This document shows, piece after piece, positions 1 to 64,000 of a DNA stretch of 64,000 nucleotides. This DNA is from a virus. Taxonomy: Duplodnaviria; Heunggongvirae; Uroviricota; Caudoviricetes. Location of the stretch: the IMG/VR virus record IMGVR_UViG_3300042894_006602; one strand, 5' to 3'. The position numbers were made by a program, and so were the translations under genes. Below the pieces are notes generated by a model. The model made no database searches, had not been told where the DNA came from, and saw only the letters and a list, made by a program, of their open reading frames with translations. Positions within the stretch are counted from its first letter, which is position 1; the number at the start of each line of letters is the position of its first letter.

Positions 1-149
1 ATCGCGTCTTTGAATTTATCTTTGACTTCATCATTTACAGTAAAGTCTAAAATTACTTCACAATTGGGACAAACACAGATAGGATTTTTAATGATGTATT
101 GTAAATCTAAACCTAAAGGTGTTTTACAAGATGGACAGGGCATTGGCAT
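1..149 (-). CDS. partial CDS (N-terminal part; continues beyond window start), small Cys-rich zinc-ribbon-like protein
   Basis: The reverse complement of 1-149 reads ATG then MPMPCPSCKTPLGLDLQYIIKNPICVCPNCEV... with no stop before position 1. It has two CxxC pairs. Confidence 0.3.
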   Translation of the reverse strand, partial: MPMPCPSCKTPLGLDLQYIIKNPICVCPNCEVILDFTVNDEVKDKFKDA

Positions 150-159
150 AATCTATATA

Positions 160-651
160 TTATGTATTTGTTGATGTGTCTTCTAATCTTTGAATATAAG
201 AATCTATCAATCTTGAAATCATTTCTGGTTTTGTATCTGATTTGAATTTGACTTTAATTTTGGCCAGACCAGAAGAATCGTCATGTTTCCCAGAATCTAC
301 TTCTATTGATTTGATATTATGATTTGAATCTTTACTTACCTTACCATCTTTTGTTTTGAATATTCCAAGTAAACTTCTTTTTAATTCAGATGCATGATTA
401 TCACCAAATATAAGTCTTGCTTCAAATTCAATATCTAATTCATCTAAACCAATTGATGAGTGGTCGGCTAAAATAAAAAGTGGAACTTCCATATCTTTTT
501 CGCCTATCTTAAAAGTTTGTGTTTTGGGTGTTCCATCAGCACTAAAGTAGTTTATCATATTACTAATGTGTTGTCTTTCAGCTATTCTTTGAGCAACCAT
601 TCCTGCTTCTAACAATCCACTAACAAGTTCTTCTACATTTAATTTTGACAT
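160..651 (-). CDS. hypothetical protein (163 aa)
   Basis: Long ORF in the six-frame track with no recognisable motif. It is co-directional with the next gene. Confidence 0.5.
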   Translation of the reverse strand: MSKLNVEELVSGLLEAGMVAQRIAERQHISNMINYFSADGTPKTQTFKIGEKDMEVPLFILADHSSIGLDELDIEFEARLIFGDNHASELKRSLLGIFKTKDGKVSKDSNHNIKSIEVDSGKHDDSSGLAKIKVKFKSDTKPEMISRLIDSYIQRLEDTSTNT

Positions 652-696
652 TATTACCCTATATTTTTATTTATAACTAAAAATTATATTAAAGTT

Positions 697-731
697 TAAA
701 AAAAAAGGAGACCGAAGTCTCCTTATCTTTT
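697..731 (-). terminator. rho-independent terminator (hairpin GGAGACCGAAGTCTCC flanked by A-run and T-rich tract)
   Basis: A perfect 6-bp stem with a 4-nt loop at 707-722. The minus strand reads hairpin then T-run, directly after the stop of the 738-1337 gene. Confidence 0.6.
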
Positions 732-737
732 GTGGAA

Positions 738-1337
738 TTATTTGTTTTGTGGATCCTCTGTTAATGGAATTAAAGATGGCTCTAACATCTGAGTTAAATA
801 ATCAGATAATTTTAACATACCTTCAGTTGGTGGTAATTGCTCAGCGTGAACTTTTACATTATACTTAGCAGAGTTGTCAGTACTTCTTGTATTTTCTTTA
901 TGAGTAGCAACTTTACCAGCCATAGATACAGAGTATTTCATACCCCAGAAACCACCAGAAGCAGATGCTTGGAAAGAAGCTTCAGTATCTGTAGAAGATT
1001 TGTCAACCTCAGAAGTTTTAATCTCCATTGTAAACTCGATATCAGCAGATGTGATAGCAAGTGAAGGTAGTGGAACTAAAGGCAACATAGGAACTTGAGT
1101 ATAGATCTTTTGAAGAGATTGCTTACCAGTTTCTGGATCAGTCATTACTCTATTCATTTGAACATCTAATGCTCTTGCTGTAGTGTTACCATCTTTGTCT
1201 TTTGTAAATGCAACTTCAGAAATATATCTCCAAGTAACATCATTAAGTTGTGCTTGTCCTTTTGCCATTCCAACCAAAGGAGAAACTATTAGGTCTTCAA
1301 TCGGAAGCCCAGAAAATTGTGATGTGATATCAGCCAT
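738..1337 (-). CDS. hypothetical protein (199 aa)
   Basis: Long ORF followed by the terminator at 697-731. No recognisable motif. Confidence 0.5.
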   Translation of the reverse strand: MADITSQFSGLPIEDLIVSPLVGMAKGQAQLNDVTWRYISEVAFTKDKDGNTTARALDVQMNRVMTDPETGKQSLQKIYTQVPMLPLVPLPSLAITSADIEFTMEIKTSEVDKSSTDTEASFQASASGGFWGMKYSVSMAGKVATHKENTRSTDNSAKYNVKVHAEQLPPTEGMLKLSDYLTQMLEPSLIPLTEDPQNK

Positions 1338-1607
1338 AGTAATAAATTATTTTTTATTATATATCAAGACTCTAATGTCAAAAAAACATCAAAAATTGGT
1401 CCATTTTCAACAAAAATCTATATCCACTAAAGGCTATCAGAAATATTAAGTATTTAAAAAAAGATTAAATTTTTTTTTATTCGTCTATAATCATTGTAAA
1501 CATTAGGAATTTTAAAAAAAATTATTATGTATGCATAGTTTTTTTGTTTCTGATTTAAATATATAATCTTGTCGACTTATGTCGGTAAAAAAAAATTAAC
1601 CACTACA

Positions 1608-3512
1608 ATGAAAATTTTTAAAATTATTAGCACTTTGTTGCTACTGTTTAGTTTTGTGTCCGTGTCACAAGCTCAAACAGGACCCCCAGCGCCATCAGGT
1701 GGTATCTGGGCAATTATCGACACCAACTATCAAGTTGGTACTAGTGTCTCAGGACACACAACCGCAAAACTTACTATACAAAACACTACGTTTAGTAAGA
1801 TCACTGGAGTTCAGTTCAGAGTATTTTATGATAAAAATGCTTTTGCATCATGTGCTGTATCTCTTGTTACCCCATCAAACAACCTTTATCTACAAAGTTT
1901 AGATAACAATGCTAACGGTTACGTTACTATTACTTTAGTTTATACAGGTTCAAGTGCAGCTTACTCAATACCGAATGGTGAAACTTTCTTATTAGATTTC
2001 ACACATATTACACCGAGTTCGTCTTTTCAAGCACTTGCTGCGATTAGTAACTTGACTTGGTCGGGTATTTCTGCTTATCCACAAGTTGCAGCTGAGCAAC
2101 CAGGTAATGATATTGCACTATCTCAACATAACTATGGGGGTATCTTTATCAGACCAACATTGGACTTTCACGGAACATTTACCAATGTCACTGGTTCACC
2201 AGCTAAATACTTAACATTAGCATTAGAGAAAAAACCTAAAACATCAGCAAACTGGACACAACACGATAGTTATATTACTGATATTAACGGTGATTTTCAA
2301 TTTACAGAAACAATTGATACAACGTTCTGGGATGTTAGATTAGCAATTCAAGGAGATACAATGGCGGTTGGAAATGTTATCTCTGTTGCAGATGCTCAAC
2401 AAATCAATCAATGGGTATTAGGCGGTTCTAACCCACAATCTTGGGACTACTATCACTCAGATGTTAACGGTGATAACAACTTGACTATATCAGATGCTTG
2501 GGGTGTATTTGGTAGATTGTCAGGAAGATTTTCAGTTTGGCCAAACAACGTAAAAGATGTAAAATTCTTTACAGTTGCTGACTACAACACTATTACAGGT
2601 ACACCAGCTACAAACTACACGTCATCAATACCTGGCCAAACAAACTTCTACTTTAATATTTTACCAAATCAACCTGATTCGGTATCATTCTATGTACTTG
2701 TACCTGGTGATGCTAATAACACAGGTTATAATATGGCACGTTTAGTTCCAATTATTATTGAGAATCCAACTAACGCGCCTACTCACTTAATTGACGAGTC
2801 TGTTATTTATGATTTTACTGTACCAACTATGGAAGTAAATGTTCCTTCTCTTTCAGTTGAAGAAGGTAACTTAGTAAAACTTCCAGTTAAAGTTTTTACA
2901 AACGGTGACAAAATCGGTGCTTTACAATTGTCATTAAAATATGATGAAGAGTTATTAGAATTCATCGAATTAACAAACAGTGAAAAATCTATGAACTGGA
3001 TGTCATTTATCAACCCAACAGACGGTATCGTTGAATGGGGTGGTTACGATGCTTCAAATAAAGAAAACTTATTCATCAATGGTGAAACAGTTTTCACTTT
3101 AAACTTCTTAGCTAAAAAGCCACAAGGTCAATGGGCAGTTAGTCCACTTTATACAACAAGAAAATTTGTTGGTGATGAGAATGCTTCTGATATGGAAATT
3201 ACACCAACTAACGGAGTTTATGAGGTTAAATCTATCAACGGTGTTGAATTAAAAGAAAACGAAATACTTGTTTATCCTAATCCAACAACTGGTGAAGTAG
3301 TTATTAAATTCAATGTTGCAGTTGACGGTGATGTAAGTCTTGCATTTGTTGATGGAAACGGCAAAAGAGCTATTACGGTTTTTGAACAATATATGCCGAG
3401 TGGTAATTATTCTTACTCAGCAAGTTTAGAAAGTTTAAGACCAGGTACTTATTATACTACACTTACAACTAAAGTAGGTATATCTGTAAATAAGACAGTT
3501 CTTCAAAAATAA
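1608..3512 (+). CDS. secreted protein with T9SS (Por) C-terminal sorting domain
   Basis: Probable start at Met14 of the track ORF (MKIFKIISTLLLLFSFVSVSQAQT is a signal peptide). The C-terminal about 80 aa (VYPNPTTGEVVIKF...GTYYTTLTT...) match the Bacteroidetes type IX secretion CTD pattern. Confidence 0.8.
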   Translation: MKIFKIISTLLLLFSFVSVSQAQTGPPAPSGGIWAIIDTNYQVGTSVSGHTTAKLTIQNTTFSKITGVQFRVFYDKNAFASCAVSLVTPSNNLYLQSLDNNANGYVTITLVYTGSSAAYSIPNGETFLLDFTHITPSSSFQALAAISNLTWSGISAYPQVAAEQPGNDIALSQHNYGGIFIRPTLDFHGTFTNVTGSPAKYLTLALEKKPKTSANWTQHDSYITDINGDFQFTETIDTTFWDVRLAIQGDTMAVGNVISVADAQQINQWVLGGSNPQSWDYYHSDVNGDNNLTISDAWGVFGRLSGRFSVWPNNVKDVKFFTVADYNTITGTPATNYTSSIPGQTNFYFNILPNQPDSVSFYVLVPGDANNTGYNMARLVPIIIENPTNAPTHLIDESVIYDFTVPTMEVNVPSLSVEEGNLVKLPVKVFTNGDKIGALQLSLKYDEELLEFIELTNSEKSMNWMSFINPTDGIVEWGGYDASNKENLFINGETVFTLNFLAKKPQGQWAVSPLYTTRKFVGDENASDMEITPTNGVYEVKSINGVELKENEILVYPNPTTGEVVIKFNVAVDGDVSLAFVDGNGKRAITVFEQYMPSGNYSYSASLESLRPGTYYTTLTTKVGISVNKTVLQK

Positions 3513-3520
3513 TAAATATA

Positions 3521-3548
3521 ATCAACCTCTGGGAAACCGGTGGTTGAT
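3521..3548 (+). terminator. possible terminator hairpin (ATCAACC...GGTTGAT) without clear T-run
   Basis: A 7-bp inverted repeat immediately after the stop of the T9SS-CTD gene. There is no U-tract, so the call is weak. Confidence 0.3.
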
Positions 3549-3587
3549 TATCCAAAAACACAAAAACACAAAAAATAAAAGTAAACT

Positions 3588-3926
3588 ATGGCAAGAAAAG
3601 CACAAGAAGCACCAACTGAAGGTTGGTCGACATTGAAAAAAACAATTATCGCTACATTAACAACACTTATTACAGCTGGTGGTGTTTATCTAACAACACT
3701 CATCACTGGTGGTGGAGGTGAAGAAGAAAAAGAAGAAACTAAAACTGAGCAATCAGGTGGGCAATCTGCACCTATCACTATCAACGTTCAACAAAATCAG
3801 GAGAACAAACAAAAGTCTGAAAACAACAACGGTGGTGGAGTTGTAAGAGAGAGAATTATTGAAAGACCATCACCTGCTACTCAACAACCAGCTCCTCAGC
3901 CAAAGAAAGAAGAAGATTCTTGGTAA
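3588..3926 (+). CDS. small membrane protein with low-complexity Gly/Glu/Gln tail
   Basis: ORF with one hydrophobic helix (TLKKTIIATLTTLITAGGVYLTTLITGGGG) and a P/Q-rich C-terminus. Confidence 0.5.
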   Translation: MARKAQEAPTEGWSTLKKTIIATLTTLITAGGVYLTTLITGGGGEEEKEETKTEQSGGQSAPITINVQQNQENKQKSENNNGGGVVRERIIERPSPATQQPAPQPKKEEDSW

Positions 3927-3945
3927 TAAAAAATAAAAAATAGTT

Positions 3946-4314
3946 ATGAAATTAAAAAACTTTTTAAGCGCAAAAACAGAATATGTAAAAGTAGAAGACA
4001 AAAATAGATTCTATTATATGCTTCAACAAATGCAAGCAAACAGATGGAAAATTACAGCAATCGTATTAGGCCTTTTCTTTTTTATCATCTTAGGAATCAA
4101 CGCTGGAGTATTTATGGGAGCTACAATTAATGAAGATTGGAAAGAAATGTTACTAATTCTTTTAGGTGCCTTTGTTGGTAACTTAAATAAAGTAGTTGAC
4201 TATTGGTTTAACTCAGAAGATAGAGACAAAATGTTAATTCAGAAAGTTGACGAAGAAGATGGCGTTGCACTTTCAAATGTAGCAGATCCTTCTGGGGAAA
4301 GCGAAGTAGTTTAA
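3946..4314 (+). CDS. small membrane protein
   Basis: ORF with a central transmembrane segment (ITAIVLGLFFFIILGINAGVFMGA). Confidence 0.5.
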   Translation: MKLKNFLSAKTEYVKVEDKNRFYYMLQQMQANRWKITAIVLGLFFFIILGINAGVFMGATINEDWKEMLLILLGAFVGNLNKVVDYWFNSEDRDKMLIQKVDEEDGVALSNVADPSGESEVV

Positions 4315-4341
4315 CTACCAAAGATAAAATAATATAACATA

Positions 4342-5070
4342 ATGAAACCACTACGAAAACTTATATTAATGACTTCTATGCTACTTGGAATGTTTCAAGT
4401 AACATTTAGTCAAGTTGGTTCTGTTAAAACAGAATCTTATCAAGCATCTTTTGAAAAAACACAATCAATTGATAGTGTTTCAAATTACACAGACACAATT
4501 CAAGTTCCGATACAGTTACTTAAAATTGGTATCAATGCTGAACTTTATGACCTTTATCCAGAATTGAAAGACAAAAGAGTTGGTTTAGGTGTTACTAACA
4601 TCGTGATTGAATATTTAGAGATGACGGGTAGATTTGTCTTTACTGAAGAAAAAGAAGAAATCAAACAAAGAATGATTGCTCAAGATAAAGCATCAGATAA
4701 AGGTGTTTCTTCAAATAAGATTGAAGTAAAAGGAAATGTTGTCTTAGCAAAATATTTTGTTTATATCGAAGTTTATGACTTTTCTGTTTCTGAAGATGAA
4801 GTTGTAAAAATCAATGGTGAACAAAAAACAACTCAGACTACAAGATTAGGTCTACAAATTAAGTTTGTAGATGCTGAGACTTCTGAAGTATTGGTAGGTT
4901 CTGGCTTAGGTGAAGCATCAACTATTAAAACAGAGTCTATTTTAGATGGTGTTGAAGATGGTGTTAAATTCAATCAATCAACAATTGGTATTACTACTAA
5001 AAAGGCACTTGAAACTGCTTCTTCAAGAGTAGTTACGAGAATGATTAAAAAAGGAATATTTAAAAATTAA
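4342..5070 (+). CDS. secreted/lipoprotein-like protein, possibly CsgG/LPP20-like
   Basis: N-terminal signal peptide. The segment RVGLGVTNIVIEYLEMTGRFVFTEEKEE loosely resembles the CsgG family. The family call is weak. Confidence 0.5.
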   Translation: MKPLRKLILMTSMLLGMFQVTFSQVGSVKTESYQASFEKTQSIDSVSNYTDTIQVPIQLLKIGINAELYDLYPELKDKRVGLGVTNIVIEYLEMTGRFVFTEEKEEIKQRMIAQDKASDKGVSSNKIEVKGNVVLAKYFVYIEVYDFSVSEDEVVKINGEQKTTQTTRLGLQIKFVDAETSEVLVGSGLGEASTIKTESILDGVEDGVKFNQSTIGITTKKALETASSRVVTRMIKKGIFKN

Positions 5071-6896
5071 TGAAAATTTTAATTACTTTCTTTTTAATAC
5101 TAATTAGTTATGCAGTAAAGTCTCAAACATTTCTTTACTCATACACCGATCCGTGTACCGGATTACAAAAAAGTCTCACAGTTCCATCAAATGGTGTGAC
5201 TGTGACTTATTTTGGTCAAATACAAACATTTAATCCAAATGATTTTCAGAATGGAGTTTTTGACCAATGGGCTAGTGGTGTTTTAAGTTCATATGGTAAC
5301 TCAAATCCTTGTGGTTCTATTTTAGGTGTTAGTACATCAGTAGATCTTGCTCAGGGTTCTGCAATAAATTTCATATCAATTATAAATAATATATCAGCTG
5401 TTAGTGATATGCAAAGTGCAATGGGTGGTGGTTCACTTAACACTATGAGTGTTATAGAAAGTAGTAAATCTGCTTCATCAAAGAAAGATAAAAAAGAAAA
5501 TAAGAATAATAATCAAAGTAATTCTAATCAAACAACAATAACAAATAATTCAAATCAATCCAGTAATAACAACACTACTAATCAGAACTCGACCAATTCA
5601 GCAAATGTACCAAATTCAGGTAGTAATTCCGGTTCTGGAAGTTCTAATAATTCCGGCTCAGGTAATTCAAACAATGGTAATGGTAATGGTGAGAATGGTG
5701 AAAATGAAAATAATTCTGGTGTTGAAGCTGGTCAGATCAATAATAGTCAAAGTAGTTCACAAAGTGGTAACACTCAAAATACACCATCAAATTCTGGTCA
5801 GATAAATCAGAGTGGTGGAGAAGGTGGTCAAATTACAACTGGTCAAAATACTGGTGGTGAAGGTGGTTCAATTAATCCTCTCGGACAAACTAGTCAAACT
5901 CTTACACAATCAACTGAAACAAATTCTCAATCTTCTGAGCAAAGTAATAATCAAAACTCAAATCAAACCGGTACTAATACAAACTCAGAGAATTCTAACT
6001 CACAAAATCAATCTGGTGGTGAGACATCTCAAAGTTCTGAGCAAACAAATTCTGAAAACCAAACAGGTGGTGAGAACTCAACATCTAATAGTTCAAATAG
6101 TTCTTCTACAGGTTCAAATGGGGGAAATGGTGGTAATGGAGGTAACTCTAATGAAAATCCACCAAATGGCTCAGAGACTTCTACAGAAACTACAGAAGAC
6201 AAAAAAACAAATGTATTAGGTGGCACGGTTAAGTCATCAGAAAGAGCAACAGAAACAAATAAACCACAAATAGTTTTGAGTTCTGACTTTGCTGGTTTTA
6301 ACTTCAGAGACAAAGAAGTAAGTTTTGGTGGTAAAGGAACTGCGGGTTATACTTCTATGAGATGGGATGGAAAAAGAAGTTATGGTGTTCTTTTAGATTA
6401 CACTTCAATTATTAGGGGACCAAACGTAACTGCTTTCTGGGCAAATATGGCTAAAAGAAGAATAGATTTAATATCAGCAACTGCAACAATTAGTTTTTAT
6501 GGTAGAGGTTCTCAATACGGAACTTTGGCGGTTGGTCAAATGTGGAGTTTCCCTAAAGTTAAAAACTTAAAAGCTATCTATTTAGCAACTGGTTCATTTG
6601 GAAATGTATACGGTGAGAAATTTTTAGGAACAGCTATGATTGCTGGTGGTATGTATGACTGGAAAGTATCTAAAAGAATTGATGTTAAAATGATGAATTT
6701 ATTTATCTACGCACCTTATGTAAGTTACTATAATGATATCTTACTTAAATCTCCTTATGTTATTATGCCAATTATCGGGACTAATATCGGAATAACAAAG
6801 AAGTTTAAATTCAATGTTAATTTCGGAGGAGCTTATGCGATAAAACAAAATGTAATGAACTTTACTTTAATGTTCGGAACAAGATTAGCAATATGA
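5070..6896 (+). CDS. secreted protein: signal peptide, about 300-aa S/N/G/Q/T low-complexity region, C-terminal beta-barrel-like domain (PorP/SprF-like?)
   Basis: Signal peptide MKILITFFLILISYAVKSQ. Extreme compositional bias over residues about 120-420. The C-terminal 200 aa have alternating hydrophobic/aromatic strands. Start overlaps the stop of the previous gene (ATGA). Confidence 0.6.
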   Translation: MKILITFFLILISYAVKSQTFLYSYTDPCTGLQKSLTVPSNGVTVTYFGQIQTFNPNDFQNGVFDQWASGVLSSYGNSNPCGSILGVSTSVDLAQGSAINFISIINNISAVSDMQSAMGGGSLNTMSVIESSKSASSKKDKKENKNNNQSNSNQTTITNNSNQSSNNNTTNQNSTNSANVPNSGSNSGSGSSNNSGSGNSNNGNGNGENGENENNSGVEAGQINNSQSSSQSGNTQNTPSNSGQINQSGGEGGQITTGQNTGGEGGSINPLGQTSQTLTQSTETNSQSSEQSNNQNSNQTGTNTNSENSNSQNQSGGETSQSSEQTNSENQTGGENSTSNSSNSSSTGSNGGNGGNGGNSNENPPNGSETSTETTEDKKTNVLGGTVKSSERATETNKPQIVLSSDFAGFNFRDKEVSFGGKGTAGYTSMRWDGKRSYGVLLDYTSIIRGPNVTAFWANMAKRRIDLISATATISFYGRGSQYGTLAVGQMWSFPKVKNLKAIYLATGSFGNVYGEKFLGTAMIAGGMYDWKVSKRIDVKMMNLFIYAPYVSYYNDILLKSPYVIMPIIGTNIGITKKFKFNVNFGGAYAIKQNVMNFTLMFGTRLAI

Positions 6897-8065
6897 AAAA
6901 TATAATTATAACACTTTTAGTAATTTTTAATATCTTTTCTTTAGATGCTCAACCATTTACTTATTCTGGTTGGGTCAAAGGCGCAAACGAACAAGGATTG
7001 GCAAACATTCCAGTAACACTCTGGGGAAGAAGAACTGACCCATATGATATTACTTATCCATCTTATTCAGTAGCAGCACCTTACACAACAGGAACTATAG
7101 TTCCTTCATCGGATGATGTCACACACGGTCCATTTAATATTGGTTTTACTTTTACTTTCTTTGGAAATAACTATACACAATTTTATATAGGTTCTAACGG
7201 ATGGATTGGTTTTAGTCCTGGTCAAACAACTGGATATGTTGCACAGTTCATCCCGAATGCTTCTTCTCCGATGAACTGTATACTTGGTGACTGGGAAGAC
7301 TTACTACCAGGAGCTTCAAATATTAGATATACAACTATTGGAACAGCTCCTAATAGAAAATTAGTTGTGTCATTTAATGCAGTTCCACATTATAGTTGTG
7401 GTGCTAACTTACATACGTTTCAATTTGTATTAACTGAGACATCAGGTATTATTGATATCAATTACCAATCAAAACCTCAGTGTGGGGCTTCAAATGCAAC
7501 AGCAGGTCTTGTCAATTCAAATAATACTAATGTTGTACCAGTTGGTGGTAGAAATGCATCTCAATGGACTGCAACAAACCTATCAATTAGATTTACACCA
7601 TCTGCTCCAGAAACAGTTTTTTCACTAAAAGGAACTTACTTAACTAATTCTTCTGGATACTTTACAATGGTTCCTAACTTGGATGCTCAATCATTTCAAT
7701 TTGAAGTTAGATTAGAAAATTTGACTATGCCAAATTTCACATCAACTGAGGCAAACTATCCAAACCAATTAAGTCAATCTAATACTACAATAAATTCAAA
7801 GTTATTTTATCAAATGGACATTAATAATGATGGTAGAGTTAATGTAGCAGATTCTTGGTGTATTTACGGTAGAATGTCAAATGTTTTTCCTACTTTGTTT
7901 AATTCACCGAGCTATAGAATATTTAATCAAACACAATGGAATGTTATTAAGGTTGGAACGACTAATCTTAAATCAACATATCCAGGTGTTCAATCAATGA
8001 TAATAACACCAGTTAATAATGGCTCAACAACTTTCTATGTTGTAAGAACCGGATTTACAAATTAA
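6893..8065 (+). CDS. secreted protein (390 aa)
   Basis: Signal peptide MKNIIITLLVIFNIFSLDAQ. Overlaps the previous stop by 4 nt (operon-like). Confidence 0.6.
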   Translation: MKNIIITLLVIFNIFSLDAQPFTYSGWVKGANEQGLANIPVTLWGRRTDPYDITYPSYSVAAPYTTGTIVPSSDDVTHGPFNIGFTFTFFGNNYTQFYIGSNGWIGFSPGQTTGYVAQFIPNASSPMNCILGDWEDLLPGASNIRYTTIGTAPNRKLVVSFNAVPHYSCGANLHTFQFVLTETSGIIDINYQSKPQCGASNATAGLVNSNNTNVVPVGGRNASQWTATNLSIRFTPSAPETVFSLKGTYLTNSSGYFTMVPNLDAQSFQFEVRLENLTMPNFTSTEANYPNQLSQSNTTINSKLFYQMDINNDGRVNVADSWCIYGRMSNVFPTLFNSPSYRIFNQTQWNVIKVGTTNLKSTYPGVQSMIITPVNNGSTTFYVVRTGFTN

Positions 8066-8082
8066 AAAATAAATTAACCACT

Positions 8083-8538
8083 ATGAAAAAGTTTTTAAGC
8101 CTACTAATTACAACCCTACCATTTTTAGTTGTTGCACAAAATTGTGTAACTGTAGATTCAGTTTACTCTACTTGTAAAGCAAAAGAAATGTCAAGAAGAG
8201 ATATAAGATTTGGTCTTAAACAAATCGCTGAAGATGAATTGTCTAATAAATATTGTCTTTCTGAAGCTGGTGATGATATCGACTTGGAAGTTTATTATTT
8301 TGGTACACCAAAAACAACAATAAGAGTTTTAGGTGTTGAAAAAACTGATATCAAAACACAAGTTGGTATTAAGATGACATATAAAGGAATTACTTATGAA
8401 GGTATTGGTGAGTCAGAAGTTGAAGTAAGAGCAGTAATGATTGAATTAGTTGAAGGCTCACTTCCTTTTAATCAAACTGTACTTTCATCAGCTATAAAAA
8501 AGGCTATCATAGAATGTGTTTCAAAAATGCCTCAATAG
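8083..8538 (+). CDS. small secreted protein
   Basis: Signal peptide MKKFLSLLITTLPFLVVAQN. Preceded by AATTAACCACT, the same upstream motif as the gene at 1608. Confidence 0.55.
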   Translation: MKKFLSLLITTLPFLVVAQNCVTVDSVYSTCKAKEMSRRDIRFGLKQIAEDELSNKYCLSEAGDDIDLEVYYFGTPKTTIRVLGVEKTDIKTQVGIKMTYKGITYEGIGESEVEVRAVMIELVEGSLPFNQTVLSSAIKKAIIECVSKMPQ

Positions 8539-8972
8539 TTTTATTCTTTTTATTACTAACTCAGACATTATTCTCACAGATATTAGTAGATGATGTTGGT
8601 GATGGTTGGAAGTCTCAAGTTGATTCAGCTCTAGCATTAATCGAGAAAACAAGTCCAGAACACTGGAATGAAGTTAAAGAATATTGTACGCATATCACTT
8701 ATTGGTTGGGTGACTTTTCAACTACAACTGATAGTTCAACAGTAATGATATCTACAAAAGATATGAAAATTGGCTCAGTCAATAATCTTGCTTGTATTAT
8801 TATACATGAAACACACCATCTTTATCTTCTAAGAAATAATATTTTATTATCTCCGAAAAAAGAAGAATTGAATTGTTATTTATATGAACTGGAATTTCTA
8901 AATAAAATTGAAAATTGTGAATTTTGGCTTAAAGCACATGTGATAAAATGTATCAACCATTACTCTGAATGA
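8514..8972 (+). CDS. small secreted protein with HExxH zinc-metallopeptidase motif
   Basis: Signal peptide, and CIIIHETHHLYLL contains HETHH (HExxH). Too short for confident family assignment. Confidence 0.45.
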   Translation: MCFKNASIVLFFLLLTQTLFSQILVDDVGDGWKSQVDSALALIEKTSPEHWNEVKEYCTHITYWLGDFSTTTDSSTVMISTKDMKIGSVNNLACIIIHETHHLYLLRNNILLSPKKEELNCYLYELEFLNKIENCEFWLKAHVIKCINHYSE

Positions 8973-9689
8973 TTATTTCCAATAACCTTGGTCGTTAGTA
9001 AAATAATCTTTATTATTCTTATTAAAGAATGATGACAACATTAGTTGTAACATATACCAAACACCTTTGTTTTCAAACCTTCTTGGTGGTGTATAAACAA
9101 TGTTATTAATTCTTCCGAACTTCTTTGGACTTATCTGTTTTGAAAACATATAATCCTCGGCTACTTTTATCTCTTCATTAAAACCACCGATTGATTTGAA
9201 AGTTTCTGACCTGACTAACATATAACCACCTAAACAAAATGGCGTTGACCACTTTGAAAGCATTTGAATAAAATCAAATGTTTTGTAAACATAATTGAAT
9301 TTACCATTATCACTTCTGAATTTAGCAGTTACTAAATCTAGATTTTGTCTGTGTATTCTAATAATTGACCTTTTTATAATCTTTGGATCAAGTAAGAAAA
9401 CATCACTATCAATAAAAAGAACATAAGGTGTTTTGACTAATTTGAATCCGTTATTACGAGCAACTGATGGTAGACCACCATCCATTATGTATAAATCAAA
9501 TGAATCATAAAAATTTTCTATTCTTTCAATTAAGTCTATTTTCGTAACACCATCATTCGAAGCATCACAAACAACTACTCTTACATTTCTAATACCCTGT
9601 TGATAATTAAGTAAGTCAAGTGTTTTTTGAATTATTGACTTCTCATTCTTACAAGGTATGACGATAGTTACAAATTCTTCTAATTTCAT
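8973..9689 (-). CDS. family 2 glycosyltransferase
   Basis: N-terminal VTIVIPCKNE with a DxD-like FIDSDVF motif, the layout of GT-A fold GT2 enzymes. Confidence 0.65.
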   Translation of the reverse strand: MKLEEFVTIVIPCKNEKSIIQKTLDLLNYQQGIRNVRVVVCDASNDGVTKIDLIERIENFYDSFDLYIMDGGLPSVARNNGFKLVKTPYVLFIDSDVFLLDPKIIKRSIIRIHRQNLDLVTAKFRSDNGKFNYVYKTFDFIQMLSKWSTPFCLGGYMLVRSETFKSIGGFNEEIKVAEDYMFSKQISPKKFGRINNIVYTPPRRFENKGVWYMLQLMLSSFFNKNNKDYFTNDQGYWK

Positions 9690-9702
9690 ACTTATTTATT
9701 TA

Positions 9703-10437
9703 TTAGTTTATAACTACTAAGTTTATTTTACCAGATAAATCTTCATATAAAAAGGAACAAGTTTCACAGAAATCACCAGTATTGTAATAATTTTTATTAT
9801 CTATTTTCTCAATAGCCGGTGTGTGTATGTGACCTATCATTATAGAGTCGCAACCAACCTCATCTAACTTTTTCATTGAGAGAATTTTAAAGTCATTTAT
9901 AAAAGCAATAGCATTTTTGACTTTAAGTTTTAAATATTGAGATAGTGACCAGTATTGCAGACCAAAAAACCTCCTAAACTTATTATACCAAGTGTTAATC
10001 TTAAAACTCATTTCATAAGCCCAATCACCTAATACATAAATAAACGGGTGTAGCCTAATAAAACCGTCAAACTGGTCACCGTGACATATATAGATTTTTT
10101 CACCAGAAACCGTTGTATGATAGTGCTCATCACAAAGCAGAATATCACCTATACTTATATTTTCTTCTTCGATTAATCCCCTTAAGTAAAAGTCATGATT
10201 TCCAAGAATGTAAACAACTTCTACTCCTTTTCTCGAGGATCTTAATATCTTTTGTATTACTGTCGAATGGTCTGACTTCCAATAGAATTTTCTTTTAAGT
10301 GAAGTCAAATCAATAAAATCACCAACTATAACTAATTTTTCATACTCGTAATCTTTAAGAACTTGTAAGAGTTTTTCAGCCTGACATTTTGATGTTCCTA
10401 AATGAACATCGGAAATGAATAAAGTTTTAATTTTCAT
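9703..10437 (-). CDS. LpxH-like calcineurin-type metallophosphoesterase
   Basis: Motifs LFISDVHLG, VGDFIDL, LGNHDF, CHGDQFD and GHIHTP align block by block with E. coli LpxH (UDP-2,3-diacylglucosamine diphosphatase). Confidence 0.6.
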   Translation of the reverse strand: MKIKTLFISDVHLGTSKCQAEKLLQVLKDYEYEKLVIVGDFIDLTSLKRKFYWKSDHSTVIQKILRSSRKGVEVVYILGNHDFYLRGLIEEENISIGDILLCDEHYHTTVSGEKIYICHGDQFDGFIRLHPFIYVLGDWAYEMSFKINTWYNKFRRFFGLQYWSLSQYLKLKVKNAIAFINDFKILSMKKLDEVGCDSIMIGHIHTPAIEKIDNKNYYNTGDFCETCSFLYEDLSGKINLVVIN

Positions 10438-10579
10438 CTTAAGTATTTATTTTTTTTAAAGATGAATTATTAAAAAAGTGAGTGGTTTTTTATGGTGTTG
10501 ATATTAAATTAAAGTTAAATTTTTGCTATAAAGAATGTTTTTTTATATATAGCTAAGAGGATAAAAATAAATTTAAGCT

Positions 10580-11125
10580 ATGGAAAAAGAATTATTAGAA
10601 AGTTATTTAAATGACGGACATTCACTAAATCAAATCTCAAAAATTACGGGAAAATCATTGACTAGTATCAGATATTGGAAAGATAAGTATTCTTTGAAAT
10701 CTTTATTTAGTTCAATTAAAGATAAAGCAGTTCAAGATTATGGTGAATATAGGTTTTGTCCGAGATGTAAAAAAGATATAAAGACAGACCAATTTTATAA
10801 AAGAAGAGGCAAAGAAAATAGCTCGGTATATTGTAAAAGTTGCACATCAGATCAGACTTTAGAAAGAATGAGAAAATTAAAATCTCAAATGATTGAATAT
10901 AAAGGTGGTTGTTGTGTCAGATGTGGTTATGATAAATATCAAGGTGCTTTAGAATTTCATCACTTAGATCCAAAAGAAAAAGATTTCAATCCTTCACGCC
11001 TAAAAAAATACTCTTTTGATGATAGAGTAAAGTTTGAGCTGGATAAGTGTATTTTAGTTTGTTCTAACTGTCACAGAGAAATTCATCACGAAATAAATCA
11101 AAAAGAAAAAGAGACCCAAATCTGA
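10580..11125 (+). CDS. HNH endonuclease with N-terminal HTH and Cys4 zinc finger
   Basis: CPRCKK...CKSC and GGCCVRCGY...HHLDP...N...CSNCHREIHHE fit the HNH fold. Confidence 0.65.
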   Translation: MEKELLESYLNDGHSLNQISKITGKSLTSIRYWKDKYSLKSLFSSIKDKAVQDYGEYRFCPRCKKDIKTDQFYKRRGKENSSVYCKSCTSDQTLERMRKLKSQMIEYKGGCCVRCGYDKYQGALEFHHLDPKEKDFNPSRLKKYSFDDRVKFELDKCILVCSNCHREIHHEINQKEKETQI

Positions 11126-11140
11126 GTCTCTTTTTTTTGT
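11111..11140 (+). terminator. rho-independent terminator (GAGAC...GTCTC + T8)
   Basis: Hairpin gagacccaaatctgagtctc followed by tttttttt immediately after the HNH gene stop. Confidence 0.7.
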
Positions 11141-11423
11141 GATCCCGTTTGGATTCGAACCAAAGACCTACTGCTTAGACATACCACTATAGTTTTCACT
11201 ACCATTTCTGTTTGTGGTCTGGACTATATCATCACCTTCAACATTACTTGTTAAGGTGCCTCCCCCTTAGTCTCTACACATTTCCTCATTTCTGAGGGTT
11301 AGCTCGGTATTACCATCACCTCGAAGTGTTAAGGCTTCACCGAATTCGAGAAGTTCTATTTAATCATTTCTGACTAAACGCCCCCTTTGAGGCAGTTGCT
11401 CTATCCAGCTGAGCTACGGGACC
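11140..11423 (-). tRNA. intron-containing tRNA gene, probably tRNA-Arg(UCU); exons 11390-11423 and 11140-11179
   Basis: Minus strand reads GGTCCCG-TA-GCTC-AGCTGGATA-GAGC-A-ACTGC-CT, then a 210-nt insert, then TCTAA-GCAGT-AGGTC-TTTGG-TTCGAAT-CCAAA-CGGGATC-A. Acceptor, D, anticodon and T stems all pair. The anticodon assignment depends on the inferred splice junction (after U33; omega-G at 11180). Confidence 0.6.
11180..11389 (-). other. group I intron (IC3-like) in tRNA anticodon loop
   Basis: The intron contains GAAUUCGGUGAAGCCUUAAC and GUGUAGAGACUAAGGGGGAGGCACC, close matches to the P4-P6 and P7/P3 strands of the Azoarcus tRNA-Ile and Anabaena tRNA-Leu introns (AAUUCGGCGAAACCUAAG / GUGUAGAGACUAGACGGCACC, recalled from memory). 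A short P1 forms between exon GCCU and intron GGGC. The terminal G precedes exon 2. There is no internal ORF. Confidence 0.75.
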
Positions 11424-11459
11424 CTTTATTTATAAGGCTTTCCGAAGATTACCTTTTTG

Positions 11460-11543
11460 TAGTCGAGGCGGGAGTCGAACCCGCACGGGCAAATGCCCAC
11501 AGGATTTTAAGTCCGGCGTGTCTACCTATTCCACCACTCGACC
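11460..11543 (-). tRNA. tRNA-Leu(UAA)
   Basis: Minus strand reads GGTCGAG..CTTAAAA..TGGGCATTTGCCCGT (long variable arm)..GCGGGTTCGACTCCCGC..CTCGACT-A. T-arm and acceptor pair cleanly. There is one C-U mismatch in the anticodon stem. Confidence 0.65.
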
Positions 11544-11711
11544 TTCTTATTACAAAGATAAAAATTTTATTTGAATTGTGCTATATTGTTTACTATTTTT
11601 TTTAAATATTTACAGAAATCGATGAACTCATTCAACGTAAAACTATTACGATGCTCTAGGTGCATCTGTGAAATGGCTTGCTGATATTTGGCAAACCACT
11701 TTTTAGATAAA

Positions 11712-12449
11712 TTATTTTAGTTTAAATCTTAAAGGGTCTAGGTATTCGTTTGGAACTGCATCAGTTGGTAAATCCGCCACTCCATCCGCATTCCAATCTA
11801 AATAAACAGGTCCCCAACCTATTGTTCCATCTGGTGAATTAGCACCAACACCAACTGGAAGTGTTGATTGACTTGTTATTTGAGTCATAAGTAGAAACTC
11901 AACAATAGTAATTCCAGATTCTAACTTAAATACTAATTTAGGATTTCTTCTACTACGAAGTATTGTTCCAACACCAAGTGAAAATCCACTATTCCCGGAT
12001 GGCTGTGTTACAGAAGTCTGTGTAACCATTTCAAGATAGAAATTTATAGCATCATCCAATGTAGGAAATGTATAGTTATAATCATCAACCTTAGTGAAAT
12101 TTATTTCAGAGTATGTAAATCCAAAAGATTGTGTTCCTAATAAATTATTAGAATTAATATTAGAAACTGTAGTATCTAAATCTAATTGAGGATAAATCCA
12201 AGCTGTATTATAAGGAGTTCCTGCATATCCATTAATCCACTCTAACGTAATTGTTCCTCCAGCTCCAGCTCCAGCAGCTGCATTAGAAGCATTTGATACA
12301 GACTCATACATTTTTATTCTTTTTAAATAATCCTGTCTTTGTTTTTCTCTAATATCGTAGATTTCTTTTTCTTTTTGTGCTTCAGATTCCCTTTTAGATT
12401 TTAAATCTTTCTGCATTTTTTCCCAGATTTCTTCTAATGATTTTCCCAT
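11712..12449 (-). CDS. hypothetical protein with N-terminal coiled-coil/charged region
   Basis: Long ORF with no recognisable catalytic motif. Confidence 0.5.
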   Translation of the reverse strand: MGKSLEEIWEKMQKDLKSKRESEAQKEKEIYDIREKQRQDYLKRIKMYESVSNASNAAAGAGAGGTITLEWINGYAGTPYNTAWIYPQLDLDTTVSNINSNNLLGTQSFGFTYSEINFTKVDDYNYTFPTLDDAINFYLEMVTQTSVTQPSGNSGFSLGVGTILRSRRNPKLVFKLESGITIVEFLLMTQITSQSTLPVGVGANSPDGTIGWGPVYLDWNADGVADLPTDAVPNEYLDPLRFKLK

Positions 12450-12474
12450 AGACTATATATTAGAAATTAAACTT

Positions 12475-13101
12475 CTAAAATACCAATACCAAACTGTCTA
12501 AATTTTTACCAATTACTTTATAAATTGGTTTTCTACCGTGTGGTTCAATCTTTCCAATTGGTGGTTCAACCACCACAACTCCCAATTCAGAAAACTTCTT
12601 ATAATAATCTTTAACTTGTGTTTCGGTTTTATTTGAAACACCACCCCAGCCCCAAGAACCTTGTACAACATAAAGTTTAGCATTTGGAAACTTTACTTTA
12701 CATTCAGTGACTAATTCTGAAATCTTATCGTTTTTATTAAAACCACCATTTGTTCCAATAACAATTGCTAAATTAGTTACTGTTGTATCACCTTTATAAA
12801 CTTTGACTGCTTCTAATAACCAACTTAAAGATTTACCACCTAACCAAAGAGAACTTTCAGAACCTACAGTTGAAATTAAATTAAAACTCTGACTTCCCCA
12901 GTCAACATAAGGAGATTGTGAATCACCTATGATAATATTCTTTTGAGGTAATACTTTTACTTCTTTCTTCACGGTTTTTTTAACTTCAACTAATTTACTA
13001 TCATAAGTTGATGAATAACAAACTGTGAATAATAAAAATACTAGTATTCTCATGATAAGAAAAGAATTGTCAAAGAGATTGCGACAAACGCAACTGTACA
13101 A
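12475..13101 (-). CDS. secreted SGNH/GDSL-like hydrolase (tentative)
   Basis: Signal peptide. IIIGDSQS (GDS block), GGKS and GTNGG blocks resemble the SGNH family. Weak. Confidence 0.4.
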   Translation of the reverse strand: MYSCVCRNLFDNSFLIMRILVFLLFTVCYSSTYDSKLVEVKKTVKKEVKVLPQKNIIIGDSQSPYVDWGSQSFNLISTVGSESSLWLGGKSLSWLLEAVKVYKGDTTVTNLAIVIGTNGGFNKNDKISELVTECKVKFPNAKLYVVQGSWGWGGVSNKTETQVKDYYKKFSELGVVVVEPPIGKIEPHGRKPIYKVIGKNLDSLVLVF

Positions 13102-13330
13102 TAAAATACAATCTTAGCGGATGTCTCATATTGTGCTTTACGTTTTCCTTGAAAATCAAAATTATCCATAGTTTAAAATTCTTCTTTAATAAATGCCCAC
13201 ATTAAAATATAAATCCAGAAGCCACCTCCGAATATAAAAATAAGTCTAAAAAGCCAAGCATCAATTCCAGTTGCTTTTGCTAGTCCGCCGCAAACACCTG
13301 CGACTATTCTATCAGTTTTACTTCTTTTCA

Positions 13331-13627
13331 TTATTTATGTTTTTCTAGTGTATCTATTCCAGTTTCACACACACCAAGATTATAGTGAATTGGATTTTTA
13401 CAATTTCCTTTGTGTGATCCCCATCTGTCTTTTCCGTATCCAACTACAACATATTCACACCCTTCAAGAGTATAGACTTTGTAGTTTTGGTCAGAGTATC
13501 GTGATTTTGGATCAAGTTGAAAGCGTTTTGATGCGGGAGCTTTTATTCCTTTATTTTCATCACACGAGTTGATAATGATTGGTAAAAAGAATAAAACCAA
13601 CAGTAAAGTTATAAATGTTGTTCTCAT
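13331..13627 (-). CDS. small secreted Cys-containing protein
   Basis: Signal peptide MRTTFITLLLVLFFLPIIINSC. Confidence 0.45.
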   Translation of the reverse strand: MRTTFITLLLVLFFLPIIINSCDENKGIKAPASKRFQLDPKSRYSDQNYKVYTLEGCEYVVVGYGKDRWGSHKGNCKNPIHYNLGVCETGIDTLEKHK

Positions 13628-13628
13628 A

Positions 13629-13844
13629 TTAAATATAAATTGGATTATCGTTTAAGTAAATTAAAAAAATAAGTAATAGAATAGTTATATATCCCATTAC
13701 AAACCATCTTGTTTTCGGGGCAAATCCTTCTGAGATTTCAATGCCTAAAAATTTTCTCTTATCAACCCAGACTTCTTCGTAAGAAGCTTTTGTGATAATA
13801 CAAGACATAATAAAAAGTAAAAATACAATTAGTTTTAGTTCCAT
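13629..13844 (-). CDS. small membrane protein
   Basis: Two hydrophobic segments. Stop-start is adjacent to the 13331-13627 gene. Confidence 0.4.
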   Translation of the reverse strand: MELKLIVFLLFIMSCIITKASYEEVWVDKRKFLGIEISEGFAPKTRWFVMGYITILLLIFLIYLNDNPIYI

Positions 13845-13899
13845 TCTGATTTAATTTAATAGGGTAGTGATAATAATATCACCACCCTATTTTTGATTA

Positions 13900-14850
13900 T
13901 TATTGTTTAATGTTTAAAAACGTTCCTGAGCCACCAGCAACTGTTGTTGGAAGTTTTCCATCCCAAGCATTCGCTTTCAAGTATTCGATATACAATGGAG
14001 AAAGTTCACTTTGTTTAATCTTAATAGCTTTTGCTGCTGCGTTCGCGTTAATCACAGTTTCTGCAGAATCTGCTCTTGCTACAGCTACCTTACGTCTTCC
14101 CTCAGAGATTGCTGCAATCGCTTGTTGTTCAGACGCTTCAGCTTGTTGAATTGCTTTTGTTTTTGCGATAATTGATTCTTGTAGTGTTTCCGGTGGTGTA
14201 ATATTAGTTCTTAACTGACTTACATTAAACCATTTAGATAGTCTCACATTACATTCTAAAACTATAGCTGATTCAAATGCTTGTCGGTGATTAAAGATAC
14301 TATCAACTTCCCAGGTATTTGCCACGTCATTAACTGCTCCAATAATAGCGTTTTTAAGCCAACCCTTTTCAACTTCATTAATAGGAAGTCTTAAGTTAAC
14401 AAACATATCACCAATAGCATCTTCTCTTAAAGAGTAGTTGAATGTTGGTTTAATCGTTGCTGAGAAACCACCTTTAAGAATTACACCTTGGTCTTCATAC
14501 TCAATGTGTTGTTGGTATGTTGGAAACTCCAATACTTGTTCAGTCCAAGTGTTATACAATACCCAACCTGTTTTGTATTGGTAAGAAGATACACCTCGTT
14601 GGTCACCAACTAAATTAATTTTTAATCCTTTGTGTCCGGCATCAACTTTTTCAATTGCGAATGGTTGTATCATTGATATTACAATACCGGCTACAAAAAT
14701 ACCAATAGGCTTAATTAGCCACGATGCGCTAAATTTTTCAACTTGGTTTCCATATCTATTTGTGCCTTTCACAAACATACTACCTCTTGTTTTAAGCGCG
14801 GTGAGGACTGCCGCAATTAAAAACACTACAAAAATTACTGTACTAATCAT
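13900..14850 (-). CDS. SPFH/band-7 (stomatin/HflK-like) membrane protein
   Basis: N-terminal TM helix followed by an SPFH-like core and an alanine-rich coiled-coil tail (AIQQAEASEQQAIAAISEGRRKVAVARADSAE...), as in the HflK/C and stomatin families. Confidence 0.65.
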   Translation of the reverse strand: MISTVIFVVFLIAAVLTALKTRGSMFVKGTNRYGNQVEKFSASWLIKPIGIFVAGIVISMIQPFAIEKVDAGHKGLKINLVGDQRGVSSYQYKTGWVLYNTWTEQVLEFPTYQQHIEYEDQGVILKGGFSATIKPTFNYSLREDAIGDMFVNLRLPINEVEKGWLKNAIIGAVNDVANTWEVDSIFNHRQAFESAIVLECNVRLSKWFNVSQLRTNITPPETLQESIIAKTKAIQQAEASEQQAIAAISEGRRKVAVARADSAETVINANAAAKAIKIKQSELSPLYIEYLKANAWDGKLPTTVAGGSGTFLNIKQ

Positions 14851-14856
14851 TTTTCT

Positions 14857-15045
14857 TTATTTTTTATTTATAACTTTAATGGTTTCGTTTACTACTAACG
14901 TCAAGAGTCCAACCATTCCAACGAAACCTACAAGTTGGATGAACCCGTTTACTTCTCTACTTACGACATACTCACCGTAATAAGTGGTCCCAGCAATAAG
15001 TGCTATCCACATCAAGAATACTTTAAAATACTTCATTTTTATCAT
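14857..15045 (-). CDS. small membrane protein
   Basis: Two TM helices. Downstream partner of the SPFH gene (a pairing like SPFH with NfeD/YuaF). Confidence 0.4.
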   Translation of the reverse strand: MIKMKYFKVFLMWIALIAGTTYYGEYVVSREVNGFIQLVGFVGMVGLLTLVVNETIKVINKK

Positions 15046-15053
15046 TACATTTT

Positions 15054-15275
15054 TTATTTAATTTCTAATACATTTTCAATTTTAGCGTCTCTTATATCCT
15101 CTAAGTCTACATAATAGATGATAGCGGTATATCTGTAAGAGCTAGTAGTAGCCGCAGTTGAATAATCAGTTTTAATTATCTGTCTCACATCAATTGTCTG
15201 TAGAAATTCACTCATTTCACCTTCGAGACGAGTTGAATATTCACCATAAAATATTTTTACTTTAGCGTTTATCAT
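15054..15275 (-). CDS. small hypothetical protein
   Basis: ORF only. Confidence 0.35.
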   Translation of the reverse strand: MINAKVKIFYGEYSTRLEGEMSEFLQTIDVRQIIKTDYSTAATTSSYRYTAIIYYVDLEDIRDAKIENVLEIK

Positions 15276-15547
15276 TTATTACGGTTAGCCCAATACTGGT
15301 TGTGATTAATATTTGAATTTTTAGGACGAGGAATTTTACCTAATTTAATAAGTTTGTTCCATTGAAGTCTTTCGTGGTATTTACCAACGATAAATGCGGT
15401 AATAGCTACCGGAATAATAATAAATGTTATCATAAACTTGGGATTAAAAATGTAAGAATTAATAATGCTACCGGAATTGAAAAAATAAGACAGATCTCAA
15501 ATATTTCGTAAGGTGTTAACTTTTTCATTTTTTATTTATTAAAAAAG

Positions 15548-15574
15548 TTATCAAAGGATTACCCTTTGATAACT
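15548..15574 (-). terminator. terminator hairpin GTTATCAAAGG/CCTTTGATAAC
   Basis: A perfect 11-bp stem overlapping the stop of the 15559-16176 gene. The minus strand continues with TTTTTTAATAAAT. Confidence 0.5.
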
Positions 15575-16176
15575 TCAACGTTTTTAAGTGCTACTACTGG
15601 TTTAACAGCTTCCATTACTTCAACAACATCACCGTATTGGTTCAATTTGTCGATGGTTCCTTTAGCAACAGAGTATTTAGTTGTGGCTTTGATGATTTTC
15701 TCTTTGTCAGCGTCTGTGATATCAGCACAGTTCTCGATAAGCATTGAAAGAACTTCACCGTATTTCTCAATCATAGCAGAGTCAAATGAGAAAGTAGTTT
15801 CTTCTTCAACGATTTCTTCACCGTAAGTCTCACGAAGTTCCTCGGCACGAGCCTCAGTAACTGTGATGTACTTGTCTGATGGTACAAACATAACTTGTGC
15901 TGTGTCTCCTGCTACTTCTTGAACAATCATAACAGACTCTGGATTTTTACCAGTTTTGTCGTAGTATTGAGCCCACTCAGTTTTAGCCAAGTCTTTGATT
16001 TCGTCAGAAATCATGTCAGCTTGAGCCTTAGCTGATTTCAAAGTATCGTTTAGTTGCTCCAACTTCTCAACTTTTGAGAAGAAGTTAGCGTCAGTAACTT
16101 GAAGACGGATTTTTTTGTCTTTTGCACTTTTTGTCTTTTCAACTTGATTTTTTTTGGCTTTTGCGAATAAACTCAT
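15559..16176 (-). CDS. hypothetical acidic protein (205 aa)
   Basis: ORF with noticeably higher GC than its surroundings. No recognisable motif. Confidence 0.5.
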   Translation of the reverse strand: MSLFAKAKKNQVEKTKSAKDKKIRLQVTDANFFSKVEKLEQLNDTLKSAKAQADMISDEIKDLAKTEWAQYYDKTGKNPESVMIVQEVAGDTAQVMFVPSDKYITVTEARAEELRETYGEEIVEEETTFSFDSAMIEKYGEVLSMLIENCADITDADKEKIIKATTKYSVAKGTIDKLNQYGDVVEVMEAVKPVVALKNVEVIKG

Positions 16177-16220
16177 AATTTTCTTTGTTTTTTAAATTTG
16201 TAGTGATTAATTTTCTTTTA

Positions 16221-16324
16221 CAAAGATAAGGACATTCTCTGGTTTCACCAAATATTTCCTTATCTTTTTTTCTGATTGTTGTATCTAAATCGTTGCCTCA
16301 ATCAGACAATACAAATATACGGAA
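16221..16324. repeat. 104-bp intergenic repeat, copy 1
   Basis: About 80 bp are nearly identical (1 mismatch) to 17236-17314. Contains CAAAGATAAG, which on the minus strand gives a Bacteroidetes -7 box (TAtcTTTG), and the inverted repeat CTGATTG..CAATCAG. Confidence 0.7.
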
Positions 16325-16345
16325 CATTTTTTATTTGACAAATTA

Positions 16346-16702
16346 TTATTGAATTTGTTTGTTAATAACATCAACTTTTTTAGATACATCGAAGCTCCCT
16401 TCTGGTAACCAAGAACTAACATTAGTGATACAGAAGTATTCTCCCACATGAGCGTTCATCCAAACTTCCTGAGAAAAGTAGTAAGTGCCTAAATTACCAG
16501 AACATTCGTTTTGAATTGTTAGAGAGTAATACATATTTCCAGCACCATCAAATACAATATCATCATTTGTAATAGTACCACAGTTGCAGTTTTCTGTTGG
16601 TGTAGTTGTTGTTGTAGAATTTGGCTTGATTTCTTCTTTCTTACAAGATGTCAAGCTAATAGCGATTAAGATACTTACAATGATTGATTTAATTGTTTTC
16701 AT
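16346..16702 (-). CDS. lipoprotein (118 aa)
   Basis: Signal peptide ending LTSC (lipobox-like), Thr-rich linker and Cys-rich body. Confidence 0.5.
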   Translation of the reverse strand: MKTIKSIIVSILIAISLTSCKKEEIKPNSTTTTTPTENCNCGTITNDDIVFDGAGNMYYSLTIQNECSGNLGTYYFSQEVWMNAHVGEYFCITNVSSWLPEGSFDVSKKVDVINKQIQ

Positions 16703-16764
16703 AGATTTTGTGTTTTTAAGTTGTTAATAATTGATTTCTGTAAAAGATAAGAATTTTTTTAAAA

Positions 16765-17175
16765 TTATTTCAATCCCAAAGAGAATTTTTCTAATTCAAA
16801 TCCTGCCTTTTTTTGATTATTATTAGATGAAATTTGTAGAGATAGTGTAGCTACTGCAGTTCCTCCTAAAAGAACATAACCAAATACTGGTGTTTGACCT
16901 CTTGTAAAATCTTTTGTAATTAAAATTGATGAAACTACACCACCGATTAATCCGATTGCTATAGATTGATTTCTTTGTTTTGCGGATTTCATATTAAATT
17001 GAGAGGATCTCATCATAGTCTCCTTCATTAATTTATTTTGCAAATCCAATTCCTGAACTCTATATTTAAGAATATCAAATTCATAAGTGAGGTTTTCAGA
17101 GTTTTCTGTCTGTGAGTAAAATACACCTGATGTAAGTGTGAATAAGAAGATTAAGATAAATTTAAAAGTTTTCAT
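16765..17175 (-). CDS. secreted/membrane protein (136 aa)
   Basis: Signal peptide plus an internal TM segment (IAIGLIGGVVSSILIT). Confidence 0.5.
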   Translation of the reverse strand: MKTFKFILIFLFTLTSGVFYSQTENSENLTYEFDILKYRVQELDLQNKLMKETMMRSSQFNMKSAKQRNQSIAIGLIGGVVSSILITKDFTRGQTPVFGYVLLGGTAVATLSLQISSNNNQKKAGFELEKFSLGLK

Positions 17176-17210
17176 AAAAATTTGTTTTTAGTGGTTAATA
17201 ATTAATAATA

Positions 17211-17314
17211 CAAAGATAAGAAGTTTTTGTAAATTCACCAAATATTTTCTTATCTTTTTTTCTGATTGTTGTATCTAAATCGTTGCCTCAATCAGACAAT
17301 ACAAATATACGGAA
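17211..17314. repeat. 104-bp intergenic repeat, copy 2
   Basis: See copy 1. Lies upstream (minus-strand sense) of the 16765-17175 gene. Confidence 0.7.
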
Positions 17315-17333
17315 ATTATTCTAAATGTCAAAT

Positions 17334-18677
17334 TTATTTTTCAGTATCGTAGTCTTCACCTACCCTTACAGTATTACGCTTTGCAAATAAAAGTTGATGT
17401 ACTCTCTCAATCGTATTATTTGTATTATTGGTTGCGTCATCGATAACCTGTTCAATAGATATTCTGAAAACAACGAGTTCAAGTTCTTCTTCTCTTCTTA
17501 CATATAATACTCTAGTTCTTGTTGAGGGTAAAAAAACACACATTGGATATTTGTTGAAAGTTAATAAATTGTATGTTCTGAATTCTTTATCAAAATTTGA
17601 AGTTTCTTGATCTCTATAATATTTGGCATCACCGATGAATTTCTTATTGTTGTAAATTGAAAATATATCAGGTCTTGATTCAACATCGAGTTCGTATGTA
17701 AGATAAAATCCCGGTGTTTCTCTAAGTTCGATTTTTTTATCTTTTATTTTATTACTATAAATAAATTTTTCCATTTCACTTTCAGTTTGAAACCATTTGG
17801 TTCTGGTCTCGATTCTTTTGAAATTGTTATCTAATTTATTCTTAAATTCAATATTATGATGAAGAGCTTTCTGAATCAGCCTTTCCCAAACAAATTGAAA
17901 CTCACTTGTATAAAATGCTTTTACATCTATTTTCTTTCCGGAGATTTTCATTGATTCAAAGTAGGCCAGTAATGTATTTTTAATCGGATAGTGAATAATT
18001 CCGACTTGACAATTATTTACATCATGTATCATTTTTATTGAATTTGAAATGTCTATGTTTTTTATTTTGTATCCTTCTGAATCTAAAAATTTTTTCATTT
18101 GTAGAACTTCTCTTCTATCATTGTGTTTTTGTGATAATTCATCAATGACAGACCAATAAATATCATCAATGTTCCAATCTTTATTATTTTTAATATCTTT
18201 TATATCGTAAGTTATTCCTGGGCCTTTTTGTCTTCTATTTTTTAAAGTTGAGAAAACATCTATCTTTCCACCCCTGACTGGACTTGTAGAATGTTTTTTA
18301 ATAGTTTTATTTGGATAAATAAAGCCATATGTTATAAAATCTAAAAAATAGCCTTTTAATTGTTGATAATAAAACTTCTCGGATTTGTATTCACCTGATT
18401 TATTAATTAAAAAAGAAGTTTTTTGACCTAAGCTTTTACCATCTATTTCCTTGTATTTTTCTAAGACTTTATCAAATAGTTCGGTATTTTCAGGTGGAAA
18501 ATTTTTCGGAACTGAATAAAATTTATTTTCTGGAGTTTTTATTTCACCAACAAATTTTGAAAAAAAAACACCACCTCTAACATCTATGAAACCATGATCT
18601 CTGAAAAAATTTAATTCATCAGTTGTCAAATCTGATTTAGGATAAGCTTCAGACTCTGTGAAAATTTTTTTATACAT
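17334..18677 (-). CDS. McrC-like PD-(D/E)xK nuclease subunit (candidate)
   Basis: C-terminal ..RPDIFSIY..FIGDAKYY.. gives PD...D-A-K, a PD-(D/E)xK signature. The start sits 2 nt after the stop of the upstream P-loop NTPase gene, as in mcrBC operons. Confidence 0.4.
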   Translation of the reverse strand: MYKKIFTESEAYPKSDLTTDELNFFRDHGFIDVRGGVFFSKFVGEIKTPENKFYSVPKNFPPENTELFDKVLEKYKEIDGKSLGQKTSFLINKSGEYKSEKFYYQQLKGYFLDFITYGFIYPNKTIKKHSTSPVRGGKIDVFSTLKNRRQKGPGITYDIKDIKNNKDWNIDDIYWSVIDELSQKHNDRREVLQMKKFLDSEGYKIKNIDISNSIKMIHDVNNCQVGIIHYPIKNTLLAYFESMKISGKKIDVKAFYTSEFQFVWERLIQKALHHNIEFKNKLDNNFKRIETRTKWFQTESEMEKFIYSNKIKDKKIELRETPGFYLTYELDVESRPDIFSIYNNKKFIGDAKYYRDQETSNFDKEFRTYNLLTFNKYPMCVFLPSTRTRVLYVRREEELELVVFRISIEQVIDDATNNTNNTIERVHQLLFAKRNTVRVGEDYDTEK

Positions 18678-18678
18678 T

Positions 18679-20280
18679 TCAATCAGTTTGATTTCTCTTA
18701 GCGTCTAAAACATCAAGAAGTCCTTTTTTTTCCGATAGTTTTGTCTTACGGAGAGAGTTTAATTTTTCTATAGAGCTTGGTCTTTTATCTTCAGTAATTT
18801 CAACTAAATCTACTCTATTGAAAAAGTCTGGATTATTTTTGAATATTTCAGGCTTTGACGAGATGAAAATAAAACCAAAATTAGGCGGTATTTCTATATT
18901 TCCAGTTGCGGACTTTTTTGAATTTTTATACAACTGTGATGTATCCTCATCTAATGATACAAATCTTTTTCCATCGTTTCTATCTTTCGATATTGCTTGA
19001 AGAAGCTCGTCATTTATCATTTCAATTCTATTTTCTCTGTGACACTCATCAAAAACTGCAGTATAAAGTTTTGTAGGATTTTGCCAAGCATCTTCAATCA
19101 TTTTACCAAGTCTAGATTGTATATATCCATTAGTTCTTGGTGAGAATTGGGATAAAAGTCCCGTTGTTGACGATGAAGGTATAATAAATTGATAAACATG
19201 TCCTAAATCGTTTAATATTTTATTAATGGCGTATGATTTCCCAGCACCAGATTCACCTAAAACACAAATTGCTTGTTCAAATGGATTTTTTAAAAATGAT
19301 TCCAAATCATGTTCTTTACTTTCTTCTTTTCCATCCGGTTGTATATCTCTTGTGAGTTTTATTTCATATTTATCCGGCTTAGTTGGAGTTGGTGTGTCTC
19401 TATAAGTATAATTAGGATTCGATACACCGGTGGAAGAAAAATAATCGTAAGGACTAATAACATCTCTTTCTTCTTTTTCAGTACTATTTCCAAATTGTTC
19501 GACAATTTCTTTTACTAATTTTCTATATTCGTCTTTAATTTTATAGTTGTCTCTTTTACCACCTACTGACTCTGGATTCCACTTTTGAATATCATACTCT
19601 AATATTTGTCTCAGATGCTCATTATATTTATTATTTATATAGTTTGATATACCAGCTAACACATAACCAGCTGAACCTACCGAACTACCGTATCCATTTT
19701 TATATAATTCTTCTTTTATTTCTTCTCTTGTAAATTTTCTATTATCTGATAACAATAATCTCAGAATTGTAAGCATTTTAGGAGATTCTCCACAAGTAAT
19801 TTCTAATTTGGTTTTTAAGTCTTTTTCATTATAAAAACTTTTGGTTTCACTATCTTCAGAATCAATAACATCACTTGAGATAAAATCTAAATTTTCAAAA
19901 TCAAAATTATTAATTTCAAATACAGTTTTTGGTTGATTAACAATAGGATTTTTTTCAATTTCGTCAAACCACTCAACATTAATTCTATTCGGATATCTAT
20001 CATTAGATAAATATATATCAGAAGATACTACACCAACGTGAACTGAATTTTTATCAGGTGAAAGAACAATGTCTCCTTCTTTTATGGATTTAAATAATTC
20101 AATTTGAGATAGATATTGAGGAACCGATTTCACATCGTCAACTTTATCTAATAAAAATGAGTTTATTTCTTCTTTAGAATGTTTAGAAACATCAAAATTG
20201 TTCGTTCCATATCCTATACCAACAAAGCTTTCATCTAAAAAAATTGAGATGTCTTCATTTGCACGACCTGCTCTTACCAC
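18679..20280 (-). CDS. McrB-like P-loop NTPase with N-terminal DNA-binding-like domain (candidate)
   Basis: Walker A ICVLGESGAGKSY, Walker B AVFDECHRENR (compare McrB IDEINR). About 300 aa of N-terminal extension. Confidence 0.4.
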   Translation of the reverse strand: MVRAGRANEDISIFLDESFVGIGYGTNNFDVSKHSKEEINSFLLDKVDDVKSVPQYLSQIELFKSIKEGDIVLSPDKNSVHVGVVSSDIYLSNDRYPNRINVEWFDEIEKNPIVNQPKTVFEINNFDFENLDFISSDVIDSEDSETKSFYNEKDLKTKLEITCGESPKMLTILRLLLSDNRKFTREEIKEELYKNGYGSSVGSAGYVLAGISNYINNKYNEHLRQILEYDIQKWNPESVGGKRDNYKIKDEYRKLVKEIVEQFGNSTEKEERDVISPYDYFSSTGVSNPNYTYRDTPTPTKPDKYEIKLTRDIQPDGKEESKEHDLESFLKNPFEQAICVLGESGAGKSYAINKILNDLGHVYQFIIPSSSTTGLLSQFSPRTNGYIQSRLGKMIEDAWQNPTKLYTAVFDECHRENRIEMINDELLQAISKDRNDGKRFVSLDEDTSQLYKNSKKSATGNIEIPPNFGFIFISSKPEIFKNNPDFFNRVDLVEITEDKRPSSIEKLNSLRKTKLSEKKGLLDVLDAKRNQTD

Positions 20281-20438
20281 ATAACACTTTTTTTCAGATT
20301 CAATATTTTCTGAGTCAGTTTCTTCTTCAAAACCATTTTCAGAATCAATTGGTACTAACCCAGCATCACCTTCTATATTAAAGTGATTGAGGAATGATCT
20401 GATAATTCTAATTTTTTCATTATTAAATTTTTCAGAAT

Positions 20439-20654
20439 TTAGTAAACTCTTTTAATCAATTCAATTAAATCTTGCGTTCCCTCTCTATAAACAAATTCAT
20501 GTAATCTTTTCTCTGGAAAAGATGTGTTTCTCCATGCAGAAGATACAGATTTAGTTACACTAAAGTATTCTTCTAATTTCTGACTATATTTCTTTTTAAT
20601 ATAAAATTCTATAAAATCAACATCTATTTTCATAACTATTTTATGGTTAAACAA
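20439..20654 (-). CDS. small HTH (XRE/Cro-like) DNA-binding protein
   Basis: LEEYFSVTKSVSSAWRNTSFPEKRL fits a helix-turn-helix recognition pattern. Confidence 0.4.
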   Translation of the reverse strand: MFNHKIVMKIDVDFIEFYIKKKYSQKLEEYFSVTKSVSSAWRNTSFPEKRLHEFVYREGTQDLIELIKRVY

Positions 20655-20720
20655 AAAAAAGTTTAAAATTTTATGAGGAAAGACGAACTTTTTAATATAT
20701 AACTAAAATAAAGTTCGTAT

Positions 20721-21503
20721 ATGAGAGTTTGTAAAGAATGTAAATTAGAAAAACAGTTAGTTGATTTTCCATTGAAGAAGAACGGTAAAGTTAAAAGTTC
20801 TTTATGTAAAGAATGTTACAATGACTTTTATTACCATCAAAATAAAGAAAAGGTTGTTGAATATAAAAAAAATTATTATGAAGAGAATAAAGACAAAATA
20901 AAAGAGAAAAATAAAGAAACCTATCACCTCAACAAAGATGAGATAAATAAAAGAAGAAGAAAAAATTATGAAGAAAACAAAGAATCCTTTAAAGAAAAAA
21001 GAGATGAATACTTTAACAATAATAAAGAAAAAATAAATGAGAGAAGAAGGTCATATCACAGTAAAAATAAAGATATTATAAATAATAGAAGAAAAGAGAA
21101 AAATAGAAAATACGCTTTAGAATATTATTATGCAAATAAAGAAAGACAAAATAAAAGATCAGTTGAAAGAAGAATTGAAAAATTAAAAACTGATCCTTTC
21201 TATAAATTAATACATAATATTAGATGTTTAGTCAGAAAGTCCTTACAAAATCAATTCACAACTAAATCCAAAAAAACAATAGAAATACTGGGTTGTTCCT
21301 TTGAAGAATTCAAACTTCATTTAGAATCTCAGTTTGATGATAAAATGAATTGGGAAAATCAGGGAACTTATTGGCATATGGATCATATAATACCTATATC
21401 GTCTGCTAAAACAGAGGAAGATGTTTATAGGTTAAATCACTATACAAATTTTCAACCTCTTTATTGGGAAGATAATTTGAAAAAAAGTAATAAAATAATA
21501 TGA
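20721..21503 (+). CDS. HNH endonuclease with N-terminal CxxC zinc finger and basic repeat region
   Basis: CKECK..CKECY. Four basic repeats of the form NKxxINxRRRxxY. C-terminal WHMDHIIPIS...N matches HNH. Confidence 0.5.
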   Translation: MRVCKECKLEKQLVDFPLKKNGKVKSSLCKECYNDFYYHQNKEKVVEYKKNYYEENKDKIKEKNKETYHLNKDEINKRRRKNYEENKESFKEKRDEYFNNNKEKINERRRSYHSKNKDIINNRRKEKNRKYALEYYYANKERQNKRSVERRIEKLKTDPFYKLIHNIRCLVRKSLQNQFTTKSKKTIEILGCSFEEFKLHLESQFDDKMNWENQGTYWHMDHIIPISSAKTEEDVYRLNHYTNFQPLYWEDNLKKSNKII

Positions 21504-22648
21504 GTGAATATAAAGTTGAAGATTTAGGTCAGGTTTTTACACCAATTGATATAGTCAATAAAATGACATCAATGATTAAAAACGGCATGAGAATTTTAGA
21601 ACCTTCTTGTGGTGATGGTGCATTTTTAGAGGTTTTGGAAAATTTATATAAAAATGTAATTGGTATTGAGTTTGATGGTCATCATTGTCCTCCAAATGCA
21701 CTTAACATGGATTTTTTTGATTATTCTGTAGATGAAAAGTTTGATACAATTATAGGAAATCCACCATACGTTAGTGGAAAAAAAATAATTAAAGAAACAA
21801 TCGACAAAATTAGTAGCAAATTAATAACTCATGGTAAATCAAATCTTTATCTTTATTTTATAGAAAAATGTATCAATCATTTAACAGAAAACGGTGAAAT
21901 TATATTCATAACACCAAGAGAATTTATAAAAAACACATCATCTTGTAAATTAAATAATTTCCTATATGAAAAAGGAACTATAACACATTGGTATGAATTT
22001 GGTGATGAGGTCATATTTAAAGGTTACTCACCATCAGTTGTTATTTTTAGATTTGAAAAAAATAACTTTTCTAGAAAAACAATAACTAATGATGGTGAAA
22101 AGAATTTCATAAATTCAAATGGTCAATTATTATTTTTAGATAAGGAATTAAAAGGAAAAAAACTTGGTGATTTATTTTTAGTGAAAGTTGGTGGTGTGAG
22201 TGGAATGGACCAAATATTTGCTGAAGAAAGTGGTAATGAAGATTTTGTTTGTTCATATACAGCCCAAACAGGTAGTTTAAAAAAATTTCACTACAATATA
22301 TTAAATGACTATATGATTTCTAAAAAAGATTTAGTCATAAAAAGAAAAATTAAGAAATTCGATGAAACTAACTGGTGGACGTGGGGTAGAGACTTTTATA
22401 AATCAGATAGAAGAAGAATATATGTAAATGCAAAAACGAGAAATCCCAACCCATTTTTTATAAATGAGTGTAGAAATTATGATGGTTCTATTTTGGCTTT
22501 AATACCAAAAAATGATGAGATAGAATCAAATATTGATAATTATTTGATTAAATTAAATAAAATTGATTGGAACTCGTTAGGATTTAAAGTCGGTGGTAGA
22601 TATATGTTCACTCAGAAAACACTTGAAAACATAATTTTAGATATCTAA
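21500..22648 (+). CDS. N6-adenine DNA methyltransferase (gamma class, Eco57I/TaqI-like)
   Basis: VFTPIDIV, the AdoMet site ILEPSCGDGAFL, and the catalytic IIGNPPY. Start overlaps the HNH gene stop by 4 nt. Confidence 0.75.
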   Translation: MSEYKVEDLGQVFTPIDIVNKMTSMIKNGMRILEPSCGDGAFLEVLENLYKNVIGIEFDGHHCPPNALNMDFFDYSVDEKFDTIIGNPPYVSGKKIIKETIDKISSKLITHGKSNLYLYFIEKCINHLTENGEIIFITPREFIKNTSSCKLNNFLYEKGTITHWYEFGDEVIFKGYSPSVVIFRFEKNNFSRKTITNDGEKNFINSNGQLLFLDKELKGKKLGDLFLVKVGGVSGMDQIFAEESGNEDFVCSYTAQTGSLKKFHYNILNDYMISKKDLVIKRKIKKFDETNWWTWGRDFYKSDRRRIYVNAKTRNPNPFFINECRNYDGSILALIPKNDEIESNIDNYLIKLNKIDWNSLGFKVGGRYMFTQKTLENIILDI

Positions 22649-23614
22649 CCCACAGTCAATATACCAAGCTAAATTTGCTGATTGGTTAAGTCTAAAATAG
22701 TCACCAGCTGGTTTTATTTGGTCATCATCAACCATTCTAAAGAATTTACTAACATCACTAGTTATTATTTTAACATTATCATTTTTGAAAAATGCCATGT
22801 TAGAAAATTCATGCCTAACAGTAACTTGATGCTTGAAAAAATATTTTATAATTTCTTTTCTCAAAATAAGAGTATCTATAAATCCATCGTGTAAAATTCT
22901 TGTAGCCGAATCTAATGATTCTGATTCATTAAAAGTTTTTGTCATCATTAACCATTCAGATAAGAATGATACTCTTTCTTTTAATTCTAATTTAGAAAAC
23001 TCTTTCATCCAATGTTCTTTTATAGAACCTTCAGATGTTAATTGAACACCTAATATATTACCTCTTAAAGATAAATTTGGTCTTAGTCCAAATGACTGAC
23101 AAATATCTAGTGTTTTTAATCTAAAAGAATTACCTAAAACACTAGATGTTACTCTAGGATTTTCACCTTTAAGTTCTATTATAGATCTTCTACCATTTAT
23201 ATTAATTTCAATGTCACCTCTTGTTGGCTTTCTACAAGAAGGAGATAAACAGAGAAGCATAAACTCACCTTCTCCACAGGCTGAATTAGGACTACCCAAT
23301 CCAACCGGTCTAGTGTGAAATAAATCAATAGCTAATCCTCTATATTCTTCTTTTATGAAGTTTCTCCAATTATAGCTACCAGTCTCAACTAAAAATGAAA
23401 CATTTATTATATCATCATTTATATAATCTTGAATAAATAATCTAAATCTTCTACCCATGAAACCATTTTTTAATAGACAATAAGATAACTGCCTAGTTAA
23501 ATCACTAATAGCTTTTTCACCTTTTGATGGACTTATGATTTCATTTTCTAAAATAAATTTTCTACACTCTTCTTCGCTTCTATCAAACTCTTGTCTAGTT
23601 ATAATATGTCTCAT
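22637..23614 (-). CDS. candidate restriction endonuclease (PD-(D/E)xK-like) convergent with the MTase
   Basis: Its 3' end overlaps the MTase 3' end by 12 nt. RGDIEININGRRSIIELKGE gives a D-x13-E-L-K pattern. Otherwise uncharacterised. Confidence 0.35.
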   Translation of the reverse strand: MRHIITRQEFDRSEEECRKFILENEIISPSKGEKAISDLTRQLSYCLLKNGFMGRRFRLFIQDYINDDIINVSFLVETGSYNWRNFIKEEYRGLAIDLFHTRPVGLGSPNSACGEGEFMLLCLSPSCRKPTRGDIEININGRRSIIELKGENPRVTSSVLGNSFRLKTLDICQSFGLRPNLSLRGNILGVQLTSEGSIKEHWMKEFSKLELKERVSFLSEWLMMTKTFNESESLDSATRILHDGFIDTLILRKEIIKYFFKHQVTVRHEFSNMAFFKNDNVKIITSDVSKFFRMVDDDQIKPAGDYFRLNQSANLAWYIDCGLDI

Positions 23615-23637
23615 AGAGTATATATTATTTATTGTTA

Positions 23638-24273
23638 TTAAAAATCAACATCTTTAAACAATTCTGCTGGTGATACTATTCTTTTATAGATATAGCTTTT
23701 CCATAAACTATGTATAAATTCAAATTTTTCTTCATCACTTCTAATAACAACTGATGTTGGTATTTTAGTTTGAATACAATTAGATGGGTTTGCTACGACA
23801 TCGACAGGAGCCATTTCGGATAAATAAACATGTTTAAATTTATTTGTAATTTTATCAAAAAATAAAATTGAATAATCATTTGTTAGTCTGAGTTCACCTT
23901 TAGATTTTTTATCAGAATAAGACTTAGCTACCGTTTCATATGATGTTCCGGATAGATTAATCATTCTTGAGAGTTTTATGAAGCTAATTGTATTAGTGAA
24001 GTTGCCTGGTTCCACAATTTTAATATCAACACCCTCGGATATTAATAGATCACCATTAATATCAAATATTTTAAATGTTAAATCATGTTCGTCTCTATTA
24101 GTTGATTTACCATCAACTTTGATAACTGACATATTGGATAAATTTAATATTATATCTTCAACTAGTTTATCTTCAGATTCAAGTGAGTTGACTCTACCAT
24201 CATCACTTTTATTTGATAGTTTGTAGTTGCTAAACGTATTTAATAGATCTATAATTTCTTTTACATTTTTCAT
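23638..24273 (-). CDS. hypothetical protein (211 aa)
   Basis: ORF only. Confidence 0.45.
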   Translation of the reverse strand: MKNVKEIIDLLNTFSNYKLSNKSDDGRVNSLESEDKLVEDIILNLSNMSVIKVDGKSTNRDEHDLTFKIFDINGDLLISEGVDIKIVEPGNFTNTISFIKLSRMINLSGTSYETVAKSYSDKKSKGELRLTNDYSILFFDKITNKFKHVYLSEMAPVDVVANPSNCIQTKIPTSVVIRSDEEKFEFIHSLWKSYIYKRIVSPAELFKDVDF

Positions 24274-24327
24274 ATATTTTTCTTGTGAAATTTTTTCAAG
24301 TTTTACAAATATAAGAAAATTATTTTA

Positions 24328-25323
24328 TTGAAAAAAATAATATATAGAATTATGAGAAAAATTAAAAATTATCAAGAATTCACAAATGAAGAGATAAACT
24401 GGAAAAAAGGTGTCGCTACGGCAGCATTAGGGGCTTCTTTGTTGGGTGGTACTTTAACATCTTGTAAAAAAGAAGATATTAAACCAATAAATCAGACAGA
24501 AATAACTAACACATCTAATGACACATCTATTGAAAATATCAATGATGAAAAATCAAAATACTTTTCATTTGATATTGATAAGTACATTCACATTGGCAAG
24601 GGTGATTCTGAAATAAAATTATTCAAGAATGATACACTAATTAATAGTGAAATAAATAAAGTAGTATTTGGAGATACTCTTAAAGAAGGTGATATTATTA
24701 GAATAAACATTAATAATATTAAGCAATTTTGTGACCATCACGGTTTTTATAATGGACCTGGGGCACCAAATGTTGACATATCAGATCCAGTATGGTATGC
24801 ACCAAGTGGGAACTGGCAAGGTGCTTTAGCAAATGAACACACCACAAATGGTGGTTCTATGTTTTCTAACGTAAATAAAAATAAAACTTTATATATGGGA
24901 CCAAGTATTTGGGATCCTATACAAAGTGGTGTTATTGCTTATTCATGGCCAAATCCATCTCAAAATGCAGGATCGAGTCCTGAGCATTCGGGATTTCCTT
25001 GCGGTGGTCACTATGTTACAACACATAATGGTTTAGTTGGAACACAGCAATATGGACAAGATTGTGACCATTCCGATGCTATTAAAATTGACATCAATGG
25101 TGATGGAGTGTCTTTTTCAAATGTTTTGGGTGGTAAAAGTGAGAGTCATGCAATGACTATGGTTTATGGTACCAGTTATTATCAAGCATATGGTATACAT
25201 CACTCTTTTTTACCTATAAATCCTTCTATCGGAGGAAGTAATAAACCGGATGGTAAGGTAACTATTACAGTTAAAATAATTAAATCAGAAGGAGTATTAT
25301 TACCTGAGGTTACTTATGAATAA
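24328..25323 (+). CDS. lipoprotein (331 aa)
   Basis: Signal peptide with an LTSC lipobox, and His/Gly-rich motifs. Confidence 0.5.
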   Translation: MKKIIYRIMRKIKNYQEFTNEEINWKKGVATAALGASLLGGTLTSCKKEDIKPINQTEITNTSNDTSIENINDEKSKYFSFDIDKYIHIGKGDSEIKLFKNDTLINSEINKVVFGDTLKEGDIIRININNIKQFCDHHGFYNGPGAPNVDISDPVWYAPSGNWQGALANEHTTNGGSMFSNVNKNKTLYMGPSIWDPIQSGVIAYSWPNPSQNAGSSPEHSGFPCGGHYVTTHNGLVGTQQYGQDCDHSDAIKIDINGDGVSFSNVLGGKSESHAMTMVYGTSYYQAYGIHHSFLPINPSIGGSNKPDGKVTITVKIIKSEGVLLPEVTYE

Positions 25324-25335
25324 ATTACTTAAATA

Positions 25336-25572
25336 TTAAAAATTTTCAGCAACTCTTTTCATATCACTAAGCCATTTTTCCATATGAGATTTTGCAGAAT
25401 CAGGCAAGTCATTTGCCTCAAAATAAAACATTGATTCAAATAAAGTTTTATCTTCTGTTAAAAGAACACGACAACCAGGATACCAATATTTGAGTTTCTC
25501 TTTAGAATTATTTAATTGTCTTCTAACAGAACCTCGGTTAAGAAGTTTAAAACCGCTCAGCTTCAATTTCAA
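25336..25572 (-). CDS. small hypothetical protein
   Basis: ORF only. Confidence 0.35.
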   Translation of the reverse strand: MKLKLSGFKLLNRGSVRRQLNNSKEKLKYWYPGCRVLLTEDKTLFESMFYFEANDLPDSAKSHMEKWLSDMKRVAENF

Positions 25573-25624
25573 AAAATACTTTCATATCACAAATATAATT
25601 AAATTATTTCTTATTCAATTTTTT

Positions 25625-26800
25625 TTAAGATAACTTTGGAATATCATTCCAATCAGTTGTCCATTTTGGTGAAAGAAATTCTCTTCTTGTCATCCACATT
25701 TGACTTGATACCGTTGGTCTTTTTACTAATGGATAATCTTCTTGAAACAAAGTTTTAATATTGACATTTTCATCAATCAAGTCTAAAAAGATAACACCGG
25801 CTTTTGCCCAAAGTTTCATAGGTAGTTCTTCAAAATGTGGTGAAACTTCATTCCAAATTGATTGAACATCATTACTTGGAGTATAAAGTTTAATCTTTCT
25901 CGACCAAACAAAATAACCTTCTTCAAATCTATTAGTTGTACAAAATAAAACTATAGTTCTTCCTTTAATAGATTCTGATTTCATTTTACTACAAGCATCT
26001 TCAATAAATGTCCAGATAGCATCACTAACTTGTTCTTTTTGCCAAACAGTTCTTCCAAAACTTCTAGAAGAAGTAACAACTTTTGGTTTCTTAAACTTAG
26101 TTTCAATCTTATGGATTAACTCACCGTGTAGTTCAGACCAAGTTCTAAGACCAACAATAGTAAACATTTTTCTAACTTGATAAGCTTGAAGTTCTTTGAA
26201 TTGACCAATCTTGTCAACACCAATACTGTTGAGTTTCTTTCTCCATTTATTTCCAATTCCCCAAACTTCACTAATTTCAATATCGTCTATATCAGGTGAA
26301 TCAAAATAGGAACAAACACCTTTTTCCATCTTTTTTGCTTGATGGTTCATTAACTTTGCAATAGTTTTATTTGGAGCAACTCCAATTGAAACTGGAATTC
26401 CAGTAAGTCTTAAAACTTCAGAACGAATAAGGGTCATATAATTTATTAACTCACTATCATCAATATGAGTTAAGTCCATAAATGATTCATCAATTGAATA
26501 TATCTCAAGTTGTGTGGTAAATCTTTTAAGAATGTTTGATATTCTATCAGAAATGTCTCCGTAAAGTACATAGTTAGATGAGAACTTTACCATTTTTTCT
26601 TTAATCTCATCATCTAACTTAAAGACCGGTTGTCCCATTTTAACACCCATATCTTTAATCTCTTGACTTCTAGCAATAACACATCCGTCATTATTAGAAA
26701 GTACAACCGTTGGTGTAGATTTTAATTTAGGATTAAATAATCTTTCACACGAAACGTAAAAGTTATTACAATCGACTATTGCTATTTTTTTATTTGACAT
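25625..26800 (-). CDS. umuC: Y-family DNA polymerase (UmuC/DinB-like)
   Basis: Start taken at the internal Met (MSNKKIAIVDCNNFYVSCERLFNP). This matches the UmuC/DinB N-terminus, as does SLDE and the palm/finger layout. Confidence 0.8.
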   Translation of the reverse strand: MSNKKIAIVDCNNFYVSCERLFNPKLKSTPTVVLSNNDGCVIARSQEIKDMGVKMGQPVFKLDDEIKEKMVKFSSNYVLYGDISDRISNILKRFTTQLEIYSIDESFMDLTHIDDSELINYMTLIRSEVLRLTGIPVSIGVAPNKTIAKLMNHQAKKMEKGVCSYFDSPDIDDIEISEVWGIGNKWRKKLNSIGVDKIGQFKELQAYQVRKMFTIVGLRTWSELHGELIHKIETKFKKPKVVTSSRSFGRTVWQKEQVSDAIWTFIEDACSKMKSESIKGRTIVLFCTTNRFEEGYFVWSRKIKLYTPSNDVQSIWNEVSPHFEELPMKLWAKAGVIFLDLIDENVNIKTLFQEDYPLVKRPTVSSQMWMTRREFLSPKWTTDWNDIPKLS

Positions 26801-27102
26801 AATTTCCAAGTTATAGTTCCCCAAAGTTTTTCAGGGTCAATGTTTTTATATAAGTCTAGTGTTAATTTTTCATTACCATTTACAATTACTAAATCCTCTG
26901 GTTCAGGAGTTGACGCTCTATCAACAACAAGATAATCACCCCATTTTAGGTCAAACTTTTCTTCACCTTCCCATTGAAAAAAGAAAGTAGAATACGGGTC
27001 GTTAATTAGTAAATCATTAGGGTCTAATCGTTTTCCAACATAGGCTCTAGCAGGTGAGCCAAACCCAGTGGTTTTGGTATTAATTGTGAAATTATCTTGC
27101 AT
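26782..27102 (-). CDS. umuD: UmuD'-like S24 peptidase-fold protein, N-terminally pre-truncated, catalytic Ser absent
   Basis: Aligns with the E. coli UmuD C-terminal domain (FPSPA..LL..P..TF vs GFGSPARAY..LLINDPYSTFF). GDSM is replaced by GEEK. At 106 aa it is about the size of the processed UmuD'. Overlaps umuC by 19 nt. Confidence 0.6.
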   Translation of the reverse strand: MQDNFTINTKTTGFGSPARAYVGKRLDPNDLLINDPYSTFFFQWEGEEKFDLKWGDYLVVDRASTPEPEDLVIVNGNEKLTLDLYKNIDPEKLWGTITWKLCQIKK

Positions 27103-27115
27103 AATTATAGTATTG

Positions 27116-27131
27116 CACCAAATATACGGAA
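27116..27131 (-). promoter_or_regulatory. Bacteroidetes-type -7 promoter box (TATATTTG) upstream of umuD'
   Basis: The minus strand reads ttccgTATATTTGgtg about 20 nt upstream of the start. The same CACCAAATAT / ATACGGAA halves flank the 104-bp repeats. Confidence 0.45.
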
Positions 27132-27368
27132 TTTATTTTAATTAAAAAAATTATTAGTAGTTTTTCGCAATCTCTGGTTCTTTATTTATTTGTCAATTTC
27201 TAAACTTTTAATCTTCGTTTTGATTGACCAACAATTACATTTTCTTTCAAGCCTAACATATTAAATTTTATTTTTGTTTTTTAGATTATTTTTTTAAAAA
27301 TATTAATATATACATTAATTAAATTAACAATATTAAGTTTTAGGTTGGTAAAAAAATAATAACCGACA

Positions 27369-28478
27369 ATGAGAAATCTACCAAAAGAAGAGTTATTAAG
27401 CAGACTCGAAGCAATTAACAGAAGTAATGCTATTATCTACTTTGATCTTGCAGGTACTATATTAGGAGTTAATGACATTTTTTTGGAGGCAATGGGTTAT
27501 GGTAAAGGTAATCATGATGATATCATTGGTAAACATCATAGCATTTTTGTATGTGATGATTATGCAAGAACACTTGAGTATGAGAAGTTTTGGGACATCT
27601 TAAGAAGTGGTAAGTACTATACTGGAGAATTTGAAAGAAGAAGAAAGGATGGAAGTCTTATTAATCTTCAAGCAACTTATAATCCTATCTTTGATGAGGA
27701 TGGTAAGATTACTAAGATAATGAAAATTGCGACTGACATTAGTGCAATTGTCGATAGTAAAAAACAGATAGATGCAATTAACAGAAGCACAGCTCTTATT
27801 AGTTTCAACATCGATGGATTTATAACAGATGTGAATTCTATATTTTTAGAAACTATGGGTTATAAAGCTAATGAAAAAGATAAAGTCATTGGTAAGCATC
27901 ATAGTGTTTTTGTTAGTTATGAATATTCTAAATCTGATGAGTATATTAAGTTTTGGGATAGTTTAAGAAAGGGTAAATTCTTTGATGGAATATTTGAAAG
28001 AAGAAAAGTAGATGGTTCTACTGTTTACTTACAAGCATCTTATAATCCTGTAATGGATAGTAAAGGAAATATCACTGACGTAGTTAAAATCGCAACTGAT
28101 GTTACTGAGTCTGTAATCAATAAGAAAAAAATAGATGAACTCACAAAGAATTTACAAATAGAGTTAGATAATTCCGAAAAACTTAAAAACTCAATAGAAT
28201 TAGAAAAAGATGCAGCCCTAAATGACTTAGATGTAATGATGAAAAAAAGTCAAAGTGAGCTAATAAAAATAATTGTTAAGGTTGCTTTAGCTGTTATAGT
28301 TGGAGTAGGAGTCGTAACAACAGTTTTATACTGGGCGGCTATTATAACAGGACAAGACACACAAATAATAGGATCAACTTGGAGTAACATGTTTAGTGTG
28401 TTGTTAACAAATGCCTTTTCAATAGTTGGTACAATTATGGGTATAAAGTATGCTACTCAAGATAGTAACAAAAAATAG
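27369..28478 (+). CDS. tandem PAS-domain protein with coiled coil and C-terminal TM helices
   Basis: Two repeats of about 115 aa (..NRSNAIIYFDLAGTILGVNDIFLEAMGY.. and ..NRSTALISFNIDGFITDVNSIFLETMGY..) typical of the PAS fold. Hydrophobic C-terminus. Confidence 0.6.
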   Translation: MRNLPKEELLSRLEAINRSNAIIYFDLAGTILGVNDIFLEAMGYGKGNHDDIIGKHHSIFVCDDYARTLEYEKFWDILRSGKYYTGEFERRRKDGSLINLQATYNPIFDEDGKITKIMKIATDISAIVDSKKQIDAINRSTALISFNIDGFITDVNSIFLETMGYKANEKDKVIGKHHSVFVSYEYSKSDEYIKFWDSLRKGKFFDGIFERRKVDGSTVYLQASYNPVMDSKGNITDVVKIATDVTESVINKKKIDELTKNLQIELDNSEKLKNSIELEKDAALNDLDVMMKKSQSELIKIIVKVALAVIVGVGVVTTVLYWAAIITGQDTQIIGSTWSNMFSVLLTNAFSIVGTIMGIKYATQDSNKK

Positions 28479-28509
28479 AATTGTTAGATAACAATTCTAT
28501 TATCTTAAC

Positions 28510-29217
28510 TTAATCAATAAATTCAATTTCATTGGTTTCACTATCCCAATCAATTGTGATTGGTTTATTTCTAAACTCATATCTATCATTAAGAACTGAT
28601 GCGTTGAAAAAGTGTGTTGTTCCATCAAATACATAACCAGCACCTTCGTGAATATGTCCAAAAACATGAATTTTAGGTTTAACACTTTTAACTACATTAA
28701 GTAAATCTTCACATCCGACATTTCCACCTCTGTTTACAAAATCTAATTTACCAAAAGGTGGTCCGTGTGTTATTAGTATATCAGTGTTTTGTGGAATTAA
28801 ATTCCATTTCCCTTTAATTTCTTCGCCTCTTTCTAAATTAAAGGCCCAGTTCATAAATTTTGGTTGCCATGGACTACCCCATATATGAATATTATCTTCT
28901 GGAAAATCTCCATTAGGTCCATCAAAATAAAGTGTTAAGCCACTATCCTGTAAATATTCTATTGTTTTATAACCTGATAACATACCAGACGCCCAACTTG
29001 GATCATTCTCCATAATTCTATCATGATTTCCAGATATAAGAATCTTAGTTTCATAACCTTTTATTGAATCATACCAACTAAAAAAGCTTTCGGCTTCTGA
29101 TGGGTTATATCCACTTGACATAAAATCACCAGCATGAATTAATATATCACCACCCGGTAAGAAAGAATTTACTAATCTGTGTTTAGTATGTGTATCTGAT
29201 AAAAGTGTAATTCTCAT
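28510..29217 (-). CDS. calcineurin-like metallophosphoesterase
   Basis: MRITLLSDTHTKH, GDFMSSG, GNHD, GPPFG and GHIHEG motifs. Confidence 0.7.
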   Translation of the reverse strand: MRITLLSDTHTKHRLVNSFLPGGDILIHAGDFMSSGYNPSEAESFFSWYDSIKGYETKILISGNHDRIMENDPSWASGMLSGYKTIEYLQDSGLTLYFDGPNGDFPEDNIHIWGSPWQPKFMNWAFNLERGEEIKGKWNLIPQNTDILITHGPPFGKLDFVNRGGNVGCEDLLNVVKSVKPKIHVFGHIHEGAGYVFDGTTHFFNASVLNDRYEFRNKPITIDWDSETNEIEFID

Positions 29218-29234
29218 AGATTATATATTGAGTT

Positions 29235-29245
29235 ACAAAGATAAG
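29235..29245 (-). promoter_or_regulatory. Bacteroidetes-type -7 box (minus strand cTTATCTTTGt)
   Basis: TAnnTTTG consensus 18 nt upstream of the metallophosphoesterase start. The same ACAAAGATAAG occurs in both 104-bp repeats. Confidence 0.45.
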
Positions 29246-29345
29246 GATTAAAAACCAAATGTTACATTATTGTTTATCACTAATTATTTTGTGTATGTCT
29301 TAAAAGGACCTCTTTCAATTCAATATATAAAAATAAAAATTAATT

Positions 29346-29636
29346 ATGTATGAACCATTCGTAGGAGAAATATGTCAGTATCCTTATAATTTCGCACCAA
29401 AAAACTGGGCACCATGTCACGGTCAAATCATGCCTATACAACAAAACACTGCTTTGTTTTCACTATTAGGAACTACTTTCGGTGGTGATGGTAGAACCAC
29501 ATTTGCCTTACCAGATTTAAGACCAAAAGATGAAAACGGAAATGTTATTCAACTTAGATTTGGAGATATTTATGAAGGTAAACCTTATATGGATTACTAT
29601 ATTGCATTAAACGGAATTTATCCTTCAAGAAGCTAA
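29346..29636 (+). CDS. phage tail-collar domain protein (MdpB-like), paralog 1
   Basis: G.I..YPYNFAP..W..CHGQ..PI..N.ALFSLLGTTFGGDG.TTFALPDLRP matches the phage tail collar domain consensus. Confidence 0.75.
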   Translation: MYEPFVGEICQYPYNFAPKNWAPCHGQIMPIQQNTALFSLLGTTFGGDGRTTFALPDLRPKDENGNVIQLRFGDIYEGKPYMDYYIALNGIYPSRS

Positions 29637-29652
29637 AAAATAAAATTTAATT

Positions 29653-29943
29653 ATGGACGAAGTATTTATTGGGGAGTTAGCTCAATTTCCTTACAATTTT
29701 TGCCCCGCAGGTTGGGCTTACTGTCACGGACAGTTATTATCTATCGCTGAGAATGATGTATTATACACATTATTGGGAACCACTTATGGTGGCGATGGTG
29801 TTCAAACATTTGGCTTACCGGATTTAAGACCAAAAGATGAAATGGGAAATGTCATCCAACTCAGAGTTGGTGAGGTACACAATGGTAAAGTTTTTATAGA
29901 AACTTATATAGCATTAGAGGGTATTTATCCACCAATGTCTTAA
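29653..29943 (+). CDS. phage tail-collar domain protein, paralog 2
   Basis: About 55% identical to paralog 1 with the same conserved motifs. Confidence 0.75.
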   Translation: MDEVFIGELAQFPYNFCPAGWAYCHGQLLSIAENDVLYTLLGTTYGGDGVQTFGLPDLRPKDEMGNVIQLRVGEVHNGKVFIETYIALEGIYPPMS

Positions 29944-29952
29944 TAACTTATA

Positions 29953-29985
29953 AAAAAAACCTCACCTAAAAATGAGGTTTTTTTA
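29953..29985. terminator. bidirectional terminator (A7-CCTCACCTAAAAATGAGG-T8)
   Basis: Hairpin with an A-run on one side and a T-run on the other, between convergent genes. Confidence 0.7.
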
Positions 29986-30498
29986 TTAAACTATTTTATT
30001 AAATATTAATTTACAACTTAAGTTATGTGCTAACTGACGAATGAAACCAGGTGTAGCCTTAGTTTTGTGTAGAAGTTTTGGTTTTTTAACCACATCAAAA
30101 GTAAAGTCTTCATTTACATAAATTAATCCAGCGTATTCAGGAACTTCTTCAACTGAAATCAAATCTTTTGGCACAACATAGTTAAAGTAGTTACACACTC
30201 TCCACAACTGTTCACCCTTTCTAACATAAGTAAACTTTTCGTTTAAGATGTGTGAATGTTTTTCTTTGATGAAATCTTTTTTAAAGTCTTGACGACTTAT
30301 TTTAATTTCATACTCATAGATATAATCCGACTTTGATACCGAAATAACATCACACTCTTGAAGGCCCATTCCAGTAAATCTAGTTGTGATTGGAGAATGT
30401 GATTTCTGATAAAGATACATTACTAAAGCCGCTTCTATGTTTTTAGACTTTGAGTTATCTCTTTTTATTTTATTAATTGATGATTTTCTACCCATCAA
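29986..30498 (-). CDS. hypothetical protein, possible PD-(D/E)xK (MmcB-like) fold
   Basis: ECDVISV...YEYEIKIS gives a D..E-x-K pattern. Weak. Confidence 0.35.
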   Translation of the reverse strand: MMGRKSSINKIKRDNSKSKNIEAALVMYLYQKSHSPITTRFTGMGLQECDVISVSKSDYIYEYEIKISRQDFKKDFIKEKHSHILNEKFTYVRKGEQLWRVCNYFNYVVPKDLISVEEVPEYAGLIYVNEDFTFDVVKKPKLLHKTKATPGFIRQLAHNLSCKLIFNKIV

Positions 30499-30561
30499 TT
30501 ATGTATAATTATTTTAGATGTTCATAAAAAAAAAGAGAGAAACTAATTTCTCTCTTTACAT

Positions 30562-31068
30562 TTAATCATTGATATAAACTTTATCAAAAGTTCCATCAGT
30601 ATAGTAAATGATTAGATATTTACCCTTTTCAATTTGACATTCTTTACCATTCAAATCAACTACCTTAAGTATATTTTTATCTGTGTTATTTGTTAATGAT
30701 TCAATTCCTAAAATTGAACAATCTGTAGAAAATGTAAGTGATGCTCCTGAATTTAATACCTGTGTTATACATTGTGGAATTGGACCGGGAGCTGGTGGTT
30801 GGATAGATCCTACATATAAACACACAGTTACTGTAATGGGATAAATACTATCATAAATAGCATAGTGGTATACATCTCCGAAAGTAGTATCAACTGATAA
30901 AAGTGTCATACTACCAGCTCCATTAGGACCACTATAAGTATCTGTTAAAAAGTAAGGGCAATTCTGATTATTGATTACATAAACATCAACAGGGGTGTAA
31001 AATTGTTGTTGAGAATAGGATAAAAAATGGGTTAACAATAATGTTAAGGTAATTATTAAATTTTTCAT
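30562..31068 (-). CDS. secreted protein (168 aa)
   Basis: Signal peptide MKNLIITLTLLLTHFLSYSQ. Confidence 0.5.
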   Translation of the reverse strand: MKNLIITLTLLLTHFLSYSQQQFYTPVDVYVINNQNCPYFLTDTYSGPNGAGSMTLLSVDTTFGDVYHYAIYDSIYPITVTVCLYVGSIQPPAPGPIPQCITQVLNSGASLTFSTDCSILGIESLTNNTDKNILKVVDLNGKECQIEKGKYLIIYYTDGTFDKVYIND

Positions 31069-31138
31069 ATATTTTTTATTTTTTATATATGATATTTTAA
31101 TAATGTTTAATACATCAGTTGATTAAGATTCAAAAGAC

Positions 31139-31627
31139 TTAAGTAGTTTCTTGAAAAAGAGATGCTAAAGACCAAGCAATAATTGATACTACTGCTCCTA
31201 CTAAAAATAATAATCCGTTGCTTGTTGCTAATCCTATAAAAGCCGCTACTGGTGCTCCGAAACAAAGTAGTAATGCAACTGATGCGCCTGAAATACGAGC
31301 TATTTTTTCTAATATTGTTTCACTTTCTTCTTCAACTGATTCGTTAACGATAGGTTGAATTTGTAATGGGTTTCCAACAAATGATTTAATCCAATTCCAT
31401 AGTTTCATTAATTCAGACTGACTTTGTTGTTTTAGTTTTTGTAAAGTTTCTTGCATCAATTCAGTGTTTTCTCCAATCCATTCCATAGCAGATTCAGCAC
31501 CTTCTTTAACTTCACCAGTTAATTTTGATATCCAACTTGATAGTTTCTCTTTTATCCATTCATAGGTTTTTTGAAACCAGTTTTCATTTACACCGTTAAA
31601 ATTCTCGTAAGTCTTAATATATTTCAT
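31139..31627 (-). CDS. N-tagged (MKYIKTYENF) protein with C-terminal TM helices
   Basis: Shares the N-terminal MK[YF][LI]K.[YF]EN[FY] motif with at least 10 other proteins in the window. Confidence 0.5.
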   Translation of the reverse strand: MKYIKTYENFNGVNENWFQKTYEWIKEKLSSWISKLTGEVKEGAESAMEWIGENTELMQETLQKLKQQSQSELMKLWNWIKSFVGNPLQIQPIVNESVEEESETILEKIARISGASVALLLCFGAPVAAFIGLATSNGLLFLVGAVVSIIAWSLASLFQETT

Positions 31628-31654
31628 TTGTTTAGAATTTTTTTTATTAAGATA

Positions 31655-32167
31655 TTACTCGAAAGATTCTTTGGTGAACTGCTTGTCAATACCAGGCAAC
31701 TCTTCCTTGAATTCTTTAGCCCATTTAGATTGGCCTAATAAGTATTTAATGAATTTATCTTGATGTTCTTCAGCAACATAACCAAAAATAACTTTGTCGC
31801 TGCTTGCTTTTCCGACTCTCACAAATTTATCTTTCTTTAGTTTGAAACACATCTCAACAGGTTGTTTCAATAATTCACTTTCTAACTTAAAAACCATTGA
31901 CGTGCTGTCAGCAAATAATTTACTGAAGAATCCCTTTTTCTCTTCGGCAAGAAATACTTCACAATCAACTAACTTACAATTATAACTACCCCATTTTGTC
32001 GCACTCATAGGAGTAACGAGTGCATCACAAAGGAATTCATCTGGTTTATCTGAAGCTTTTTCTTCTGTAGGTTTTTGTGACTTATACTGACCACCAGCTA
32101 TAGCACCCATTGATCCTGGTACCATTTCATTAATTTTATAGTTTTCGAATGTTTTAAGATATCTCAT
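31655..32167 (-). CDS. N-tagged (MRYLKTFENY) hypothetical protein
   Basis: Shares the same N-terminal motif. Confidence 0.5.
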   Translation of the reverse strand: MRYLKTFENYKINEMVPGSMGAIAGGQYKSQKPTEEKASDKPDEFLCDALVTPMSATKWGSYNCKLVDCEVFLAEEKKGFFSKLFADSTSMVFKLESELLKQPVEMCFKLKKDKFVRVGKASSDKVIFGYVAEEHQDKFIKYLLGQSKWAKEFKEELPGIDKQFTKESFE

Positions 32168-32260
32168 TTTTAAAATTGTATTTTAGGTTATATATTAAAA
32201 ATTAAAATTAAAAAAGTTTTTGAAAATATTTCCGATCTCTTACTTAAAAGATTGTTTAAT

Positions 32261-33220
32261 TTATTTAAAAAACTTTTCTAATTGTTTCATTAAATCCGGA
32301 TTATCAAATATTTCTTTTTGAACTTTATCAACTAAATATTTAGTAGTTTCTGGTCTTGAATCGGCCATATCAGTTTTTGTTTCATCATCAATTCTAATCT
32401 GAAGTCTTAAATGTTTTTTTAGTAATTGTTCACTTTGATAATCAACTGACATTGATGAAGCTTGCATCATAATAGTAGTGATTGGCTTTACCCATTCTAC
32501 CAATCCCCAACCTTCAGTTTTAACTCCTAAACTTTCAGCGTGAATACCTGTTCCTAAAGAAAGACATTCAATATCAGATAATCTAATATCACAGTTTTTA
32601 ATTACATCAGAAACAGCGGCTAAAACTGGATTGTTGATGTAAACACCACCATCGACTAACACTCTATCTTTGCCGTCATACTTCATTTCATATGAAGGTA
32701 GGTAAGTCGGTGCTGCTGAAGTAGCCCTACAAACATCTTTTAATTTAGCATCAAATCTTTGTTTAGACCATTTAGCATTTCTAGTCTTAAACATTATAAT
32801 CTCATTTGACTTTAGGTCATAAGAAGTTACAATAATAGGTTTTAGTGTATTTTTAAGTGTTAGATCACCAAAATATTGAGTTAAGAGTTTATCTAATCCT
32901 TCTGGTGAATACTTAGGATTGAAAACTGATTTAACACCTTTTGACCACTTTTGAAATATATTTTTTGGTTGTGGAAAAATAGTATCTCCTTCTGTTGTAT
33001 ATAATTTATAAAGTGTGTCTAAATCTAAGTGTGTTGTTTTACCATTTTTAGTTGCTGTTAGACCAGCTGCGATAATACCACCGGTAGAAGTTCCAACAAT
33101 ACAGTCGAATAACTCATAGATTTTTTTACCAGTAATTTCTTCAATTTTTTTTAAGATTAACACTGGAATAATTCCTCTTAATCCACCACCGTCAAGTGAT
33201 AATATTCTATACTTTGCCAT
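32261..33220 (-). CDS. patatin-like phospholipase
   Basis: DGGGLRG oxyanion motif, GTSTGG (GxSxG nucleophile) and the downstream DGG catalytic Asp motif. Confidence 0.8.
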   Translation of the reverse strand: MAKYRILSLDGGGLRGIIPVLILKKIEEITGKKIYELFDCIVGTSTGGIIAAGLTATKNGKTTHLDLDTLYKLYTTEGDTIFPQPKNIFQKWSKGVKSVFNPKYSPEGLDKLLTQYFGDLTLKNTLKPIIVTSYDLKSNEIIMFKTRNAKWSKQRFDAKLKDVCRATSAAPTYLPSYEMKYDGKDRVLVDGGVYINNPVLAAVSDVIKNCDIRLSDIECLSLGTGIHAESLGVKTEGWGLVEWVKPITTIMMQASSMSVDYQSEQLLKKHLRLQIRIDDETKTDMADSRPETTKYLVDKVQKEIFDNPDLMKQLEKFFK

Positions 33221-33303
33221 ATTTAACTTTTTTTAGTTATATATTGACTTATTGTATATCTATATTATTTTCCTAAATTATTTGATATCTTATTAGTAAA
33301 TAC

Positions 33304-33615
33304 TTAAAATAAAGCAGCAATCCATTGAGCTGTTTTGTAACCAGCAAATGCTCCTAAAGCAGCACTACCTGGAAGAATGATAAATCTACCTAAGCGTGTT
33401 TGGTATTTGGCTCTATTGACAATATAAGACATCAAACTATAATAAACTAAAAAGTTAATAAAAACCATAACATCAAGTTCTTTTGAAATAAAAAGTACAA
33501 TTGAGTTACCAACAAATCCCCAAAGGAAATTTATCATTGTTTCTCTAATCAATTCACCAGGTGTTGTGATTGCACCATAGATGTTGAGTTGTTTATCTAA
33601 TATGTTTTTATCCAC
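33304..33615 (-). CDS. small membrane protein
   Basis: Three hydrophobic segments. Confidence 0.4.
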   Translation of the reverse strand: MDKNILDKQLNIYGAITTPGELIRETMINFLWGFVGNSIVLFISKELDVMVFINFLVYYSLMSYIVNRAKYQTRLGRFIILPGSAALGAFAGYKTAQWIAALF

Positions 33616-33624
33616 TTTTTTAAT

Positions 33625-34587
33625 TTATTTTTGGTAACCAAATCTTATAAAATCTTCTTTATAGATTTCATAAATGATATCTTTTTGTTCGTCAGTCAAC
33701 TCATATTCATATTTAGGTGTCTTATTTTCATAAGGAAGTTGAATAGGGTCTAATCCAATTACTTTACAAATTTCGTTAAAGTCTTGTTGCATTGTTTCTA
33801 CATGACCTAAATAATCTACACCGTCAGGAATAAAATAGTGTTGTGGTGTTAAGTGTTCCTGTTCTAATGAATTTACTAATTTAGTTTTGATAAATTCATC
33901 TATATCAGAATTTCCAATAAACTTATCTTTTTCTTCTTCTTGTTTTGTTCCTAATCCACCATTAACTAAGAAAAAGTAAGCACTTAAAAATCTTTGATAA
34001 GGATTTCTAACAAAAGCAAATGAAAAACATTTTGAATTTTTCCTATCAAATACATTATGATTTGTCCGCACACTAAGAACTTTTTTCACACTTGTTCCGC
34101 CAGTTTTTGGAATATGACAAAAAGTGTATTGTTCATTTTTTATATGATTTGTGTGAATTACATTATCCCATTTGTCTTTGACAATTAATAATAGGTTACC
34201 AATTTTCGCTAACTTTTCTACCGGTGAATGCCAAAATCTTTGTCCACCGAATTTGTGAGAGCTTCTCCAAATAATACGGTTATTAAATGTATCGTAAAGT
34301 CTAAATTTTAATTCTATATGTTCATTTGAATTAATATAAATCTTATTTGAAATATAGTCAATAGAAGTTGTGATTATTGGAACTGAAGGATTGATACTAA
34401 TTTCTGGACTATCAATTTCTGAGGTAGTATTAATTCTAAAATTAATATCTGGTGATAACTCCCAGCAATTTCTTTCAAAGATTAACTTACCGTCGATATT
34501 TCTTACAGAAATTTGAAAAAGTCCTGATTTTCCAACTTCAAAATATATCGTTTGTTCTGGTTCTGAAATTCTTAATTTTGTAATCAT
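33625..34587 (-). CDS. sulfotransferase family 2-like protein with N-terminal beta-rich domain
   Basis: FCHIPKTGGTS matches the 5'-PSB (PAPS-binding) motif of Sulfotransfer_2-type enzymes. RNPYQRFLSAYFF fits the 3'-PB region. Confidence 0.55.
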   Translation of the reverse strand: MITKLRISEPEQTIYFEVGKSGLFQISVRNIDGKLIFERNCWELSPDINFRINTTSEIDSPEISINPSVPIITTSIDYISNKIYINSNEHIELKFRLYDTFNNRIIWRSSHKFGGQRFWHSPVEKLAKIGNLLLIVKDKWDNVIHTNHIKNEQYTFCHIPKTGGTSVKKVLSVRTNHNVFDRKNSKCFSFAFVRNPYQRFLSAYFFLVNGGLGTKQEEEKDKFIGNSDIDEFIKTKLVNSLEQEHLTPQHYFIPDGVDYLGHVETMQQDFNEICKVIGLDPIQLPYENKTPKYEYELTDEQKDIIYEIYKEDFIRFGYQK

Positions 34588-34646
34588 ATTTTATTTTATT
34601 ATAAAATAGTTTTTTGTTTGAAATAATTTTCTTTTATATATATCAA

Positions 34647-35330
34647 ATGTTACTAATTGACTCGAAAAATAAAATTGATTCTAATAAACTCTATATTGAA
34701 AAATTTAAAAAGGTTTATATAGAGGCTTTTCCAGATGAAATGGAAAGAGAAGACTTTAATGAAATTCTTTACAGAGTTAGATACTCAGATTTTTTAAAAA
34801 CTGTGATTGTTTTAGATATTGATGGTGATGATTTGTCTGGTGGTATGGTTTTAGATATTTATGATAATCAAATATATCACCTAATTTATTTAGTCACTGA
34901 TCCAAAATTCAGAGTAAGAGGTTGTGCCAAAAAATTAATTAAAGAAGGACTTCCAAGACTTTTTAAAAATTATCAATCAGCTTCGACTGGTGTTTTTGTT
35001 GAAACAAATATACCTCACCTAACTAAAAAAGATTCTTTTTCACCAAAGACTAGAGTTGAAATATTTGAAAAGTTAGGTATGAAAAGAATTCCAATTAAAT
35101 ATATCCAGCCGCCACTGGAATATGGTAAAAACTGGGTATTTAATTTACAACTTCTTTACTGTCCAGTGACTAGTGATTTATCTGAAATTTCAACCCATGA
35201 AGTAGTTTATTTTTTAAATAGTCTTTATCGTGGTTTAGAGCAACCATATGATAATTCAAATTTAGATTTTATGAGAAAAAGCCTGGGAGATTTTGGGGAT
35301 ACCGTAAAACTGGGCACAATTATTAAATGA
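34647..35330 (+). CDS. GNAT-family acetyltransferase-like protein
   Basis: LVTDPKFRVRGCAKKLI resembles GNAT motif A. The start is set at the first ATG; the track ORF begins at a TTG. Confidence 0.4.
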   Translation: MLLIDSKNKIDSNKLYIEKFKKVYIEAFPDEMEREDFNEILYRVRYSDFLKTVIVLDIDGDDLSGGMVLDIYDNQIYHLIYLVTDPKFRVRGCAKKLIKEGLPRLFKNYQSASTGVFVETNIPHLTKKDSFSPKTRVEIFEKLGMKRIPIKYIQPPLEYGKNWVFNLQLLYCPVTSDLSEISTHEVVYFLNSLYRGLEQPYDNSNLDFMRKSLGDFGDTVKLGTIIK

Positions 35331-35370
35331 ACTTTTGTCTAAAAATCTTATATAATAAATAAAAAAATTA

Positions 35371-36252
35371 ATGGCAAAAGACACTTATTTAGATCCACTC
35401 TACAAATGGACTGGTGGTAAAAGAAAAGAAATCAAAACATTTAGTAAATACTATCCAGAGTTTATTACTAACGGAGAAGAATATACTTTTGTTGAACCGT
35501 TTTTTGGAGGTGGTGCTGTTTACTGGTCACTTAACGCAAAAAATAATGTTATCAATGATATTGATGAAGAGTTAGTAAATTTCATTAGACAAGCAAAATC
35601 AAATCCAGAGGCAATCAGATTGGCAGTTAAACAAGTTGGAGATAAAATTAAAGCAGTCAGTGAAAGAGAAAAAGCAAAAGAACTTACAATCGCTGAGGCA
35701 AAAACACTTAGAGGCGAAAACTACTATGAGTGGAGAAATAAAGACCGTAAAGATGGTTTAACTTGGATGTCTGAATTAGATAGAGCCAGTCGTTTTTATA
35801 TCGTTAATCAATTAGCGTTTAATGGTATGAGACGTTTTAACTCCAGAGGTGAATTTAATATTCCATACGGTAATTATAAGTCATTAAATATTGACCTGTC
35901 TGAAAAACACGTTGAACTTTTACAAAGAACTGAAGTACTTTGTGGAAGTTACAAAGATGTTATGTTGGCAAATGATAAACCAAACACATTCATTTATTTA
36001 GATCCACCATATACCAGAGAGTTCAATGAGTATTCACATGAAAATGTATTTGGTACAAAACAACAAATTGAATTAGCCGATACATTTAAATCTATGAAAG
36101 AGGCTAAAGTTATGATTATCATTAACAAAGATGATTTCACAACTGAACTTTACAAAGACTACATCAAATTGACTTATGATTTAAAGTATTCAACTAATAT
36201 CAAAAACAGATATGACAATTCAGTTCAACATATTGTCGTTACAAATTATTAA
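35371..36252 (+). CDS. dam: Dam-family N6-adenine DNA methyltransferase
   Basis: YKWTGGKRK (KWAGGK), FVEPFFGGGAVY, FNGMRRFNSRGEFNIPYG and FIYLDPPY align with E. coli and T4 Dam. Confidence 0.85.
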   Translation: MAKDTYLDPLYKWTGGKRKEIKTFSKYYPEFITNGEEYTFVEPFFGGGAVYWSLNAKNNVINDIDEELVNFIRQAKSNPEAIRLAVKQVGDKIKAVSEREKAKELTIAEAKTLRGENYYEWRNKDRKDGLTWMSELDRASRFYIVNQLAFNGMRRFNSRGEFNIPYGNYKSLNIDLSEKHVELLQRTEVLCGSYKDVMLANDKPNTFIYLDPPYTREFNEYSHENVFGTKQQIELADTFKSMKEAKVMIIINKDDFTTELYKDYIKLTYDLKYSTNIKNRYDNSVQHIVVTNY

Positions 36253-36254
36253 TT

Positions 36255-36896
36255 ATGAAAATGAAAGGTATTATTAATTATTACACAGCTTGCCCAGAGA
36301 CTGTAAATTCAATTGAAGGTTGGGTTATTAGTCCACGAGAAAAAATATCTATCTCAGAGTGTTATACACTAACAGATACCTCTGATGCTGAAGTTAGAAA
36401 AAGGGCAGAACTTGGTCAACTAAAATCAGGAGATGATGTCGAATTCGAATTAGTAACAGATTGTTATATCAAAGATGATGGTGTTAGAAGTGTACACACT
36501 ACAAAAGCTAAAATAATTTTTGGAAAAGATAATACTCAAAAACTATTCTTAATTGATATTGATGGAACTATTTGTGATGATATTAAAAATGAAGACTCAC
36601 ATCTTTATGAAACGGCTGGTGTTTTTGAAGGCGCTTTAGATATAATAAACAAATGGCATGATGAAGGTCACGTAATTACTTTCTTTACTGCCAGAGAATC
36701 AAAAGATAGACTGGTAACAGAAGATTGGTTACAAAGATATGGATTTAAATATCACGGTCTTGTTATGGACAAACCAAGAATTTCTGATGGTCAGGAGTAT
36801 GTTTGGATTGATAATAAAAAAGTTAGAGCCGTAACATACTTGGGAACTTGGTCAGACTTAGTTGAAGTTGATGCTAGAATACAAATCTTTATTTAA
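36255..36896 (+). CDS. HAD-superfamily phosphatase with about 90-aa N-terminal extension
   Basis: LFLIDIDGTICDD (DxDGT motif I), ITFFTAR (motif II region), and a C-terminal Asp-rich block. Confidence 0.55.
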   Translation: MKMKGIINYYTACPETVNSIEGWVISPREKISISECYTLTDTSDAEVRKRAELGQLKSGDDVEFELVTDCYIKDDGVRSVHTTKAKIIFGKDNTQKLFLIDIDGTICDDIKNEDSHLYETAGVFEGALDIINKWHDEGHVITFFTARESKDRLVTEDWLQRYGFKYHGLVMDKPRISDGQEYVWIDNKKVRAVTYLGTWSDLVEVDARIQIFI

Positions 36897-36915
36897 AAAA
36901 ATAATATATAACTTT

Positions 36916-36973
36916 AGCTCCGTGTGACTAACTCCTATCGTGCGCAAAACTTTATGGTTCACGGGGCTTTTTG
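36916..36973 (+). terminator. long terminator hairpin GCTCCGTG...CACGGGGC + TTTTTG
   Basis: An 8-bp stem enclosing a structured loop, followed by a T-run after the HAD gene. Confidence 0.45.
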
Positions 36974-37024
36974 AAAGTCGCAAATCTTTACAAAACTTTT
37001 TACACTTTATTAAATATCAAACAT

Positions 37025-37594
37025 ATGAAATCAATTGATTTAAAATCATTACTTATAACAGAAAAAAACATTGATCTACTTAAAAAAAATGACCAACTGG
37101 CTTGGAATATTAAAAGGCTGTTAGATGTAGACATTGACCAATCTCAATCGATTAGATTTGGTAATATGTTTCAGAATTTTATAAAATCTGTTGTAATTGA
37201 GGCGGGTGGTAATGTTCTTACACAACAGTTTGCAGATATTTATGGTGTAGGTGAAACTAAATCAAATAAAGGTCAAAAAGACGTTGATATTTGGTTCAAT
37301 TATGGTGATAAAATGTATTACTTTGAAGCAAAAACAAATCTTGATTTAGACTCCGAAAAATCAAAAGCAACTGACCAAAAGGTTTCTGCAATTTCTGACT
37401 GGATGAAAATCACATACCCAGACTGTGAAGTAGTTTTTGGTATTTTATCTTGTTGGTTTACAAAAGAGCCTGGTCTTCCTGTGAAGGTTAAAAATGTGTT
37501 CTTTATGAAAGACCTCTTTAATTTATTAGATATTAAAATAAGTGCAGAAGAATATTATCAAATTATGAAAGATTTTGGTAAAATGATTAAATAA
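37025..37594 (+). CDS. hypothetical protein with PD-(D/E)xK-like motif
   Basis: Start taken at MKSIDLK, because the track ORF start lies inside the upstream terminator. VDIWFNYGDKMYYFEAKT gives D...E-A-K. Confidence 0.4.
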   Translation: MKSIDLKSLLITEKNIDLLKKNDQLAWNIKRLLDVDIDQSQSIRFGNMFQNFIKSVVIEAGGNVLTQQFADIYGVGETKSNKGQKDVDIWFNYGDKMYYFEAKTNLDLDSEKSKATDQKVSAISDWMKITYPDCEVVFGILSCWFTKEPGLPVKVKNVFFMKDLFNLLDIKISAEEYYQIMKDFGKMIK

Positions 37595-37627
37595 AAAAAA
37601 CCTCAGATTTCTCTGAGGTTTTTTTAT
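37593..37627. terminator. bidirectional terminator (A8-CCTCAGATTTCTCTGAGG-T9)
   Basis: A perfect 7-bp stem between convergent genes. The core CTCAGATTTCTCTGAG is identical to the terminator at 51019-51038. Confidence 0.75.
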
Positions 37628-38265
37628 TTTGTAGATTTCTCAACTGCTTTTCTTTCTTTTTCAATAAGTTTTTTTGCTTTTTCAAAGCTTTTTACCGTTG
37701 TGGTTGGTGTTCTTTGACCAGTATATCTTGTTCCTCTTGTTACAGGGTCTACATATTCAATTTGACAAGTTTCAGCAAGTCCTTTTGTGAGGATTTTTGG
37801 ATAAATATCTATTAAGATTTTAAACCACTCTGATGTGTCTACATATCCTGATCCTATTGTATAAACAAGATATTCTGAGCAACTTGTAAAGGCTTTAGAG
37901 AATTGTTTTTCTTCTGCTGGAACGGTGGTTAGTTTTTCATAAACTTTAAGTCCGTCTGTTGTCATTTTTGTTTTATCCCACGGAGTTTTTGGACACCATT
38001 GCTCAAAGGCTTTAATAAAATTTTGAACTTTTTGAGCATAATCGTCACCTAAAGCAACATTAAGTTTAGTATCTAGTACAGACTGCTCTTTAATTGCATT
38101 AAATAATTTATCACCTGTCATTTCTGAATCAACTTCAGCATTAAGTATAGTAACTTGGTAACTATCAAGACTTTCAGGGGCATTAATAAAGAAGTTAGTT
38201 AGGTCAGTTTCATTGTCGAACCATCTAAAATTTGTTTTCTTTCGCTTAACTAAATAGATTTTCAT
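37624..38265 (-). CDS. hypothetical protein (213 aa)
   Basis: ORF only. Confidence 0.45.
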   Translation of the reverse strand: MKIYLVKRKKTNFRWFDNETDLTNFFINAPESLDSYQVTILNAEVDSEMTGDKLFNAIKEQSVLDTKLNVALGDDYAQKVQNFIKAFEQWCPKTPWDKTKMTTDGLKVYEKLTTVPAEEKQFSKAFTSCSEYLVYTIGSGYVDTSEWFKILIDIYPKILTKGLAETCQIEYVDPVTRGTRYTGQRTPTTTVKSFEKAKKLIEKERKAVEKSTK

Positions 38266-38303
38266 ATGACAAAGATAATAAAAAATATTATTTTGTCAAA
38301 ATT

Positions 38304-39566
38304 TTACTCATTTTTTATTGATTTGTAAAGTGAAGTCACTTTAACATCAAGACCTTTTGCTATATCAACACTTCTGTTATAAACGTCATCGAATTTCTTT
38401 TCGTTAAGTAGTTTACCTTCTTCATCAACTCCAGTTAAAATTGATTCGATATTATATTGGAACTTACTTAAATCAGCATAAACATCATCAATTGCTTCTT
38501 TAAGACCATCAGCAATATCTTCAATTCTTTCTTCAATACCCATCAGATAAAGTGTATATTTATGTGGTGAGCCTTTCAATTTAGCAACTGAAAATAAATT
38601 ACTTGGTGTAAAAAAGTTTCTATAACAAAGTGGATCTGTCTTATCTTCAATGCCTCTAAGTACAGTAATTTCAATTCTATCAGCAAATTTTAAACATATA
38701 ACAAAGTGGTCAACCGGTGTTGGTAGTCTTCCTTCTTGTTTTGCTTTTTCTTCATCTAAATAAGCAACTGGAAGTGTAGCAGTTAAACTATCATAAAGTT
38801 TTATTTGCCAAGTTTCACCATCGGCTCTAATATCAGCTTTCGAATTGTCTTCAACAATTTTAGAGTTTTTAATCATACCACCTAAGAATGATTCAAAAAG
38901 AAAACCAGAAGAAGCTGGAGTAAAAAAGTCCTTAATTTCATTAATATAATGTAGAAGCATAATTGCTGACATCTCTTTTTGAATTGTTCTACGGCTTCTT
39001 TTTCTTTTTTCAATACCCTGGCTTAAAGATTGTAGTTCAGAAAGTTTCATTACAAAACCATCACGACCCGAACCAGTTCCGAGACCTCTTGAGTATCTAC
39101 GAACTTTCTTAACAACTTCCATATCAACTTTAGTGTTGACCCAACCAGTTGATAAGATTGGAATTAATTTTGAATAATCATATGGATTACCTTCTTCGAG
39201 TTTGCCTTCTGGTGTTTTTACAGTATCATAAAATTTCCAAAATCTACTTTTAACATTCTTTATATAACTTGGAACTTTTACTTGGTTACCATCAGCGTCA
39301 ACTAAGTGTCCATTTTGCATATTTTTCTTAGGAGCAACTAACTGTCCATTTTTATCAATTCCTGCTAAGTATCTAATACCATCGTGTCCAATAATTCCCA
39401 CGACTTCATTTCTACCACCAACTTTTGCTTTTTCAATATTTCCTTTTCTTAGGGGATATTGTTCAATTGAGCCATTATAAAGATTTCCCATTTCGTCGAT
39501 TACGCAATCGAGAACAGGAATCATTACAACTTCATTCAAAAACTCGGTAAACTTAAATAAATTCAT
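38304..39566 (-). CDS. N-tagged (MNLFKFTEFLNE) hypothetical protein (420 aa)
   Basis: Shares the N-terminal motif. No recognisable catalytic motif. Confidence 0.5.
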   Translation of the reverse strand: MNLFKFTEFLNEVVMIPVLDCVIDEMGNLYNGSIEQYPLRKGNIEKAKVGGRNEVVGIIGHDGIRYLAGIDKNGQLVAPKKNMQNGHLVDADGNQVKVPSYIKNVKSRFWKFYDTVKTPEGKLEEGNPYDYSKLIPILSTGWVNTKVDMEVVKKVRRYSRGLGTGSGRDGFVMKLSELQSLSQGIEKRKRSRRTIQKEMSAIMLLHYINEIKDFFTPASSGFLFESFLGGMIKNSKIVEDNSKADIRADGETWQIKLYDSLTATLPVAYLDEEKAKQEGRLPTPVDHFVICLKFADRIEITVLRGIEDKTDPLCYRNFFTPSNLFSVAKLKGSPHKYTLYLMGIEERIEDIADGLKEAIDDVYADLSKFQYNIESILTGVDEEGKLLNEKKFDDVYNRSVDIAKGLDVKVTSLYKSIKNE

Positions 39567-39635
39567 TGTAGAGTATATATTAAAATCTTTTAACTAATTA
39601 TCGATTTAATGAAAAAAAATTAAAATATATAGAGT

Positions 39636-40463
39636 ATGAAAATCATTTTATTTATAGCCACATTAAGTTTACTTTTAGGTTGTGCAAAGTCAAATTTACC
39701 CGAATCTGATTCCGATGTTAGTTTAAATAATATCAATAATATAGATTCATTGAAGAGTAATCAGAAGATTTTAGATACTATGGTAATCCAAGAGGAACTT
39801 ATAGTTGTACAAGAGCTAAAAAGAATACCGATGGATGAAAACAAAAGTACTGTGGATGAAGTAAAGATAATTGAGAAACACGAAAAGAAAACTCAATTAA
39901 AAGTTGTTGATAGAACTTCTAAAAATTCCGATGTAAATAAAGGTTGGATTGCTTATTCAGTTCCAGAAGAAATGAAAGTTGAAAAGAGTTTTTCAGTTAA
40001 AGTTAGAATATCTAAGAAAAGCGGTCAATCAAAAGCTGAATTGATTTTAGGCAATGATGATGCTATAAACAATCCAGACTATCCATCAATTGCTATGATT
40101 GAAGATGTTAAAGTGTCTGGTGAGATGTCTGCTGAATTGAGAGGTGATTTAGATGCTTTCAAAATCGTGTGTCTTTCTACACCAACACAAAATATAGATG
40201 ATGAAAGTTATACTGAGTGGGATTGGATTGTAACACCTAAAAAAGGTGGTCAAAATCATTTAAAATTGGTTGTTAAGTTAAAAGACTTAAATAAAGATAT
40301 CATAGTTTTTAATAGAAACATAAATGTAAAGTCTAATGTGCCGGTTGTTGTCAAAGGTTTTTTTGAAAAATACTGGCAATGGCTTATGACAACTATAATT
40401 ATTCCAGTATTTATATACTTCTGGAATAAGAAGAAGAAAAAGAGACAAACAAAAAAGAGTTAG
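39636..40463 (+). CDS. lipoprotein with C-terminal TM anchor and poly-Lys tail
   Basis: Signal peptide with an LLGCAKS lipobox, a C-terminal TM helix and KKKKRQTKKS. Confidence 0.5.
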   Translation: MKIILFIATLSLLLGCAKSNLPESDSDVSLNNINNIDSLKSNQKILDTMVIQEELIVVQELKRIPMDENKSTVDEVKIIEKHEKKTQLKVVDRTSKNSDVNKGWIAYSVPEEMKVEKSFSVKVRISKKSGQSKAELILGNDDAINNPDYPSIAMIEDVKVSGEMSAELRGDLDAFKIVCLSTPTQNIDDESYTEWDWIVTPKKGGQNHLKLVVKLKDLNKDIIVFNRNINVKSNVPVVVKGFFEKYWQWLMTTIIIPVFIYFWNKKKKKRQTKKS

Positions 40464-40486
40464 AAAAATCTAACTCTTTTTTTTTA
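40452..40486. terminator. bidirectional terminator (AGAGTTAGAAAAATCTAACTCT + T9)
   Basis: Hairpin overlapping the stop codon of the 39636-40463 gene, between convergent genes. Confidence 0.65.
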
Positions 40487-40753
40487 ATACTCTTCATCGT
40501 AATCATCATAACCAAAGTCATCATAATCATCATCTTCTTCATCCCTATCTAAATAAGGAAAAACATCATTCTCATCAAAAAGTTCAATCAATTCTTCAAT
40601 TTCTACTTCTTCTAAATCCAAGTCTTCAATTTTGAAAACCTCACCATCCAATTCGAATTTAATTTTTAATTCTTTCTGTAGTTGCTTTAATCTTTTTAAT
40701 ACTGCTTTTCTATCAATTGCTTCGTCTAAACTGTAATAATTGTGGAGTTCCAT
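40484..40753 (-). CDS. small highly acidic protein (C-terminal DDDYDDFGYDDYDEEY)
   Basis: 89 aa with a strongly acidic C-terminal third. Confidence 0.45.
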   Translation of the reverse strand: MELHNYYSLDEAIDRKAVLKRLKQLQKELKIKFELDGEVFKIEDLDLEEVEIEELIELFDENDVFPYLDRDEEDDDYDDFGYDDYDEEY

Positions 40754-40761
40754 ATTTTATT

Positions 40762-41505
40762 CTATTTTTTATTTAATTTTTTTGCTATTTCGGTTTCTGA
40801 TAATCTTGGTAATTCCTCAGTGATTGGATATTTAGTTAAGATAGCAAATTTTTCACCATCATCCATATAAGTAACATCTAAATAGTATCCAGCACACTTA
40901 ATCTTCATTCTGGTATCAGAAATCTCAACTGGAATTATCTCAGAAGTTTGTGGTAAATCGAATGATTTAATATTTCTGATAAATCCCCAGTTGTCATTCT
41001 TATAAAATTCTGCCTTCAAAAGTTGTAAAAAACTTGAATCTTTTTTTAATAACTCATTTTTTCTAATACCATGAACATCTTTAAATTTGAAGCCAAGTGT
41101 TATGTGAAAGTCAAAAGGTTTTAATCCGAATCTGTTTCTTATAGCGTTTAATTTTTCAGATTTACAAACTATAAAATAACATCTATTTTCATTCTGAAAT
41201 GCGGTTCCGATACCTAACATTTTCAAATCATCAATCTCATAATGAAATATTGGTTCGAGTGAATTAATGAATTTGTCAATACCCAAATCTTTTGAAAGTT
41301 GATTGTAATCCATTACATTAATAACGGTTAGATGATATTTGCCACCATCACGTTGCTTTTGTAAATCAGTGAATATTTTGAAATCATCTTCGCCAATAAT
41401 AGACTCCAATTCATTCAAATAAGGCTCAACAATGTCATGTGGTATATCTAAACCCAAATAATTGTTAGCCACGCGGTCTTTTAAATAAGAAACATAATAA
41501 ATCAT
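40762..41505 (-). CDS. 2H phosphoesterase superfamily protein (LigT/CPDase-like)
   Basis: Two H-x-T-x motifs (GKYHLTVIN and FDFHITLGF) at the spacing typical of 2',3'-cyclic phosphodiesterase / 2'-5' RNA ligase folds. Confidence 0.6.
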   Translation of the reverse strand: MIYYVSYLKDRVANNYLGLDIPHDIVEPYLNELESIIGEDDFKIFTDLQKQRDGGKYHLTVINVMDYNQLSKDLGIDKFINSLEPIFHYEIDDLKMLGIGTAFQNENRCYFIVCKSEKLNAIRNRFGLKPFDFHITLGFKFKDVHGIRKNELLKKDSSFLQLLKAEFYKNDNWGFIRNIKSFDLPQTSEIIPVEISDTRMKIKCAGYYLDVTYMDDGEKFAILTKYPITEELPRLSETEIAKKLNKK

Positions 41506-41524
41506 AAGTGTATATATTCAGAAA

Positions 41525-42697
41525 TTATAAAAGATTTTTGAAATTTTCTATTTCTCTCTTTTTAATTTCAATTCCTAAATCTCTACCCTTAAAACCCTGA
41601 GACATAAGCTCTTCAGCCGATGTGATTGGTTTATACTCAACGAATTTAATTTTGACATTATCATTAATGCCCAATGCTTTATACCATTCAATTATAGTAT
41701 TATCATCAATGTGACACTGAAGTTTAGATTTATACATATCAAAAGCCAACTCAGGAGTTAATTGTAATAATCTAATTAAGAAAACCACTTTTGTTGATAC
41801 TTCTGATTCTATTTTATAATCTTGAACCAATTTCTTTTCTAATCCATCCGTACTTTCATTCTTAAATAGATTAGCAATAACTACAACAAAATCTTTACTA
41901 TCAACTAATTCAGTATTGATATCAGAATCCGGAAATACTTCAGACCACATATCAAACTTAGTAAAGAAGTTCAAATAGTTTCTATAATCTTTTGCTTGTT
42001 TCCAAGCTTTCTTCATTTCTTCCCAGACTCTTTCTTGAGAAATTCTTTTCATTTCACCAGTTTCAGGTTCTATATTTTCTAATTGTTTTCTTTTTTCAAT
42101 TGCCTTCTCAGTGTCTACATGAAGTGGATGTCCATATCTCGAAGCAAAACGAAATGCTCTTAAAATTCTTAAACTATCTTCGTCAAACCTTTCTATAGGA
42201 TCACCAACCATTTGAGTTATACCTTTTTCTAAGTGCTCACGACCTCCAGTCAAATCAACAATCTCTTTATTATCTAAGTCATAGAAAAGTGCGTTATAAG
42301 TCAAATCTCTTCTTTTAACATCATCTTCAATAGTAACTCCTAATTTAACTTCAGGGTTTCTTCCTTTACTAACATCTTCTCTGAATGTAGCAATTTCCAT
42401 TCCCTCTGGTTGATCATCGGTGAATACAACTACAACTCCAAATGCTTTACCCTGTAAGTTAGTCTTATAATCTTTTCCGATGATTTCTAATACCTCATCT
42501 GGGAGAGCGTCAGTTGCTAAGTCAAAGTCTTTTGGTTTATCTCCAGTGAGGAAGTCTCTAACGGCACCTCCGACGACATACAATTTTTTTCCTTTTGATT
42601 TGAAAAGTAATTGCAATTCTTTAACCGATTGTGGAATTATATTCCACATATCTGAACTTTGTGATTCTAAAAACTGTTGATATTTTTTAATTTTCAT
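41525..42697 (-). CDS. cca: tRNA nucleotidyltransferase (CCA-adding enzyme / poly(A) polymerase head-domain family), N-tagged (MKIKKYQQFLES)
   Basis: LYVVGGAVRDFLTG..PKDFDLAT (the GG..RD..DxD nucleotidyltransferase core), RDLTYNALFYD and DPIERFDEDSLRILRAFRFASRYG match class II CCA enzymes. Confidence 0.8.
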   Translation of the reverse strand: MKIKKYQQFLESQSSDMWNIIPQSVKELQLLFKSKGKKLYVVGGAVRDFLTGDKPKDFDLATDALPDEVLEIIGKDYKTNLQGKAFGVVVVFTDDQPEGMEIATFREDVSKGRNPEVKLGVTIEDDVKRRDLTYNALFYDLDNKEIVDLTGGREHLEKGITQMVGDPIERFDEDSLRILRAFRFASRYGHPLHVDTEKAIEKRKQLENIEPETGEMKRISQERVWEEMKKAWKQAKDYRNYLNFFTKFDMWSEVFPDSDINTELVDSKDFVVVIANLFKNESTDGLEKKLVQDYKIESEVSTKVVFLIRLLQLTPELAFDMYKSKLQCHIDDNTIIEWYKALGINDNVKIKFVEYKPITSAEELMSQGFKGRDLGIEIKKREIENFKNLL

Positions 42698-42713
42698 TTT
42701 GTAAATATAATAA

Positions 42714-44009
42714 TTAATCTCTATATAATGAATTTAATCTCACCACTCTAAGTTTATCAATAAAATCTTCCAACTCTGACAATTCAACTGGTCTTTCTTC
42801 ATGTTCACACCAAGTTTCGATTATATCTTCTTTAAAGTCTTTACCATTTGGTTGTATATAATCAATGTCACCTTCAAAAAGATCAACTAATAAATTTCTA
42901 AACTTAATAGCTTCTCTTCTGTTTGAGAAATAAACTTCACTAAACTCAGATCCTTCAATCGATACAACTCCTGTAGACACCATAGGTAGTTTTACACCAT
43001 CTTCATCTTTGCAGTTTTGATTGGTCAGATTGATATAAACATCTTGTAACCAAATTATACCATTATTTGAGTTTGTATAACCTCTGATATCACCACCAAC
43101 ATACCAATCTAAAACTTCTAAATCTTCTTCTGAAACTGGATGAACTCCAAACATAAACTGTGGCCAAAGTGAATTTCTATCAAGATCTAACCATTCTGGT
43201 AGCATCTCACTTAGGTAATAGTCAGAATTAAAATACAATTGTATATAACAATTTGCGAATTTAATTTCACTTCCCAGACCCATAACGGTACCACCACCCT
43301 TAACAAATCTTAGTTGAAATTGACCTAATTTTTTTGCTTCTTCTAAAGCCATCTTGTGTTTAGCATCCTTTTCTCTTTGTCTAACAACCTCTGCCCAAGC
43401 TCTTAGTTGTTCAGGTCTTTTAATATGACCTAAACTTTTTAATTTATCAGCCGCACTTATGTATGTTCTTGGATCAAGATCTTCATTTGTTGAAAGGTGT
43501 CCTCTCGTTCTATCTACAAAAATTTTTTCCTTAGTGAATGAAATCTCAAATGTCCATTTATTAACTCTATCAAAAGTCGTTGGATCATATACTGGTGAGT
43601 TTATAATTTGAGGTCTTCTTTGGTATTCTTTTTCAATAGACTTGACACCAAATGTTTCAGGATCTGTTGTCCAATGATAACCTTTAATTTTCTGGTTAAT
43701 TGTGAATCCATCTTCTGATTCTTCAAAGTTTTCATCTTCTACACAAGTAAAGTGTTCTATTTCAAATCCCTCTCCACTTAAATAAGACCAAATAGATTCA
43801 ATTGGTATTTTTATATCACTATATGTGAATTCTTTATTCCTACTCACAGAAACTTTAACTCTTTCTTTTTGTGAATGATAATCTATCTCAGAAACATTAG
43901 TTTGAAACTCATCATCCCTTAATTCAATAAGCAAGTCTTCAACTGTTGATTTCAATTCTGATTTCAATCTAACACCGACAGCTTCTTCATATCTTTTTAA
44001 ATACTTCAT
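42714..44009 (-). CDS. paralog family member A (431 aa; N-tag MKYLKRYEEA, C-term SLYRD)
   Basis: Part of a 4-gene tandem array with overlapping stop/start codons. Confidence 0.55.
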   Translation of the reverse strand: MKYLKRYEEAVGVRLKSELKSTVEDLLIELRDDEFQTNVSEIDYHSQKERVKVSVSRNKEFTYSDIKIPIESIWSYLSGEGFEIEHFTCVEDENFEESEDGFTINQKIKGYHWTTDPETFGVKSIEKEYQRRPQIINSPVYDPTTFDRVNKWTFEISFTKEKIFVDRTRGHLSTNEDLDPRTYISAADKLKSLGHIKRPEQLRAWAEVVRQREKDAKHKMALEEAKKLGQFQLRFVKGGGTVMGLGSEIKFANCYIQLYFNSDYYLSEMLPEWLDLDRNSLWPQFMFGVHPVSEEDLEVLDWYVGGDIRGYTNSNNGIIWLQDVYINLTNQNCKDEDGVKLPMVSTGVVSIEGSEFSEVYFSNRREAIKFRNLLVDLFEGDIDYIQPNGKDFKEDIIETWCEHEERPVELSELEDFIDKLRVVRLNSLYRD

Positions 44010-44012
44010 CTT

Positions 44013-44870
44013 TTAATCTCTATATAAACCATTTACTGACATTCTCTTAGCAGCATCAACAGCTCCTTTATAAGTATCTTCACCAAAAGGATTTTTTGGC
44101 CAGGTATCTGGATCTGTTAAATCATATTCATCCTCTCTACCATTTAAGTAATGGTCCATCAGTTTTTTTCTCCACCCCTCTTCATCTAAACTAAGTGTTG
44201 ATTTTAATTGTTCTGCAATTGTTCTTTCACCATAAGTACCCCAATTTGATTTTCCTTCTAATGTATTAGATAACAAGTTTTTAAATTTCATAGCATCTGA
44301 TCTATAGTTAAAGTGGAAAGTAAATCCATCTCTATCTTCAAATCCACCAAGTCCACATGTATAAGAAGGAACTCCGCCTTTACCAAAAAGAGTAAGCCAC
44401 AATCTATTAGTCCAGTATCTATAGTCACCCCACATAGAGTTATTTCTAAAATACTCAATGTCTTTATTTTCGCTTGTTTCAAGCATTTTAAGCGTTTCAT
44501 CATCAGCTGGTATAATGGCAAATTCCATAGCAATTCCCATTGACCAATCCATACCTTCGTCTAACCAATCATGTAACTGGTCTTTAAACCAATCAGATTC
44601 TAAACACATTTGTAGATAAAATTTACCAGAAAATATATCTTTCTTATTTGATCCATAACCTCTTGCCACTGTAATATCAAATAAACCAAACTCTTTATTT
44701 TCACTTTGAGCTTGTAATAACTTTTGAGATTTCTCTTTTAATTCAACTTGAGTTGCATAATCTAATAATTCCGCACCTCTTCTTTTGTGACCCATCTGAG
44801 TGAATTTTTCACCTGCTTTTTTGTAAGTAGATGCTTTTAACTCTTCATTAAATCTTTTTAAATATCTCAT
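44013..44870 (-). CDS. paralog family member B (285 aa; N-tag MRYLKRFNEEL, C-term NGLYRD)
   Basis: The N-terminal 40 aa are alignable with members C and D (..TY..AG.K....GH..R...L). Confidence 0.55.
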   Translation of the reverse strand: MRYLKRFNEELKASTYKKAGEKFTQMGHKRRGAELLDYATQVELKEKSQKLLQAQSENKEFGLFDITVARGYGSNKKDIFSGKFYLQMCLESDWFKDQLHDWLDEGMDWSMGIAMEFAIIPADDETLKMLETSENKDIEYFRNNSMWGDYRYWTNRLWLTLFGKGGVPSYTCGLGGFEDRDGFTFHFNYRSDAMKFKNLLSNTLEGKSNWGTYGERTIAEQLKSTLSLDEEGWRKKLMDHYLNGREDEYDLTDPDTWPKNPFGEDTYKGAVDAAKRMSVNGLYRD

Positions 44871-45592
44871 AGTGTTGAAGAAAGTAAATTTGGACTAATT
44901 GTTCTCATGTATTCAGCAGCATCTTCTAATTTAAATCCATAATCAGAAGAGAATGAATTCTCAGCTAAGATACAATTTGTTAATTTTTCATATAAGTCAT
45001 CAGCATCCGTATAACCAGAAGGATACCCTAATTGCGGATTACTAAATATTTGAATAAGTAAATTTTTGAACTTGTTAGCGGACCCTCTATCAGCAAAATT
45101 GATTTTACCATTCATATCTTCATCATAGTCCCACATATTCCACTTAGTAAATCTAACAGTATCTCCTAATTCATATTCTAAATTAAAGATTTTACCCCAG
45201 AAAAATCCATTTCCAAAGTCATAGTCTGGACAAAGTTCCATATACTGATAGATTAAATCTTCAGATGTTGGAATTAAACCTATAAAAAAAGTAATACCAC
45301 TTTCTGGTTCATCACCAAATGCCAAATCATCAAAGTTAACATCTAAATGAAAATCACCAGTTAATGTACTTCCGGTCTCTGGATTTTTTATAGTCATCTT
45401 AAATGTTCCGAATTGAGCATAATCTTGAATTCGGTCTTGCCACTTAATCATCTCTTCTTTTTTCTCAGTTTCTTTAGCCCAGTCTTTTAAAGCATTTGCT
45501 CTATCATGATGACCTAATTTATCAAGTTTTCTAGCAGCAGACATATAAGTCTGTGGTCTTAATTCTTCGTTAAACTTTTTTAAATACTTCAT
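44867..45592 (-). CDS. paralog family member C (241 aa; N-tag MKYLKKFNEEL)
   Basis: 4-nt overlaps (ATGA) with both neighbours. Confidence 0.55.
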   Translation of the reverse strand: MKYLKKFNEELRPQTYMSAARKLDKLGHHDRANALKDWAKETEKKEEMIKWQDRIQDYAQFGTFKMTIKNPETGSTLTGDFHLDVNFDDLAFGDEPESGITFFIGLIPTSEDLIYQYMELCPDYDFGNGFFWGKIFNLEYELGDTVRFTKWNMWDYDEDMNGKINFADRGSANKFKNLLIQIFSNPQLGYPSGYTDADDLYEKLTNCILAENSFSSDYGFKLEDAAEYMRTISPNLLSSTL

Positions 45593-46491
45593 AAACTTAT
45601 TTCTTTTTCATACCATCTACTACGAATCCAATCACCAGATCCACCACGAGTTGGTAAATCATCATCATAAAGACCTTGAATTTTTATTTTTGTAAAAGCA
45701 TCAACAGCTTTTTCTATGTTTTCTGATTTACCACCAACAATTCTTAAAACATTCATAATAGCATCTTTGATATCATCTAAGTGATTAGTGATAAGCCAGT
45801 TTTTAAATTTAACTGCTGATTTTCTGTCACTGAAAATACCATATTGATTATCATTAGGAGATTTTATGATTACATTATAACATGCAGACCAATTATAAAA
45901 TTCCGTCAAAGTAGTTGGAGTAAATTCTTCACCATCGCGAAGAAGTCCATTTTCAGCATCCCATCTAGCATCAGCATCCCAATCATTTAAACCACTATAC
46001 CATTCACTTAAGTCTATTTGTAAGTTAAAGGCTTTTACTTCTTTAGCAGTAGGATTATTAGCATTCCAACAAAAATTTGAGCTTCTATTACTTTTTTCTA
46101 TAGTTTCTCTTGTAGCCTTAAAGGAAAACTCAAAACTTATATTAAGTCCATCTTGACCCAATTTCCACCTTTCAACTAAATCTTCTGCTAACATTTCTGG
46201 ATCTTTTCCATATGACATTCCATTAAATCCTTTAAATTCATCTTTGTATTTTGTTGGAGTTGAAGCATAATAAATACCCGTCAATCTAGGTTGAGTAAAT
46301 GATGATTCTTTTGCTATAAAGACTGGATTATTATTTGCCCATGTCATATTATAAAAACCAAACTCTCTTTCATCAGCAAAATCATGTAGTAAAGAAGCTT
46401 GACTAGTCTTATTATAATAATCTAATTTACTACCAGCACTTCTGTAAGTCTTAGGATTTAACTCTTCGTTGAATTTCTTGATAAACTTCAT
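45589..46491 (-). CDS. paralog family member D (300 aa; N-tag MKFIKKFNEEL, C-terminal IQGLYDDD)
   Basis: Same N-terminal architecture as members A-C. Confidence 0.55.
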   Translation of the reverse strand: MKFIKKFNEELNPKTYRSAGSKLDYYNKTSQASLLHDFADEREFGFYNMTWANNNPVFIAKESSFTQPRLTGIYYASTPTKYKDEFKGFNGMSYGKDPEMLAEDLVERWKLGQDGLNISFEFSFKATRETIEKSNRSSNFCWNANNPTAKEVKAFNLQIDLSEWYSGLNDWDADARWDAENGLLRDGEEFTPTTLTEFYNWSACYNVIIKSPNDNQYGIFSDRKSAVKFKNWLITNHLDDIKDAIMNVLRIVGGKSENIEKAVDAFTKIKIQGLYDDDLPTRGGSGDWIRSRWYEKEISL

Positions 46492-46526
46492 ACGTTTTTA
46501 TATATTAAGTTTTTAATATATAAATT

Positions 46527-46781
46527 ATGAAATGGATAAAATTATTTGAGGATTTCAAACAAAATAATGAAGAAGGAACTCTTATTACAATTGATGATAT
46601 TATAAAATGTATTAAGAAAAGAGGAGTTATTTATGCGACGATTGTTAAAGAATATCCAGATAATAACCCAAAAGATCCAATCACTCCTGTTGATATAGAT
46701 GAAGATGGTTTAATAACAGTTGATATTGATGGAAAAGAATATCAAATTGACCTAGATGATGTTGAGAAAATAGAATACTAA
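46527..46781 (+). CDS. small N-tagged protein (MKWIKLFEDF)
   Basis: 84-aa ORF with the shared N-terminal motif. Confidence 0.4.
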   Translation: MKWIKLFEDFKQNNEEGTLITIDDIIKCIKKRGVIYATIVKEYPDNNPKDPITPVDIDEDGLITVDIDGKEYQIDLDDVEKIEY

Positions 46782-47275
46782 TCAATTAAGTTTCTTAATT
46801 TTATATCTCTTAATATAGGTTTCGTTTTTTCATTTACTAAATGAGTTATTTCATTTTCGCTTCTATAATTCATACCAGTTAAATCATAAGTGCTGTATTG
46901 ATAACCACCCAATATATCTTTCATTATTTGAAGGTGTGTTTCTTCAGTTCTCCAGAAATTTTTTAGCGGAAAAGGTATCCACATATCAATGTTATTAGAT
47001 TGACAGTAACCAATTAGGTCTTTAAATTTATAGGTGTCTTCTTTATAGATATCAACATGAAATAACATTAGATTTTTACCATCAAGTTTTTCTAAATCGA
47101 TTTTATCAGGATGATTACATCCAAATTTAGTCCAGATATAAGGTTCCGATACTTGGTGTCTATAAAGTAACATACATTCTGGAAGACTATAGAATATTTG
47201 ATAACAAGCTCGAGCGGCTACATTCCAAGCGAGCTTGTATTCAATACTCATATCCATTTCTAAAACATTAATCAT
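46778..47275 (-). CDS. hypothetical protein (165 aa)
   Basis: ORF overlapping the next gene by 8 nt. Confidence 0.45.
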   Translation of the reverse strand: MINVLEMDMSIEYKLAWNVAARACYQIFYSLPECMLLYRHQVSEPYIWTKFGCNHPDKIDLEKLDGKNLMLFHVDIYKEDTYKFKDLIGYCQSNNIDMWIPFPLKNFWRTEETHLQIMKDILGGYQYSTYDLTGMNYRSENEITHLVNEKTKPILRDIKLRNLID

Positions 47276-47834
47276 TTAAGAACTTAATAATTTTTTCTTT
47301 TATCCCAGATTGTTTAATACCAATATATTGTTTAGTCATAACAAAATTGGATAATCCACCATTTGAATTACCAGAAACCGGTCCAAACTTTTCACCTAAA
47401 TCCATATCATCAACAGCAACCCAATTAGTAACTTCTGGATGTTGGTCTAACCAAGTTTTAATTTCCTTAATTCTCCACTCCTCTAACTCACTTTGTGTGA
47501 ATTGGGATTTAGACTGATAACTTACTAAATTAGGAGTAACATCAATTGGTGATTTGATAACATCATATTTATCAAACATATCTTGAAGTTCTTCAAGTGT
47601 AGCAAACAACTTCCAATCTGAACTAACAACAATCTCAACATCATAATGTAACAAAATCGAATTGAGAGTTTTAGTTGCTTTAAAATCAAAGTTGTCTAAC
47701 TTAATCCAAGCCGGCATATCATCTTCAGATGAACCAGGAAATTCTTTTTTAAACTTAATCATTTTTTTAGCACGACCACCCCACTGCTCAGCGAGACACA
47801 TCACACCATCGAAATCTAAAAATATTACTTTCAT
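47268..47834 (-). CDS. HAD-like hydrolase
   Basis: N-terminal MKVIFLDFDGVM (DxDGV motif I) and VVSSDW. Confidence 0.5.
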   Translation of the reverse strand: MKVIFLDFDGVMCLAEQWGGRAKKMIKFKKEFPGSSEDDMPAWIKLDNFDFKATKTLNSILLHYDVEIVVSSDWKLFATLEELQDMFDKYDVIKSPIDVTPNLVSYQSKSQFTQSELEEWRIKEIKTWLDQHPEVTNWVAVDDMDLGEKFGPVSGNSNGGLSNFVMTKQYIGIKQSGIKEKIIKFLND

Positions 47835-47863
47835 ATTTTATATATTTAATCAAATATAGTTAA

Positions 47864-48694
47864 TTATTTTGACCAATTAACGTTTTTATTTTTTAATTGT
47901 GGTGTCCAGTAAAGTTTATAAACTGGTTCATCTACATTTACTTTCCACTTATTATAAAAATCTCTTGCCATTTTGATATCTCCTGACCTTATTATCTCTA
48001 TGGATTTTTTATAGAATTTAAATGGTATCTTTTCAAAAATCAAATCATCTATATCACAATCATTACTAAATTTTTCATACCAACTTTCAAATGTCGGTGA
48101 TTCGAAATGTAAAATCACAATATCTTTAGTATTTAAATTGGCAACTTTTCCCTCAAAACCATGAGGGCAAAAAACTTTACCAACTGGTGTGTCTTGTTCA
48201 ATTAACTTTAAACTACTAACTCTGGCTGCACTCTTACCATTGCTGTAGGCTAATTTATTCAATACTTTAAATTTGTTTGTTTGATAAAAAGGATTTTCTA
48301 AATTATCTCGGTCATACACAGCTTCATAATTTTGTATTTTAACAACATCATAATCTTTTGAAACATTGCTAAGTAGTTCTTTTAAATTAAGAACTGAACA
48401 AATTAGTTCATCAGAGTCTATATGAAACAACCAATCAATTTCCAAACTCTGTATTTTTGGCAAATGATGTTGTATCAATTGTTTTTGTCTGTTCATTTGT
48501 GACCAGTAATTATTTCTTTTAGAAGAATTCTCATCAAAAATTACAAAGACATTTTCATACCTATCAATTATTTGAGCAAGTTCTGGTGTATCTTCAACTC
48601 TAAGAAAGATATAATCCACACCTAAACTAAAGTGATAATCTATCCAAGTATCAAAATTAACTGGCTTTCTTACCATCGAACAAATCGCAATCAT
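47864..48694 (-). CDS. possible GT-A-fold glycosyltransferase
   Basis: HIDSDE (DxD-like) and overall alpha/beta character. Weak. Confidence 0.3.
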   Translation of the reverse strand: MIAICSMVRKPVNFDTWIDYHFSLGVDYIFLRVEDTPELAQIIDRYENVFVIFDENSSKRNNYWSQMNRQKQLIQHHLPKIQSLEIDWLFHIDSDELICSVLNLKELLSNVSKDYDVVKIQNYEAVYDRDNLENPFYQTNKFKVLNKLAYSNGKSAARVSSLKLIEQDTPVGKVFCPHGFEGKVANLNTKDIVILHFESPTFESWYEKFSNDCDIDDLIFEKIPFKFYKKSIEIIRSGDIKMARDFYNKWKVNVDEPVYKLYWTPQLKNKNVNWSK

Positions 48695-48727
48695 ACTTAT
48701 ATGATATAGGATTTTTATATATAGTTT

Positions 48728-49285
48728 ATGAAGTATCTTAAAAAGTTTAGACTATTTGAAAAAAGTGCCAGTTCTTTAGTATCTGAACAAATTGATTTAG
48801 TGGAATTAGAGAATATTCTAATTGACTTTGAACAAATGGGTTTAGACTATGATATTAAAGCTGGATCATCTATTGTAATAGATTGGAATTTATTTAACGA
48901 TGATAAAACTGGTGGTACAAAATGTTTACACTCAAGAGAAATTGATAAATACACAAAATCATCTGGTAATTCATTAACAATAGAATTCAATACATCAGAA
49001 CCACATACTTATAATATAAACGAAACATCAGAAGCTTATGAAATGTTAAAGCATTATCTTTTTGATAATTATAATCTAATTCCAAACTATATCTATATTA
49101 ATAGTCATTGGAATTATATGTACTTTGAGGACTTTGATAAGATAAAAGAAATAGAAGTTACTGATAATTGGCAGTTCTCAAATCCGAGCCTTCCATTAAG
49201 ACCAGAAAATACATTTAAAGCACACAAATTAGTTTTTGGATTTTATTTAGATCCTAACGCAGTTTTCAGAGGACCTGAGTTCTAA
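48728..49285 (+). CDS. N-tagged ([13 protein letters not shown]) hypothetical protein
   Basis: Shared N-terminal motif. Confidence 0.5.
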
Positions 49286-50979
49286 CTACACTCCGGACAA
49301 TCGTGACGTCCATTTCCATCACAATCATAACATTCTCTTTCACCGTCACCATCACAATCACCACACTCTACTCGACCATCACCATCACAGTTTCTACAAT
49401 CGTAATTTCCATCACCATCACATTTGTAGCATTCTTTTCTACCATTACCATCACAGTCTAAGCATTCTTGTTTTCCACTTCCAGAGCAGTTTCCACACTC
49501 TTCTCCGTCTATTTCACCATCACCATCACAATCATCACAATCTACTTTACCATCTCCATTACAAGGATCACAGTATAAATCACCAGCACCATCACAGATA
49601 TGACATAGTTCTTTACCACTTCCATCACAATCATCACAGTCTACATTTCCTCTACCATCACACTCGTAACATTCTCTAGTTCCATCACCATCACAGCTTC
49701 CACATTCAACTCTACCATTTCCGCCACACTCAGAACAAGATCCGTTTCCACCTTCTGTGTCAGTAAGTTCATATTCGTAATCAAAGTTTGATGAATTGTA
49801 AAGCATTCCTTTTCTTGGATTATAATACTTAAATGAATCCATATAAGGATAGTGAGCATACTCACCACCATTATCTAATTCAACAGAGAATTCACCTTGT
49901 CTTTTTTCAACAGTTCCGTCTTCTTTATGAAACTCAAAGTCAGTATATTCACTAAAGTCTTGTCTTGATTTAAACCAATATTTGTTTGCAATGGCCCACT
50001 CTTTAAATAGTTGTTCATCAGCAGTTCTGATACTATAAATTCTTTCCATAACATTTGTCGACAACTCATAAGGTTCCATTTCCCAAAGAATAGCTCTTCC
50101 ACAAATCTTATCTGGATTACTCTCTGACATTAATAACAGAAGTTTACATTGACTATTATCTGTATAAATACTTAAATAGTTTTGACATCTATCATAGCGC
50201 ATACAAGAGCTTCCTAAACTTCCGGATTCTTCTTCATACATACTTCTATGATAGTATTTTTTGATATCTTTTCCTTCTACAACTTTAAATCTTGTATTTA
50301 GAACGTCTTTTAATTTTTCAATCTCAGCACGATACTTATAAACAAAGTCTTCAATTTCAGCGTCTTTGAATTTAACACCGGATTTTGTAAGAAGTGCTCT
50401 AACAAATCTACCAACCGAAACTTCAGAACTACGAACAGCACTTGGGCCATCATTAACTGCAGCTTTATTTATAAGTATTTGATGTTTTTTTCCATTCTTA
50501 ACCCATTGAAAAATAACTAATGGATTTCCTGTTATAAATGAGTATTCAAAATTAGATTTGTATTCAGGAAGAAGTGAACTTATCTCTTGTAAAGTGTAAA
50601 TTTTTACAACTTGACCAACTGTGTCGTTTTCTGGAACAATAAATTCCGACTCCTCGTATTTATCAACTCCACTTCCTTCTATTTTACTTAATTGATACGT
50701 GATTTGTGGATAAATTCCATTTTGACTTATGACCTTACCTGTCTTACCAACTTTATCATCTGGTTTGAAGAAAAGTGTATCAGTTTTTTCTTTATTAATA
50801 TCAATATAGTTTTGGTTGATATCAACTTCTTTACCTTCAATATCAAACAAATGAGTTGATATTGGCGAGTCAATTTTTTTTAGAACAGAAACAAAATCTT
50901 TAGAAAAGTCTATGTTTGCTTCTAATAGCAAAAAAAGGTTAGACTCTGTAATAAAATCGTCATATTTGAATAACTTCAT
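49282..50979 (-). CDS. N-tagged ([14 protein letters not shown]) protein with about 16 tandem DnaJ-type CxxCxGxG zinc-finger repeats at C-terminus
   Basis: The C-terminal 150 aa read [45 protein letters not shown]..., regular C-x2-C-x-G-x-G units. Confidence 0.65.
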
Positions 50980-51004
50980 ATGACTATATATTAAATAATT
51001 TTGC

Positions 51005-51047
51005 CTAAAAATAAAAAAGTCTCAGATTTCTCTGAGACTTTTTTTAC
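51005..51047. terminator. bidirectional terminator (GTCTCAGATTTCTCTGAGAC + T7)
   Basis: Perfect hairpin with the same core as the terminator at 37601-37618. Confidence 0.75.
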
Positions 51048-52516
51048 TTTTCATTTCCCTCAATAGTAATTTGTTTCACCTTACCATTAGTTCTTGAAAT
51101 GGGACACTTAACACCAACTGAGATAATCAAAACCTTACCTTTTACTTTTGAAAAATCAAGAGTGTCGGTATAACCATCCGTCAACAATACACTATTACAA
51201 TCGTTGTGATGTTCTACAATGTAGTCAATCATTGGTTGTAAGCAAGTTCCTCCCAATCCTTTAATCGGAATACTTTCAAGTTGTCTTTTACTTTTGATAT
51301 TTTCAACCCAGTTCACTTGTGTATCACTTTCCATGAAATTTATTTCAATATCATTTCGATAAACATAAGAAAGAACTCTCTCAAATGTTCCCTGACCACC
51401 CATTGAACCAGAAGTATCAAGTCCAACATTAATCTTAGTTTTCACCTTACGAGCTCCTTTCAATCCAGAGATACCTTTACGATTAGGCTTAACAATAGTT
51501 CTTTCTTTAACGGTTCCGAAAATCATATTAGAAACTGCTCTTTTGATTTCACGAAGATAATCTTTACGTTTCTTACGAAGTTTGTTCAATGTTTGTTCAA
51601 CATTACCAGCAGAAAGACCACGAGCCGCCAATCGCTCCATAACATCTTTAACCATCGCATCTCTCAATTCTTCTGGAACATCATCACCAATATGTTTATC
51701 AAGATATTCACCGCTACCGTTTTCCATATCTTGGAAGATTTGCTCTTTTGACCATGTGTCGAGTGATTCACCATCTTTTGATGGATTTTTTCCATAAGGC
51801 CCATAAGAAGGCTTTCCAGTAGAGTCTTTACCACCTTCGTTTCCGGTACCATCGCAATCAGGACACTTTTCATCTTGAGGTTGACCATCACCACTACCAG
51901 TGCCAGAACCTTTTTCATCTTTTTTATCACCTTTGCCTTCACCATCAGATTTTTGGCCATCACCTTTGTTATCAGATTTCTTACCAGATCCGTTACAAGA
52001 TTGACATTGTGAGTTTTGTTTTTGCTCTTTTTGCCATTTATCTTTTTCATCTTTTAGCCACTCATACAATTCTTCAAAGATAAGTTTTCCTGTATATTCT
52101 TTTGGAACAAAAAGAGCCATATTCTTACCATCAGAAGATTTTGGAATTTCAACAAACGCATGTGGAATATCCTCCCAAATAACGTGGTTAATAATCATAT
52201 CCTGTGCAATGTTTGACAATTTGTGGTCGTATTGACCAGTAATTGTTCTACGAGGGTGGTTAAAAAGAAGGTGAAAATCTTCGTGTAGAGTGATAAAATT
52301 CACTTCTTTTTGAGACATGTTTTCTAAAAACTTTGGTGAGTAGTAGAAGTTCATGCCCTTTGAGGTTACGTTTACTGCACAAGTTCCGATAGAATCTTGC
52401 TCGTGGAAACTGACGTGTAGGTTAAACTCACCGTAATAAGGAAGATTGATTTTAGTATCAATCAACATTGTTTGGATACCGTTGAGTAATTTTTCGTGGA
52501 TGTTCTTAATTATCAT
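51044..52516 (-). CDS. putative metallopeptidase (HExxH) fused to VWA domain (DUF2201-like architecture) with Gly/Asp/Lys-rich CxxC linker
   Basis: LHEDFHLLFNHP (HExxH). MIDAS-type GLDTSGSMGG. The central low-complexity linker contains CQSC and CPDC. Confidence 0.6.
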   Translation of the reverse strand: MIIKNIHEKLLNGIQTMLIDTKINLPYYGEFNLHVSFHEQDSIGTCAVNVTSKGMNFYYSPKFLENMSQKEVNFITLHEDFHLLFNHPRRTITGQYDHKLSNIAQDMIINHVIWEDIPHAFVEIPKSSDGKNMALFVPKEYTGKLIFEELYEWLKDEKDKWQKEQKQNSQCQSCNGSGKKSDNKGDGQKSDGEGKGDKKDEKGSGTGSGDGQPQDEKCPDCDGTGNEGGKDSTGKPSYGPYGKNPSKDGESLDTWSKEQIFQDMENGSGEYLDKHIGDDVPEELRDAMVKDVMERLAARGLSAGNVEQTLNKLRKKRKDYLREIKRAVSNMIFGTVKERTIVKPNRKGISGLKGARKVKTKINVGLDTSGSMGGQGTFERVLSYVYRNDIEINFMESDTQVNWVENIKSKRQLESIPIKGLGGTCLQPMIDYIVEHHNDCNSVLLTDGYTDTLDFSKVKGKVLIISVGVKCPISRTNGKVKQITIEGNEK

Positions 52517-52582
52517 TTGTTAATTATTTTTTACAAATATAAGTATTTATTTTATTTCGACAAAGATTTTTAGTCAAGTATT

Positions 52583-54346
52583 TTATTCAACAACTTTATT
52601 AATTTTATTATCTCTCATTAAGGCAACTGGAACTTTATGATAATCATCCATTTTTAAAATCTCGGTTCCTTCAGGTAGTGTTAAGGACACACAGGCATCT
52701 TCTACTTGATGTTGAATATAATCATCCAAATCAAAGTCAGATGTGAATTCACCTACATCATACATAGCAGTTACTCCAATAGTTCCTTTAAAGTATGGAA
52801 GTAAGAATGAACCTATTCCACCACCATCTTTCATAGCATCTGGATATTGTTTTTGCCATTTCTTAAACTCTGGTAAAGTCATAATTGAGATAAAACCATC
52901 AGAATCATAAGAACCTTTCATCTTTTTATTACCAACATAAACTTCAAATGAAGTGTAATCATCAGTAATTTCAACAACACGATTATCAACGTGGTCGATT
53001 GTACCTACAACCACTAATGTAGTTTCTTCTTCGTAAGTAACTAAATCTTTAGATTTGATTTTAATCGGAGTTATTTTTGTTTCAACTTCAGTAACTTCAA
53101 CAGTCTCTTTTGTTTCAACTTCTTTCTCTTCTTCTTTACTTTTGTAAGAATTAGATTGACACAATTTATCAAACTCTTCATCTTGAGCAAATCCAGATTT
53201 AATCATCTTAGAAACAAGTTGATGCCAGTTCAATTTACCACGATATTCAAATCCTTCTTCAGTAAGTTTCATCTTACCATCAATGTCCAAAGTAGCAATC
53301 TTTTGATATACTTCTTTTTCTAACTGAAAGTCTTGGTTTGTGATATCATCTGACTTAGCAATATTGATTTTATAGTAACCCTCAGTAAGCATCTTCATTA
53401 AGACATCGGTTTTTAACTTCATAATGTCAGCAATTTTAGCCGCTACTTTAGCCTCAGTTTCATCCAACTCTTCCATATCCTTCATTTCTTCAGATACAAA
53501 GAATACATAACCATTTGGTTCATCACCAGGTTTCATTGTTTCAAGTCGAGTTTCTAATACACCAAGAGCTTCTTTCTTCTCTTCGGCTTTTTGTTCAGCC
53601 ATTTTAGCATCATTTTTATATCGAATGATTTCTTTTTTAGTTTCGTCAATACGATATTCTAACTCAATGATTTTTGCTTCATTCATTTTACGGAATTGTT
53701 GTTCCATATAAGACTCAGCTGCAACTTTTAGTTTATCATTAGGTTCGGATGGGTTTTCTACTTCTTCTAAAATAGTTTTGACATCTTCTTCTGAAAGGTC
53801 GTCTAACATAGAATTCATCACTTCTGAAAGTGCGTGGTCTTCGTCAAATTCACCTTCATCATTACTACCAAATAAATCATCAAGTAAACTTAAACTCTTT
53901 TCAGATACTTCTACTTTATCTTCTTCATCAAAAAGAGATTTTAATTTATCAATAGGTTTTTGATGTTCAACTTCTAAGTAACAACGGTCACCTTTGACAT
54001 CAGCGAACTCTAAACCGCCAACAACAAATTTCTGTGCATAACCAGTAACATCCATTTCATCAATTTCATTAAGTAATCGTTGAATCATAGCTTTATCAGA
54101 AAGATTAGTTCCTTCTTGTTCTTCAATGTTAATTGTACCTTCATCACAAATAGTGATTTTAAAAATAGCACCTTCTAAAACACCAGATAGTCTTTCACCT
54201 TTAAGAAAGGCAACGTCACGTATAAAACGAACACGAGCACCATTAACTGCTGAAACAAAGTTTAGGAATTTTCTTTTAGGTTTAAATTCGCCAATGAGTG
54301 GCTCAGTTCTTACTTCCATTTCTGAATTTTGAATATCTTCTTGCAT
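52583..54346 (-). CDS. large acidic coiled-coil protein (587 aa)
   Basis: Long ORF. No Walker motifs found by eye. Confidence 0.5.
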   Translation of the reverse strand: MQEDIQNSEMEVRTEPLIGEFKPKRKFLNFVSAVNGARVRFIRDVAFLKGERLSGVLEGAIFKITICDEGTINIEEQEGTNLSDKAMIQRLLNEIDEMDVTGYAQKFVVGGLEFADVKGDRCYLEVEHQKPIDKLKSLFDEEDKVEVSEKSLSLLDDLFGSNDEGEFDEDHALSEVMNSMLDDLSEEDVKTILEEVENPSEPNDKLKVAAESYMEQQFRKMNEAKIIELEYRIDETKKEIIRYKNDAKMAEQKAEEKKEALGVLETRLETMKPGDEPNGYVFFVSEEMKDMEELDETEAKVAAKIADIMKLKTDVLMKMLTEGYYKINIAKSDDITNQDFQLEKEVYQKIATLDIDGKMKLTEEGFEYRGKLNWHQLVSKMIKSGFAQDEEFDKLCQSNSYKSKEEEKEVETKETVEVTEVETKITPIKIKSKDLVTYEEETTLVVVGTIDHVDNRVVEITDDYTSFEVYVGNKKMKGSYDSDGFISIMTLPEFKKWQKQYPDAMKDGGGIGSFLLPYFKGTIGVTAMYDVGEFTSDFDLDDYIQHQVEDACVSLTLPEGTEILKMDDYHKVPVALMRDNKINKVVE

Positions 54347-54378
54347 AATTATTTTTTTACAAATTTAGTAAATTATTT

Positions 54379-54765
54379 TTAAATATCATTATTAATGATA
54401 TTAATTTTTACGTCTCTAACTTCTTCTTTAGTTAAAGGCTCTGGAAGTTGATTTCCATCCACATCAACAATATTATCAGTTTCGATGTATTTGTCACCAC
54501 TTTCTTCAATTAGCTCTTGTAAGACAGGATTAAGAGTTTCTTTGTCGTCTTGTATTTCAAATAACTCCATTACTTCATCTCTAAACGGTTGAAAGTTATA
54601 AACAACAGTTGGTTGTTCATCATCATGTTTATCTAAACAAAGAGTCAATAATAAATATAGCTCTTTTCTAGAAAGTGCTTTCATTTCTTCAACTTTATTT
54701 ATAACATTAAAGTTTTTGAAGATATCAACAAACTCGTTTGATACTTTTAATTTTTTTGTTTCCAT
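54379..54765 (-). CDS. hypothetical protein (128 aa)
   Basis: ORF only. Confidence 0.45.
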   Translation of the reverse strand: METKKLKVSNEFVDIFKNFNVINKVEEMKALSRKELYLLLTLCLDKHDDEQPTVVYNFQPFRDEVMELFEIQDDKETLNPVLQELIEESGDKYIETDNIVDVDGNQLPEPLTKEEVRDVKINIINNDI

Positions 54766-54776
54766 ATTTTTTTATC

Positions 54777-54983
54777 TTATTCTTTTTCGTCAATTATAGG
54801 ATTTCCATATTTGTCCCACTTCATGTCACTATTGATAAAGGTTTTATTAATAGTTTCATTATTAAAAAAGGAATCAGTCACAAAAAATAAAATTGTTCCT
54901 ACAACAACACAAACAGGTAATATTACCCACCAAAAATTTATTAACATAAAGTTAGAAAATTCTATAAACTCATTCATTTTCAT
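54777..54983 (-). CDS. small membrane protein
   Basis: One TM helix. Confidence 0.35.
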   Translation of the reverse strand: MKMNEFIEFSNFMLINFWWVILPVCVVVGTILFFVTDSFFNNETINKTFINSDMKWDKYGNPIIDEKE

Positions 54984-55278
54984 CGGTTTTTATAATTTGA
55001 TTTATTTTTTCGTCTCTTAGATTTTGAATATCATATTCAAACATTATCTTAAACCAGGCTCTTTGTATTTCTTGTTTTTCACCTTGTTCATTTACAACCC
55101 AGTATTTTTTCCAACCCCCATTCAATTTAAACCCATCTTCAAATGACCAAGTTTCATACTCACCGTCATACCACTTTCCCTTTTCAAAAGTTACTAAATC
55201 CGTATCAAATAATCTACTGGATTTACCACTTGATATTTTTGTAGTTCCTTTACAAAGAAATTTTGACTTGACAATCAC
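54970..55278 (-). CDS. hypothetical protein (102 aa)
   Basis: ORF only. Overlaps its neighbours. Confidence 0.4.
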   Translation of the reverse strand: MIVKSKFLCKGTTKISSGKSSRLFDTDLVTFEKGKWYDGEYETWSFEDGFKLNGGWKKYWVVNEQGEKQEIQRAWFKIMFEYDIQNLRDEKINQIIKTDENE

Positions 55279-55784
55279 AGACCAAGTTTTTCTAATTTAT
55301 ATTCTCTGTAATCTTGTTTAGAAACAGAACCTAATTCATATGCTCTTTGAAAAAAAACTTCGAAGATTTCTTCCTGTTTCATTTTCTTAGCAGCAATTGC
55401 TCTATTAATTGCTTTGCCTTCATTAGTTATGCGGTTGGCTTGTGTTCTAGCAAGAGATATCATTTTATCAACATCTCCATCTGATTTTTCCACTATGTCA
55501 GATACCCTTTTAATATTTTTTTGAAATTCTTCAAATGATTGAGGTTGTTCTTTTAAATCCATATATTTTTTTAATTTATCTTCCAATATACCAAAACAAT
55601 GATTAAATCCATTCTGGAGTCTTATTCCATTCCATTCACATTTACCAGAAAGGTTTTGTTCATAAATTTCTCCAGTATCTCTATTCTTTCTTCTTGTGAT
55701 TTTACCTTTAAACCAAAACCAATAACAATTTAATCTTTCTTCTTTTAAGAAGTCAGAATAAAAAGTATTGTTCCATTTCTCCAT
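55275..55784 (-). CDS. hypothetical protein (169 aa)
   Basis: ORF only. Confidence 0.45.
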   Translation of the reverse strand: MEKWNNTFYSDFLKEERLNCYWFWFKGKITRRKNRDTGEIYEQNLSGKCEWNGIRLQNGFNHCFGILEDKLKKYMDLKEQPQSFEEFQKNIKRVSDIVEKSDGDVDKMISLARTQANRITNEGKAINRAIAAKKMKQEEIFEVFFQRAYELGSVSKQDYREYKLEKLGL

Positions 55785-55822
55785 ATTACAAATATAAATA
55801 GAAATAATGAATAAACAAATAA

Positions 55823-56578
55823 TTAATTCAAAATATCATCAATTCGATTATTCCTGGAGTAAGTGATATCAGACTCTCTGACAACTTCAGATTTATCATA
55901 TTTAATTATTTGTCCTTTAGTCATCATTTTACAAATCTCATAATTAAGTATGAATTCATTATAATTCTTCTCTGCGATAATATCTAAAACAAGATAGTCT
56001 TCTGATTGGTCTTTTACTCTACTTACAATATCACCAATTGTAAATTTGGTTAGTAAGTGTTCTCCACCATCTTCATCATAGCCCCAGATTTTAGAAAATA
56101 TCTCAATCGTATCTTCTAAGAACATAACATAAGCCATGATTGAAGATAATTTACCTTGAAATTCATAAGTAAATTTAGTGTATTCTTTTTCTTTAATTTT
56201 ATGTTCAGTTTGTGTCTTTGATTTGATAATTGATTCAGAAACATGAATATCTTTAATATGCTCTTGATTTTTGTTATCTTCAAATAATGTTTTTGTTTCT
56301 ATTTCGTTTGAGAACCATTTGTTAAAAATATGAAAGAAATTATCTACTCTGTTTTTAGCAACCGAAAACGAAAAACTAAATTTCATGTGTGGGTCAAGTG
56401 TAATCACTTCTTCTTGTGGATCTGTTCCAAACGAACCTAATCCTTTTCTTACTGTCTGTTTAAAGACTATCATAGGAAATGAATGATGTGTGTGATATCT
56501 CGGTATCACAAAATATGAAGTTCCATCCAATCTGTTATTCCAATTCATTATTTCACTGTCTGATAAATACTTTTTCAT
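55823..56578 (-). CDS. hypothetical protein (251 aa)
   Basis: ORF only. Confidence 0.45.
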   Translation of the reverse strand: MKKYLSDSEIMNWNNRLDGTSYFVIPRYHTHHSFPMIVFKQTVRKGLGSFGTDPQEEVITLDPHMKFSFSFSVAKNRVDNFFHIFNKWFSNEIETKTLFEDNKNQEHIKDIHVSESIIKSKTQTEHKIKEKEYTKFTYEFQGKLSSIMAYVMFLEDTIEIFSKIWGYDEDGGEHLLTKFTIGDIVSRVKDQSEDYLVLDIIAEKNYNEFILNYEICKMMTKGQIIKYDKSEVVRESDITYSRNNRIDDILN

Positions 56579-56582
56579 ACCA

Positions 56583-57074
56583 TTATTTTTTAATCCAAAT
56601 TACTGCTATATACTTTGTTCCTACTTCAACTGGTAGACCAGTGTGTAAACTCATAGTGTCTTCTTTTCCATTTTCATCAATGTTGTCCCAAATAACCAAC
56701 TTACCAATTTCTGGTTTAATTGTCCTGTTTAATTTAGGAAATACAGTTTCACCACCTCTAAATCCATTATTTAAATAAACCAATGCTGTCTTTTGACGAA
56801 ACTCACCATCGGTATGTTCTTTATATTCACCACCTTCGACATATCTTACAAAATGAAGTCTTTCTTGTTTATCTATATCAACACCAGATAGGCGAGCAAC
56901 ACCGACTTTGATTTTTGTGACAACTTCATTTTCATCCAACCAATTTACTTTTGCTTTTCTGTATCCTATTTTTACACCACCGGTTGTACCAAGACTTAAA
57001 TTAGAAGACTCACCAAATCCGATTAGTGATTGACACTCATCTGCTGTAAGAAAATTTTCGTATTCAATAATCAT
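56583..57074 (-). CDS. 2OG-Fe(II) oxygenase, prolyl 4-hydroxylase-like (P4Hc)
   Basis: FLTADECQSLI start, HTD..(HxD), RGGETVFP and a distal HTGLPV..G.KY.AV.W match the P4H alpha C-terminal domain pattern. Confidence 0.7.
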   Translation of the reverse strand: MIIEYENFLTADECQSLIGFGESSNLSLGTTGGVKIGYRKAKVNWLDENEVVTKIKVGVARLSGVDIDKQERLHFVRYVEGGEYKEHTDGEFRQKTALVYLNNGFRGGETVFPKLNRTIKPEIGKLVIWDNIDENGKEDTMSLHTGLPVEVGTKYIAVIWIKK

Positions 57075-57307
57075 TTTAATATGTCGTTAATTTTAATATC
57101 TCTCATTTCATCAATAGTTGAGAAGTATTTCTCGTAAATTTTTAATGTCAATGGTGTTCTTAAAGATTCTTCACAATCTACCCAAAATATCAATCCATTT
57201 TCGTACTCAAATTCACTAGAAGGTATAGTTTGGTAAATCTTACCTTTTGCACAAATAACTGAATTATCATCAGGGTTAAACATTGTTCGTTTGCAATAAA
57301 TCTCCAC
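57071..57307 (-). CDS. small hypothetical protein
   Basis: ORF only. Confidence 0.35.
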   Translation of the reverse strand: MEIYCKRTMFNPDDNSVICAKGKIYQTIPSSEFEYENGLIFWVDCEESLRTPLTLKIYEKYFSTIDEMRDIKINDILK

Positions 57308-57316
57308 TCATATCAA

Positions 57317-57658
57317 TTAGTTTTTTGTATCAATACTTACATTTGTAATTTGATTAAGTTTAATATCTCTTAACAATTGAATAAAATATCTTTCTAAATC
57401 ACTTGGTGAATTAAATTCAATTCCTATATAACTATCTTTACTATCAAAAACTATCCATTTATCTTTAGAATAAATATGATTATAGTTTGTTACACCTGGT
57501 ATAATCACAAAACTATCTAATTCATTACCTCTGTAATTTGAATCGACTTCTTCTTTCGTGAACCATTTGATGGTTTCAATACCGCTTGTCTTAGTTATTC
57601 TAAGCATATTCTTTAATTCTATTATTAGCGACTTCAATATATTCTTGTTGTCTTTCAA
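57317..57658 (-). CDS. hypothetical protein (start uncertain; overlaps MTase 3' end)
   Basis: ORF only. Confidence 0.35.
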   Translation of the reverse strand: MKDNKNILKSLIIELKNMLRITKTSGIETIKWFTKEEVDSNYRGNELDSFVIIPGVTNYNHIYSKDKWIVFDSKDSYIGIEFNSPSDLERYFIQLLRDIKLNQITNVSIDTKN

Positions 57659-58403
57659 AGCCTATAAAGGATCTACCCAGTTTTTGAGCAGAAACTCCAG
57701 TTGTTCCAGTTCCCATAAAAGGATCTAAAACTATATCACCTTCTTGAGTTGAACCTTTGATAAAATAGTCAACCAATTCGACTGGATAAACAGCGACGTG
57801 ATTATCCGCAATTCTTTTTGATTCAGATGATATATTTACCAGTGTAGTTGGAAGAGCACCAAGTGGATTAGGAGCCCAGTCTTTATATTCTTCTACTTCA
57901 TTTTCAGTTCTGGCATATCTTTTTTTCAGAGGTTTCTTCATTCTTTTAATTGATTTCTCTGAATATTCGGTTCTCATTTCATCTAAATAAAACTTGAAGC
58001 CCTTTTCTTTAGCAAACCAGAAAATATATTCTACACGGTCTCCAAATCTGCTTCTATTTGGAAGACTTTTCATTTTATTCCAGAAAAGTCTTTCAAACAT
58101 TTTTAGTTCAGTTCTTTTGTGTATTTGAGATATTAAATCAAAAACATAAGGGTGTCTGAATCCACCTTCGACTTTATCATTTATATTTAAAATAAAAGAA
58201 CCTGTCGGTTTAATAACTCGACAGATTTCATTACAGATTGGTAGAAACCACTCAACATATTCATCAGCTAAAATGCCTGGATTATCTATGTAGACTTTTA
58301 AATCAGCATATGGTGGTGATGTGATCACCAAATCAACTGAGTTGTCTGGTAATTTTAATAGAAGTTCTAAAGAATCACCTTGATATATCTGATTTAATTC
58401 CAT
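57600..58403 (-). CDS. DNA methyltransferase, beta-class N4/N6 (ParB-less DNA_methylase N-4/N-6 family)
   Basis: IYQGDSLELL, DLVITSPPYA (catalytic SPPY) and a C-terminal DPFMGTGTTG AdoMet motif. Confidence 0.8.
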   Translation of the reverse strand: MELNQIYQGDSLELLLKLPDNSVDLVITSPPYADLKVYIDNPGILADEYVEWFLPICNEICRVIKPTGSFILNINDKVEGGFRHPYVFDLISQIHKRTELKMFERLFWNKMKSLPNRSRFGDRVEYIFWFAKEKGFKFYLDEMRTEYSEKSIKRMKKPLKKRYARTENEVEEYKDWAPNPLGALPTTLVNISSESKRIADNHVAVYPVELVDYFIKGSTQEGDIVLDPFMGTGTTGVSAQKLGRSFIGFERQQEYIEVANNRIKEYA

Positions 58404-58987
58404 TAAATTCCTTTACTTTTCTTATCTAAAAATTCTTTTTCTTCATCAGATAAAGAATCAAAACCTTGACTGGAAATTTTATCTAAAATTGAGTCTAAGT
58501 CTAAATCTAACTCCTCACTTAAATCACCCTTAACAAAATCTCGTATAGTATCAAATGAAACTATCTCTCTGTTCAATTCCGGAATTGAGTTAGTAATTTC
58601 GGTGTTTTCGTGATATTCAGATTCAACTATCATTTTAACTTTAGTGATCTCGGCTACGATTTCTTGAATCATTTCCGGAACCACTCCTTTAGGAAGGCGG
58701 TCAGCCAACATAAAGTTACCAATCTTAATAGTTAAACTAACTCTAACCTTAGACATTTCAAAGTTTAATCTTTCTGGATACTTCAGAGTTGAACTGTCTT
58801 CAGTCATTTTTAAGTACAATTCTTCTTTGTCTGAAACCTTTGGTACAAAAAATCCAAAGGTGTAGAAGAATTGTAATTTATCTTCATTTATGTCTTTTTT
58901 TAGATATTCTTTTATGTTCTGTAACCATTGTTCAACAACTGGGAAATCTTCTAAAACTTCAATTTTGGAAACTGGTATTGTATTCAT
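58403..58987 (-). CDS. hypothetical protein (194 aa)
   Basis: ORF only. The acidic C-terminus reads ILDKISSQGFDSLSDEEKEFL. Confidence 0.4.
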   Translation of the reverse strand: MNTIPVSKIEVLEDFPVVEQWLQNIKEYLKKDINEDKLQFFYTFGFFVPKVSDKEELYLKMTEDSSTLKYPERLNFEMSKVRVSLTIKIGNFMLADRLPKGVVPEMIQEIVAEITKVKMIVESEYHENTEITNSIPELNREIVSFDTIRDFVKGDLSEELDLDLDSILDKISSQGFDSLSDEEKEFLDKKSKGI

Positions 58988-59014
58988 TTTTTTGATTATT
59001 TGATATTTATATTT

Positions 59015-59641
59015 TTAGTTTTGATTTAGTTCATTTCTACCATCAAGTTCATAGTATGATATAAAAATAAAAATTATAGAAAAGAATATTAAAATAAGGT
59101 CAAATGCTAATAAGGCGTATAATAAAACTAAGATAGAAAATGCCATTGATACAATACCACTGTACAATTGACCTCTTTTTCCAAAGTGTTTTAGAAATAC
59201 CGCTTTAGTAATTCTACCACCATCTAATGGATAGATAGGTAGTATATTAAATATAGAAAGAAATAGATTTATAATTATAAAAAGTTTGGTAAATTCAATA
59301 AATGCTTCTGGGATGATACCAGAAAAAAGTAAACACGAAGAAAGTAAAACTAATGCCGCATTTGAAAGTGGACCAGCTGAAACAATTCTAATTGTGTCTT
59401 TATAATTATTCTGGTATCCTAAATCAATTTCAGCAGCACCATGAAATATATCTAAATATATTCTATGAACAGGATATCCAAGTTTTTTAGCAACCCAAGC
59501 ATGAGACATTTCGTGAATTAACACCGAAATGAAAGCAATGAAAACTAACTTTACAGAAAGAAATAAGAAGAGTATAAGAAACCAATATTTTAGATAGACT
59601 GGGGTTCCATGAAAGTCGAATAATTTAAAGCTGTTTTTCAT
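59015..59641 (-). CDS. M50-family (site-2 protease-like) membrane metallopeptidase
   Basis: HEMSHAWVA (HExxH in a TM helix) and NLLPIYPLDGG (the LDG motif), with multiple TM segments. Confidence 0.7.
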   Translation of the reverse strand: MKNSFKLFDFHGTPVYLKYWFLILFLFLSVKLVFIAFISVLIHEMSHAWVAKKLGYPVHRIYLDIFHGAAEIDLGYQNNYKDTIRIVSAGPLSNAALVLLSSCLLFSGIIPEAFIEFTKLFIIINLFLSIFNILPIYPLDGGRITKAVFLKHFGKRGQLYSGIVSMAFSILVLLYALLAFDLILIFFSIIFIFISYYELDGRNELNQN

Positions 59642-59643
59642 TT

Positions 59644-60075
59644 TTATTTATTTAAAATTTTATTTAATCTACCTTCTCTAAACTCTACAATACTAATACC
59701 TTTGACAATATTATCTAATGCATCTTCAACATCTTGAATAGATGGGTTCATATCTTGACAGAAATTTTTTAATATAGAATCTCTTAATTTATTGTTTTCA
59801 CCTTCAGATTTGTAGTTTGAAATAAGAATCATTCCATCTGGTAAAGTTTTATTCTTTAACCACAAATTGGGACCATCTTCTAATTCCCAATTATCATTTT
59901 TGAGTGTGAATTTTATCTCAATTTCATACTCAGTTCCATCTTCGCCTTTACTTAACATTTTTCTTTTGTAACCTCTTGAAACTGAATTTGAATTATCTTC
60001 AGTCCACTTCAATATTCCAGTATCGGTTAGATATGTCAGTGTTTTTGCTATTTCTATAATTTTATCTTTCAACAT
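59644..60075 (-). CDS. hypothetical protein (143 aa)
   Basis: ORF only. Confidence 0.4.
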   Translation of the reverse strand: MLKDKIIEIAKTLTYLTDTGILKWTEDNSNSVSRGYKRKMLSKGEDGTEYEIEIKFTLKNDNWELEDGPNLWLKNKTLPDGMILISNYKSEGENNKLRDSILKNFCQDMNPSIQDVEDALDNIVKGISIVEFREGRLNKILNK

Positions 60076-60274
60076 TTTTGAAATTTTTTTCTACCCATTC
60101 GAGTGGATACTCATTATACTCATTTGAATAAAGTCGGTGATTTAAAACAACCATAACCTCTGTTTGTTCATTATCTACATAAAGAACTTTGTACTCCTTT
60201 CCTTTTTCGAAAAGGGGCCAGCCAATAATATTGTTAATTGTTTTTTTACAGATTAATTTATCATCTTTTCTCAT
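60062..60274 (-). CDS. small hypothetical protein
   Basis: ORF only. Confidence 0.3.
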   Translation of the reverse strand: MRKDDKLICKKTINNIIGWPLFEKGKEYKVLYVDNEQTEVMVVLNHRLYSNEYNEYPLEWVEKNFKNVER

Positions 60275-60289
60275 AATAGAATTTTTAAT

Positions 60290-60664
60290 TTATATTCCTA
60301 AAACTTTGAATTTATCCTCTCTTAATGATATCTTATTTGGTTTAAAAGTTGTCTTAACATAGCCAAACCATTCAGCCCAGGTTTCAAATACTGGGTCAGA
60401 ATACCATCTATCTACATCTTTAGTTGAAATAGCATCTAATTGAACAGAATAAAGTGACATAATTTTTTCTTTATCACTATCTCTAAGATGTTTCCACCAA
60501 TATTTATCAATTCTTCCTATCAAAAACTTTTGATAGAATGTAGAAAACCGATGTTCTTTTTCTCTGCGAATTTGTCTATCAGATTTGCGTGACCAATAAT
60601 CATCAAATTCACCGTCTCGTTGCTTTTCTTGATACTTTACAAATCTATTATCTTTATATTTCAT
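60290..60664 (-). CDS. hypothetical protein (124 aa)
   Basis: ORF only. Confidence 0.4.
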   Translation of the reverse strand: MKYKDNRFVKYQEKQRDGEFDDYWSRKSDRQIRREKEHRFSTFYQKFLIGRIDKYWWKHLRDSDKEKIMSLYSVQLDAISTKDVDRWYSDPVFETWAEWFGYVKTTFKPNKISLREDKFKVLGI

Positions 60665-61137
60665 CTGATTAAATTGTCAATTTTCATATTTCTTAAAACA
60701 ACTTTGATATTGTTTTTATTTCCTTCTAAAATTTCATCAACAAATCTATTTGTTTTATGATGTAATCCCGTTTTATCTGAAATACCTGATATCATAGTCA
60801 TTGGTCCAATATATTCTTCAAACTTCTTAGACATTGTGATAACGTTTAGATTTTGTGTTTCGTAGAGATACATCAAAATATTTTTGAATTTACCATCAAT
60901 ACTTTTTCTATCTGGTCTCCACACTTTCCAATATTTATTGAAAAAGTCAGTCATATCATCTGGTGTGTATAACTTATGTTCAACTGTTGGTTCAAATCCA
61001 ATCCAATGATTATATTTCTCAAGTATATAATCAGGACTTTGACTTAAAGGATCATTATTATCTACATACTTACTGAAATTCACATTGAATTTCATAAGAT
61101 TAACAATTTGATTATACTCTTTATCTAAAGATAACAT
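60661..61137 (-). CDS. hypothetical protein (158 aa)
   Basis: ORF only. Confidence 0.4.
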   Translation of the reverse strand: MLSLDKEYNQIVNLMKFNVNFSKYVDNNDPLSQSPDYILEKYNHWIGFEPTVEHKLYTPDDMTDFFNKYWKVWRPDRKSIDGKFKNILMYLYETQNLNVITMSKKFEEYIGPMTMISGISDKTGLHHKTNRFVDEILEGNKNNIKVVLRNMKIDNLIR

Positions 61138-61208
61138 TTTACAAATATATCTAAAATTCGGAAGAAAACAAAGGTTTTTTATATATAGTCTAAAATATAT
61201 TTTTTAAA

Positions 61209-62099
61209 ATGAGAATTAAACACAAATTATTATCTGATTATCAATACACAACACCTGATAAGAAGATATTTTTAATTAAATCTGGAACTATTCTTGAAGA
61301 GTATGTATATAAGGTAAAAAATGAATCTATTATTATCGATAGAGATATTATTGACAATAATCCGGACTTTTTTGAGGTTGTTGATTGGAAATATGAGTTG
61401 ATGAATTATATGAAGGTTCAAAAATTACCGACACCAGCTCAACTTCATAAAAAAATTGTTCCTTTTATCGAAGAAATGGTTCTCTCTTCTATTTCACAAA
61501 ATTCTAATTCTGGTCCAGTAGTAGACGAAGCTAAAGTTAAAGAATTAGAATGGAAAGAAATCGATCTTAATAACAGAGAAAAAAGAATTTCAGATAAAGA
61601 AGAAGAAATTGATATTAGACTTAAAAGAGTTGAAAAAAGAGAACAAGACCATAAAGATGAACTTAAAGGTTTAGATAAGAAAGAAGATGAACTAAGAGAA
61701 AGGTCAAGAGAACTTACAGAAAAACAATTAGACTTAGAAGATAAAATTCAAGACTTAAATGAAAAAGAAAGAAATTTTGACAGAAGTGTATTAGAATCTG
61801 CTGGTCAGTTAGATGAGAAATATAAAGAACTTCAACAAAAAATTGATAAAGATTTAGAAGTAGTATCAGAAAAAGAAAAAGAGTTAGAGAAACTATCTAA
61901 AGAACTGAAAAGAAAAGAAGATGAATTGATAAAAAGAGAATCTGCTATAGAGGATAAAGCAAGAGATTTCGATATTAAAAACGAAGAATTTATTCAATGG
62001 AGTCAAGAAATTATCAAATTAGATAAGGAAATAAAAGACTGGGAAAAATTACATTGGAAATTTAAAAGATCAGCAAAACCACCTTCAATAGAAAAATAA
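61209..62099 (+). CDS. coiled-coil protein (296 aa)
   Basis: The C-terminal two thirds are a Lys/Glu heptad-rich coiled coil. Followed by a terminator. Confidence 0.5.
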   Translation: MRIKHKLLSDYQYTTPDKKIFLIKSGTILEEYVYKVKNESIIIDRDIIDNNPDFFEVVDWKYELMNYMKVQKLPTPAQLHKKIVPFIEEMVLSSISQNSNSGPVVDEAKVKELEWKEIDLNNREKRISDKEEEIDIRLKRVEKREQDHKDELKGLDKKEDELRERSRELTEKQLDLEDKIQDLNEKERNFDRSVLESAGQLDEKYKELQQKIDKDLEVVSEKEKELEKLSKELKRKEDELIKRESAIEDKARDFDIKNEEFIQWSQEIIKLDKEIKDWEKLHWKFKRSAKPPSIEK

Positions 62100-62127
62100 A
62101 AAAGAGGACTTTTAAAGTCCTTTTTTT
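62097..62127 (+). terminator. rho-independent terminator (AGGACTTTTAAAGTCCT + T7)
   Basis: Hairpin then T-run immediately after the stop. Confidence 0.7.
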
Positions 62128-62154
62128 ATGTCTAAAATATTTAATATATAATAT

Positions 62155-62898
62155 ATGAACGATTTAAAAAGACTTTATAACTACTTAAAGAAGAATAACA
62201 AAAAGAAAATTCTTTTTTTAACAACTTCAAATAGATGGAGTGGTGATAAAGAACTTCCTAAATCATCTATTATAGCCGAAGAGATTATGAAAAAATTAGG
62301 CGGTGATAGATGTCAAATAATCAATGTCGCAAAACTTAAAATATTTCCATGTGAAGGTAATGTTTCAACTAAAAGGGGAAATACTTGTGGATTGAAAGAC
62401 GCTTTACTTAAAGACAAAGAAAAGAATCCAACTGGTAACATACGATGCTGGGCATCACTTAATAATAAGTCCGATGAAATGTATAAGGTAGCAAATGCTA
62501 TTTTTGAAGCAGATATTGTAATTTTTTTTGGATCAATCAGATGGGGTAAAATGAATGCTATCTATACTTCTTTAATCGAAAGACTTACTTGGTTAGAAAA
62601 TAGACACACTACACTTGGTGAAAGTAATTTACTTAAAAATAAAGAAGCTGGTGTAGTAGCAGTTGGTCATAACTGGAATGGTGAAGAAGCAGTAAAATTA
62701 GAAAAAGAAGTTTTAAGTTTTTTTGGATTTAAAACACCTACACAATTATCATTTAACTGGCAATTCTTAAAAAATGCTAATGATGAATCTAAAGATGGTT
62801 ATTTAGAAGAGTTTGGAGAATTTCTAAAAGACTTTAATTTTGTTGAAACACTACAAGAATCAGTAATTAAATTTACTGAATGGATTCGTAAAGTTTAA
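62155..62898 (+). CDS. flavodoxin-like NAD(P)H-dependent FMN reductase family protein (tentative)
   Basis: KKILFLTTSNRWSG..S, then ADIVIFFGSIRWGKMNAIYTSLIERL, fits the FMN_red / iron-sulfur flavoprotein layout. Confidence 0.4.
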   Translation: MNDLKRLYNYLKKNNKKKILFLTTSNRWSGDKELPKSSIIAEEIMKKLGGDRCQIINVAKLKIFPCEGNVSTKRGNTCGLKDALLKDKEKNPTGNIRCWASLNNKSDEMYKVANAIFEADIVIFFGSIRWGKMNAIYTSLIERLTWLENRHTTLGESNLLKNKEAGVVAVGHNWNGEEAVKLEKEVLSFFGFKTPTQLSFNWQFLKNANDESKDGYLEEFGEFLKDFNFVETLQESVIKFTEWIRKV

Positions 62899-62917
62899 TC
62901 TTAAAAAAATATTCTAA

Positions 62918-62955
62918 TAAAAAATAACCGGTCTTTTGAACCGGTTATTTTTTAT
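62918..62955. terminator. bidirectional terminator (ATAACCGGTCTTTTGAACCGGTTAT + T7)
   Basis: Hairpin between convergent genes with an A-run and a T-run. Confidence 0.7.
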
Positions 62956-62970
62956 ATTTAGAATTTCTAT

Positions 62971-64000
62971 TTAGTAGATTTTGTTGAGTGTGAATATGTC
63001 ACCATAAATAGTATTATTTGTACTCGCTGTACCCCACTCAACAGTAACATCCAATGTATTACTAATTGTAGTATTAAAAGTTGTATTATTGACTGTGTTG
63101 AATGAGAATCCTTCGATTGTCGCATTAACCGTCTTTGTATATTTGAAAACACCAAGAGTTACAATAGATGCAACGGTGGTTCCACCTAATGCTCTAATCG
63201 TAAAGTTGATTGAAAGAGACCATACATCATTTGTAGTAGCATTCAGTGTTTGTACACCACTGTCAGCTAAAACCACAGCTCCTGACTTAACACGGACTCT
63301 AATAGTATTATTATTTTGATTACTAATCAATCCACCAAAATCAGCTCTAAAGCTATCTCCCACAGAGAACTGATTTGCTCCTACTGTAAGAGTTCCCACA
63401 CCTGAACCAATAATAGTTGTTTCTGTTGTTGTATTAGTGACCGCAGTGCTATTAGCTGTTTGAGAATACAAACCATATACTAATGGTAAAGGGAATACAG
63501 GTGTAGTACCGCTCGTTCCTGAAGTTCCAGCGGTTCCGGCAGAACCGGATGTACCTTCAATTCCTGAAGTTCCGGATGAACCAGATGTTCCAGATGATCC
63601 AGCAGTTCCGGAAGAACCACTTGTACCGGAAGAGCCGGATGTACCTTCAATTCCTGAAGTTCCGGATGAACCAGATGTTCCTGAAGAACCAGTAGTACCG
63701 GAAGATCCAGATGTTCCTGAAGAACCAGTAGTACCGGAAGATCCGGATGTACCGGAAGATCCGGATGTACCGGAAGAACCAGCAGTACCAGAAGAACCAG
63801 CAGTTCCTGATGAACCACTTGTACCAGAAGAACCAGCAGTACCAGAAGAACCAGCAGTTCCTGATGAACCACTTGTCCCGTCAATTCCAGATGTTCCTGA
63901 AGAACCAGTAGTACCGGAAGATCCAGATGTTCCTGAAGAACCAGTAGTACCGGAAGATCCGGATGTACCGGAAGATCCGGATGTACCGGAAGAACCAGAT
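62971..64000 (-). CDS. collagen-like (Gly-X-Y, Ser/Thr-rich) repeat protein with C-terminal globular domain; N-terminus beyond window end
   Basis: The reverse complement of 63480-64000 translates in frame with the 166-aa C-terminal ORF as ..GTSGSSGTSGIEGTSGSAGTAGTSGTSGTTPVFPLP.., Gly at every third residue. The track ORF 63480-63884 is an alternate frame of the same repeats. Confidence 0.65.
   Translation of the reverse strand, partial: SGSSGTSGSSGTSGSSGTTGSSGTSGSSGTTGSSGTSGIDGTSGSSGTAGSSGTAGSSGTSGSSGTAGSSGTAGSSGTSGSSGTSGSSGTTGSSGTSGSSGTTGSSGTSGSSGTSGIEGTSGSSGTSGSSGTAGSSGTSGSSGTSGIEGTSGSAGTAGTSGTSGTTPVFPLPLVYGLYSQTANSTAVTNTTTETTIIGSGVGTLTVGANQFSVGDSFRADFGGLISNQNNNTIRVRVKSGAVVLADSGVQTLNATTNDVWSLSINFTIRALGGTTVASIVTLGVFKYTKTVNATIEGFSFNTVNNTTFNTTISNTLDVTVEWGTASTNNTIYGDIFTLNKIY
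63480..64000. repeat. nucleotide-level tandem repeats (9/18/27-nt units such as GTACCGGAAGATCCGGAT) underlying the collagen-like coding region
   Basis: Visible repeated units in the sequence. Coding, not CRISPR. Confidence 0.7.

Follow-up and report, generated by a model that had tools for sequence, protein, structure and literature searches.

The tRNA-Arg(UCU) locus and its neighbours

The DNA analysed here (the window) is a 64,000-nt stretch of the IMG/VR virus record IMGVR_UViG_3300042894_006602. Its minus strand carries a tRNA-Arg(UCU) gene (positions 11423-11140) whose anticodon loop is split between U33 and U34. We conclude with high confidence that this phage gene is interrupted by a 210-nt group I intron that has no open reading frame (ORF) and belongs to the bacterial IC3-like lineage of tRNA introns. 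The features concerned are as follows.

11459-11543, minus strand: tRNA-Leu(UAA) gene, intronless, 35 nt upstream of tRNA-Arg (ARAGORN and Rfam)
11390-11423, minus strand: exon 1 of tRNA-Arg(UCU), ending ...ACUGCCU (U33); acceptor 5' strand, D arm, anticodon-stem 5' strand, C32 and U33 (ARAGORN -i)
11180-11389, minus strand: group I intron, IC3-like, without ORF (Rfam RF00028, family and structure)
11140-11179, minus strand: exon 2 of tRNA-Arg(UCU), starting UCUAAGCAGU; U34 C35 U36 A37 A38, then anticodon-stem 3' strand, variable loop, T arm, acceptor 3' strand and discriminator A
11106-11135, no strand assigned: terminator-like hairpin with T runs on both sides (consensus scan, pattern match only)
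10580-11125, plus strand: free-standing HNH endonuclease gene, 181 aa (PHROG 2255 'HNH endonuclease', E = 2e-38)
41525-42697, minus strand: gene for tRNA nucleotidyltransferase, the CCA-adding enzyme (PHROG 2244, E = 2e-58; Pfam PolyA_pol, E = 3e-30)

The original prediction gave the right coordinates for the interrupted gene and no strand; the element lies on the minus strand. It also placed an HNH gene 15 nt upstream. Such a gene does adjoin the locus, but it lies on the plus strand, 14 nt past the tRNA 3' end and convergent with tRNA-Arg, and is therefore not upstream in the sense of transcription. In the consensus scan the hairpin appears on the minus strand as a stem of 13 pairs immediately following the tRNA-Arg 3' end, and this terminator-like element may be shared by tRNA-Arg and the HNH gene converging on it. 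The intronless tRNA-Leu(UAA) gene is probably co-transcribed with tRNA-Arg; its orthologue in the closest relative of the locus (L169) contains a group I intron at position 34/35. Introns in tRNA-Leu and tRNA-Lys genes were seen beside relatives of the tRNA-Arg(UCU) intron.

By homology and by the company of neighbouring genes, the window appears to belong to a huge Bacteroidota phage. A 587-aa ORF has matches in the phage collection only in LR745206.1 and LR756502.1, two phage genomes of about 640 kb, and the window shows nucleotide similarity to the former. Relatives of the locus lie on IMG/VR viral contigs full of tRNA arrays, essentially no copy was found in the species genome collection, and many ORFs of the window lack a family match. 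These observations argue against the window being a segment of a Bacteroidota chromosome or plasmid, in which case the intron would be an ordinary bacterial tRNA intron. Such an origin is suggested by one ORF with a type IX secretion sorting domain, by PAS, glycosyltransferase and Y-family polymerase genes, and by the lack of any recognised structural phage gene (no capsid or terminase gene was identified within the 64-kb window); we regard it as improbable.

The tRNA-Arg gene is missed by ARAGORN at default settings. When introns are allowed, as the original prediction had proposed, the program reports tRNA-Arg(tct) i(35,210), and the 74-mer spliced in silico folds into a standard cloverleaf with the 7-nt anticodon loop CU-UCU-AA. 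Both the pairing of the tRNA halves across the insert and the loop expected from splicing after U33 with a 3' omega-G are thereby borne out. Two features of arginine tRNAs, A20 in the D loop and the discriminator A, can be read off the sequence; A20 is an identity element for E. coli ArgRS. The codon served by this tRNA, AGA, accounts for 453 of the 551 Arg codons (82%) in an AT-rich genome. CCA is encoded by neither tRNA gene in the window.

The spliced tRNA product is under selection. ARAGORN identified all of the 34 family members spliced in silico as tRNA-Arg(tct), and in the alignment of these sequences every one of the 714 cells representing cloverleaf pairs is standard (100%), with changes on both sides in 13 of the 21 pairs.

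Identity and secondary structure of the intron

The intron begins with CAAAGGGGGCG (first base C11389) and ends with GUGGUAUG, the terminal omega-G being at 11180; this G directly precedes UCUAAG in all 34 introns. The intron scores 67.4 bits with the Rfam model RF00028, whose gathering score is 50; E is 6e-15 over the whole window and 3.5e-17 over 11100-11450, the interval in which a significant group I match had been sought, and nine relatives of the intron score 61-84 bits. A whole-window Rfam run in E-value mode left the intron unlisted and a run on the subregion recovered it; we treat this omission as a tool quirk. The core strings named in the original prediction, GAAUUCGGUGAAGCC and GUGUAGAGACUA...GGCACC, are present, and no ORF of at least 40 aa lies inside the intron, in agreement with the claim that it holds no homing endonuclease gene.

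The structural model, built on the 34-sequence alignment, comprises the following elements, all on the minus strand.

11379-11394: P1, exon UGCCU and intron C1 with guide GGGGCG; loop AAAG
11359-11378: P2 hairpin, 8 bp, GAAA tetraloop; both-side changes in 7 of 8 pairs, 99.6% of cells paired
11348-11353: P3 5' strand CUUCUC, partner 11259-11264
11279-11344: P4-P5-P6 domain; P4 UUCGGUG/UACCGAG, P5, P5a and P6/P6a with GAAA loop
11268-11272: P7 5' strand GACUA, preceded by J6/7 GUAGA; partner 11222-11226
11259-11264: P3 3' strand GGGAGG, partner 11348-11353
11233-11258: P8 hairpin; both-side changes in 4 pairs
11222-11226: P7 3' strand UAGUC, inside the invariant AGUCCAGACCACAAA
11183-11218: P9 three-way domain; P9 ACCAC/GUGGU, variable P9a, P9b with GAAA tetraloop

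This P1-P9 structure is supported by covariation. Over its 65 pairs and 34 sequences, 92.3% of cells are paired, compared with 34-45% when the partners are slid by 1-3 columns, and 30 modelled pairs have changed on both sides, compared with 8-10 in the slid controls. None of 500 shuffles matched the observed values; since the sequences are related, this overstates the significance, and the slid-partner control is the fairer one. RNAalifold and the single-sequence minimum free energy fold (z = -2.4) gave the same helices independently of the manual model.

Compensatory changes occur in P2, P3, P4, P5a, P6, P7, P8 and P9. The compensatory pairing looked for in P3 and P7 was found in both: P3 has both-side changes in 4 pairs (for example, C-G to A-U and U-A to C-G), while P7 is 100% paired and has one pair exchanged from A-U to U-A in 13 sequences. 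P4 is 99% paired, with both-side changes in 1 pair, and such changes affect 2 pairs of P5a and 5 of P6a. The outer pair of P8 is C-G in 27 sequences and U-A in 7; P9 is 99% paired, and all 4 pairs of P9b have changed on both sides. P5 contains the receptor-like internal loop CCUUAAC...GAUGG. In P1, also recovered by RNAalifold, U33 forms its wobble pair with G at the 5' splice site in 34/34 sequences (alignment columns 39/52), an invariance that is uninformative as evidence, since the pattern used to search for the family fixed the P1 region, including this U.G pair.

Proposed splicing and tRNA maturation

The conservation of the intron suggests that it splices itself, and a course of events can be proposed from the sequence. 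Transcription of the tRNA-Arg gene, on the minus strand, would probably include the upstream tRNA-Leu(UAA) and probably end at the hairpin 11135-11106. The intron RNA would fold into P1-P9, and pairing of the exon end UGCCU with the guide GGGGCG would mark the 5' splice site by the U33.G wobble; an external guanosine would attack after U33. The terminal G (11180) would then occupy the same binding site, and the freed 3'-OH of U33 would attack after it, joining the exons into a 74-nt tRNA with the loop CU-UCU-AA. CCA would be added post-transcriptionally, possibly by the CCA-adding enzyme that the phage encodes, and the mature tRNA would read AGA. By eye, the 3' exon and the guide region form at most one P10 pair. 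Since P10 is essentially absent, the tRNA body would have to align the exons, as it reportedly does for the Anabaena pre-tRNA intron studied by Zaug et al. in 1993.

Could the intron instead be a decayed relic that no longer splices, and this copy of tRNA-Arg a pseudogene? Splicing is predicted here from sequence, P6 is down to one firm pair in this subfamily and P10 is lacking. Nevertheless, all core strands are invariant in 34 diverged copies, compensatory changes keep the helices from P2 to P8 named above as well as the P9a and P9b arms, the exon cloverleaf is fully paired, and the tRNA serves the dominant Arg codon. We therefore consider the relic explanation very improbable.

Distribution of the intron and uninterrupted sites

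Further distinct copies, 33 in number, were found on viral and metagenome contigs, the IMG/VR contigs among them reaching 321 kb. The insertion site is identical in all of them and none contains an ORF. The family, of at least 34 distinct copies in total, was gathered with a gapped 5'-junction pattern, which replaced a 3'-junction pattern (AGTGGTANGTCTAAG, 14 specified bases) because the matches listed for the latter were mostly due to chance. A P1-specific pattern applied to 185,579 species genomes yielded one true copy, on a 581-bp contig; the other 12 of the 13 matches were chance occurrences with no intron core. The copies thus occur almost only in viral and metagenome contigs. Matches to the intron core found by blastn in a 735-kb phage (L002) and in a capsid gene of a Pelagibacter phage (L003) were below the Rfam threshold.

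The huge phage LR745206.1 has an intronless tRNA-Arg(UCU) gene with the uninterrupted junction CUGCCU/UCUAAG. It is identical to the spliced exons at 68 of 75 bases, colinear and without a gap at the junction. An exact uninterrupted 35-mer was found at no fewer than 120 viral loci. Since the presence of the intron varies among related phages, it is, or was, mobile.

Comparison with known tRNA introns

The original prediction called an intron in an Arg(UCU) isoacceptor, in a phage or Bacteroidetes-type context, unusual. This is right only in part. A phage tRNA gene as host was not found described, nor was site 33/34 in this tRNA, but the isoacceptor is known as a host: PMC13011429 lists group I introns of bacteria, Bacteroidota included, that interrupt tRNA-Arg(UCU) at 34/35 and 36/37. 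Those at 34/35 occur in Bacillota, Bacteroidota and Campylobacterota (Nakagawa et al. 2026, PMC13011429 Table S5; 'Arg.3Ug' in Williams 2020). An Arg(UCU) intron at 33/34 was not found in the accessible portions of two catalogues of bacterial tRNA introns. In the literature searched, whose coverage is incomplete, no explicit description of a group I intron in a phage tRNA gene was found, and according to a 2014 review all phage introns then known resided in protein genes, despite the many tRNA genes of phages (PMC3984707). The novelty thus appears to lie in the setting, a phage tRNA gene as host and site 33/34, while the type of element is familiar.

Because percentages of alignment identity have a high random baseline, we give counts of identical positions, for which shuffled sequences yield about 103 +/- 7 in a global alignment of 210 positions. 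Against this baseline, the phage intron shares 134-159 positions with eight introns labelled IC3 by Nakagawa et al. (PMC13011429). On architectural grounds the original IC3 label fits. The layout is of the compact IC3 type, with P2 present, GAAA on L2 and L9b, and no P5abc or P2.1 extensions; by analogy with Azoarcus, the GAAA loops may form tetraloop-receptor contacts with P8 and P5. Matches to the Azoarcus, Arg(CCU) 36/37, Arg(UCU) 36/37 and Asn 35/36 introns were not clearly above noise in the global alignment.

The bacterial Arg(UCU) 34/35 introns share both isoacceptor and intron lineage with the phage intron, and most of them have no ORF. The best match, from the Bacillota genome GCA_001586195.1, is identical at 159 of 210 positions (about 103 when shuffled), and the 3' ends of this group, ...agtgaaaactatagtggta[a/t]g, are near-identical to that of the phage intron. 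The phage intron differs in its host, a phage rather than a bacterial chromosome, and in lying one nucleotide further 5' (33/34), so that its P1 guide sequence differs. A homing endonuclease gene (HEG) inside the intron is reported for two Arg(UCU) introns, one each from Bacteroidota and Campylobacterota, and specifies a PD-(D/E)XK enzyme (PMC13011429), whereas the HNH gene of the phage stands outside its intron.

Introns at 33/34 are listed, in the catalogue sections available, for other tRNAs: fMet (cyanobacteria, Bacteroidota), Leu(UAA) (Bacteroidota), Ile2, Met and Phe. They share with the phage intron the site after U33 and a CAA/UAA... start, and the fMet and Leu introns are identical to it at 141-149 positions; being in different tRNAs, they have a different guide sequence. 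The cyanobacterial and plastid tRNA-Leu(UAA) 34/35 intron belongs to the same lineage, and the intron of this type in the phage tRNA-Leu gene of L169 shares 151 positions with the tRNA-Arg intron; the tRNA-Leu gene of the window, unlike these, is intronless.

The IC3 intron of Azoarcus pre-tRNA-Ile(CAU) resembles the phage intron in its P2 and P9 GAAA tetraloops, its compact P4-P6 without the P5abc extension, its length of about 200 nt and the core strands AAUUCGG.GAA, GUAGAGACUA and AUAGUCCAG. It differs in being inserted at 36/37, after CAU, and in having a simple P9 hairpin where the phage intron has a three-way junction; its 117 identical positions are barely above the shuffled baseline. 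Lak megaphages, too, were reported to have 'enigmatic' tRNA introns (Devoto et al. 2019, PMC6784885). As described in the accessible text of that paper, these reside in tRNA genes of huge phages of Bacteroidota, as here, but in Tyr and Thr tRNAs and with the intron class unnamed.

The HNH gene family and tRNA-Arg(UCU)

The HNH protein consists of an N-terminal HTH-like region, Cys4 motifs and a putative C-terminal HNH motif; 12 homologues all retain the Cys, His and Asn residues of this motif. Pfam HNH (PF01844) scores 18.7 bits, below its cut-off of 21.4, and PDB matches are weak. The occurrence of the gene is sporadic: L169 has a decayed remnant, and the close relatives L147 and L156 have none. 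In the intron family, a homologue lies 3' of the intron-containing tRNA-Arg at 23 of 50 loci, and no HNH gene is adjacent at the other 27. Of the 120 loci that have the uninterrupted 35-mer in exact form, no more than 2 contain an HNH homologue of any kind: a weakly similar one (32% identity) at a distance of over 3 kb, and a partial one, limited to residues 85-173, upstream of the tRNA. This contrast (Fisher p about 1e-12) suggested a partnership of the HNH gene specifically with the intron, but the test was confounded, because a single exact 35-mer had been used to retrieve the intronless loci.

A search with the single HNH protein returned only 5 distant loci, and a profile search was used for the family. 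The nearest feature within 150 nt is tRNA-Arg(tct) at 48 of the 80 profile loci, although this tRNA makes up only 56 of the 229 tRNAs there. The tRNA-Arg(UCU) genes next to the HNH gene are mostly intronless (44, against 4 with the intron), the HNH gene standing in several orientations and positions relative to them; it follows that the HNH gene can do without the intron. The canonical 35-mer is missing from each of 35 intronless tRNA-Arg genes next to an HNH gene, and the usual neighbour of the family in phages is an intronless, recoded tRNA-Arg(UCU) gene. Since the family stands mostly beside intronless, diverged tRNA-Arg genes, we dropped the claim of an intron-specific partnership and kept a weaker hypothesis of immunity.

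The recoding can be followed in three close pairs of tRNA-Arg genes, in which the acceptor and T stems are conserved and the anticodon stem has been rewritten by compensatory changes. The 19:56 elbow pair was recoded in two of the three pairs examined. Single changes in the D and T loops occur in each of these three pairs, and a 1-nt insertion in the D arm in two of them.

These data can be read in two ways. The HNH gene may be an independent selfish element that homes near tRNA-Arg(UCU), its link with the intron being mere proximity through co-conversion or shared ancestry; we give this close to, though short of, an even chance. It accords with the 44 of 48 HNH-adjacent tRNA-Arg(UCU) genes that have no intron, with the varied orientation and position of the HNH gene, with the 27 intron loci at which it is not adjacent, and with how common HNH genes are in phage tRNA regions, where over 400 phage records give matches, one of which overlaps a tRNA annotation. 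It leaves unexplained why canonical alleles never occur beside the HNH gene (0/35), and canonical-type exons do adjoin the gene when they are split by the intron.

Alternatively, the HNH enzyme may act in trans by cutting the canonical uninterrupted tRNA-Arg(UCU) genes of co-infecting phages, so that repair copies both HNH gene and intron. The intron would split the recognition sequence and so shield its carrier, while phages with the HNH gene only would be shielded by their recoded tRNA gene. We hold this reading tentatively, with the odds somewhat against it; it would supplement the explanation of the intron rather than compete with it. In its favour are the homologues with an intact catalytic motif 3' of the intron-bearing tRNA at 23 of 50 loci and the remnant in L169, the tie of the family to tRNA-Arg(tct), the missing canonical 35-mer beside HNH genes, the near absence of HNH homologues from canonical uninterrupted loci and the compensatory recoding of the anticodon stems.

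Precedents for homing in trans also exist. In cyanophage S-PM2, free-standing F-CphI takes part in collaborative homing with the psbA intron (PMC6083498), and mobE of T4 promotes trans homing of I-TevIII (PMC2790892). Both systems resemble the present locus in having an ORF-less or defunct phage intron beside a free-standing endonuclease gene. They differ in that a protein gene is the host, whereas here it is a tRNA gene, and also in that most relatives of the window HNH gene stand beside intronless tRNA genes.

That predominance of intronless neighbours speaks against homing in trans, as does the lack of an adjacent HNH gene at about half of the intron copies. The HNH cleavage site is only presumed, and the two samples of loci come from different biased searches and are phylogenetically non-independent. 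The recoding, for its part, may be plain divergence or a way to evade tRNA-targeting RNases of the host, a theme of PMC10264068. The HNH gene can nonetheless be viewed as a candidate helper of intron mobility. More broadly, a tRNA-targeting HNH family and its carriers may be in conflict over phage tRNA-Arg(UCU) genes, a conflict in which the 33/34 intron and compensatory recoding would give interchangeable protection; we consider this less likely than not.

Biological significance

Together with its 33 distinct relatives and the introns in tRNA-Leu and tRNA-Lys genes, the tRNA-Arg locus indicates that large aquatic phages have such introns in their tRNA genes. Since default tRNA finders miss genes split by introns, phage tRNA inventories and analyses of codon supply undercount them; the tRNA missed here reads 82% of the Arg codons. 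The steady association between the HNH family and tRNA-Arg(UCU) provides a compact setting in which to ask whether an intron shields its host gene from a homing endonuclease. If the proposed conflict is real, the intron would persist in phage tRNA genes as an immunity device, and its spread together with the endonuclease would represent collaborative homing in a tRNA gene.

The tRNA-Arg(UCU) gene and its intron

A tRNA-Arg(UCU) gene is encoded on the minus strand of the window in two halves, which are separated by a single insert and arranged as follows.

From 11423, minus strand: tRNA-Arg exon 1, GGUCCCG UA GCUC AGCUGGAUA GAGC A ACUGC CU
11389-11180, minus strand: intron of 210 nt, between the two exons
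To 11140, minus strand: tRNA-Arg exon 2, UCU AA GCAGU AGGUC UUUGG UUCGAAU CCAAA CGGGAUC A

ARAGORN in its default mode misses this gene and calls only tRNA-Leu(UAA) at 11543-11459. Once introns are permitted, the call becomes tRNA-Arg(tct), with an intron of 210 nt following nucleotide 34; since there is one extra base in the D loop, this nucleotide is U33 by the standard numbering. The Rfam group I model aligns over its entire length to 11399-11198 (minus strand) with 67.4 bits, above the gathering score of 50; the same score was obtained in the gathering-mode run and in an E-value run on the subregion, and the match is unlisted in the E-value search of the whole window (limit 0.01). The original prediction of a tRNA gene interrupted by a group I intron, for which an intron-permissive tRNA search and an Rfam check had been proposed, is correct in both its observation and its main interpretation.

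The splice sites are unambiguous because a 7-nt loop is restored only by cuts after U33 and after G11180. Both positions, predicted earlier as splicing after U33 with a 3' omega-G, are those demanded by the group I mechanism, namely a P1 U.G wobble and a terminal G. The intron is free of ORFs of 40 aa or more (the lack of a homing endonuclease ORF had been noted originally), and CCA is encoded by neither the tRNA-Arg nor the tRNA-Leu gene.

Intron family

Relatives of the intron were collected in two collection scans with the 5'-junction pattern AGAGCAA NNN CCTCAA N0-6 GGGGGYG. Both the pattern and the intron core were found at 18 viral (IMG/VR) and about 31 metagenome loci, which collapse, with the window included, into 34 distinct pre-tRNA sequences; this census is a lower bound because the pattern is narrow and P1 is fixed. 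The family introns are 192-213 nt long, no ORF was found in any of them, and all are located at 33/34 of a tRNA that, spliced in silico, is called Arg(tct) by ARAGORN. The largest contigs hosting them measure 272-328 kb. Among 185,579 bacterial and archaeal species, represented by one genome each, a single genuine copy was found, on a contig of 581 bp that had been binned with a Paceibacterota MAG, and the remaining 12 pattern matches were rejected as chance.

Several family contigs of viral origin carry further RNA genes. GOLLD RNA genes (Rfam RF02032) are located 2-3 kb from the intron-containing tRNA-Arg in loci L026 (2728-3138, 322 bits) and L095 (7256-7670, 306 bits), and a tmRNA gene (73 bits) is present in L089 (4718-5106). 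The L095 contig, with 18 tRNA genes, includes a tRNA with anticodon UUA (4571-4648), possibly an ochre suppressor.

Structure and covariation

A P1-P9 model was drawn by hand on the Azoarcus layout, and its pairs were counted across the 34-sequence alignment. Standard pairs occupy 92.3% of 2153 cells, against 34-45% in controls with the 3' partners slid by 1-3 columns, and both-sided changes occur at 30 of the 65 intron pairs, against 8-10 in the slid controls.

Pairs with both-sided changes, by helix
P2: 7 of 8 pairs
P3: 4 of 7 pairs
P4: 1 pair
P5a: 2 pairs
P6: 1 pair
P6a: 5 of 5 pairs
P7: 1 pair (A-U to U-A in 13 sequences)
P8: 4 pairs
P9a: 1 pair
P9b: 4 of 4 pairs

Compensatory pairing is present in both P3 and P7, the helices on which the prediction had been staked. 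Unguided RNAalifold recovers P1, P2, P3, P4, P5, P8, P9, P9a and P9b together with three tRNA stems, and minimum-energy folding of the single window sequence gives these helices plus P5a and P6a (z = -2.4). Every one of the 21 exon cloverleaf pairs is standard throughout the 34 sequences (714 cells), and 13 of them show compensatory change, which strongly indicates that selection acts on the spliced tRNA as the product.

Presence and absence among related phages

The tRNA-Arg(UCU) gene of LR745206.1, a 635-kb uncultured huge phage, lacks an intron and aligns colinearly with the window sequence after splicing (68 of 75 bases identical), and the T-stem differences between the two are compensatory. 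The exact 35-mer spanning the junction is found without interruption in at least 120 viral loci. The neighboring tRNA-Leu(UAA) also varies. In L169, the closest relative of the window locus (92% identical), this gene is split at the classical 34/35 position by a group I intron of about 204 nt (9889-10180; GGACTT|gagagg...agtagtaag|AAAATCC), while its window orthologue (11459-11543) is intronless, with exons matching wherever the alignment reaches. The L169 intron scores under the Rfam gathering cut-off, and default ARAGORN misses the gene. Group I introns in tRNA-Leu(UAA) were also seen on two more viral contigs, L315 (IMG/VR, 257 kb) and L316 (IMG/VR, 27 kb); in the latter, the stretch ahead of the intron core is unlike a tRNA 5' half. 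Introns of this kind are therefore gained and lost among related phages.

The HNH gene beside the tRNA

10580-11125, plus strand: HNH gene, 181 aa; match to PHROG HNH endonuclease families (E = 2e-38)

The HNH protein narrowly misses the Pfam HNH cut-off. Its gene does adjoin the tRNA-Arg, as originally noted; however, it does not lie 15 nt upstream but converges from the tRNA 3' side, ending 14 nt from the 3' end. A 13-pair hairpin with flanking T runs, directly after the tRNA-Arg, is common to both genes. In 23 of 50 intron-family loci, the equivalent position is taken by a homologue (53-77% identical), and the Cys, His and Asn residues of the motif are invariant among these proteins; L169 retains only a C-terminal remnant of 69 residues.

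Any HNH homologue was found in 2 of the 120 intronless loci listed, which had been fetched by the exact uninterrupted 35-mer. The reading of the gene as an intron companion, based on this control, was overturned by a profile search started from the protein. In the best 80 HNH-protein loci, tRNA-Arg(tct) is the nearest feature within 150 nt in 48 cases, and in 44 of these 48 it is intronless; the HNH family is thus tied to tRNA-Arg(UCU) and not to the intron. The tRNA-Lys(UUU) gene of L346 (2073-2358; IMG/VR, 123 kb), which has a 211-nt intron with a group I core motif, directly adjoins a 42%-identical homologue of the window HNH protein.

The canonical 35-mer occurs in none of 35 intronless HNH-adjacent tRNA-Arg genes. 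In three pairs of alleles compared, the acceptor and T stems are kept, and compensatory changes have replaced the anticodon stem of the HNH-linked intronless allele. A 1-nt insertion in the D arm is present in two of these three alleles, and two combine D-loop G19A with T-loop C56U, read as preservation of the tertiary pair. L323 and L333, both HNH-linked and intronless, carry G19A with C56U and fully compensated anticodon-stem replacements, and their acceptor and T stems match the intron-containing alleles. These rewritten stems and the missing 35-mer fit immunity with collaborative homing, in which the enzyme would recognise canonical tRNA-Arg(UCU) DNA and carriers would escape through the intron or through recoding. 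We consider this reading less likely than not. Simple divergence also fits, as does escape from host tRNA nucleases, and the HNH and intron locus samples are biased and not independent.

Genome context

The window has a G+C content of 25-35%, and many of its ORFs have no family match; those with one include DNA methyltransferases, further HNH genes, a Y-family polymerase and a CCA-adding enzyme.

21500-22648, 35371-36252 and 57600-58403: three DNA methyltransferase genes
41525-42697: tRNA nucleotidyltransferase gene
51044-52516, minus strand: 490-aa ORF, PHROG 'HNH endonuclease' family with Pfam DUF2201 metallopeptidase/VWA-like domains

A type IX secretion sorting domain is present in one protein. 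In the phage collection, the only matches to a 587-aa ORF are two uncultured phages, of 635 and 642 kb (51% and 45% identity), and one stretch of the window is 75% identical in DNA to the 635-kb phage. We infer that the window is part of a huge-phage genome, with Bacteroidota as the probable host; this stays an inference because no structural phage gene was recognised within the 64 kb. In 50 window ORFs, AGA accounts for 453 of 551 Arg codons (82%) and UUA for 51% of Leu codons; the two tRNAs of the locus therefore serve the dominant Arg and Leu codons of the phage. Nine nt before the tRNA-Leu 5' end, in AT-rich sequence, TATCTTTG (11553-11560, minus strand) is a candidate -7 box, fitting the Bacteroidota promoter motif TAnnTTTG; a clear -33 TTTG is absent upstream of it.

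Comparison with known introns

The intron had been called unusual for an Arg(UCU) isoacceptor in a Bacteroidetes-type or phage context. As far as the consulted sections of Nakagawa et al. (2026, PMC13011429) extend, Arg(TCT) introns are already listed at 34/35 in Bacillota, Bacteroidota and Campylobacterota and at 36/37 in Bacteroidota, and 33/34 insertions in fMet, Leu, Ile2, Met, Phe and Thr. The seed alignment using 'Arg.3Ug' naming (Williams 2020), in the portion available, includes Arg.3Ug and Arg.5Ug and lacks Arg.2Ug. Provisionally, and for these parts of the two catalogues, Arg(UCU) at 33/34 is unlisted. Of its 210 positions, the window intron has 159 in common with an Arg(TCT) 34/35 intron from Bacillota; for seven other tRNA introns, IC3-labelled or of Leu type, the figure is 134-151, relative to a shuffled baseline of about 103 +/- 7.

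Hausner et al. (2014, PMC3984707) place every phage intron known at that time in a protein-coding gene. Unclassified tRNA introns are mentioned for Lak phages in the accessible text of Devoto et al. (2019, PMC6784885), and the available part of a 2026 study of Jug phages gives a total of 2513 group I introns, and the interrupted genes described there are all protein genes, e.g., terL, nrdD and DNA polymerase. No description of group I introns in phage tRNA genes was found in the literature searched, the coverage of which is incomplete. Two other phages match the intron in part: 55 nt of crAss-like phage cr111_1 (L004 2501-2555; MT774387.1 66787-66841) are 94.5% identical to the 3' part of the intron (window 11180-11234), and in Pelagibacter phage HTVC120P (L003 1501-1630) a blastn hit to the intron core that does not reach the Rfam gathering score lies between two ORFs annotated 'capsid protein', which suggests an unannotated group I intron splitting a capsid gene.

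Within a ribozyme family that is well known, the window intron is an unremarkable member, and its host setting is one that has been under-described. It gains somewhat in interest from how large the phage family is, from being overlooked in annotation, and from a link to the HNH gene that can be tested.

Follow-up and report, generated by a model that had tools for sequence, protein, structure and literature searches.

DNA polymerase V (Pol V) is the textbook mutagenic polymerase, and it is placed under layered control by RecA: UmuD is cleaved on RecA*, and UmuC then gains a RecA-ATP subunit. In a model of Pol V, the arm of UmuD' inserts into the cleft between the palm and little-finger domains of UmuC, and UmuC's C-terminal tail binds UmuD' (PMC11791011). 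UmuC additionally carries a RecA-NT-like motif (defined in PMC6511836), which corresponds to the N-terminal ~30 residues of DUF4113 and to about residues 365-395 of E. coli UmuC. According to a survey of bacterial Y-family polymerases, RecA-NT is wholly absent only from DinP, DinX and two PolIV-like groups (PMC12926913). Pre-truncated UmuD' proteins are already known, the precedent being HumD of phage P1, which complements UmuD' (PMC7092418 and the family annotation).

The locus considered here lies in a stretch of viral DNA of 64,000 nucleotides, hereafter the window. The original prediction, made from the sequence alone, described a umuD'C-like pair in a mobile element, in which UmuD is born pre-processed, has lost its catalytic serine and would activate its partner polymerase independently of RecA. 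The elements of the locus are as follows.

25579..27155, minus strand: block forming a self-contained cassette, with the promoter-proximal region, the mini-umuD and umuC genes and a short stretch of 3' flank
27119..27126, minus strand: TATATTTG, a match to TAnnTTTG ending 16 nt before the mini-umuD ATG, read from the sequence
26782..27102, minus strand: mini-UmuD gene, 106 aa with an ATG start, a non-peptidase homologue of UmuD/UmuD'
26782..26800, minus strand: 19-nt overlap between the end of mini-umuD, with its stop codon, and the start of umuC (ATG at 26800)
25625..26800, minus strand: gene for a UmuC-type Y-family DNA polymerase, 391 aa from the ATG

The two predicted reading frames, a 106-aa UmuD homolog and a Y-family polymerase, are both present on the minus strand, and their predicted 19-nt overlap holds with the umuC ATG at 26800 (an alternative TTG start at 26824 would extend UmuC to 399 aa). 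The overlap suggests translational coupling of mini-umuD and umuC. The genes also overlap or abut in relatives (by 19 nt in L008, 8 nt in L078 and 1 nt in L010), and the mini-UmuD gene lies directly upstream of umuC in L001-L010, L078 and L083. A longer upstream start, supplying an arm with a cleavage site, had been named as evidence that would speak against the prediction. Such a start is ruled out by an in-frame stop 11 codons 5' of the ATG; none of the codons between is ATG, GTG or TTG.

The promoter box, predicted about 20 nt upstream, is indeed there at 16 nt from the ATG, and it agrees with TAnnTTTG, the -7 promoter box consensus of Bacteroidota/Flavobacterium (PMC7641319). It is kept at a similar short spacing in L001, L004, L006, L007 and L008, while the sequence further upstream diverges. 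Within the window, 13 of the 73 ORFs have such a box in the 80 nt upstream, where roughly 5 would be expected. The box may act as the cassette promoter. A sigma-70 reading of the promoter was dropped in favor of the Bacteroidota -7 box, as the scan for sigma-70 promoters returned fewer sites than in shuffled sequence; the same scan found no intrinsic terminator.

The homology of mini-UmuD to UmuD is far beyond chance. The protein matches the NCBIfam UmuD subfamily PRK10276 with an E-value of 5.7e-15 and UmuD in the PDB (8gmt_B) with an E-value of 1.4e-8 (phmmer). The best PDB fold matches of its AF2 core model are the UmuD' structures 1ay9, 1umu and 8gmt (TM about 0.58, Foldseek). Its only Pfam hit is S24 (PF00717), at 16.5 bits and thus below the gathering cut-off of 23.3; YolD gave no match at E <= 1. 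Against the HumD family NF051876 it scores 30.9 bits, the curated cut-off being 120. The mini-UmuD family comprises 60 clusters at 90% identity. Alignments place an internal deletion of about 20 aa relative to UmuD 100-125, and the C-terminal strand LWGTITWKL is conserved in the family. The positions that matter most for the interpretation are listed below.

27067..27102, minus strand: MQDNFTINTKTT, the conserved leader of 12 residues, whose last, Thr12, aligns with UmuD Cys24
27040..27066, minus strand: arm motif GFGSPARAY, the equivalent of UmuD' GFPSPAADY
26956..26967, minus strand: GEEK (residues 46-49) in place of GDSM (58-61), from the pairwise HMMER alignment to UmuD
26854..26856, minus strand: Asp83, which alignments match with the general base Lys97

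The predicted loss of the serine nucleophile through replacement of GDSM by GEEK is borne out by the alignment to UmuD. The Ser60 column is occupied by Glu48 in the window protein and by E17, S11, N3, D2, T2, Q1 and A1 (residue and number of members) across 37 family members, and the Lys97 column by D24, E10, A2 and S1. The scissile Cys24-Gly25 column reads Thr12-Gly13, and Thr-Gly is invariant in the family. The alignment with the S24 family that had been proposed as a check thus finds both the Ser-Lys dyad and the Ala/Cys-Gly site absent, in the window protein and in 37 of 37 members. A catalytic Ser conserved at a shifted position, which would have counted against the prediction, is ruled out together with a shifted Lys: none occurs among the 37 aligned sequences, where the sole conserved Ser is that of the arm motif and the sole conserved Lys is the C-terminal residue. 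Since the dyad and the cleavable bond are both lost, mini-UmuD should be unable to cleave itself and should be made in its final form.

What the final form looks like is less simple than the prediction had it. Arm residues G13, F14, S16, P17, A18 and Y21 are invariant even with E. coli UmuD included in the alignment. The leader, disordered in the AF2 monomer, varies between 10 and 14 residues across the family and follows the pattern hxhxTxTTG, with I7, T9, T11 and T12 invariant in the 37 members. The description 'born pre-processed' therefore stands insofar as the protein is non-cleavable and has no upstream extension. It fails insofar as the 12-residue leader precedes the equivalent of Gly25, so that mini-UmuD does not have a free N-terminus at or near that residue. 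Its UmuD'-like length, remarked on in the prediction, is a coincidence of the leader and the internal ~20-aa deletion.

The activity of a leader-bearing mini-UmuD is not to be assumed, because uncleaved E. coli UmuD retaining 17 or 7 leader residues shows strongly reduced or low mutagenesis (PMC5342242). Mini-UmuD might accordingly behave like uncleaved UmuD and hold UmuC in a non-mutagenic state, checkpoint-like or accurate; it would bind UmuC, and perhaps parts of the host replisome, and modulate replication rather than support constitutive bypass. The strict conservation of the four leader residues would fit such a brake, as would the observation that the little-mutagenic, non-cleaved partial-arm UmuDs of E. 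coli still affect RecA-dependent recombination (PMC5342242). We nevertheless consider it unlikely: the leader has no counterpart of residues 1-12 of the UmuD arm, and in dyad-less homologues from bacteria the Gly is preceded by no more than 2-4 residues, making the class as a whole UmuD'-like. Presumably neither the TFPLF clamp-binding motif nor the ClpXP signal region has a counterpart in the leader. Moreover, the active site is invariant in 119 UmuC sequences, which argues that synthesis is the selected activity.

The leader could, on the other hand, be removed by another protein. Thr-Gly occupies precisely the scissile position, hxhxTxTTG has a strand-like pattern resembling the cleavage-site strand of LexA and UmuD, and intermolecular cleavage of UmuD is possible. 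Control in trans would then be restored if a host S24 or phage protease clipped Thr12-Gly13, or if the complex were engaged, elsewhere than at RecA-NT, by RecA or a recombinase of the phage, although we give this little credence. A second S24 protein acting from within the window is ruled out, no other S24-like ORF being present in the 64 kb, and we know of no LexA-family site with Thr at P1. A further argument comes from the partner protein, whose relevant positions are these.

26756..26776, minus strand: VDCNNFY, with catalytic Asp10 and the steric-gate pair Phe14-Tyr15, aligning with E. coli UmuC D6, F10 and Y11
26483..26497, minus strand: SIDES, with catalytic Asp104 and Glu105, aligning with UmuC D101 and E102
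25745..25756, minus strand: KTLF, aligned with the clamp motif (QLNLF) of E. coli UmuC
[quoted passage not shown]
25628..25696, minus strand: WMTRREFLSPKWTTDWNDIPKLS, a conserved C-terminal tail that corresponds to the one by which UmuC binds UmuD'

The polymerase matches Pfam IMS (1.2e-36) and IMS_C (7.7e-12), and its best NCBIfam match is UmuC PRK03609 (1.6e-79); its 267.8 bits fall below the cut-off of 431 for the NF002955 subfamily. The AF2 model has a mean pLDDT of 87.5. Residues D10, F14, Y15, D104 and E105 are invariant in 119 of 119 UmuC sequences. KTLF is a putative beta-clamp binding site; relatives vary at this position (KLF, TVF, SLI, SLF).

The C-terminal part of the protein combines a deletion with a conserved tail. 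At the RecA-NT position there are 5-6 residues instead of 28 in all 117 close full-length homologues, and the core of the motif is likewise deleted in UmuC of L008, L009, L010 and L078. The Pfam match to DUF4113 covers only profile positions 28-50 of 51 (E 3e-6), and the AF2 model contains no helix-strand element beyond the little finger. The tail that follows shares W369, L376, S377, T381 and T382 with E. coli UmuC, in the pattern W..(R/K)...LS..(W/Y)TT, and the clade shows no variation at W369, T371, T381, T382, W384 and P388. Its pLDDT of about 45-50 is expected of a partner-dependent tail.

Judged from sequence, neither of the features linking Pol V to RecA is present in the phage pair. 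They have been lost together in the phage clade only, which speaks against cleavage or activation in trans; the simplest explanation of the joint loss would be the loss of RecA dependence itself. The RecA independence proposed originally on the basis of mini-UmuD thereby gains separate support, because the partner UmuC lacks the RecA-NT docking motif. At the same time, the activity of a UmuC devoid of RecA-NT is not self-evident, because the UmuD'2C of E. coli shows almost no activity in the absence of RecA-ATP (PMC12926913). RecA could still bind through other surfaces.

Taken together, these data lead us to favor, with moderate confidence, the reading of the cassette as a phage-borne, Pol V-like two-subunit translesion polymerase that is uncoupled from RecA. 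Mini-UmuD would be a UmuD descendant in which self-cleavage is gone but the SH3-like beta core remains, as do the C-terminal strand and the GF.SPA..Y arm. UmuC would keep its active site and UmuD'-binding tail, with the helix-strand RecA-NT motif for docking one RecA monomer deleted. Transcription of both genes would start from the Bacteroidota-type -7 promoter, their translation would be coupled, and their products would assemble directly. Such assembly is supported indirectly by the conservation of the C-terminal strand, the arm and the UmuC tail. The complex would allow the replication of a huge phage to proceed across a damaged template, for example one with UV lesions, and this bypass would be independent of both the host SOS signal and RecA* filaments. 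The pair thus probably works without the host DNA-damage alarm; polymerase activity without RecA is presumed, as are its biological role and the constitutive mutagenic bypass originally proposed. A stronger version, which we put forward only tentatively and regard as the lesser chance, is a minimised Pol V of huge Bacteroidota phages that is wholly RecA-free, self-sufficient and clamp-assisted, with the Thr-rich leader replacing the contribution of RecA.

The genomic context agrees with the mobile-element setting of the original prediction. The window derives from a phage related to the 'Mahaphage' genomes of 634-642 kb, for which Bacteroidetes are the predicted hosts: a neighboring gene has 75-77% aa identity to these huge phages (LR745206, LR756502). 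The viral assignment rests on this similarity and on IMG/VR membership; PHROGs and Pfam searches identified no capsid or terminase gene in the 64-kb window, and most large neighboring ORFs are without a match. The possibility that the window represents bacterial chromosomal DNA was rejected. Three DNA methyltransferase genes are also encoded in the window. Relatives of the cassette occur on IMG/VR contigs of up to 165 kb and on contigs of up to 522 kb. The cassette block is 97.5% identical to that of L001/L002, where the flanks are non-homologous or rearranged, and in the 522-kb contig L083 its position in the backbone differs from that in the window.

The cassette is under purifying selection. 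Compared with L001, mini-umuD has no nonsynonymous changes at a pS of 0.12, and compared with L006 its dN/dS is about 0.12, which marks it as a genuine gene. In L004, umuC is truncated (254 aa), and the cassette is therefore dispensable in some genomes. This truncation, the lost catalytic residues of the peptidase and the internal deletions in both proteins are what might be expected of a decaying, functionless remnant of a captured bacterial umuDC operon. Such decay is already disfavored and in our view very improbable, given the strength of purifying selection, the 60 mini-UmuD clusters, the 117 full-length UmuC homologues with invariant active sites and the conservation of both operon architecture and promoter box.

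Alternatively, the polymerase might have a purpose other than damage tolerance and serve to copy modified phage DNA, to fill gaps in recombination-dependent replication or to raise the mutation rate against host defences. The methyltransferases and the location of the cassette in a variable accessory region are compatible with such a purpose, and umuDC-like operons flank anti-defence islands of plasmids (PMC11541004). We assign it a low probability, since in both L083 and L084 the gene directly after the cassette is a UvrC-like repair gene, in keeping with a DNA-damage theme, and no targeting element is seen. To our knowledge, UmuC-family enzymes are also lesion-bypass polymerases wherever they have been tested.

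The close mini-UmuD family seems to be absent from cellular reference genomes: a protein scan and a family-alignment scan, both pattern-limited, found no relatives in 185,579 species-representative genomes. A degenerate DNA pattern for TTGFPSPA matched 63 loci in IMG/VR, of which only L038 and L044 are real mini-UmuDs; almost all the others are false positives in unrelated ORFs. More broadly, our census suggests that non-proteolytic mini-UmuDs are common in bacteria and viruses. Many of them are likely annotated as autoproteolytic subunits or as LexA, source annotations including 'DNA polymerase V' and 'SOS-response transcriptional repressor LexA'. Our literature search returned nothing relevant on dyad-less UmuD or on UmuC in huge or jumbo phages.

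The clade can be regarded as a natural experiment, in which the sequence basis of both RecA steps is gone and the catalytic site, arm and tail are under purifying selection. The phage pair can show whether a UmuC-type enzyme works without RecA and which parts of UmuD serve purely as a polymerase subunit. If the wholly RecA-free reading is true, this would be the first UmuC-type polymerase free of both RecA checkpoints, and the part that RecA plays in Pol V Mut could be studied in a tractable system. The largest known phages would appear to bring their own damage-tolerance polymerase, which makes sense for a phage that has some 0.5 Mb of DNA or more to replicate and cannot count on the SOS system of its host.

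Compared with E. coli UmuDC, the phage pair shares the order of small subunit and polymerase, the overlapping genes, the UmuD fold, the GF.SPA..Y arm, the catalytic residues of UmuC and its C-terminal tail. In contrast to E. coli UmuD, which has Ser60/Lys97 and the Cys/Ala-Gly site, mini-UmuD is without both, and its leader is 12 aa long rather than 24. The phage pair is also without about 20 aa of the UmuD C-terminal domain and without the RecA-NT of UmuC, resides in a huge phage and has a Bacteroidota-type promoter box. P1 HumD and N15 gp26 (NF051876) are likewise phage-encoded UmuD' analogues without a cleavable arm, and gp26 also lacks the Ser (GATH in its sequence). However, HumD begins exactly at Met-Gly-Phe-Pro-Ser-Pro-Ala, has Asp-Ser and Ile-Lys where the dyad lies, and retains a full-length C-terminal domain with an extension (129 aa). 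It is, moreover, a solo gene that relies on host UmuC, with a LexA site in P1. The putative B. subtilis mutasomes YqjW-YqjX and UvrX-YolD also pair a non-proteolytic, SH3-like armed subunit with a Y-family polymerase (PMC6511836, PMC12926913), but YqjX and YolD belong to a sequence family separate from mini-UmuD, and YqjW and UvrX keep the RecA-NT motif. Short dyad-less UmuDs encoded in ordinary bacterial chromosomes (L081 and L087, beside asd-dapABD-lysC, and L085 in CP020921.1), a class for which we found no description in the literature, share with mini-UmuD a length of about 98-114 aa, Thr-Gly in place of Ala-Gly, the missing Ser/Lys dyad, the shortened C-terminal domain and the location directly upstream of umuC. 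They differ in having only 2-4 residues before the Gly, and their partner UmuCs, at 423-439 aa, differ in carrying the full RecA-NT motif.

The small gene and its polymerase partner form a coupled pair on the minus strand of the window:

26782-27102, minus strand: mini-umuD, 106 aa, ATG start
25625-26800, minus strand: umuC, 391 aa counted from the ATG
27119-27126, coding (minus) strand: octamer TATATTTG, ending 16 nt before the mini-umuD ATG

The 19-nt overlap of the two genes described in the original prediction holds with the ATG start of umuC; a TTG at 26824, upstream of that ATG, is an alternative start giving 399 aa. A longer upstream start of mini-umuD, and with it a longer N-terminal arm, is excluded, since an in-frame stop lies 11 codons before the ATG with no ATG, GTG or TTG in between. 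A TAnnTTTG -7 box (consensus from PMC7641319) occurs close upstream of the start in the related loci L001, L004, L006, L007 and L008 despite diverged upstream sequence, and is enriched about 2.7-fold upstream of window ORFs.

The 106-aa protein (mini-UmuD) is a genuine UmuD homologue. It matches solved UmuD structures (phmmer, E 1.4e-8) and the NCBIfam 'Pol V autoproteolytic subunit' model (E 5.7e-15, under the model's cut-off), while Pfam S24 gives 16.5 bits only, under the gathering threshold. In the AF2 model, built from 37 homologues, residues 31-103 make up a confident beta core (pLDDT about 80) and the N-terminal residues 1-30 are disordered; the closest folds in the PDB are those of the UmuD' structures 1ay9, 1umu and 8gmt. 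In the residue-level alignment, TG-FGSPARAY is in register with CG-FPSPAADY of UmuD, GEEK is aligned to GDSM, and Asp83 to Lys97. The originally predicted loss of the nucleophile Ser is borne out by this alignment, and among the 37 family members both the Ser column (E17, S11, N3, D2, T2, Q1, A1) and the Lys column (D24, E10, A2, S1) depart from the Ser60/Lys97 dyad of UmuD. Nor was a shifted catalytic Ser found in these 37 proteins: their sole conserved Ser is Ser16, within the arm motif GF.SPA..Y, and their sole conserved Lys is the C-terminal residue. Because the dyad columns are not kept and no other Ser or Lys is conserved outside the arm and the C-terminus, mini-UmuD is a non-peptidase homologue incapable of self-cleavage, as had been proposed.

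The description of the protein as 'born pre-processed' stands only in part. The UmuD'-like length and the non-cleavable character hold; however, a conserved 12-residue leader is retained and about 20 residues (UmuD 100-125) are missing, so that the length resembles that of UmuD' because leader and internal deletion cancel out. The leader, MQDNFTINTKTT, precedes Gly13, the counterpart of the Gly that forms the UmuD' N-terminus. Within the family it spans 10 to 14 residues, with I7, T9, T11 and T12 invariant. Uncleaved E. coli UmuD variants keeping 17 or 7 leader residues show greatly reduced or low mutagenesis (PMC5342242), which makes the leader a real caveat against the claim of constitutive activation. 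It may stand in for a contact with RecA, serve as a brake or be clipped off in trans; there is no second S24-like ORF in the window.

The 391-aa partner belongs to the UmuC type of Y-family polymerase (Pfam IMS, 1.2e-36, and IMS_C, 7.7e-12; top NCBIfam match UmuC, E 1.6e-79; AF2 mean pLDDT 87.5). All aligned sequences (119/119) keep catalytic Asp10, Asp104 and Glu105 along with the Phe14-Tyr15 pair. In UmuC, the first ~30 residues of DUF4113 make up a helix-strand motif resembling RecA-NT (hereafter RecA-NT), which has been proposed to mediate docking to RecA (Timinskas and Venclovas, PMC6511836), and UmuC residues 361-376 are crosslinked by RecA N113Bpa (PMC6511836). This motif is missing from the window UmuC, as several lines of evidence agree. 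The segment EQLMTVMDTLNAKEGRGTLYFAGQG of E. coli UmuC is absent in the alignment, the Pfam DUF4113 match covers profile positions 28-50 of 51 only (the tail half), no helix-strand element is seen after the little finger in the AF2 model, and the 117 closest full-length homologues (49-99% identical) all have 5-6 residues at this site versus 28 in E. coli. The aligned C-terminal tail WMTRREFLSPKWTTDW..P is shared by the window and E. coli UmuCs; it beta-pairs with UmuD' in the published Pol V model (PMC11791011). A 2026 survey of >3000 bacterial genomes found just four small Y-family groups completely without RecA-NT, all DinP-, DinX- or PolIV-like (PMC12926913).

The cassette thus combines a non-cleavable small subunit, its arm intact, with a polymerase that retains its catalytic residues and UmuD'-binding tail and lacks RecA-NT. 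We infer that the two would associate directly as a Pol V-like enzyme, which could copy past lesions in phage DNA with no need for RecA*-mediated cleavage or RecA docking. It would probably use the host clamp, as weakly suggested by KTLF, which occupies the position of QLNLF in the alignment.

The cassette is a movable accessory unit. L001 and L002 match block 25579-27155 at 97.5% identity, whereas their flanks differ. From window position 50430 to 39800, contig L083 (522 kb) is collinear with the window, and it then carries the cassette and a UvrC-like gene; the window cassette lies about 12 kb from the equivalent site and, unlike L083, the window has no UvrC-like gene. The cassette gene is under purifying selection (0 nonsynonymous changes and pS 0.12 against L001; dN/dS about 0.12 against L006). 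In L004 (692-1456) umuC is truncated to 254 aa, leaving the IMS domain only, and homology to the window stops at window position 26046. The UvrC-like gene (GIY-YIG, UvrC_M and UvrC RNaseH domains) comes immediately after the cassette in L083 (11193-12458) and the related contig L084 (1411-2676). Upstream of the window cassette, a divergent gene (27369-28478, plus strand) codes for a double-PAS protein and is internally duplicated (27398-27744 versus 27762-28107, DNA identity about 69%); the same position in L001 (7135-9935) holds a GAF-PAS histidine kinase and a response regulator. It is unusual for a phage to encode sensory proteins.

The window has a GC content of about 30%, and most of its ORFs match neither Pfam nor PHROG families. 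Viral contigs of 49-165 kb in IMG/VR carry close mini-UmuD relatives, and contigs up to 522 kb carry UmuC relatives. Neither protein has a close homologue in the 50,697 GenBank phage records: the UmuC matches all stay below 60% identity, and the eight mini-UmuD matches (30-44%) come from phages of enterobacteria and from phage contigs of human-gut metagenomes. The product of window gene 51044-52516 is 75-77% identical to proteins of LR745206 and LR756502, 'uncultured phage' genomes of 634 kb and 642 kb. Both are among the largest Mahaphage genomes, with predicted replication in Bacteroidetes (Al-Shayeb et al. 2020, PMC7162821). A Bacteroidetes host fits the -7 box, a CHU_C protein on the related contig L078, and the 647-aa phage-encoded protein at 1569-3512 (plus strand), which has a cohesin domain and a C-terminal type IX secretion (Por_Secre_tail) sorting signal. 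The window also encodes DNA methyltransferases of three families (Eco57I/N6_Mtase, D12 Dam-like and N6_N4) within 64 kb:

21500-22648, plus strand: DNA methyltransferase
35371-36252, plus strand: DNA methyltransferase
57600-58403, minus strand: DNA methyltransferase

Other minus-strand features are two tandem 96-aa paralogues with the phage tail-fibre Collar domain (about 29346-29943, DNA identity about 69-70%), the sole tRNA (tRNA-Leu, anticodon TAA, 11459-11543), and RNA-repair-like genes at 41525-42697 and 47268-47834 with PolyA_pol/CCA-adding head and HAD_SAK_2 domains. Together with 2H-SAK, found in L083 (7931-8398), these are 'Swiss Army Knife' RNA repair domains. GC skew is strongly negative (about -0.2) along the long minus-strand gene run at 40000-60000 and near 0 in the cassette region.

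The family profile was searched against 1.84 billion representative proteins. Of the 128 highest-ranking representatives with a length of <=210 aa, the dyad is absent in 73 (median length 112 aa) and kept in 55 (147 aa), proportions biased by a query profile that lacks the dyad itself; even so, the dyad-less class is large and diverse. The scissile position is typically Thr-Gly or Ser-Gly in dyad-less proteins versus Ala-Gly in canonical ones. Bacterial loci L081 and L087 adjoin asd-dapA-dapB-dapD-lysC, and a third lies on a complete chromosome:

L085 4001-5534: dyad-less umuD locus on the bacterial chromosome CP020921.1 (1.77 Mb)

Their UmuDs (98-114 aa, starting M-x-(x)-T-G-F-P-S-P-A and encoded before full-length umuC) have just 2-4 residues ahead of the Gly, and their UmuC partners keep RecA-NT. 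Encoded on ordinary bacterial chromosomes, these proteins make up a class of UmuD' that is naturally pre-processed and non-proteolytic, of which we found no published description. In contrast, the 202-kb virus-like contig L078 pairs a leader-bearing, dyad-less mini-UmuD with a UmuC without RecA-NT. Peptidase loss is therefore widespread, whereas RecA-NT loss and the conserved leader mark the phage clade, in a small sample of four lineages. The search also returned single polypeptides of 220-285 aa with two tandem UmuD-like domains (P0069, P0077, P0078, P0079, P0082, P0086, P0089, P0092), which look like covalent UmuD pseudo-dimers. Their arm and cleavage site ([AT]GFPSPA-like) are on the first copy only. 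GxSM is in the second copy but not the first in P0078, P0079 and P0086, in both in P0077 (GESM, GDSM), and in neither in P0069, P0089 and P0092.

We found no published description of a RecA-NT-less UmuC clade with dyad-less, leader-bearing mini-UmuD in huge phages, or of how broad the set of dyad-less mini-UmuDs is. Earlier work already covers pre-truncated UmuD' (HumD), umuDC carried by phages and plasmids, and non-proteolytic small subunits (YolD). The known pre-truncated analogues, P1 HumD and N15 gp26, both begin exactly Met-Gly-Phe-Pro-Ser-Pro-Ala, whereas mini-UmuD carries a leader. At the dyad positions HumD, unlike mini-UmuD, keeps Asp-Ser and Ile-Lys, and N15 gp26 carries Thr in place of the Ser.

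Follow-up and report, generated by a model that had tools for sequence, protein, structure and literature searches.

Results

Twelve genes of the window start with a conserved peptide

The window analysed here, a stretch of 64,000 nucleotides, is part of the genome of an uncultured huge phage of Bacteroidota, and 12 of its 82 ORFs (about one in seven) share a conserved peptide at the N-terminus, referred to here as the tag. The initial annotation had listed 11 of these ORFs and spoken of at least 12. All 11 are present at the coordinates and with the starts it described, and one further ORF, 24352-25323 (+), brings the number to 12. The tag takes two forms: class 1 follows the pattern MK[YH][LI]Kx[FY][NE]x[FEL], and class 2 the pattern ..K[FY]x[ED]F[LI]xE, the latter being nearest to the form found in phage T4. 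The phage is one of a clade of huge phages, all of them uncultured, that are related to LR745206.1 (634 kb), in which roughly 100 of 907 genes (~10%) carry the tag. Its position is strictly N-terminal and the order of its residues matters. Searches of PMC open-access papers and bioRxiv with the motif strings gave no match, and such a tag goes unmentioned in a comparative paper on jumbo phages (PMC7824862).

The ORFs were scored with a position-specific matrix (PSSM) derived from the tags. The additional ORF, 24352-25323 (+), encodes 323 aa and begins with MRKIKNYQEFTNEE (encoded at 24352-24393; PSSM score 7.4), which matches the class-2 expression; a Pfam search with the protein found no match. 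ORF 31139-31627 (-), of 162 aa, has the tag MKYIKTYENFNGVNE (PSSM 15.1), a V-N-E that ends at residue 15, and a C-terminal hydrophobic segment that probably lies in the membrane; it has no Pfam match, and a similar tagged, membrane-anchored ORF lies at 50787 in LR745206.1. The tag of 31655-32167 (-), of 170 aa, is MRYLKTFENYKINE followed by MVPGSMGAIAGGQ (PSSM 10.4). Its I-N-E, ending at residue 14, is the tripeptide of the predicted capsid-protein cleavage site HSINE/N. The segment downstream was considered as a relative of the capsid-protein N-arm and rejected as not significant (score 28 against a null of 23).

Two ORFs are of class 2 with a cleavage-type tripeptide ending at residue 12. 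The first, 38304-39566 (-), encodes 420 aa with the tag MNLFKFTEFLNE and an L-N-E; its ortholog at 378849 in LR745206.1 keeps the tag as MNIKKFENFSEL at 27% identity, and searches of Pfam and PHROG found no match. The second, 49282-50979 (-), encodes 565 aa with an I-T-E, matches BSD2_CRD (1.8e-07) through a C-terminus of about 12 CxxCxGxG zinc-finger repeats, and has an ortholog at 90898 in LR745206.1 (34% identity) that starts with MIKKYLDFIKES. On the plus strand lie 48728-49285, of 185 aa, with an L-F-E ending at residue 11 (PSSM 12.5), and 46527-46781, a small acidic ORF of 84 aa with the tag MKWIKLFEDFKQ (PSSM 14.2). Twelve of the 13 members of the latter's family are tagged by regular expression and the remaining one has the tag behind an upstream Met; the ortholog in LR745206.1 is 65% identical.

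Four consecutive minus-strand genes form a tandem family: 42714-44009 (431 aa; tag MKYLKRYEEA; PSSM 15.1), which is the divergent member, 44013-44870 (285 aa; start MRYLKRFNEELKASTY; PSSM 17.3), 44867-45592 (241 aa, acidic with a pI of 4.6; start MKYLKKFNEELRPQTY) and 45589-46491 (300 aa; start MKFIKKFNEELNPKTY; PSSM 18.3). The protein of 44867-45592 has 358 homologs, all hypothetical proteins, on contigs of up to 523 kb. Its AlphaFold model is confident (pLDDT 92) except for residues 1-8, which score below 50 and lie outside the fold. Foldseek found no significant match to this model in the PDB, and in BFVD only uncharacterized proteins of uncultured marine phages (best E = 5e-4). Across the tagged ORFs of the window, Pfam and PHROGs recognized no family other than the zinc-finger repeats and the CCA enzyme described below.

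The tagged proteins had been described as unrelated downstream of the tag. This is only partly true, because the four tandem ORFs are paralogs and many small tagged ORFs in the relatives have a second motif in common; the latter may form one fast-evolving superfamily. The claim does stand for about 27 families across the relatives that share the tag and have no detectable BLAST similarity to each other, as counted after trimming 20 residues.

A promoter-like motif precedes many tagged genes

The promoter-like motif TAATATATA occurs at 24338-24346, upstream of 24352-25323 (+); at 46499-46507, upstream of 45589-46491 (-); at 46514-46522, upstream of 46527-46781 (+); and at 50985-50993, upstream of 49282-50979 (-). 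The variant TTATATATA lies at 48715-48723, upstream of 48728-49285 (+). The two central copies form a divergent pair (46499-46522), at a distance of 4-7 nt from the starts of the two tagged genes that they precede, 46491 (-) and 46527 (+). In LR745206.1, 33 of 80 tagged genes (41%) have the motif in the 40 nt upstream, versus 106 of 827 untagged genes (13%), and it often ends 4-6 nt before the ATG. The protease-scaffold and portal genes have it upstream as well, and close variants of it stand before the capsid, sheath and terminase genes. The motif was considered as a sign of late timing and rejected, as it or close variants stand upstream of virion genes and a helicase gene alike, the form before the helicase gene being TTATATATA.

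The association raises the question of whether the conserved start is a feature of expression or folding, that is, a favoured beginning (Lys at codon 2, an AT-rich unstructured 5' coding region, an early-elongation "ramp") for near-leaderless mRNAs made from TAATATATA. Besides the position and frequency of the promoter motif, it would fit that K, Y, L/I, F, N and E all have AT-rich codons and that A makes up 49% of tag codons as against 45% in untagged N-termini. Against this, the tag also begins translationally coupled operon genes that have no promoter motif, such as 44867 and 44013, and the order of its residues goes far beyond what composition predicts, as described next.

Composition does not account for the motif, which is selected as a peptide

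The DNA pattern ATGARRTDBHTNAARNNNTWYVA matches the window seven times, each time at an ORF start, where dinucleotide shuffles predict 0.02 matches. By PSSM, 10 of the 82 window ORFs exceed the 99th percentile of random peptides of N-terminal composition (0.8 expected), to which the class-2 variants 38304 and 49282 are additional. The enrichment test over ORF N-termini that the initial annotation had called for was likewise positive in LR745206.1, in which 105 of 907 ORFs pass the same percentile versus 9 expected; internal windows of its ORFs gave no enrichment. In the window and the IMG/VR loci together, the tag core is present in 68 of 366 ORFs, compared with 4.3 +/- 2.0 (maximum 13) over 1000 rounds of shuffling residues 2-14 inside each N-terminus. 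Internal windows that start with Met have it in 5 of 1297 cases. AT-rich N-terminal composition, which had been named as a possible refutation, thus does not account for the motif. Class-2 tags, examples of which are MKIRKYIEFITE and MIKKYLQFIKE, number 18 versus 0.43 expected.

In codons 2-12, tagged genes choose among synonymous codons as gene bodies and untagged N-termini do; for Lys, AAA makes up 0.77, 0.74 and 0.76, respectively. Because codon choice within the tag is ordinary, selection acts at the level of the peptide. Furthermore, the offset of the tag from Met varies by 1-4 residues, and a hydrophobic periodicity is maintained as far as residues 10-12. These observations, together with a match to T4 proteins that an expression feature would leave unexplained, make that explanation unlikely.

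Could the motif instead be a trace of common descent, left by the expansion of an ancestral family and the spread by recombination of a 5' cassette (promoter plus first codons), with a peptide that has no current function? The tandem paralogs, the second motif of the small ORFs and the frequent company of the promoter motif are all compatible with such a history. The tag, on the other hand, is found on enzymes of unrelated folds and on the ~27 families that lack detectable similarity, it is retained between window and LR745206.1 orthologs of 27-34% identity, and its core is invariant in 46 aligned orthologs of the CCA enzyme in which the neighbouring residues drift. This amounts to purifying selection on the peptide, and we regard descent without function as very improbable.

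A Sec or lipoprotein signal peptide was also considered and rejected because the tags are charged and amphipathic and have no hydrophobic run, the criterion being a hydrophobic core of ~10 or more residues behind a basic N-terminus. True signal peptides in the window (e.g. 1608, 16765) have a low tag score or were filtered out.

The tag is carried by a CCA enzyme and other RNA-repair-type proteins

ORF 41525-42697 (-), of 390 aa, begins with the tag MKIKKYQQFLES (42662-42697) and is a predicted member of the class II tRNA nucleotidyltransferase family, with a putative CCA-adding specificity. Residues 39-160 match Pfam PolyA_pol (2.9e-30), the protein matches the PHROG tRNA nucleotidyltransferase (1.9e-58), and GGAVRD at residues 43-48 provides the GG.VRD motif of a class II nucleotidyltransferase head domain. 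The tag is followed by a variable linker, QSSD, and the catalytic head domain starts from about residue 36-39; by this predicted layout the tag is a modular appendage. In the 46 aligned orthologs K4, Y6, F9, L10, E11 and S12 are invariant, and positions 5, 7, 8 and 13-16 vary. Apparent tagless variants of 374 aa proved to be contig-end truncations, and the one in locus L020 has GTG as its start codon. AlphaFold renders the tag as a short helix of low confidence that leads into a flexible linker; in both proteins modelled, this enzyme and the 241-aa paralog 44867-45592, the tag is of low confidence, unpacked and outside the fold.

Two more RNA-repair-type enzymes of the clade, an Rnl1-like ligase and a fusion of a 2H phosphoesterase to a DEDD exonuclease, bear the tag, as does an NFACT-R protein. 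The RNA ligase and CCA enzymes of T4 belong to its ordinary early enzymes and act in the cytoplasm, which counts against a capsid role for their tagged counterparts.

The tag resembles the T4 capsid-targeting sequence

The T4 capsid-targeting sequence (CTS) and its cleavage have been described (PMC8442874), and the T-even internal proteins that bear it are diverse defence proteins with only the CTS in common (PMC3012670). The resemblance of the tag to the CTS, first proposed from its appearance, was borne out by scoring: over 214 T4 ORFs the clade PSSM ranks ipI (12.5), gp61.1 (12.0), ipII (10.7) and ipIII (10.7) as the top four, so that all three internal proteins are among them. The T4 CTS itself scores 10.7 bits (p about 4e-4), above 99.96% of random peptides.

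The initial annotation had also predicted an LxE-type cleavage site after the tag. Such sites are enriched close behind the tag: [LIV]xE is found in 53% of tagged versus 24% of untagged ORFs, although part of the [LI]FE excess overlaps the tag definition, and in 7 of the 12 tagged ORFs of the window. Near the tag of the largest family (MKYLKKFNEEL...) there is no canonical [LIV]xE, and the CCA enzyme has F-L-E within its tag and no canonical site. For the narrower form [IV]NE in residues 6-20, the frequencies are 12% of tagged and 1% of untagged ORFs (p = 4e-8).

The head genes were analysed in LR745206.1 and in 80 IMG/VR head loci, one of which (L087) is from the metagenome that also yielded the window; the region lies outside the window. 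A gp21-type prohead protease, which had been named as something to look for, was found in these relatives together with a gp23-type capsid protein and a gp20-type portal (Pfam Gp23, 1.8e-26; Portal_T4, 2.7e-57). The protease domain is 28% identical to T4 gp21 over 107 aa (pairwise BLASTP, E = 2e-4), a stretch that covers the His and Ser motifs GE.NHP and VSSR.G; its match to Peptidase_S77 is weak and below the Pfam cut-off, and T4 gp21 was not among the hits when PDB sequences were searched with the domain by phmmer. The protease and a scaffold of 10-14 Y[LIV][AS]E repeats (~12 Y[LI]AE) form a single fusion protein in 78 of 79 related loci. The capsid protein has the site ..H[SQ]INE/N in 76 of 77 relatives. 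Altogether, 19 T4 ORFs have BLASTP matches in the clade, including replication, recombination and virion core genes.

Tagged genes are interspersed in this head region. In many of the 80 loci the capsid gene has two of them as neighbours. A tagged gene also immediately precedes the tail sheath gene, and a tagged ORF of 84 aa copies residues 47-85 of the capsid protein, its N-arm. The capsid, portal, sheath, terminase and baseplate hub proteins are untagged, as in T4.

Discussion

The shared N-terminal peptide is best explained as a relative or close analogue of the T4 CTS, a reading to which we give a probability of about 55%. It is preferred because of the PSSM match, the T4-type head genes, the excess of [LIV]xE, the unstructured tag and the adjacency of tagged genes to the capsid gene. 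By such a mechanism, the free amphipathic tag of about 10-15 residues would dock the new protein onto the scaffolding core of the prohead, the gp21-type protease would cut it off behind the Glu of [L/I/V]-x-E, and the mature protein would remain in the head and enter the cell with the DNA. The Bacteroidota huge phages, as distant members of the T4 superfamily, would have enlarged the system from three genes in T4 to roughly 100 per genome, and its cargo would consist of tandem paralog families of small acidic proteins plus RNA-repair-type enzymes. Weighing against a CTS are its unprecedented scale (~10% of all genes), the mostly acidic character of the proteins (median pI 5.2) and the C-terminal membrane anchor of ORF 31139.

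An alternative is a sorting or docking peptide for a target other than the capsid. That target could be a common hub protein, a chaperone, a compartment made by the phage, or the ribosome or tRNA pool; the peptide could also be a recognition signal for ClpXP or another protease. The likeness to the T4 CTS would then be that of any short amphipathic helix. A free N-terminal amphipathic peptide, as modelled by AlphaFold, would suit such a role; the tagged CCA enzyme, Rnl1-like ligase, 2H/DEDD fusion and NFACT-R protein are cytoplasmic RNA enzymes, and 10% of genes is many for capsid cargo. A generic helix does not explain why the clade PSSM singles out the T4 internal proteins, why [LIV]xE and [IV]NE, the latter matching the capsid protein site, are in excess after the tag, why the head module contains tagged genes, or why the N-arm of the capsid protein recurs in a tagged ORF. 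We therefore hold a non-capsid target to be doubtful.

Going beyond a CTS-like tag, it is possible, though less likely than not, that Mahaphage-type phages of Bacteroidota, the largest phages known, load ~100 proteins, ~10% of the proteome, by means of a tag descended from the T4 CTS, and inject RNA-repair and anti-signalling enzymes (the CCA-adding enzyme, the Rnl1-type ligase and the 2H-phosphoesterase/exonuclease) as a counter-defence and tRNA-repair kit that is active before gene expression. The injection of a tRNA-repair enzyme as a counter-defence, which the initial annotation had suggested, is an inference, although three enzymes of RNA-repair type bear the tag. Should the tag have the function of the T4 CTS, the proteins that uncultured huge phages package and inject could be read from sequence. 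Their cargo repertoire would extend far beyond that of any studied phage, pre-made RNA-repair enzymes would be indicated as injected counter-defence, and the CTS mechanism would be ancient in the T4 superfamily. The tag could also serve as a portable packaging signal.

Comparison with known systems places the tag closest to T4. Like the T4 CTS, it occupies the extreme N-terminus over about 10-19 residues with the pattern K-x-[YF]-x-[EQ]-F-[IL]-x-E (MKTYQEFIAE and MKTFKEF...ITE in T4), ends, in part of the tagged ORFs, in an [L/I]-x-E site, and is carried by otherwise unrelated, fast-evolving proteins in phages that have gp20-, gp21- and gp23-type head genes, here those of the clade relatives. 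The clade differs in having roughly 100 tagged genes per genome versus three in T4, in a predicted cargo that is mostly acidic and includes RNA-repair-type enzymes, in a dominant class-1 variant (MKYLKxFNE..) with an extra MKYL prefix, often without the canonical cleavage site, and in the fusion of the protease to a repeat-rich scaffold.

The giant phages SPN3US, phiKZ and 201phi2-1 have dozens of internal head proteins, including paralog families, and N-terminal propeptides that a gp21-like protease removes after Glu and that are thought to target the prohead (PMC5694885). Those propeptides are mostly 80-160 residues long, share no short consensus and are cut at A/S/G-x-E sites, whereas the tag of this clade is short (~12 residues), follows a consensus and has T4-type L/I/V-x-E sites. 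Encapsulin cargo-loading peptides likewise are short terminal peptides that send diverse enzymes into an HK97-fold shell, but they are usually C-terminal, unrelated in sequence, and involve neither proteolytic removal nor injection, so the parallel is one of analogy only.

Results

A peptide-level constraint on N-termini

The initial annotation listed 11 ORFs of the window as sharing an N-terminal peptide (the tag), and all 11 were found, with N-termini as stated; an additional tagged ORF lies at 24352-25323 (+; N-terminus MRKIKNYQEFTNEE). A degenerate DNA pattern of the tag, M-[KR]-x-[LIV..]-K-x-[YF]-[EDNQ..], matched seven times in the window, every time at an ORF start, where dinucleotide shuffles expect 0.02 matches, and a further 34 matches are scattered across LR745206.1, a related huge-phage genome of the same clade. 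The GC content of the window is 30%, and a chance product of AT-rich N-termini had been named beforehand as a reading that would undo the claim; with residues 2-14 shuffled inside each N-terminus (ORFs of the window plus IMG/VR loci), the tag was observed in 68 of 366 ORFs versus 4.3 +/- 2.0 in the shuffles (maximum 13). Among internal Met-started windows, the tag core was matched by 5 of 1297.

An alternative, that the tag is an expression-related N-terminus, was weighed against codon usage. Synonymous variation is present within the tags, and across codons 2-12 the tagged genes choose among synonymous codons just as gene bodies and untagged N-termini do. The constraint therefore acts on the tag peptide and not on RNA, which makes an expression-related role unlikely.

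Genome-wide census of tagged genes

The sole relatives of the window in deposited phage records are the uncultured, unannotated huge phages LR745206.1 (634,780 bp) and LR756502.1 (642,428 bp). The 907 ORFs called in LR745206.1 were scored with a matrix (PSSM) of nine columns built from clade tags and aligned on K-x-[YF], against a null of random peptides of N-terminal composition. The 99th percentile was exceeded by 105 ORFs (9 expected) and the 99.9th by 46 (0.9 expected), while internal windows scored exactly at the chance rate. Tagged genes are scattered genome-wide, with a tagged neighbour for 38% versus 25% by chance, and their products are for the most part acidic and 80-340 aa long. A search for the exact coding pattern of MKYLKKFNE[ED] matched 18 IMG/VR stretches and nothing in 596 Gb of genomes from bacteria and archaea.

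The tagged proteins had been described as unrelated downstream of the tag. This holds for some 27 families that are unrelated by BLAST once the first 20 residues are stripped from tagged ORFs, but not for 42714-44009, 44013-44870, 44867-45592 and 45589-46491, which are tandem paralogs. Many small tagged ORFs of relatives have a second motif in common, ..hhxELxDxG[FWY], so that part of the tagged set may be a single fast-evolving superfamily; that the tag reflects pure ancestry nevertheless seems to us quite improbable. The fold of the 241-aa paralog (44867-45592) has no known counterpart: Foldseek searches with its AlphaFold model gave no significant PDB match and, in BFVD, hits to uncharacterized proteins of uncultured marine phages only. 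The C-terminal end of the tagged 565-aa protein at 49282-50979 carries some 12 zinc-finger repeats in tandem (CxxCxGxG, DnaJ/BSD2-type).

The recognisable tagged proteins are a T4 Rnl1-type RNA ligase, a fusion of a 2H-phosphoesterase (Acb1-like) with a DEDD exonuclease, an NFACT-R RNA-binding protein and the CCA enzyme (tRNA nucleotidyltransferase; 41525-42697), the last also encoded by contigs of JGI metagenome 3300042890. The Pfam head domain of the CCA enzyme begins at residue 39, with GGAVRD at 43-48; a 12-aa tag and a short linker thus precede a normal enzyme, to which the tag, as read from the domain layout, is an appendage. AlphaFold models leave the tag unpacked and of low confidence both in this enzyme and in the 241-aa paralog (residues 1-8 pLDDT < 50, versus 92 overall). 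Every full-length sequence among 120 CCA orthologs (78-96% identity) carries the tag, four seemingly tagless ones being contig-end truncations and not real losses. In an alignment of 46 of the 120, K4, Y6, F9, L10, E11 and S12 are invariant and positions 5, 7, 8 and 13-16 variable. Since a tagged RNA ligase and CCA enzyme could equally work in the cytoplasm, the tag might serve a different docking or sorting role, a possibility that we regard as doubtful.

The CCA gene of two IMG/VR contigs, L020 (3300008116_000020; 9781-12050) and L022 (3300042691_043155), has a GTG start (VKIITKYEKFLES) and is interrupted by a ~1-kb insert encoding a Cys-rich endonuclease-like ORF, an arrangement suggestive of a mobile intron or homing element. 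Downstream of the CCA enzyme lie an untagged 2H-SAK phosphoesterase (40762-41505) and a small, very acidic protein (40484-40753), in synteny kept across relatives; together they look like an RNA-repair module.

Head machinery and cleavage-type sites

BLASTP of LR745206.1 against T4 gave matches for 19 T4 ORFs, including replication, recombination and virion core genes. Its head module encodes a Portal_T4 portal (2.7e-57) and a capsid protein of the Gp23 family (1.8e-26), with an N-terminus, KKWSPVLE, that has its parallel in NKWKPLLE of T4. A gp21-like prohead protease, for which the initial annotation had suggested a search, is present in clade relatives: immediately 5' of the capsid gene, a single ORF (198546-200669 of LR745206.1) encodes a 707-aa protease-scaffold fusion. 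The N-terminal domain of this protein is 28% identical to T4 gp21 over 107 aa (E = 2e-4), in an alignment that takes in the GE.NHP and VSSR.G motifs; its Peptidase_S77 (Pfam) match is weak and under cut-off (E = 0.005). After the protease domain come 12 copies of a 14-aa repeat in tandem, NIAYSEY[LI]AENLDK (scaffold-like), and an acidic tail. Related head loci in IMG/VR number 80, including one from the metagenome that also yielded the window; the fused arrangement is kept in 78 of 79, with 10-14 Y[LIV][AS]E repeats in the upstream ORF. The capsid protein carries ..H[SQ]INE/NAY (slash after Glu) in 76 of 77 loci; this Glu is the last before the mature capsid domain and is thus the likely maturation site, predicted on the premise that cleavage follows Glu as in T4.

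An LxE-type site after the tag had likewise been proposed. In LR745206.1, [LIV]xE falls within residues 6-20 of 53% of tagged ORFs, 24% of untagged ORFs and 20% of internal controls, and [IV]NE of 12%, 1% (p = 4e-8) and 1%, respectively, with [LI]FE counts partly overlapping the tag definition itself; the Glu at the cleavage position is mostly residue 11. Examples of cleavage-type sites in the window are YKINE/M (ORF 31655-32167) and, in ORFs named by start coordinate, GVNE/N (31139), FLNE/V (38304), FITE/S (49282) and RLFE/K (48728). The canonical form is absent from the MKYLKKFNEEL family and from the CCA enzyme (QFLE/S).

In many of the 80 loci, an M28-like peptidase just 3' of the capsid gene has a tag-bearing gene on either side, one for an NFACT-R protein (M[RI][LK]KKY.QFNES), the other for an acidic protein of 140-190 aa (MKLKKYNNYLNED). 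The 452-aa M28-like metallopeptidase (202934-204292 of LR745206.1) is conserved two genes 3' of the capsid gene. A tagged 188-aa gene directly precedes the tail sheath gene. A tagged 84-aa ORF (93266-93520 of LR745206.1) copies capsid residues 47-85 (SGMGAV..AQP..LAGTT..GSGD; score 94 versus null 25 +/- 4), and a small ORF at 291407 (157 aa) copies the capsid propeptide (KKWAPIIE...HSINE); by their sequences, both may be mimics of the capsid N-arm or propeptide.

A promoter-like motif and window gene content

The window contains 13 copies of the promoter-like motif TAATATATA (2.7 expected) and LR745206.1 about 190, placed there within 40 nt upstream of 33 of 80 tagged versus 106 of 827 untagged genes. 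Window sites include 24338-24346 (+), 32189-32197 (-), 39574-39582 (-), 46499-46507 (-), 46514-46522 (+), 50985-50993 (-) and 62142-62150 (+). The motif ends either 17-29 nt before the ATG, the usual spacing for virion genes, or 4-6 nt before it, suggesting near-leaderless mRNAs. The motif likewise stands before the portal and protease-scaffold genes, and sequences close to it lie upstream of further virion genes and of a helicase gene; it therefore carries no timing information and was ruled out as a timing indicator. The motif is similar to TATAAATA, the late promoter of T4.

The window holds accessory genes and zero virion genes. One secreted protein (1608-3512) combines a cohesin domain with a T9SS Por_Secre_tail domain, which points to a Bacteroidota host. 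Also present are two DUF2589 proteins (160-651 and 738-1337), a tRNA-Leu(TAA) (11459-11543) and a putative DUF2201-type metallopeptidase with a VWA-like domain (51044-52516), adjoining a 587-aa protein (52583-54346) with homologs on related contigs.

Discussion

The initial annotation held the tag to be very close to the capsid-targeting sequence (CTS) of T4 and its bearers to be packaged and injected. The observation was confirmed and the interpretation is supported in part; we put the probability that the tag is a CTS-type capsid-targeting signal at roughly 0.55. If so, about 100 mostly acidic cargo species in one phage would be unprecedented.

In T4, the CTS (MKTYQEFIAE) is removed by a single cleavage and suffices to package foreign proteins (PMC8442874), its removal being credited to the prohead protease gp21 (PMC5694885). 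Among T-even phages, internal proteins are diverse defence proteins with only the CTS in common (PMC3012670). The closeness to T4 was upheld: when the clade-derived PSSM was run over 214 ORFs from the first 135 kb of T4, the best four were ipI (12.5; MKTFKEF..), gp61.1 (12.0), ipII (10.7) and ipIII (10.7). Gene 61.1 (18966-19130 of the T4 locus; hypothetical, 54 aa), with its CTS-like start MKTFKEFIKE, thus ranks second of the 214, between known internal proteins. Tags of class 2 (..K[FY]x[ED]F[LI]xE) come near the T4 sequence itself, as in MKIRKYIEFITE, MIKKYLQFIKE and MKLFKYIEFINE; they number 18 in LR745206.1 versus 0.43 in shuffles, and in the window comprise ORFs 24352, 38304 and 49282, the pattern also fitting 55275-55784, which was left out of the tagged count. 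Recognised structural proteins carry no tag, which is also the case in T4. The tagged set is best filed as what would be a greatly expanded version, in huge Bacteroidota phages of the T4 superfamily, of the T4 CTS/internal-protein system.
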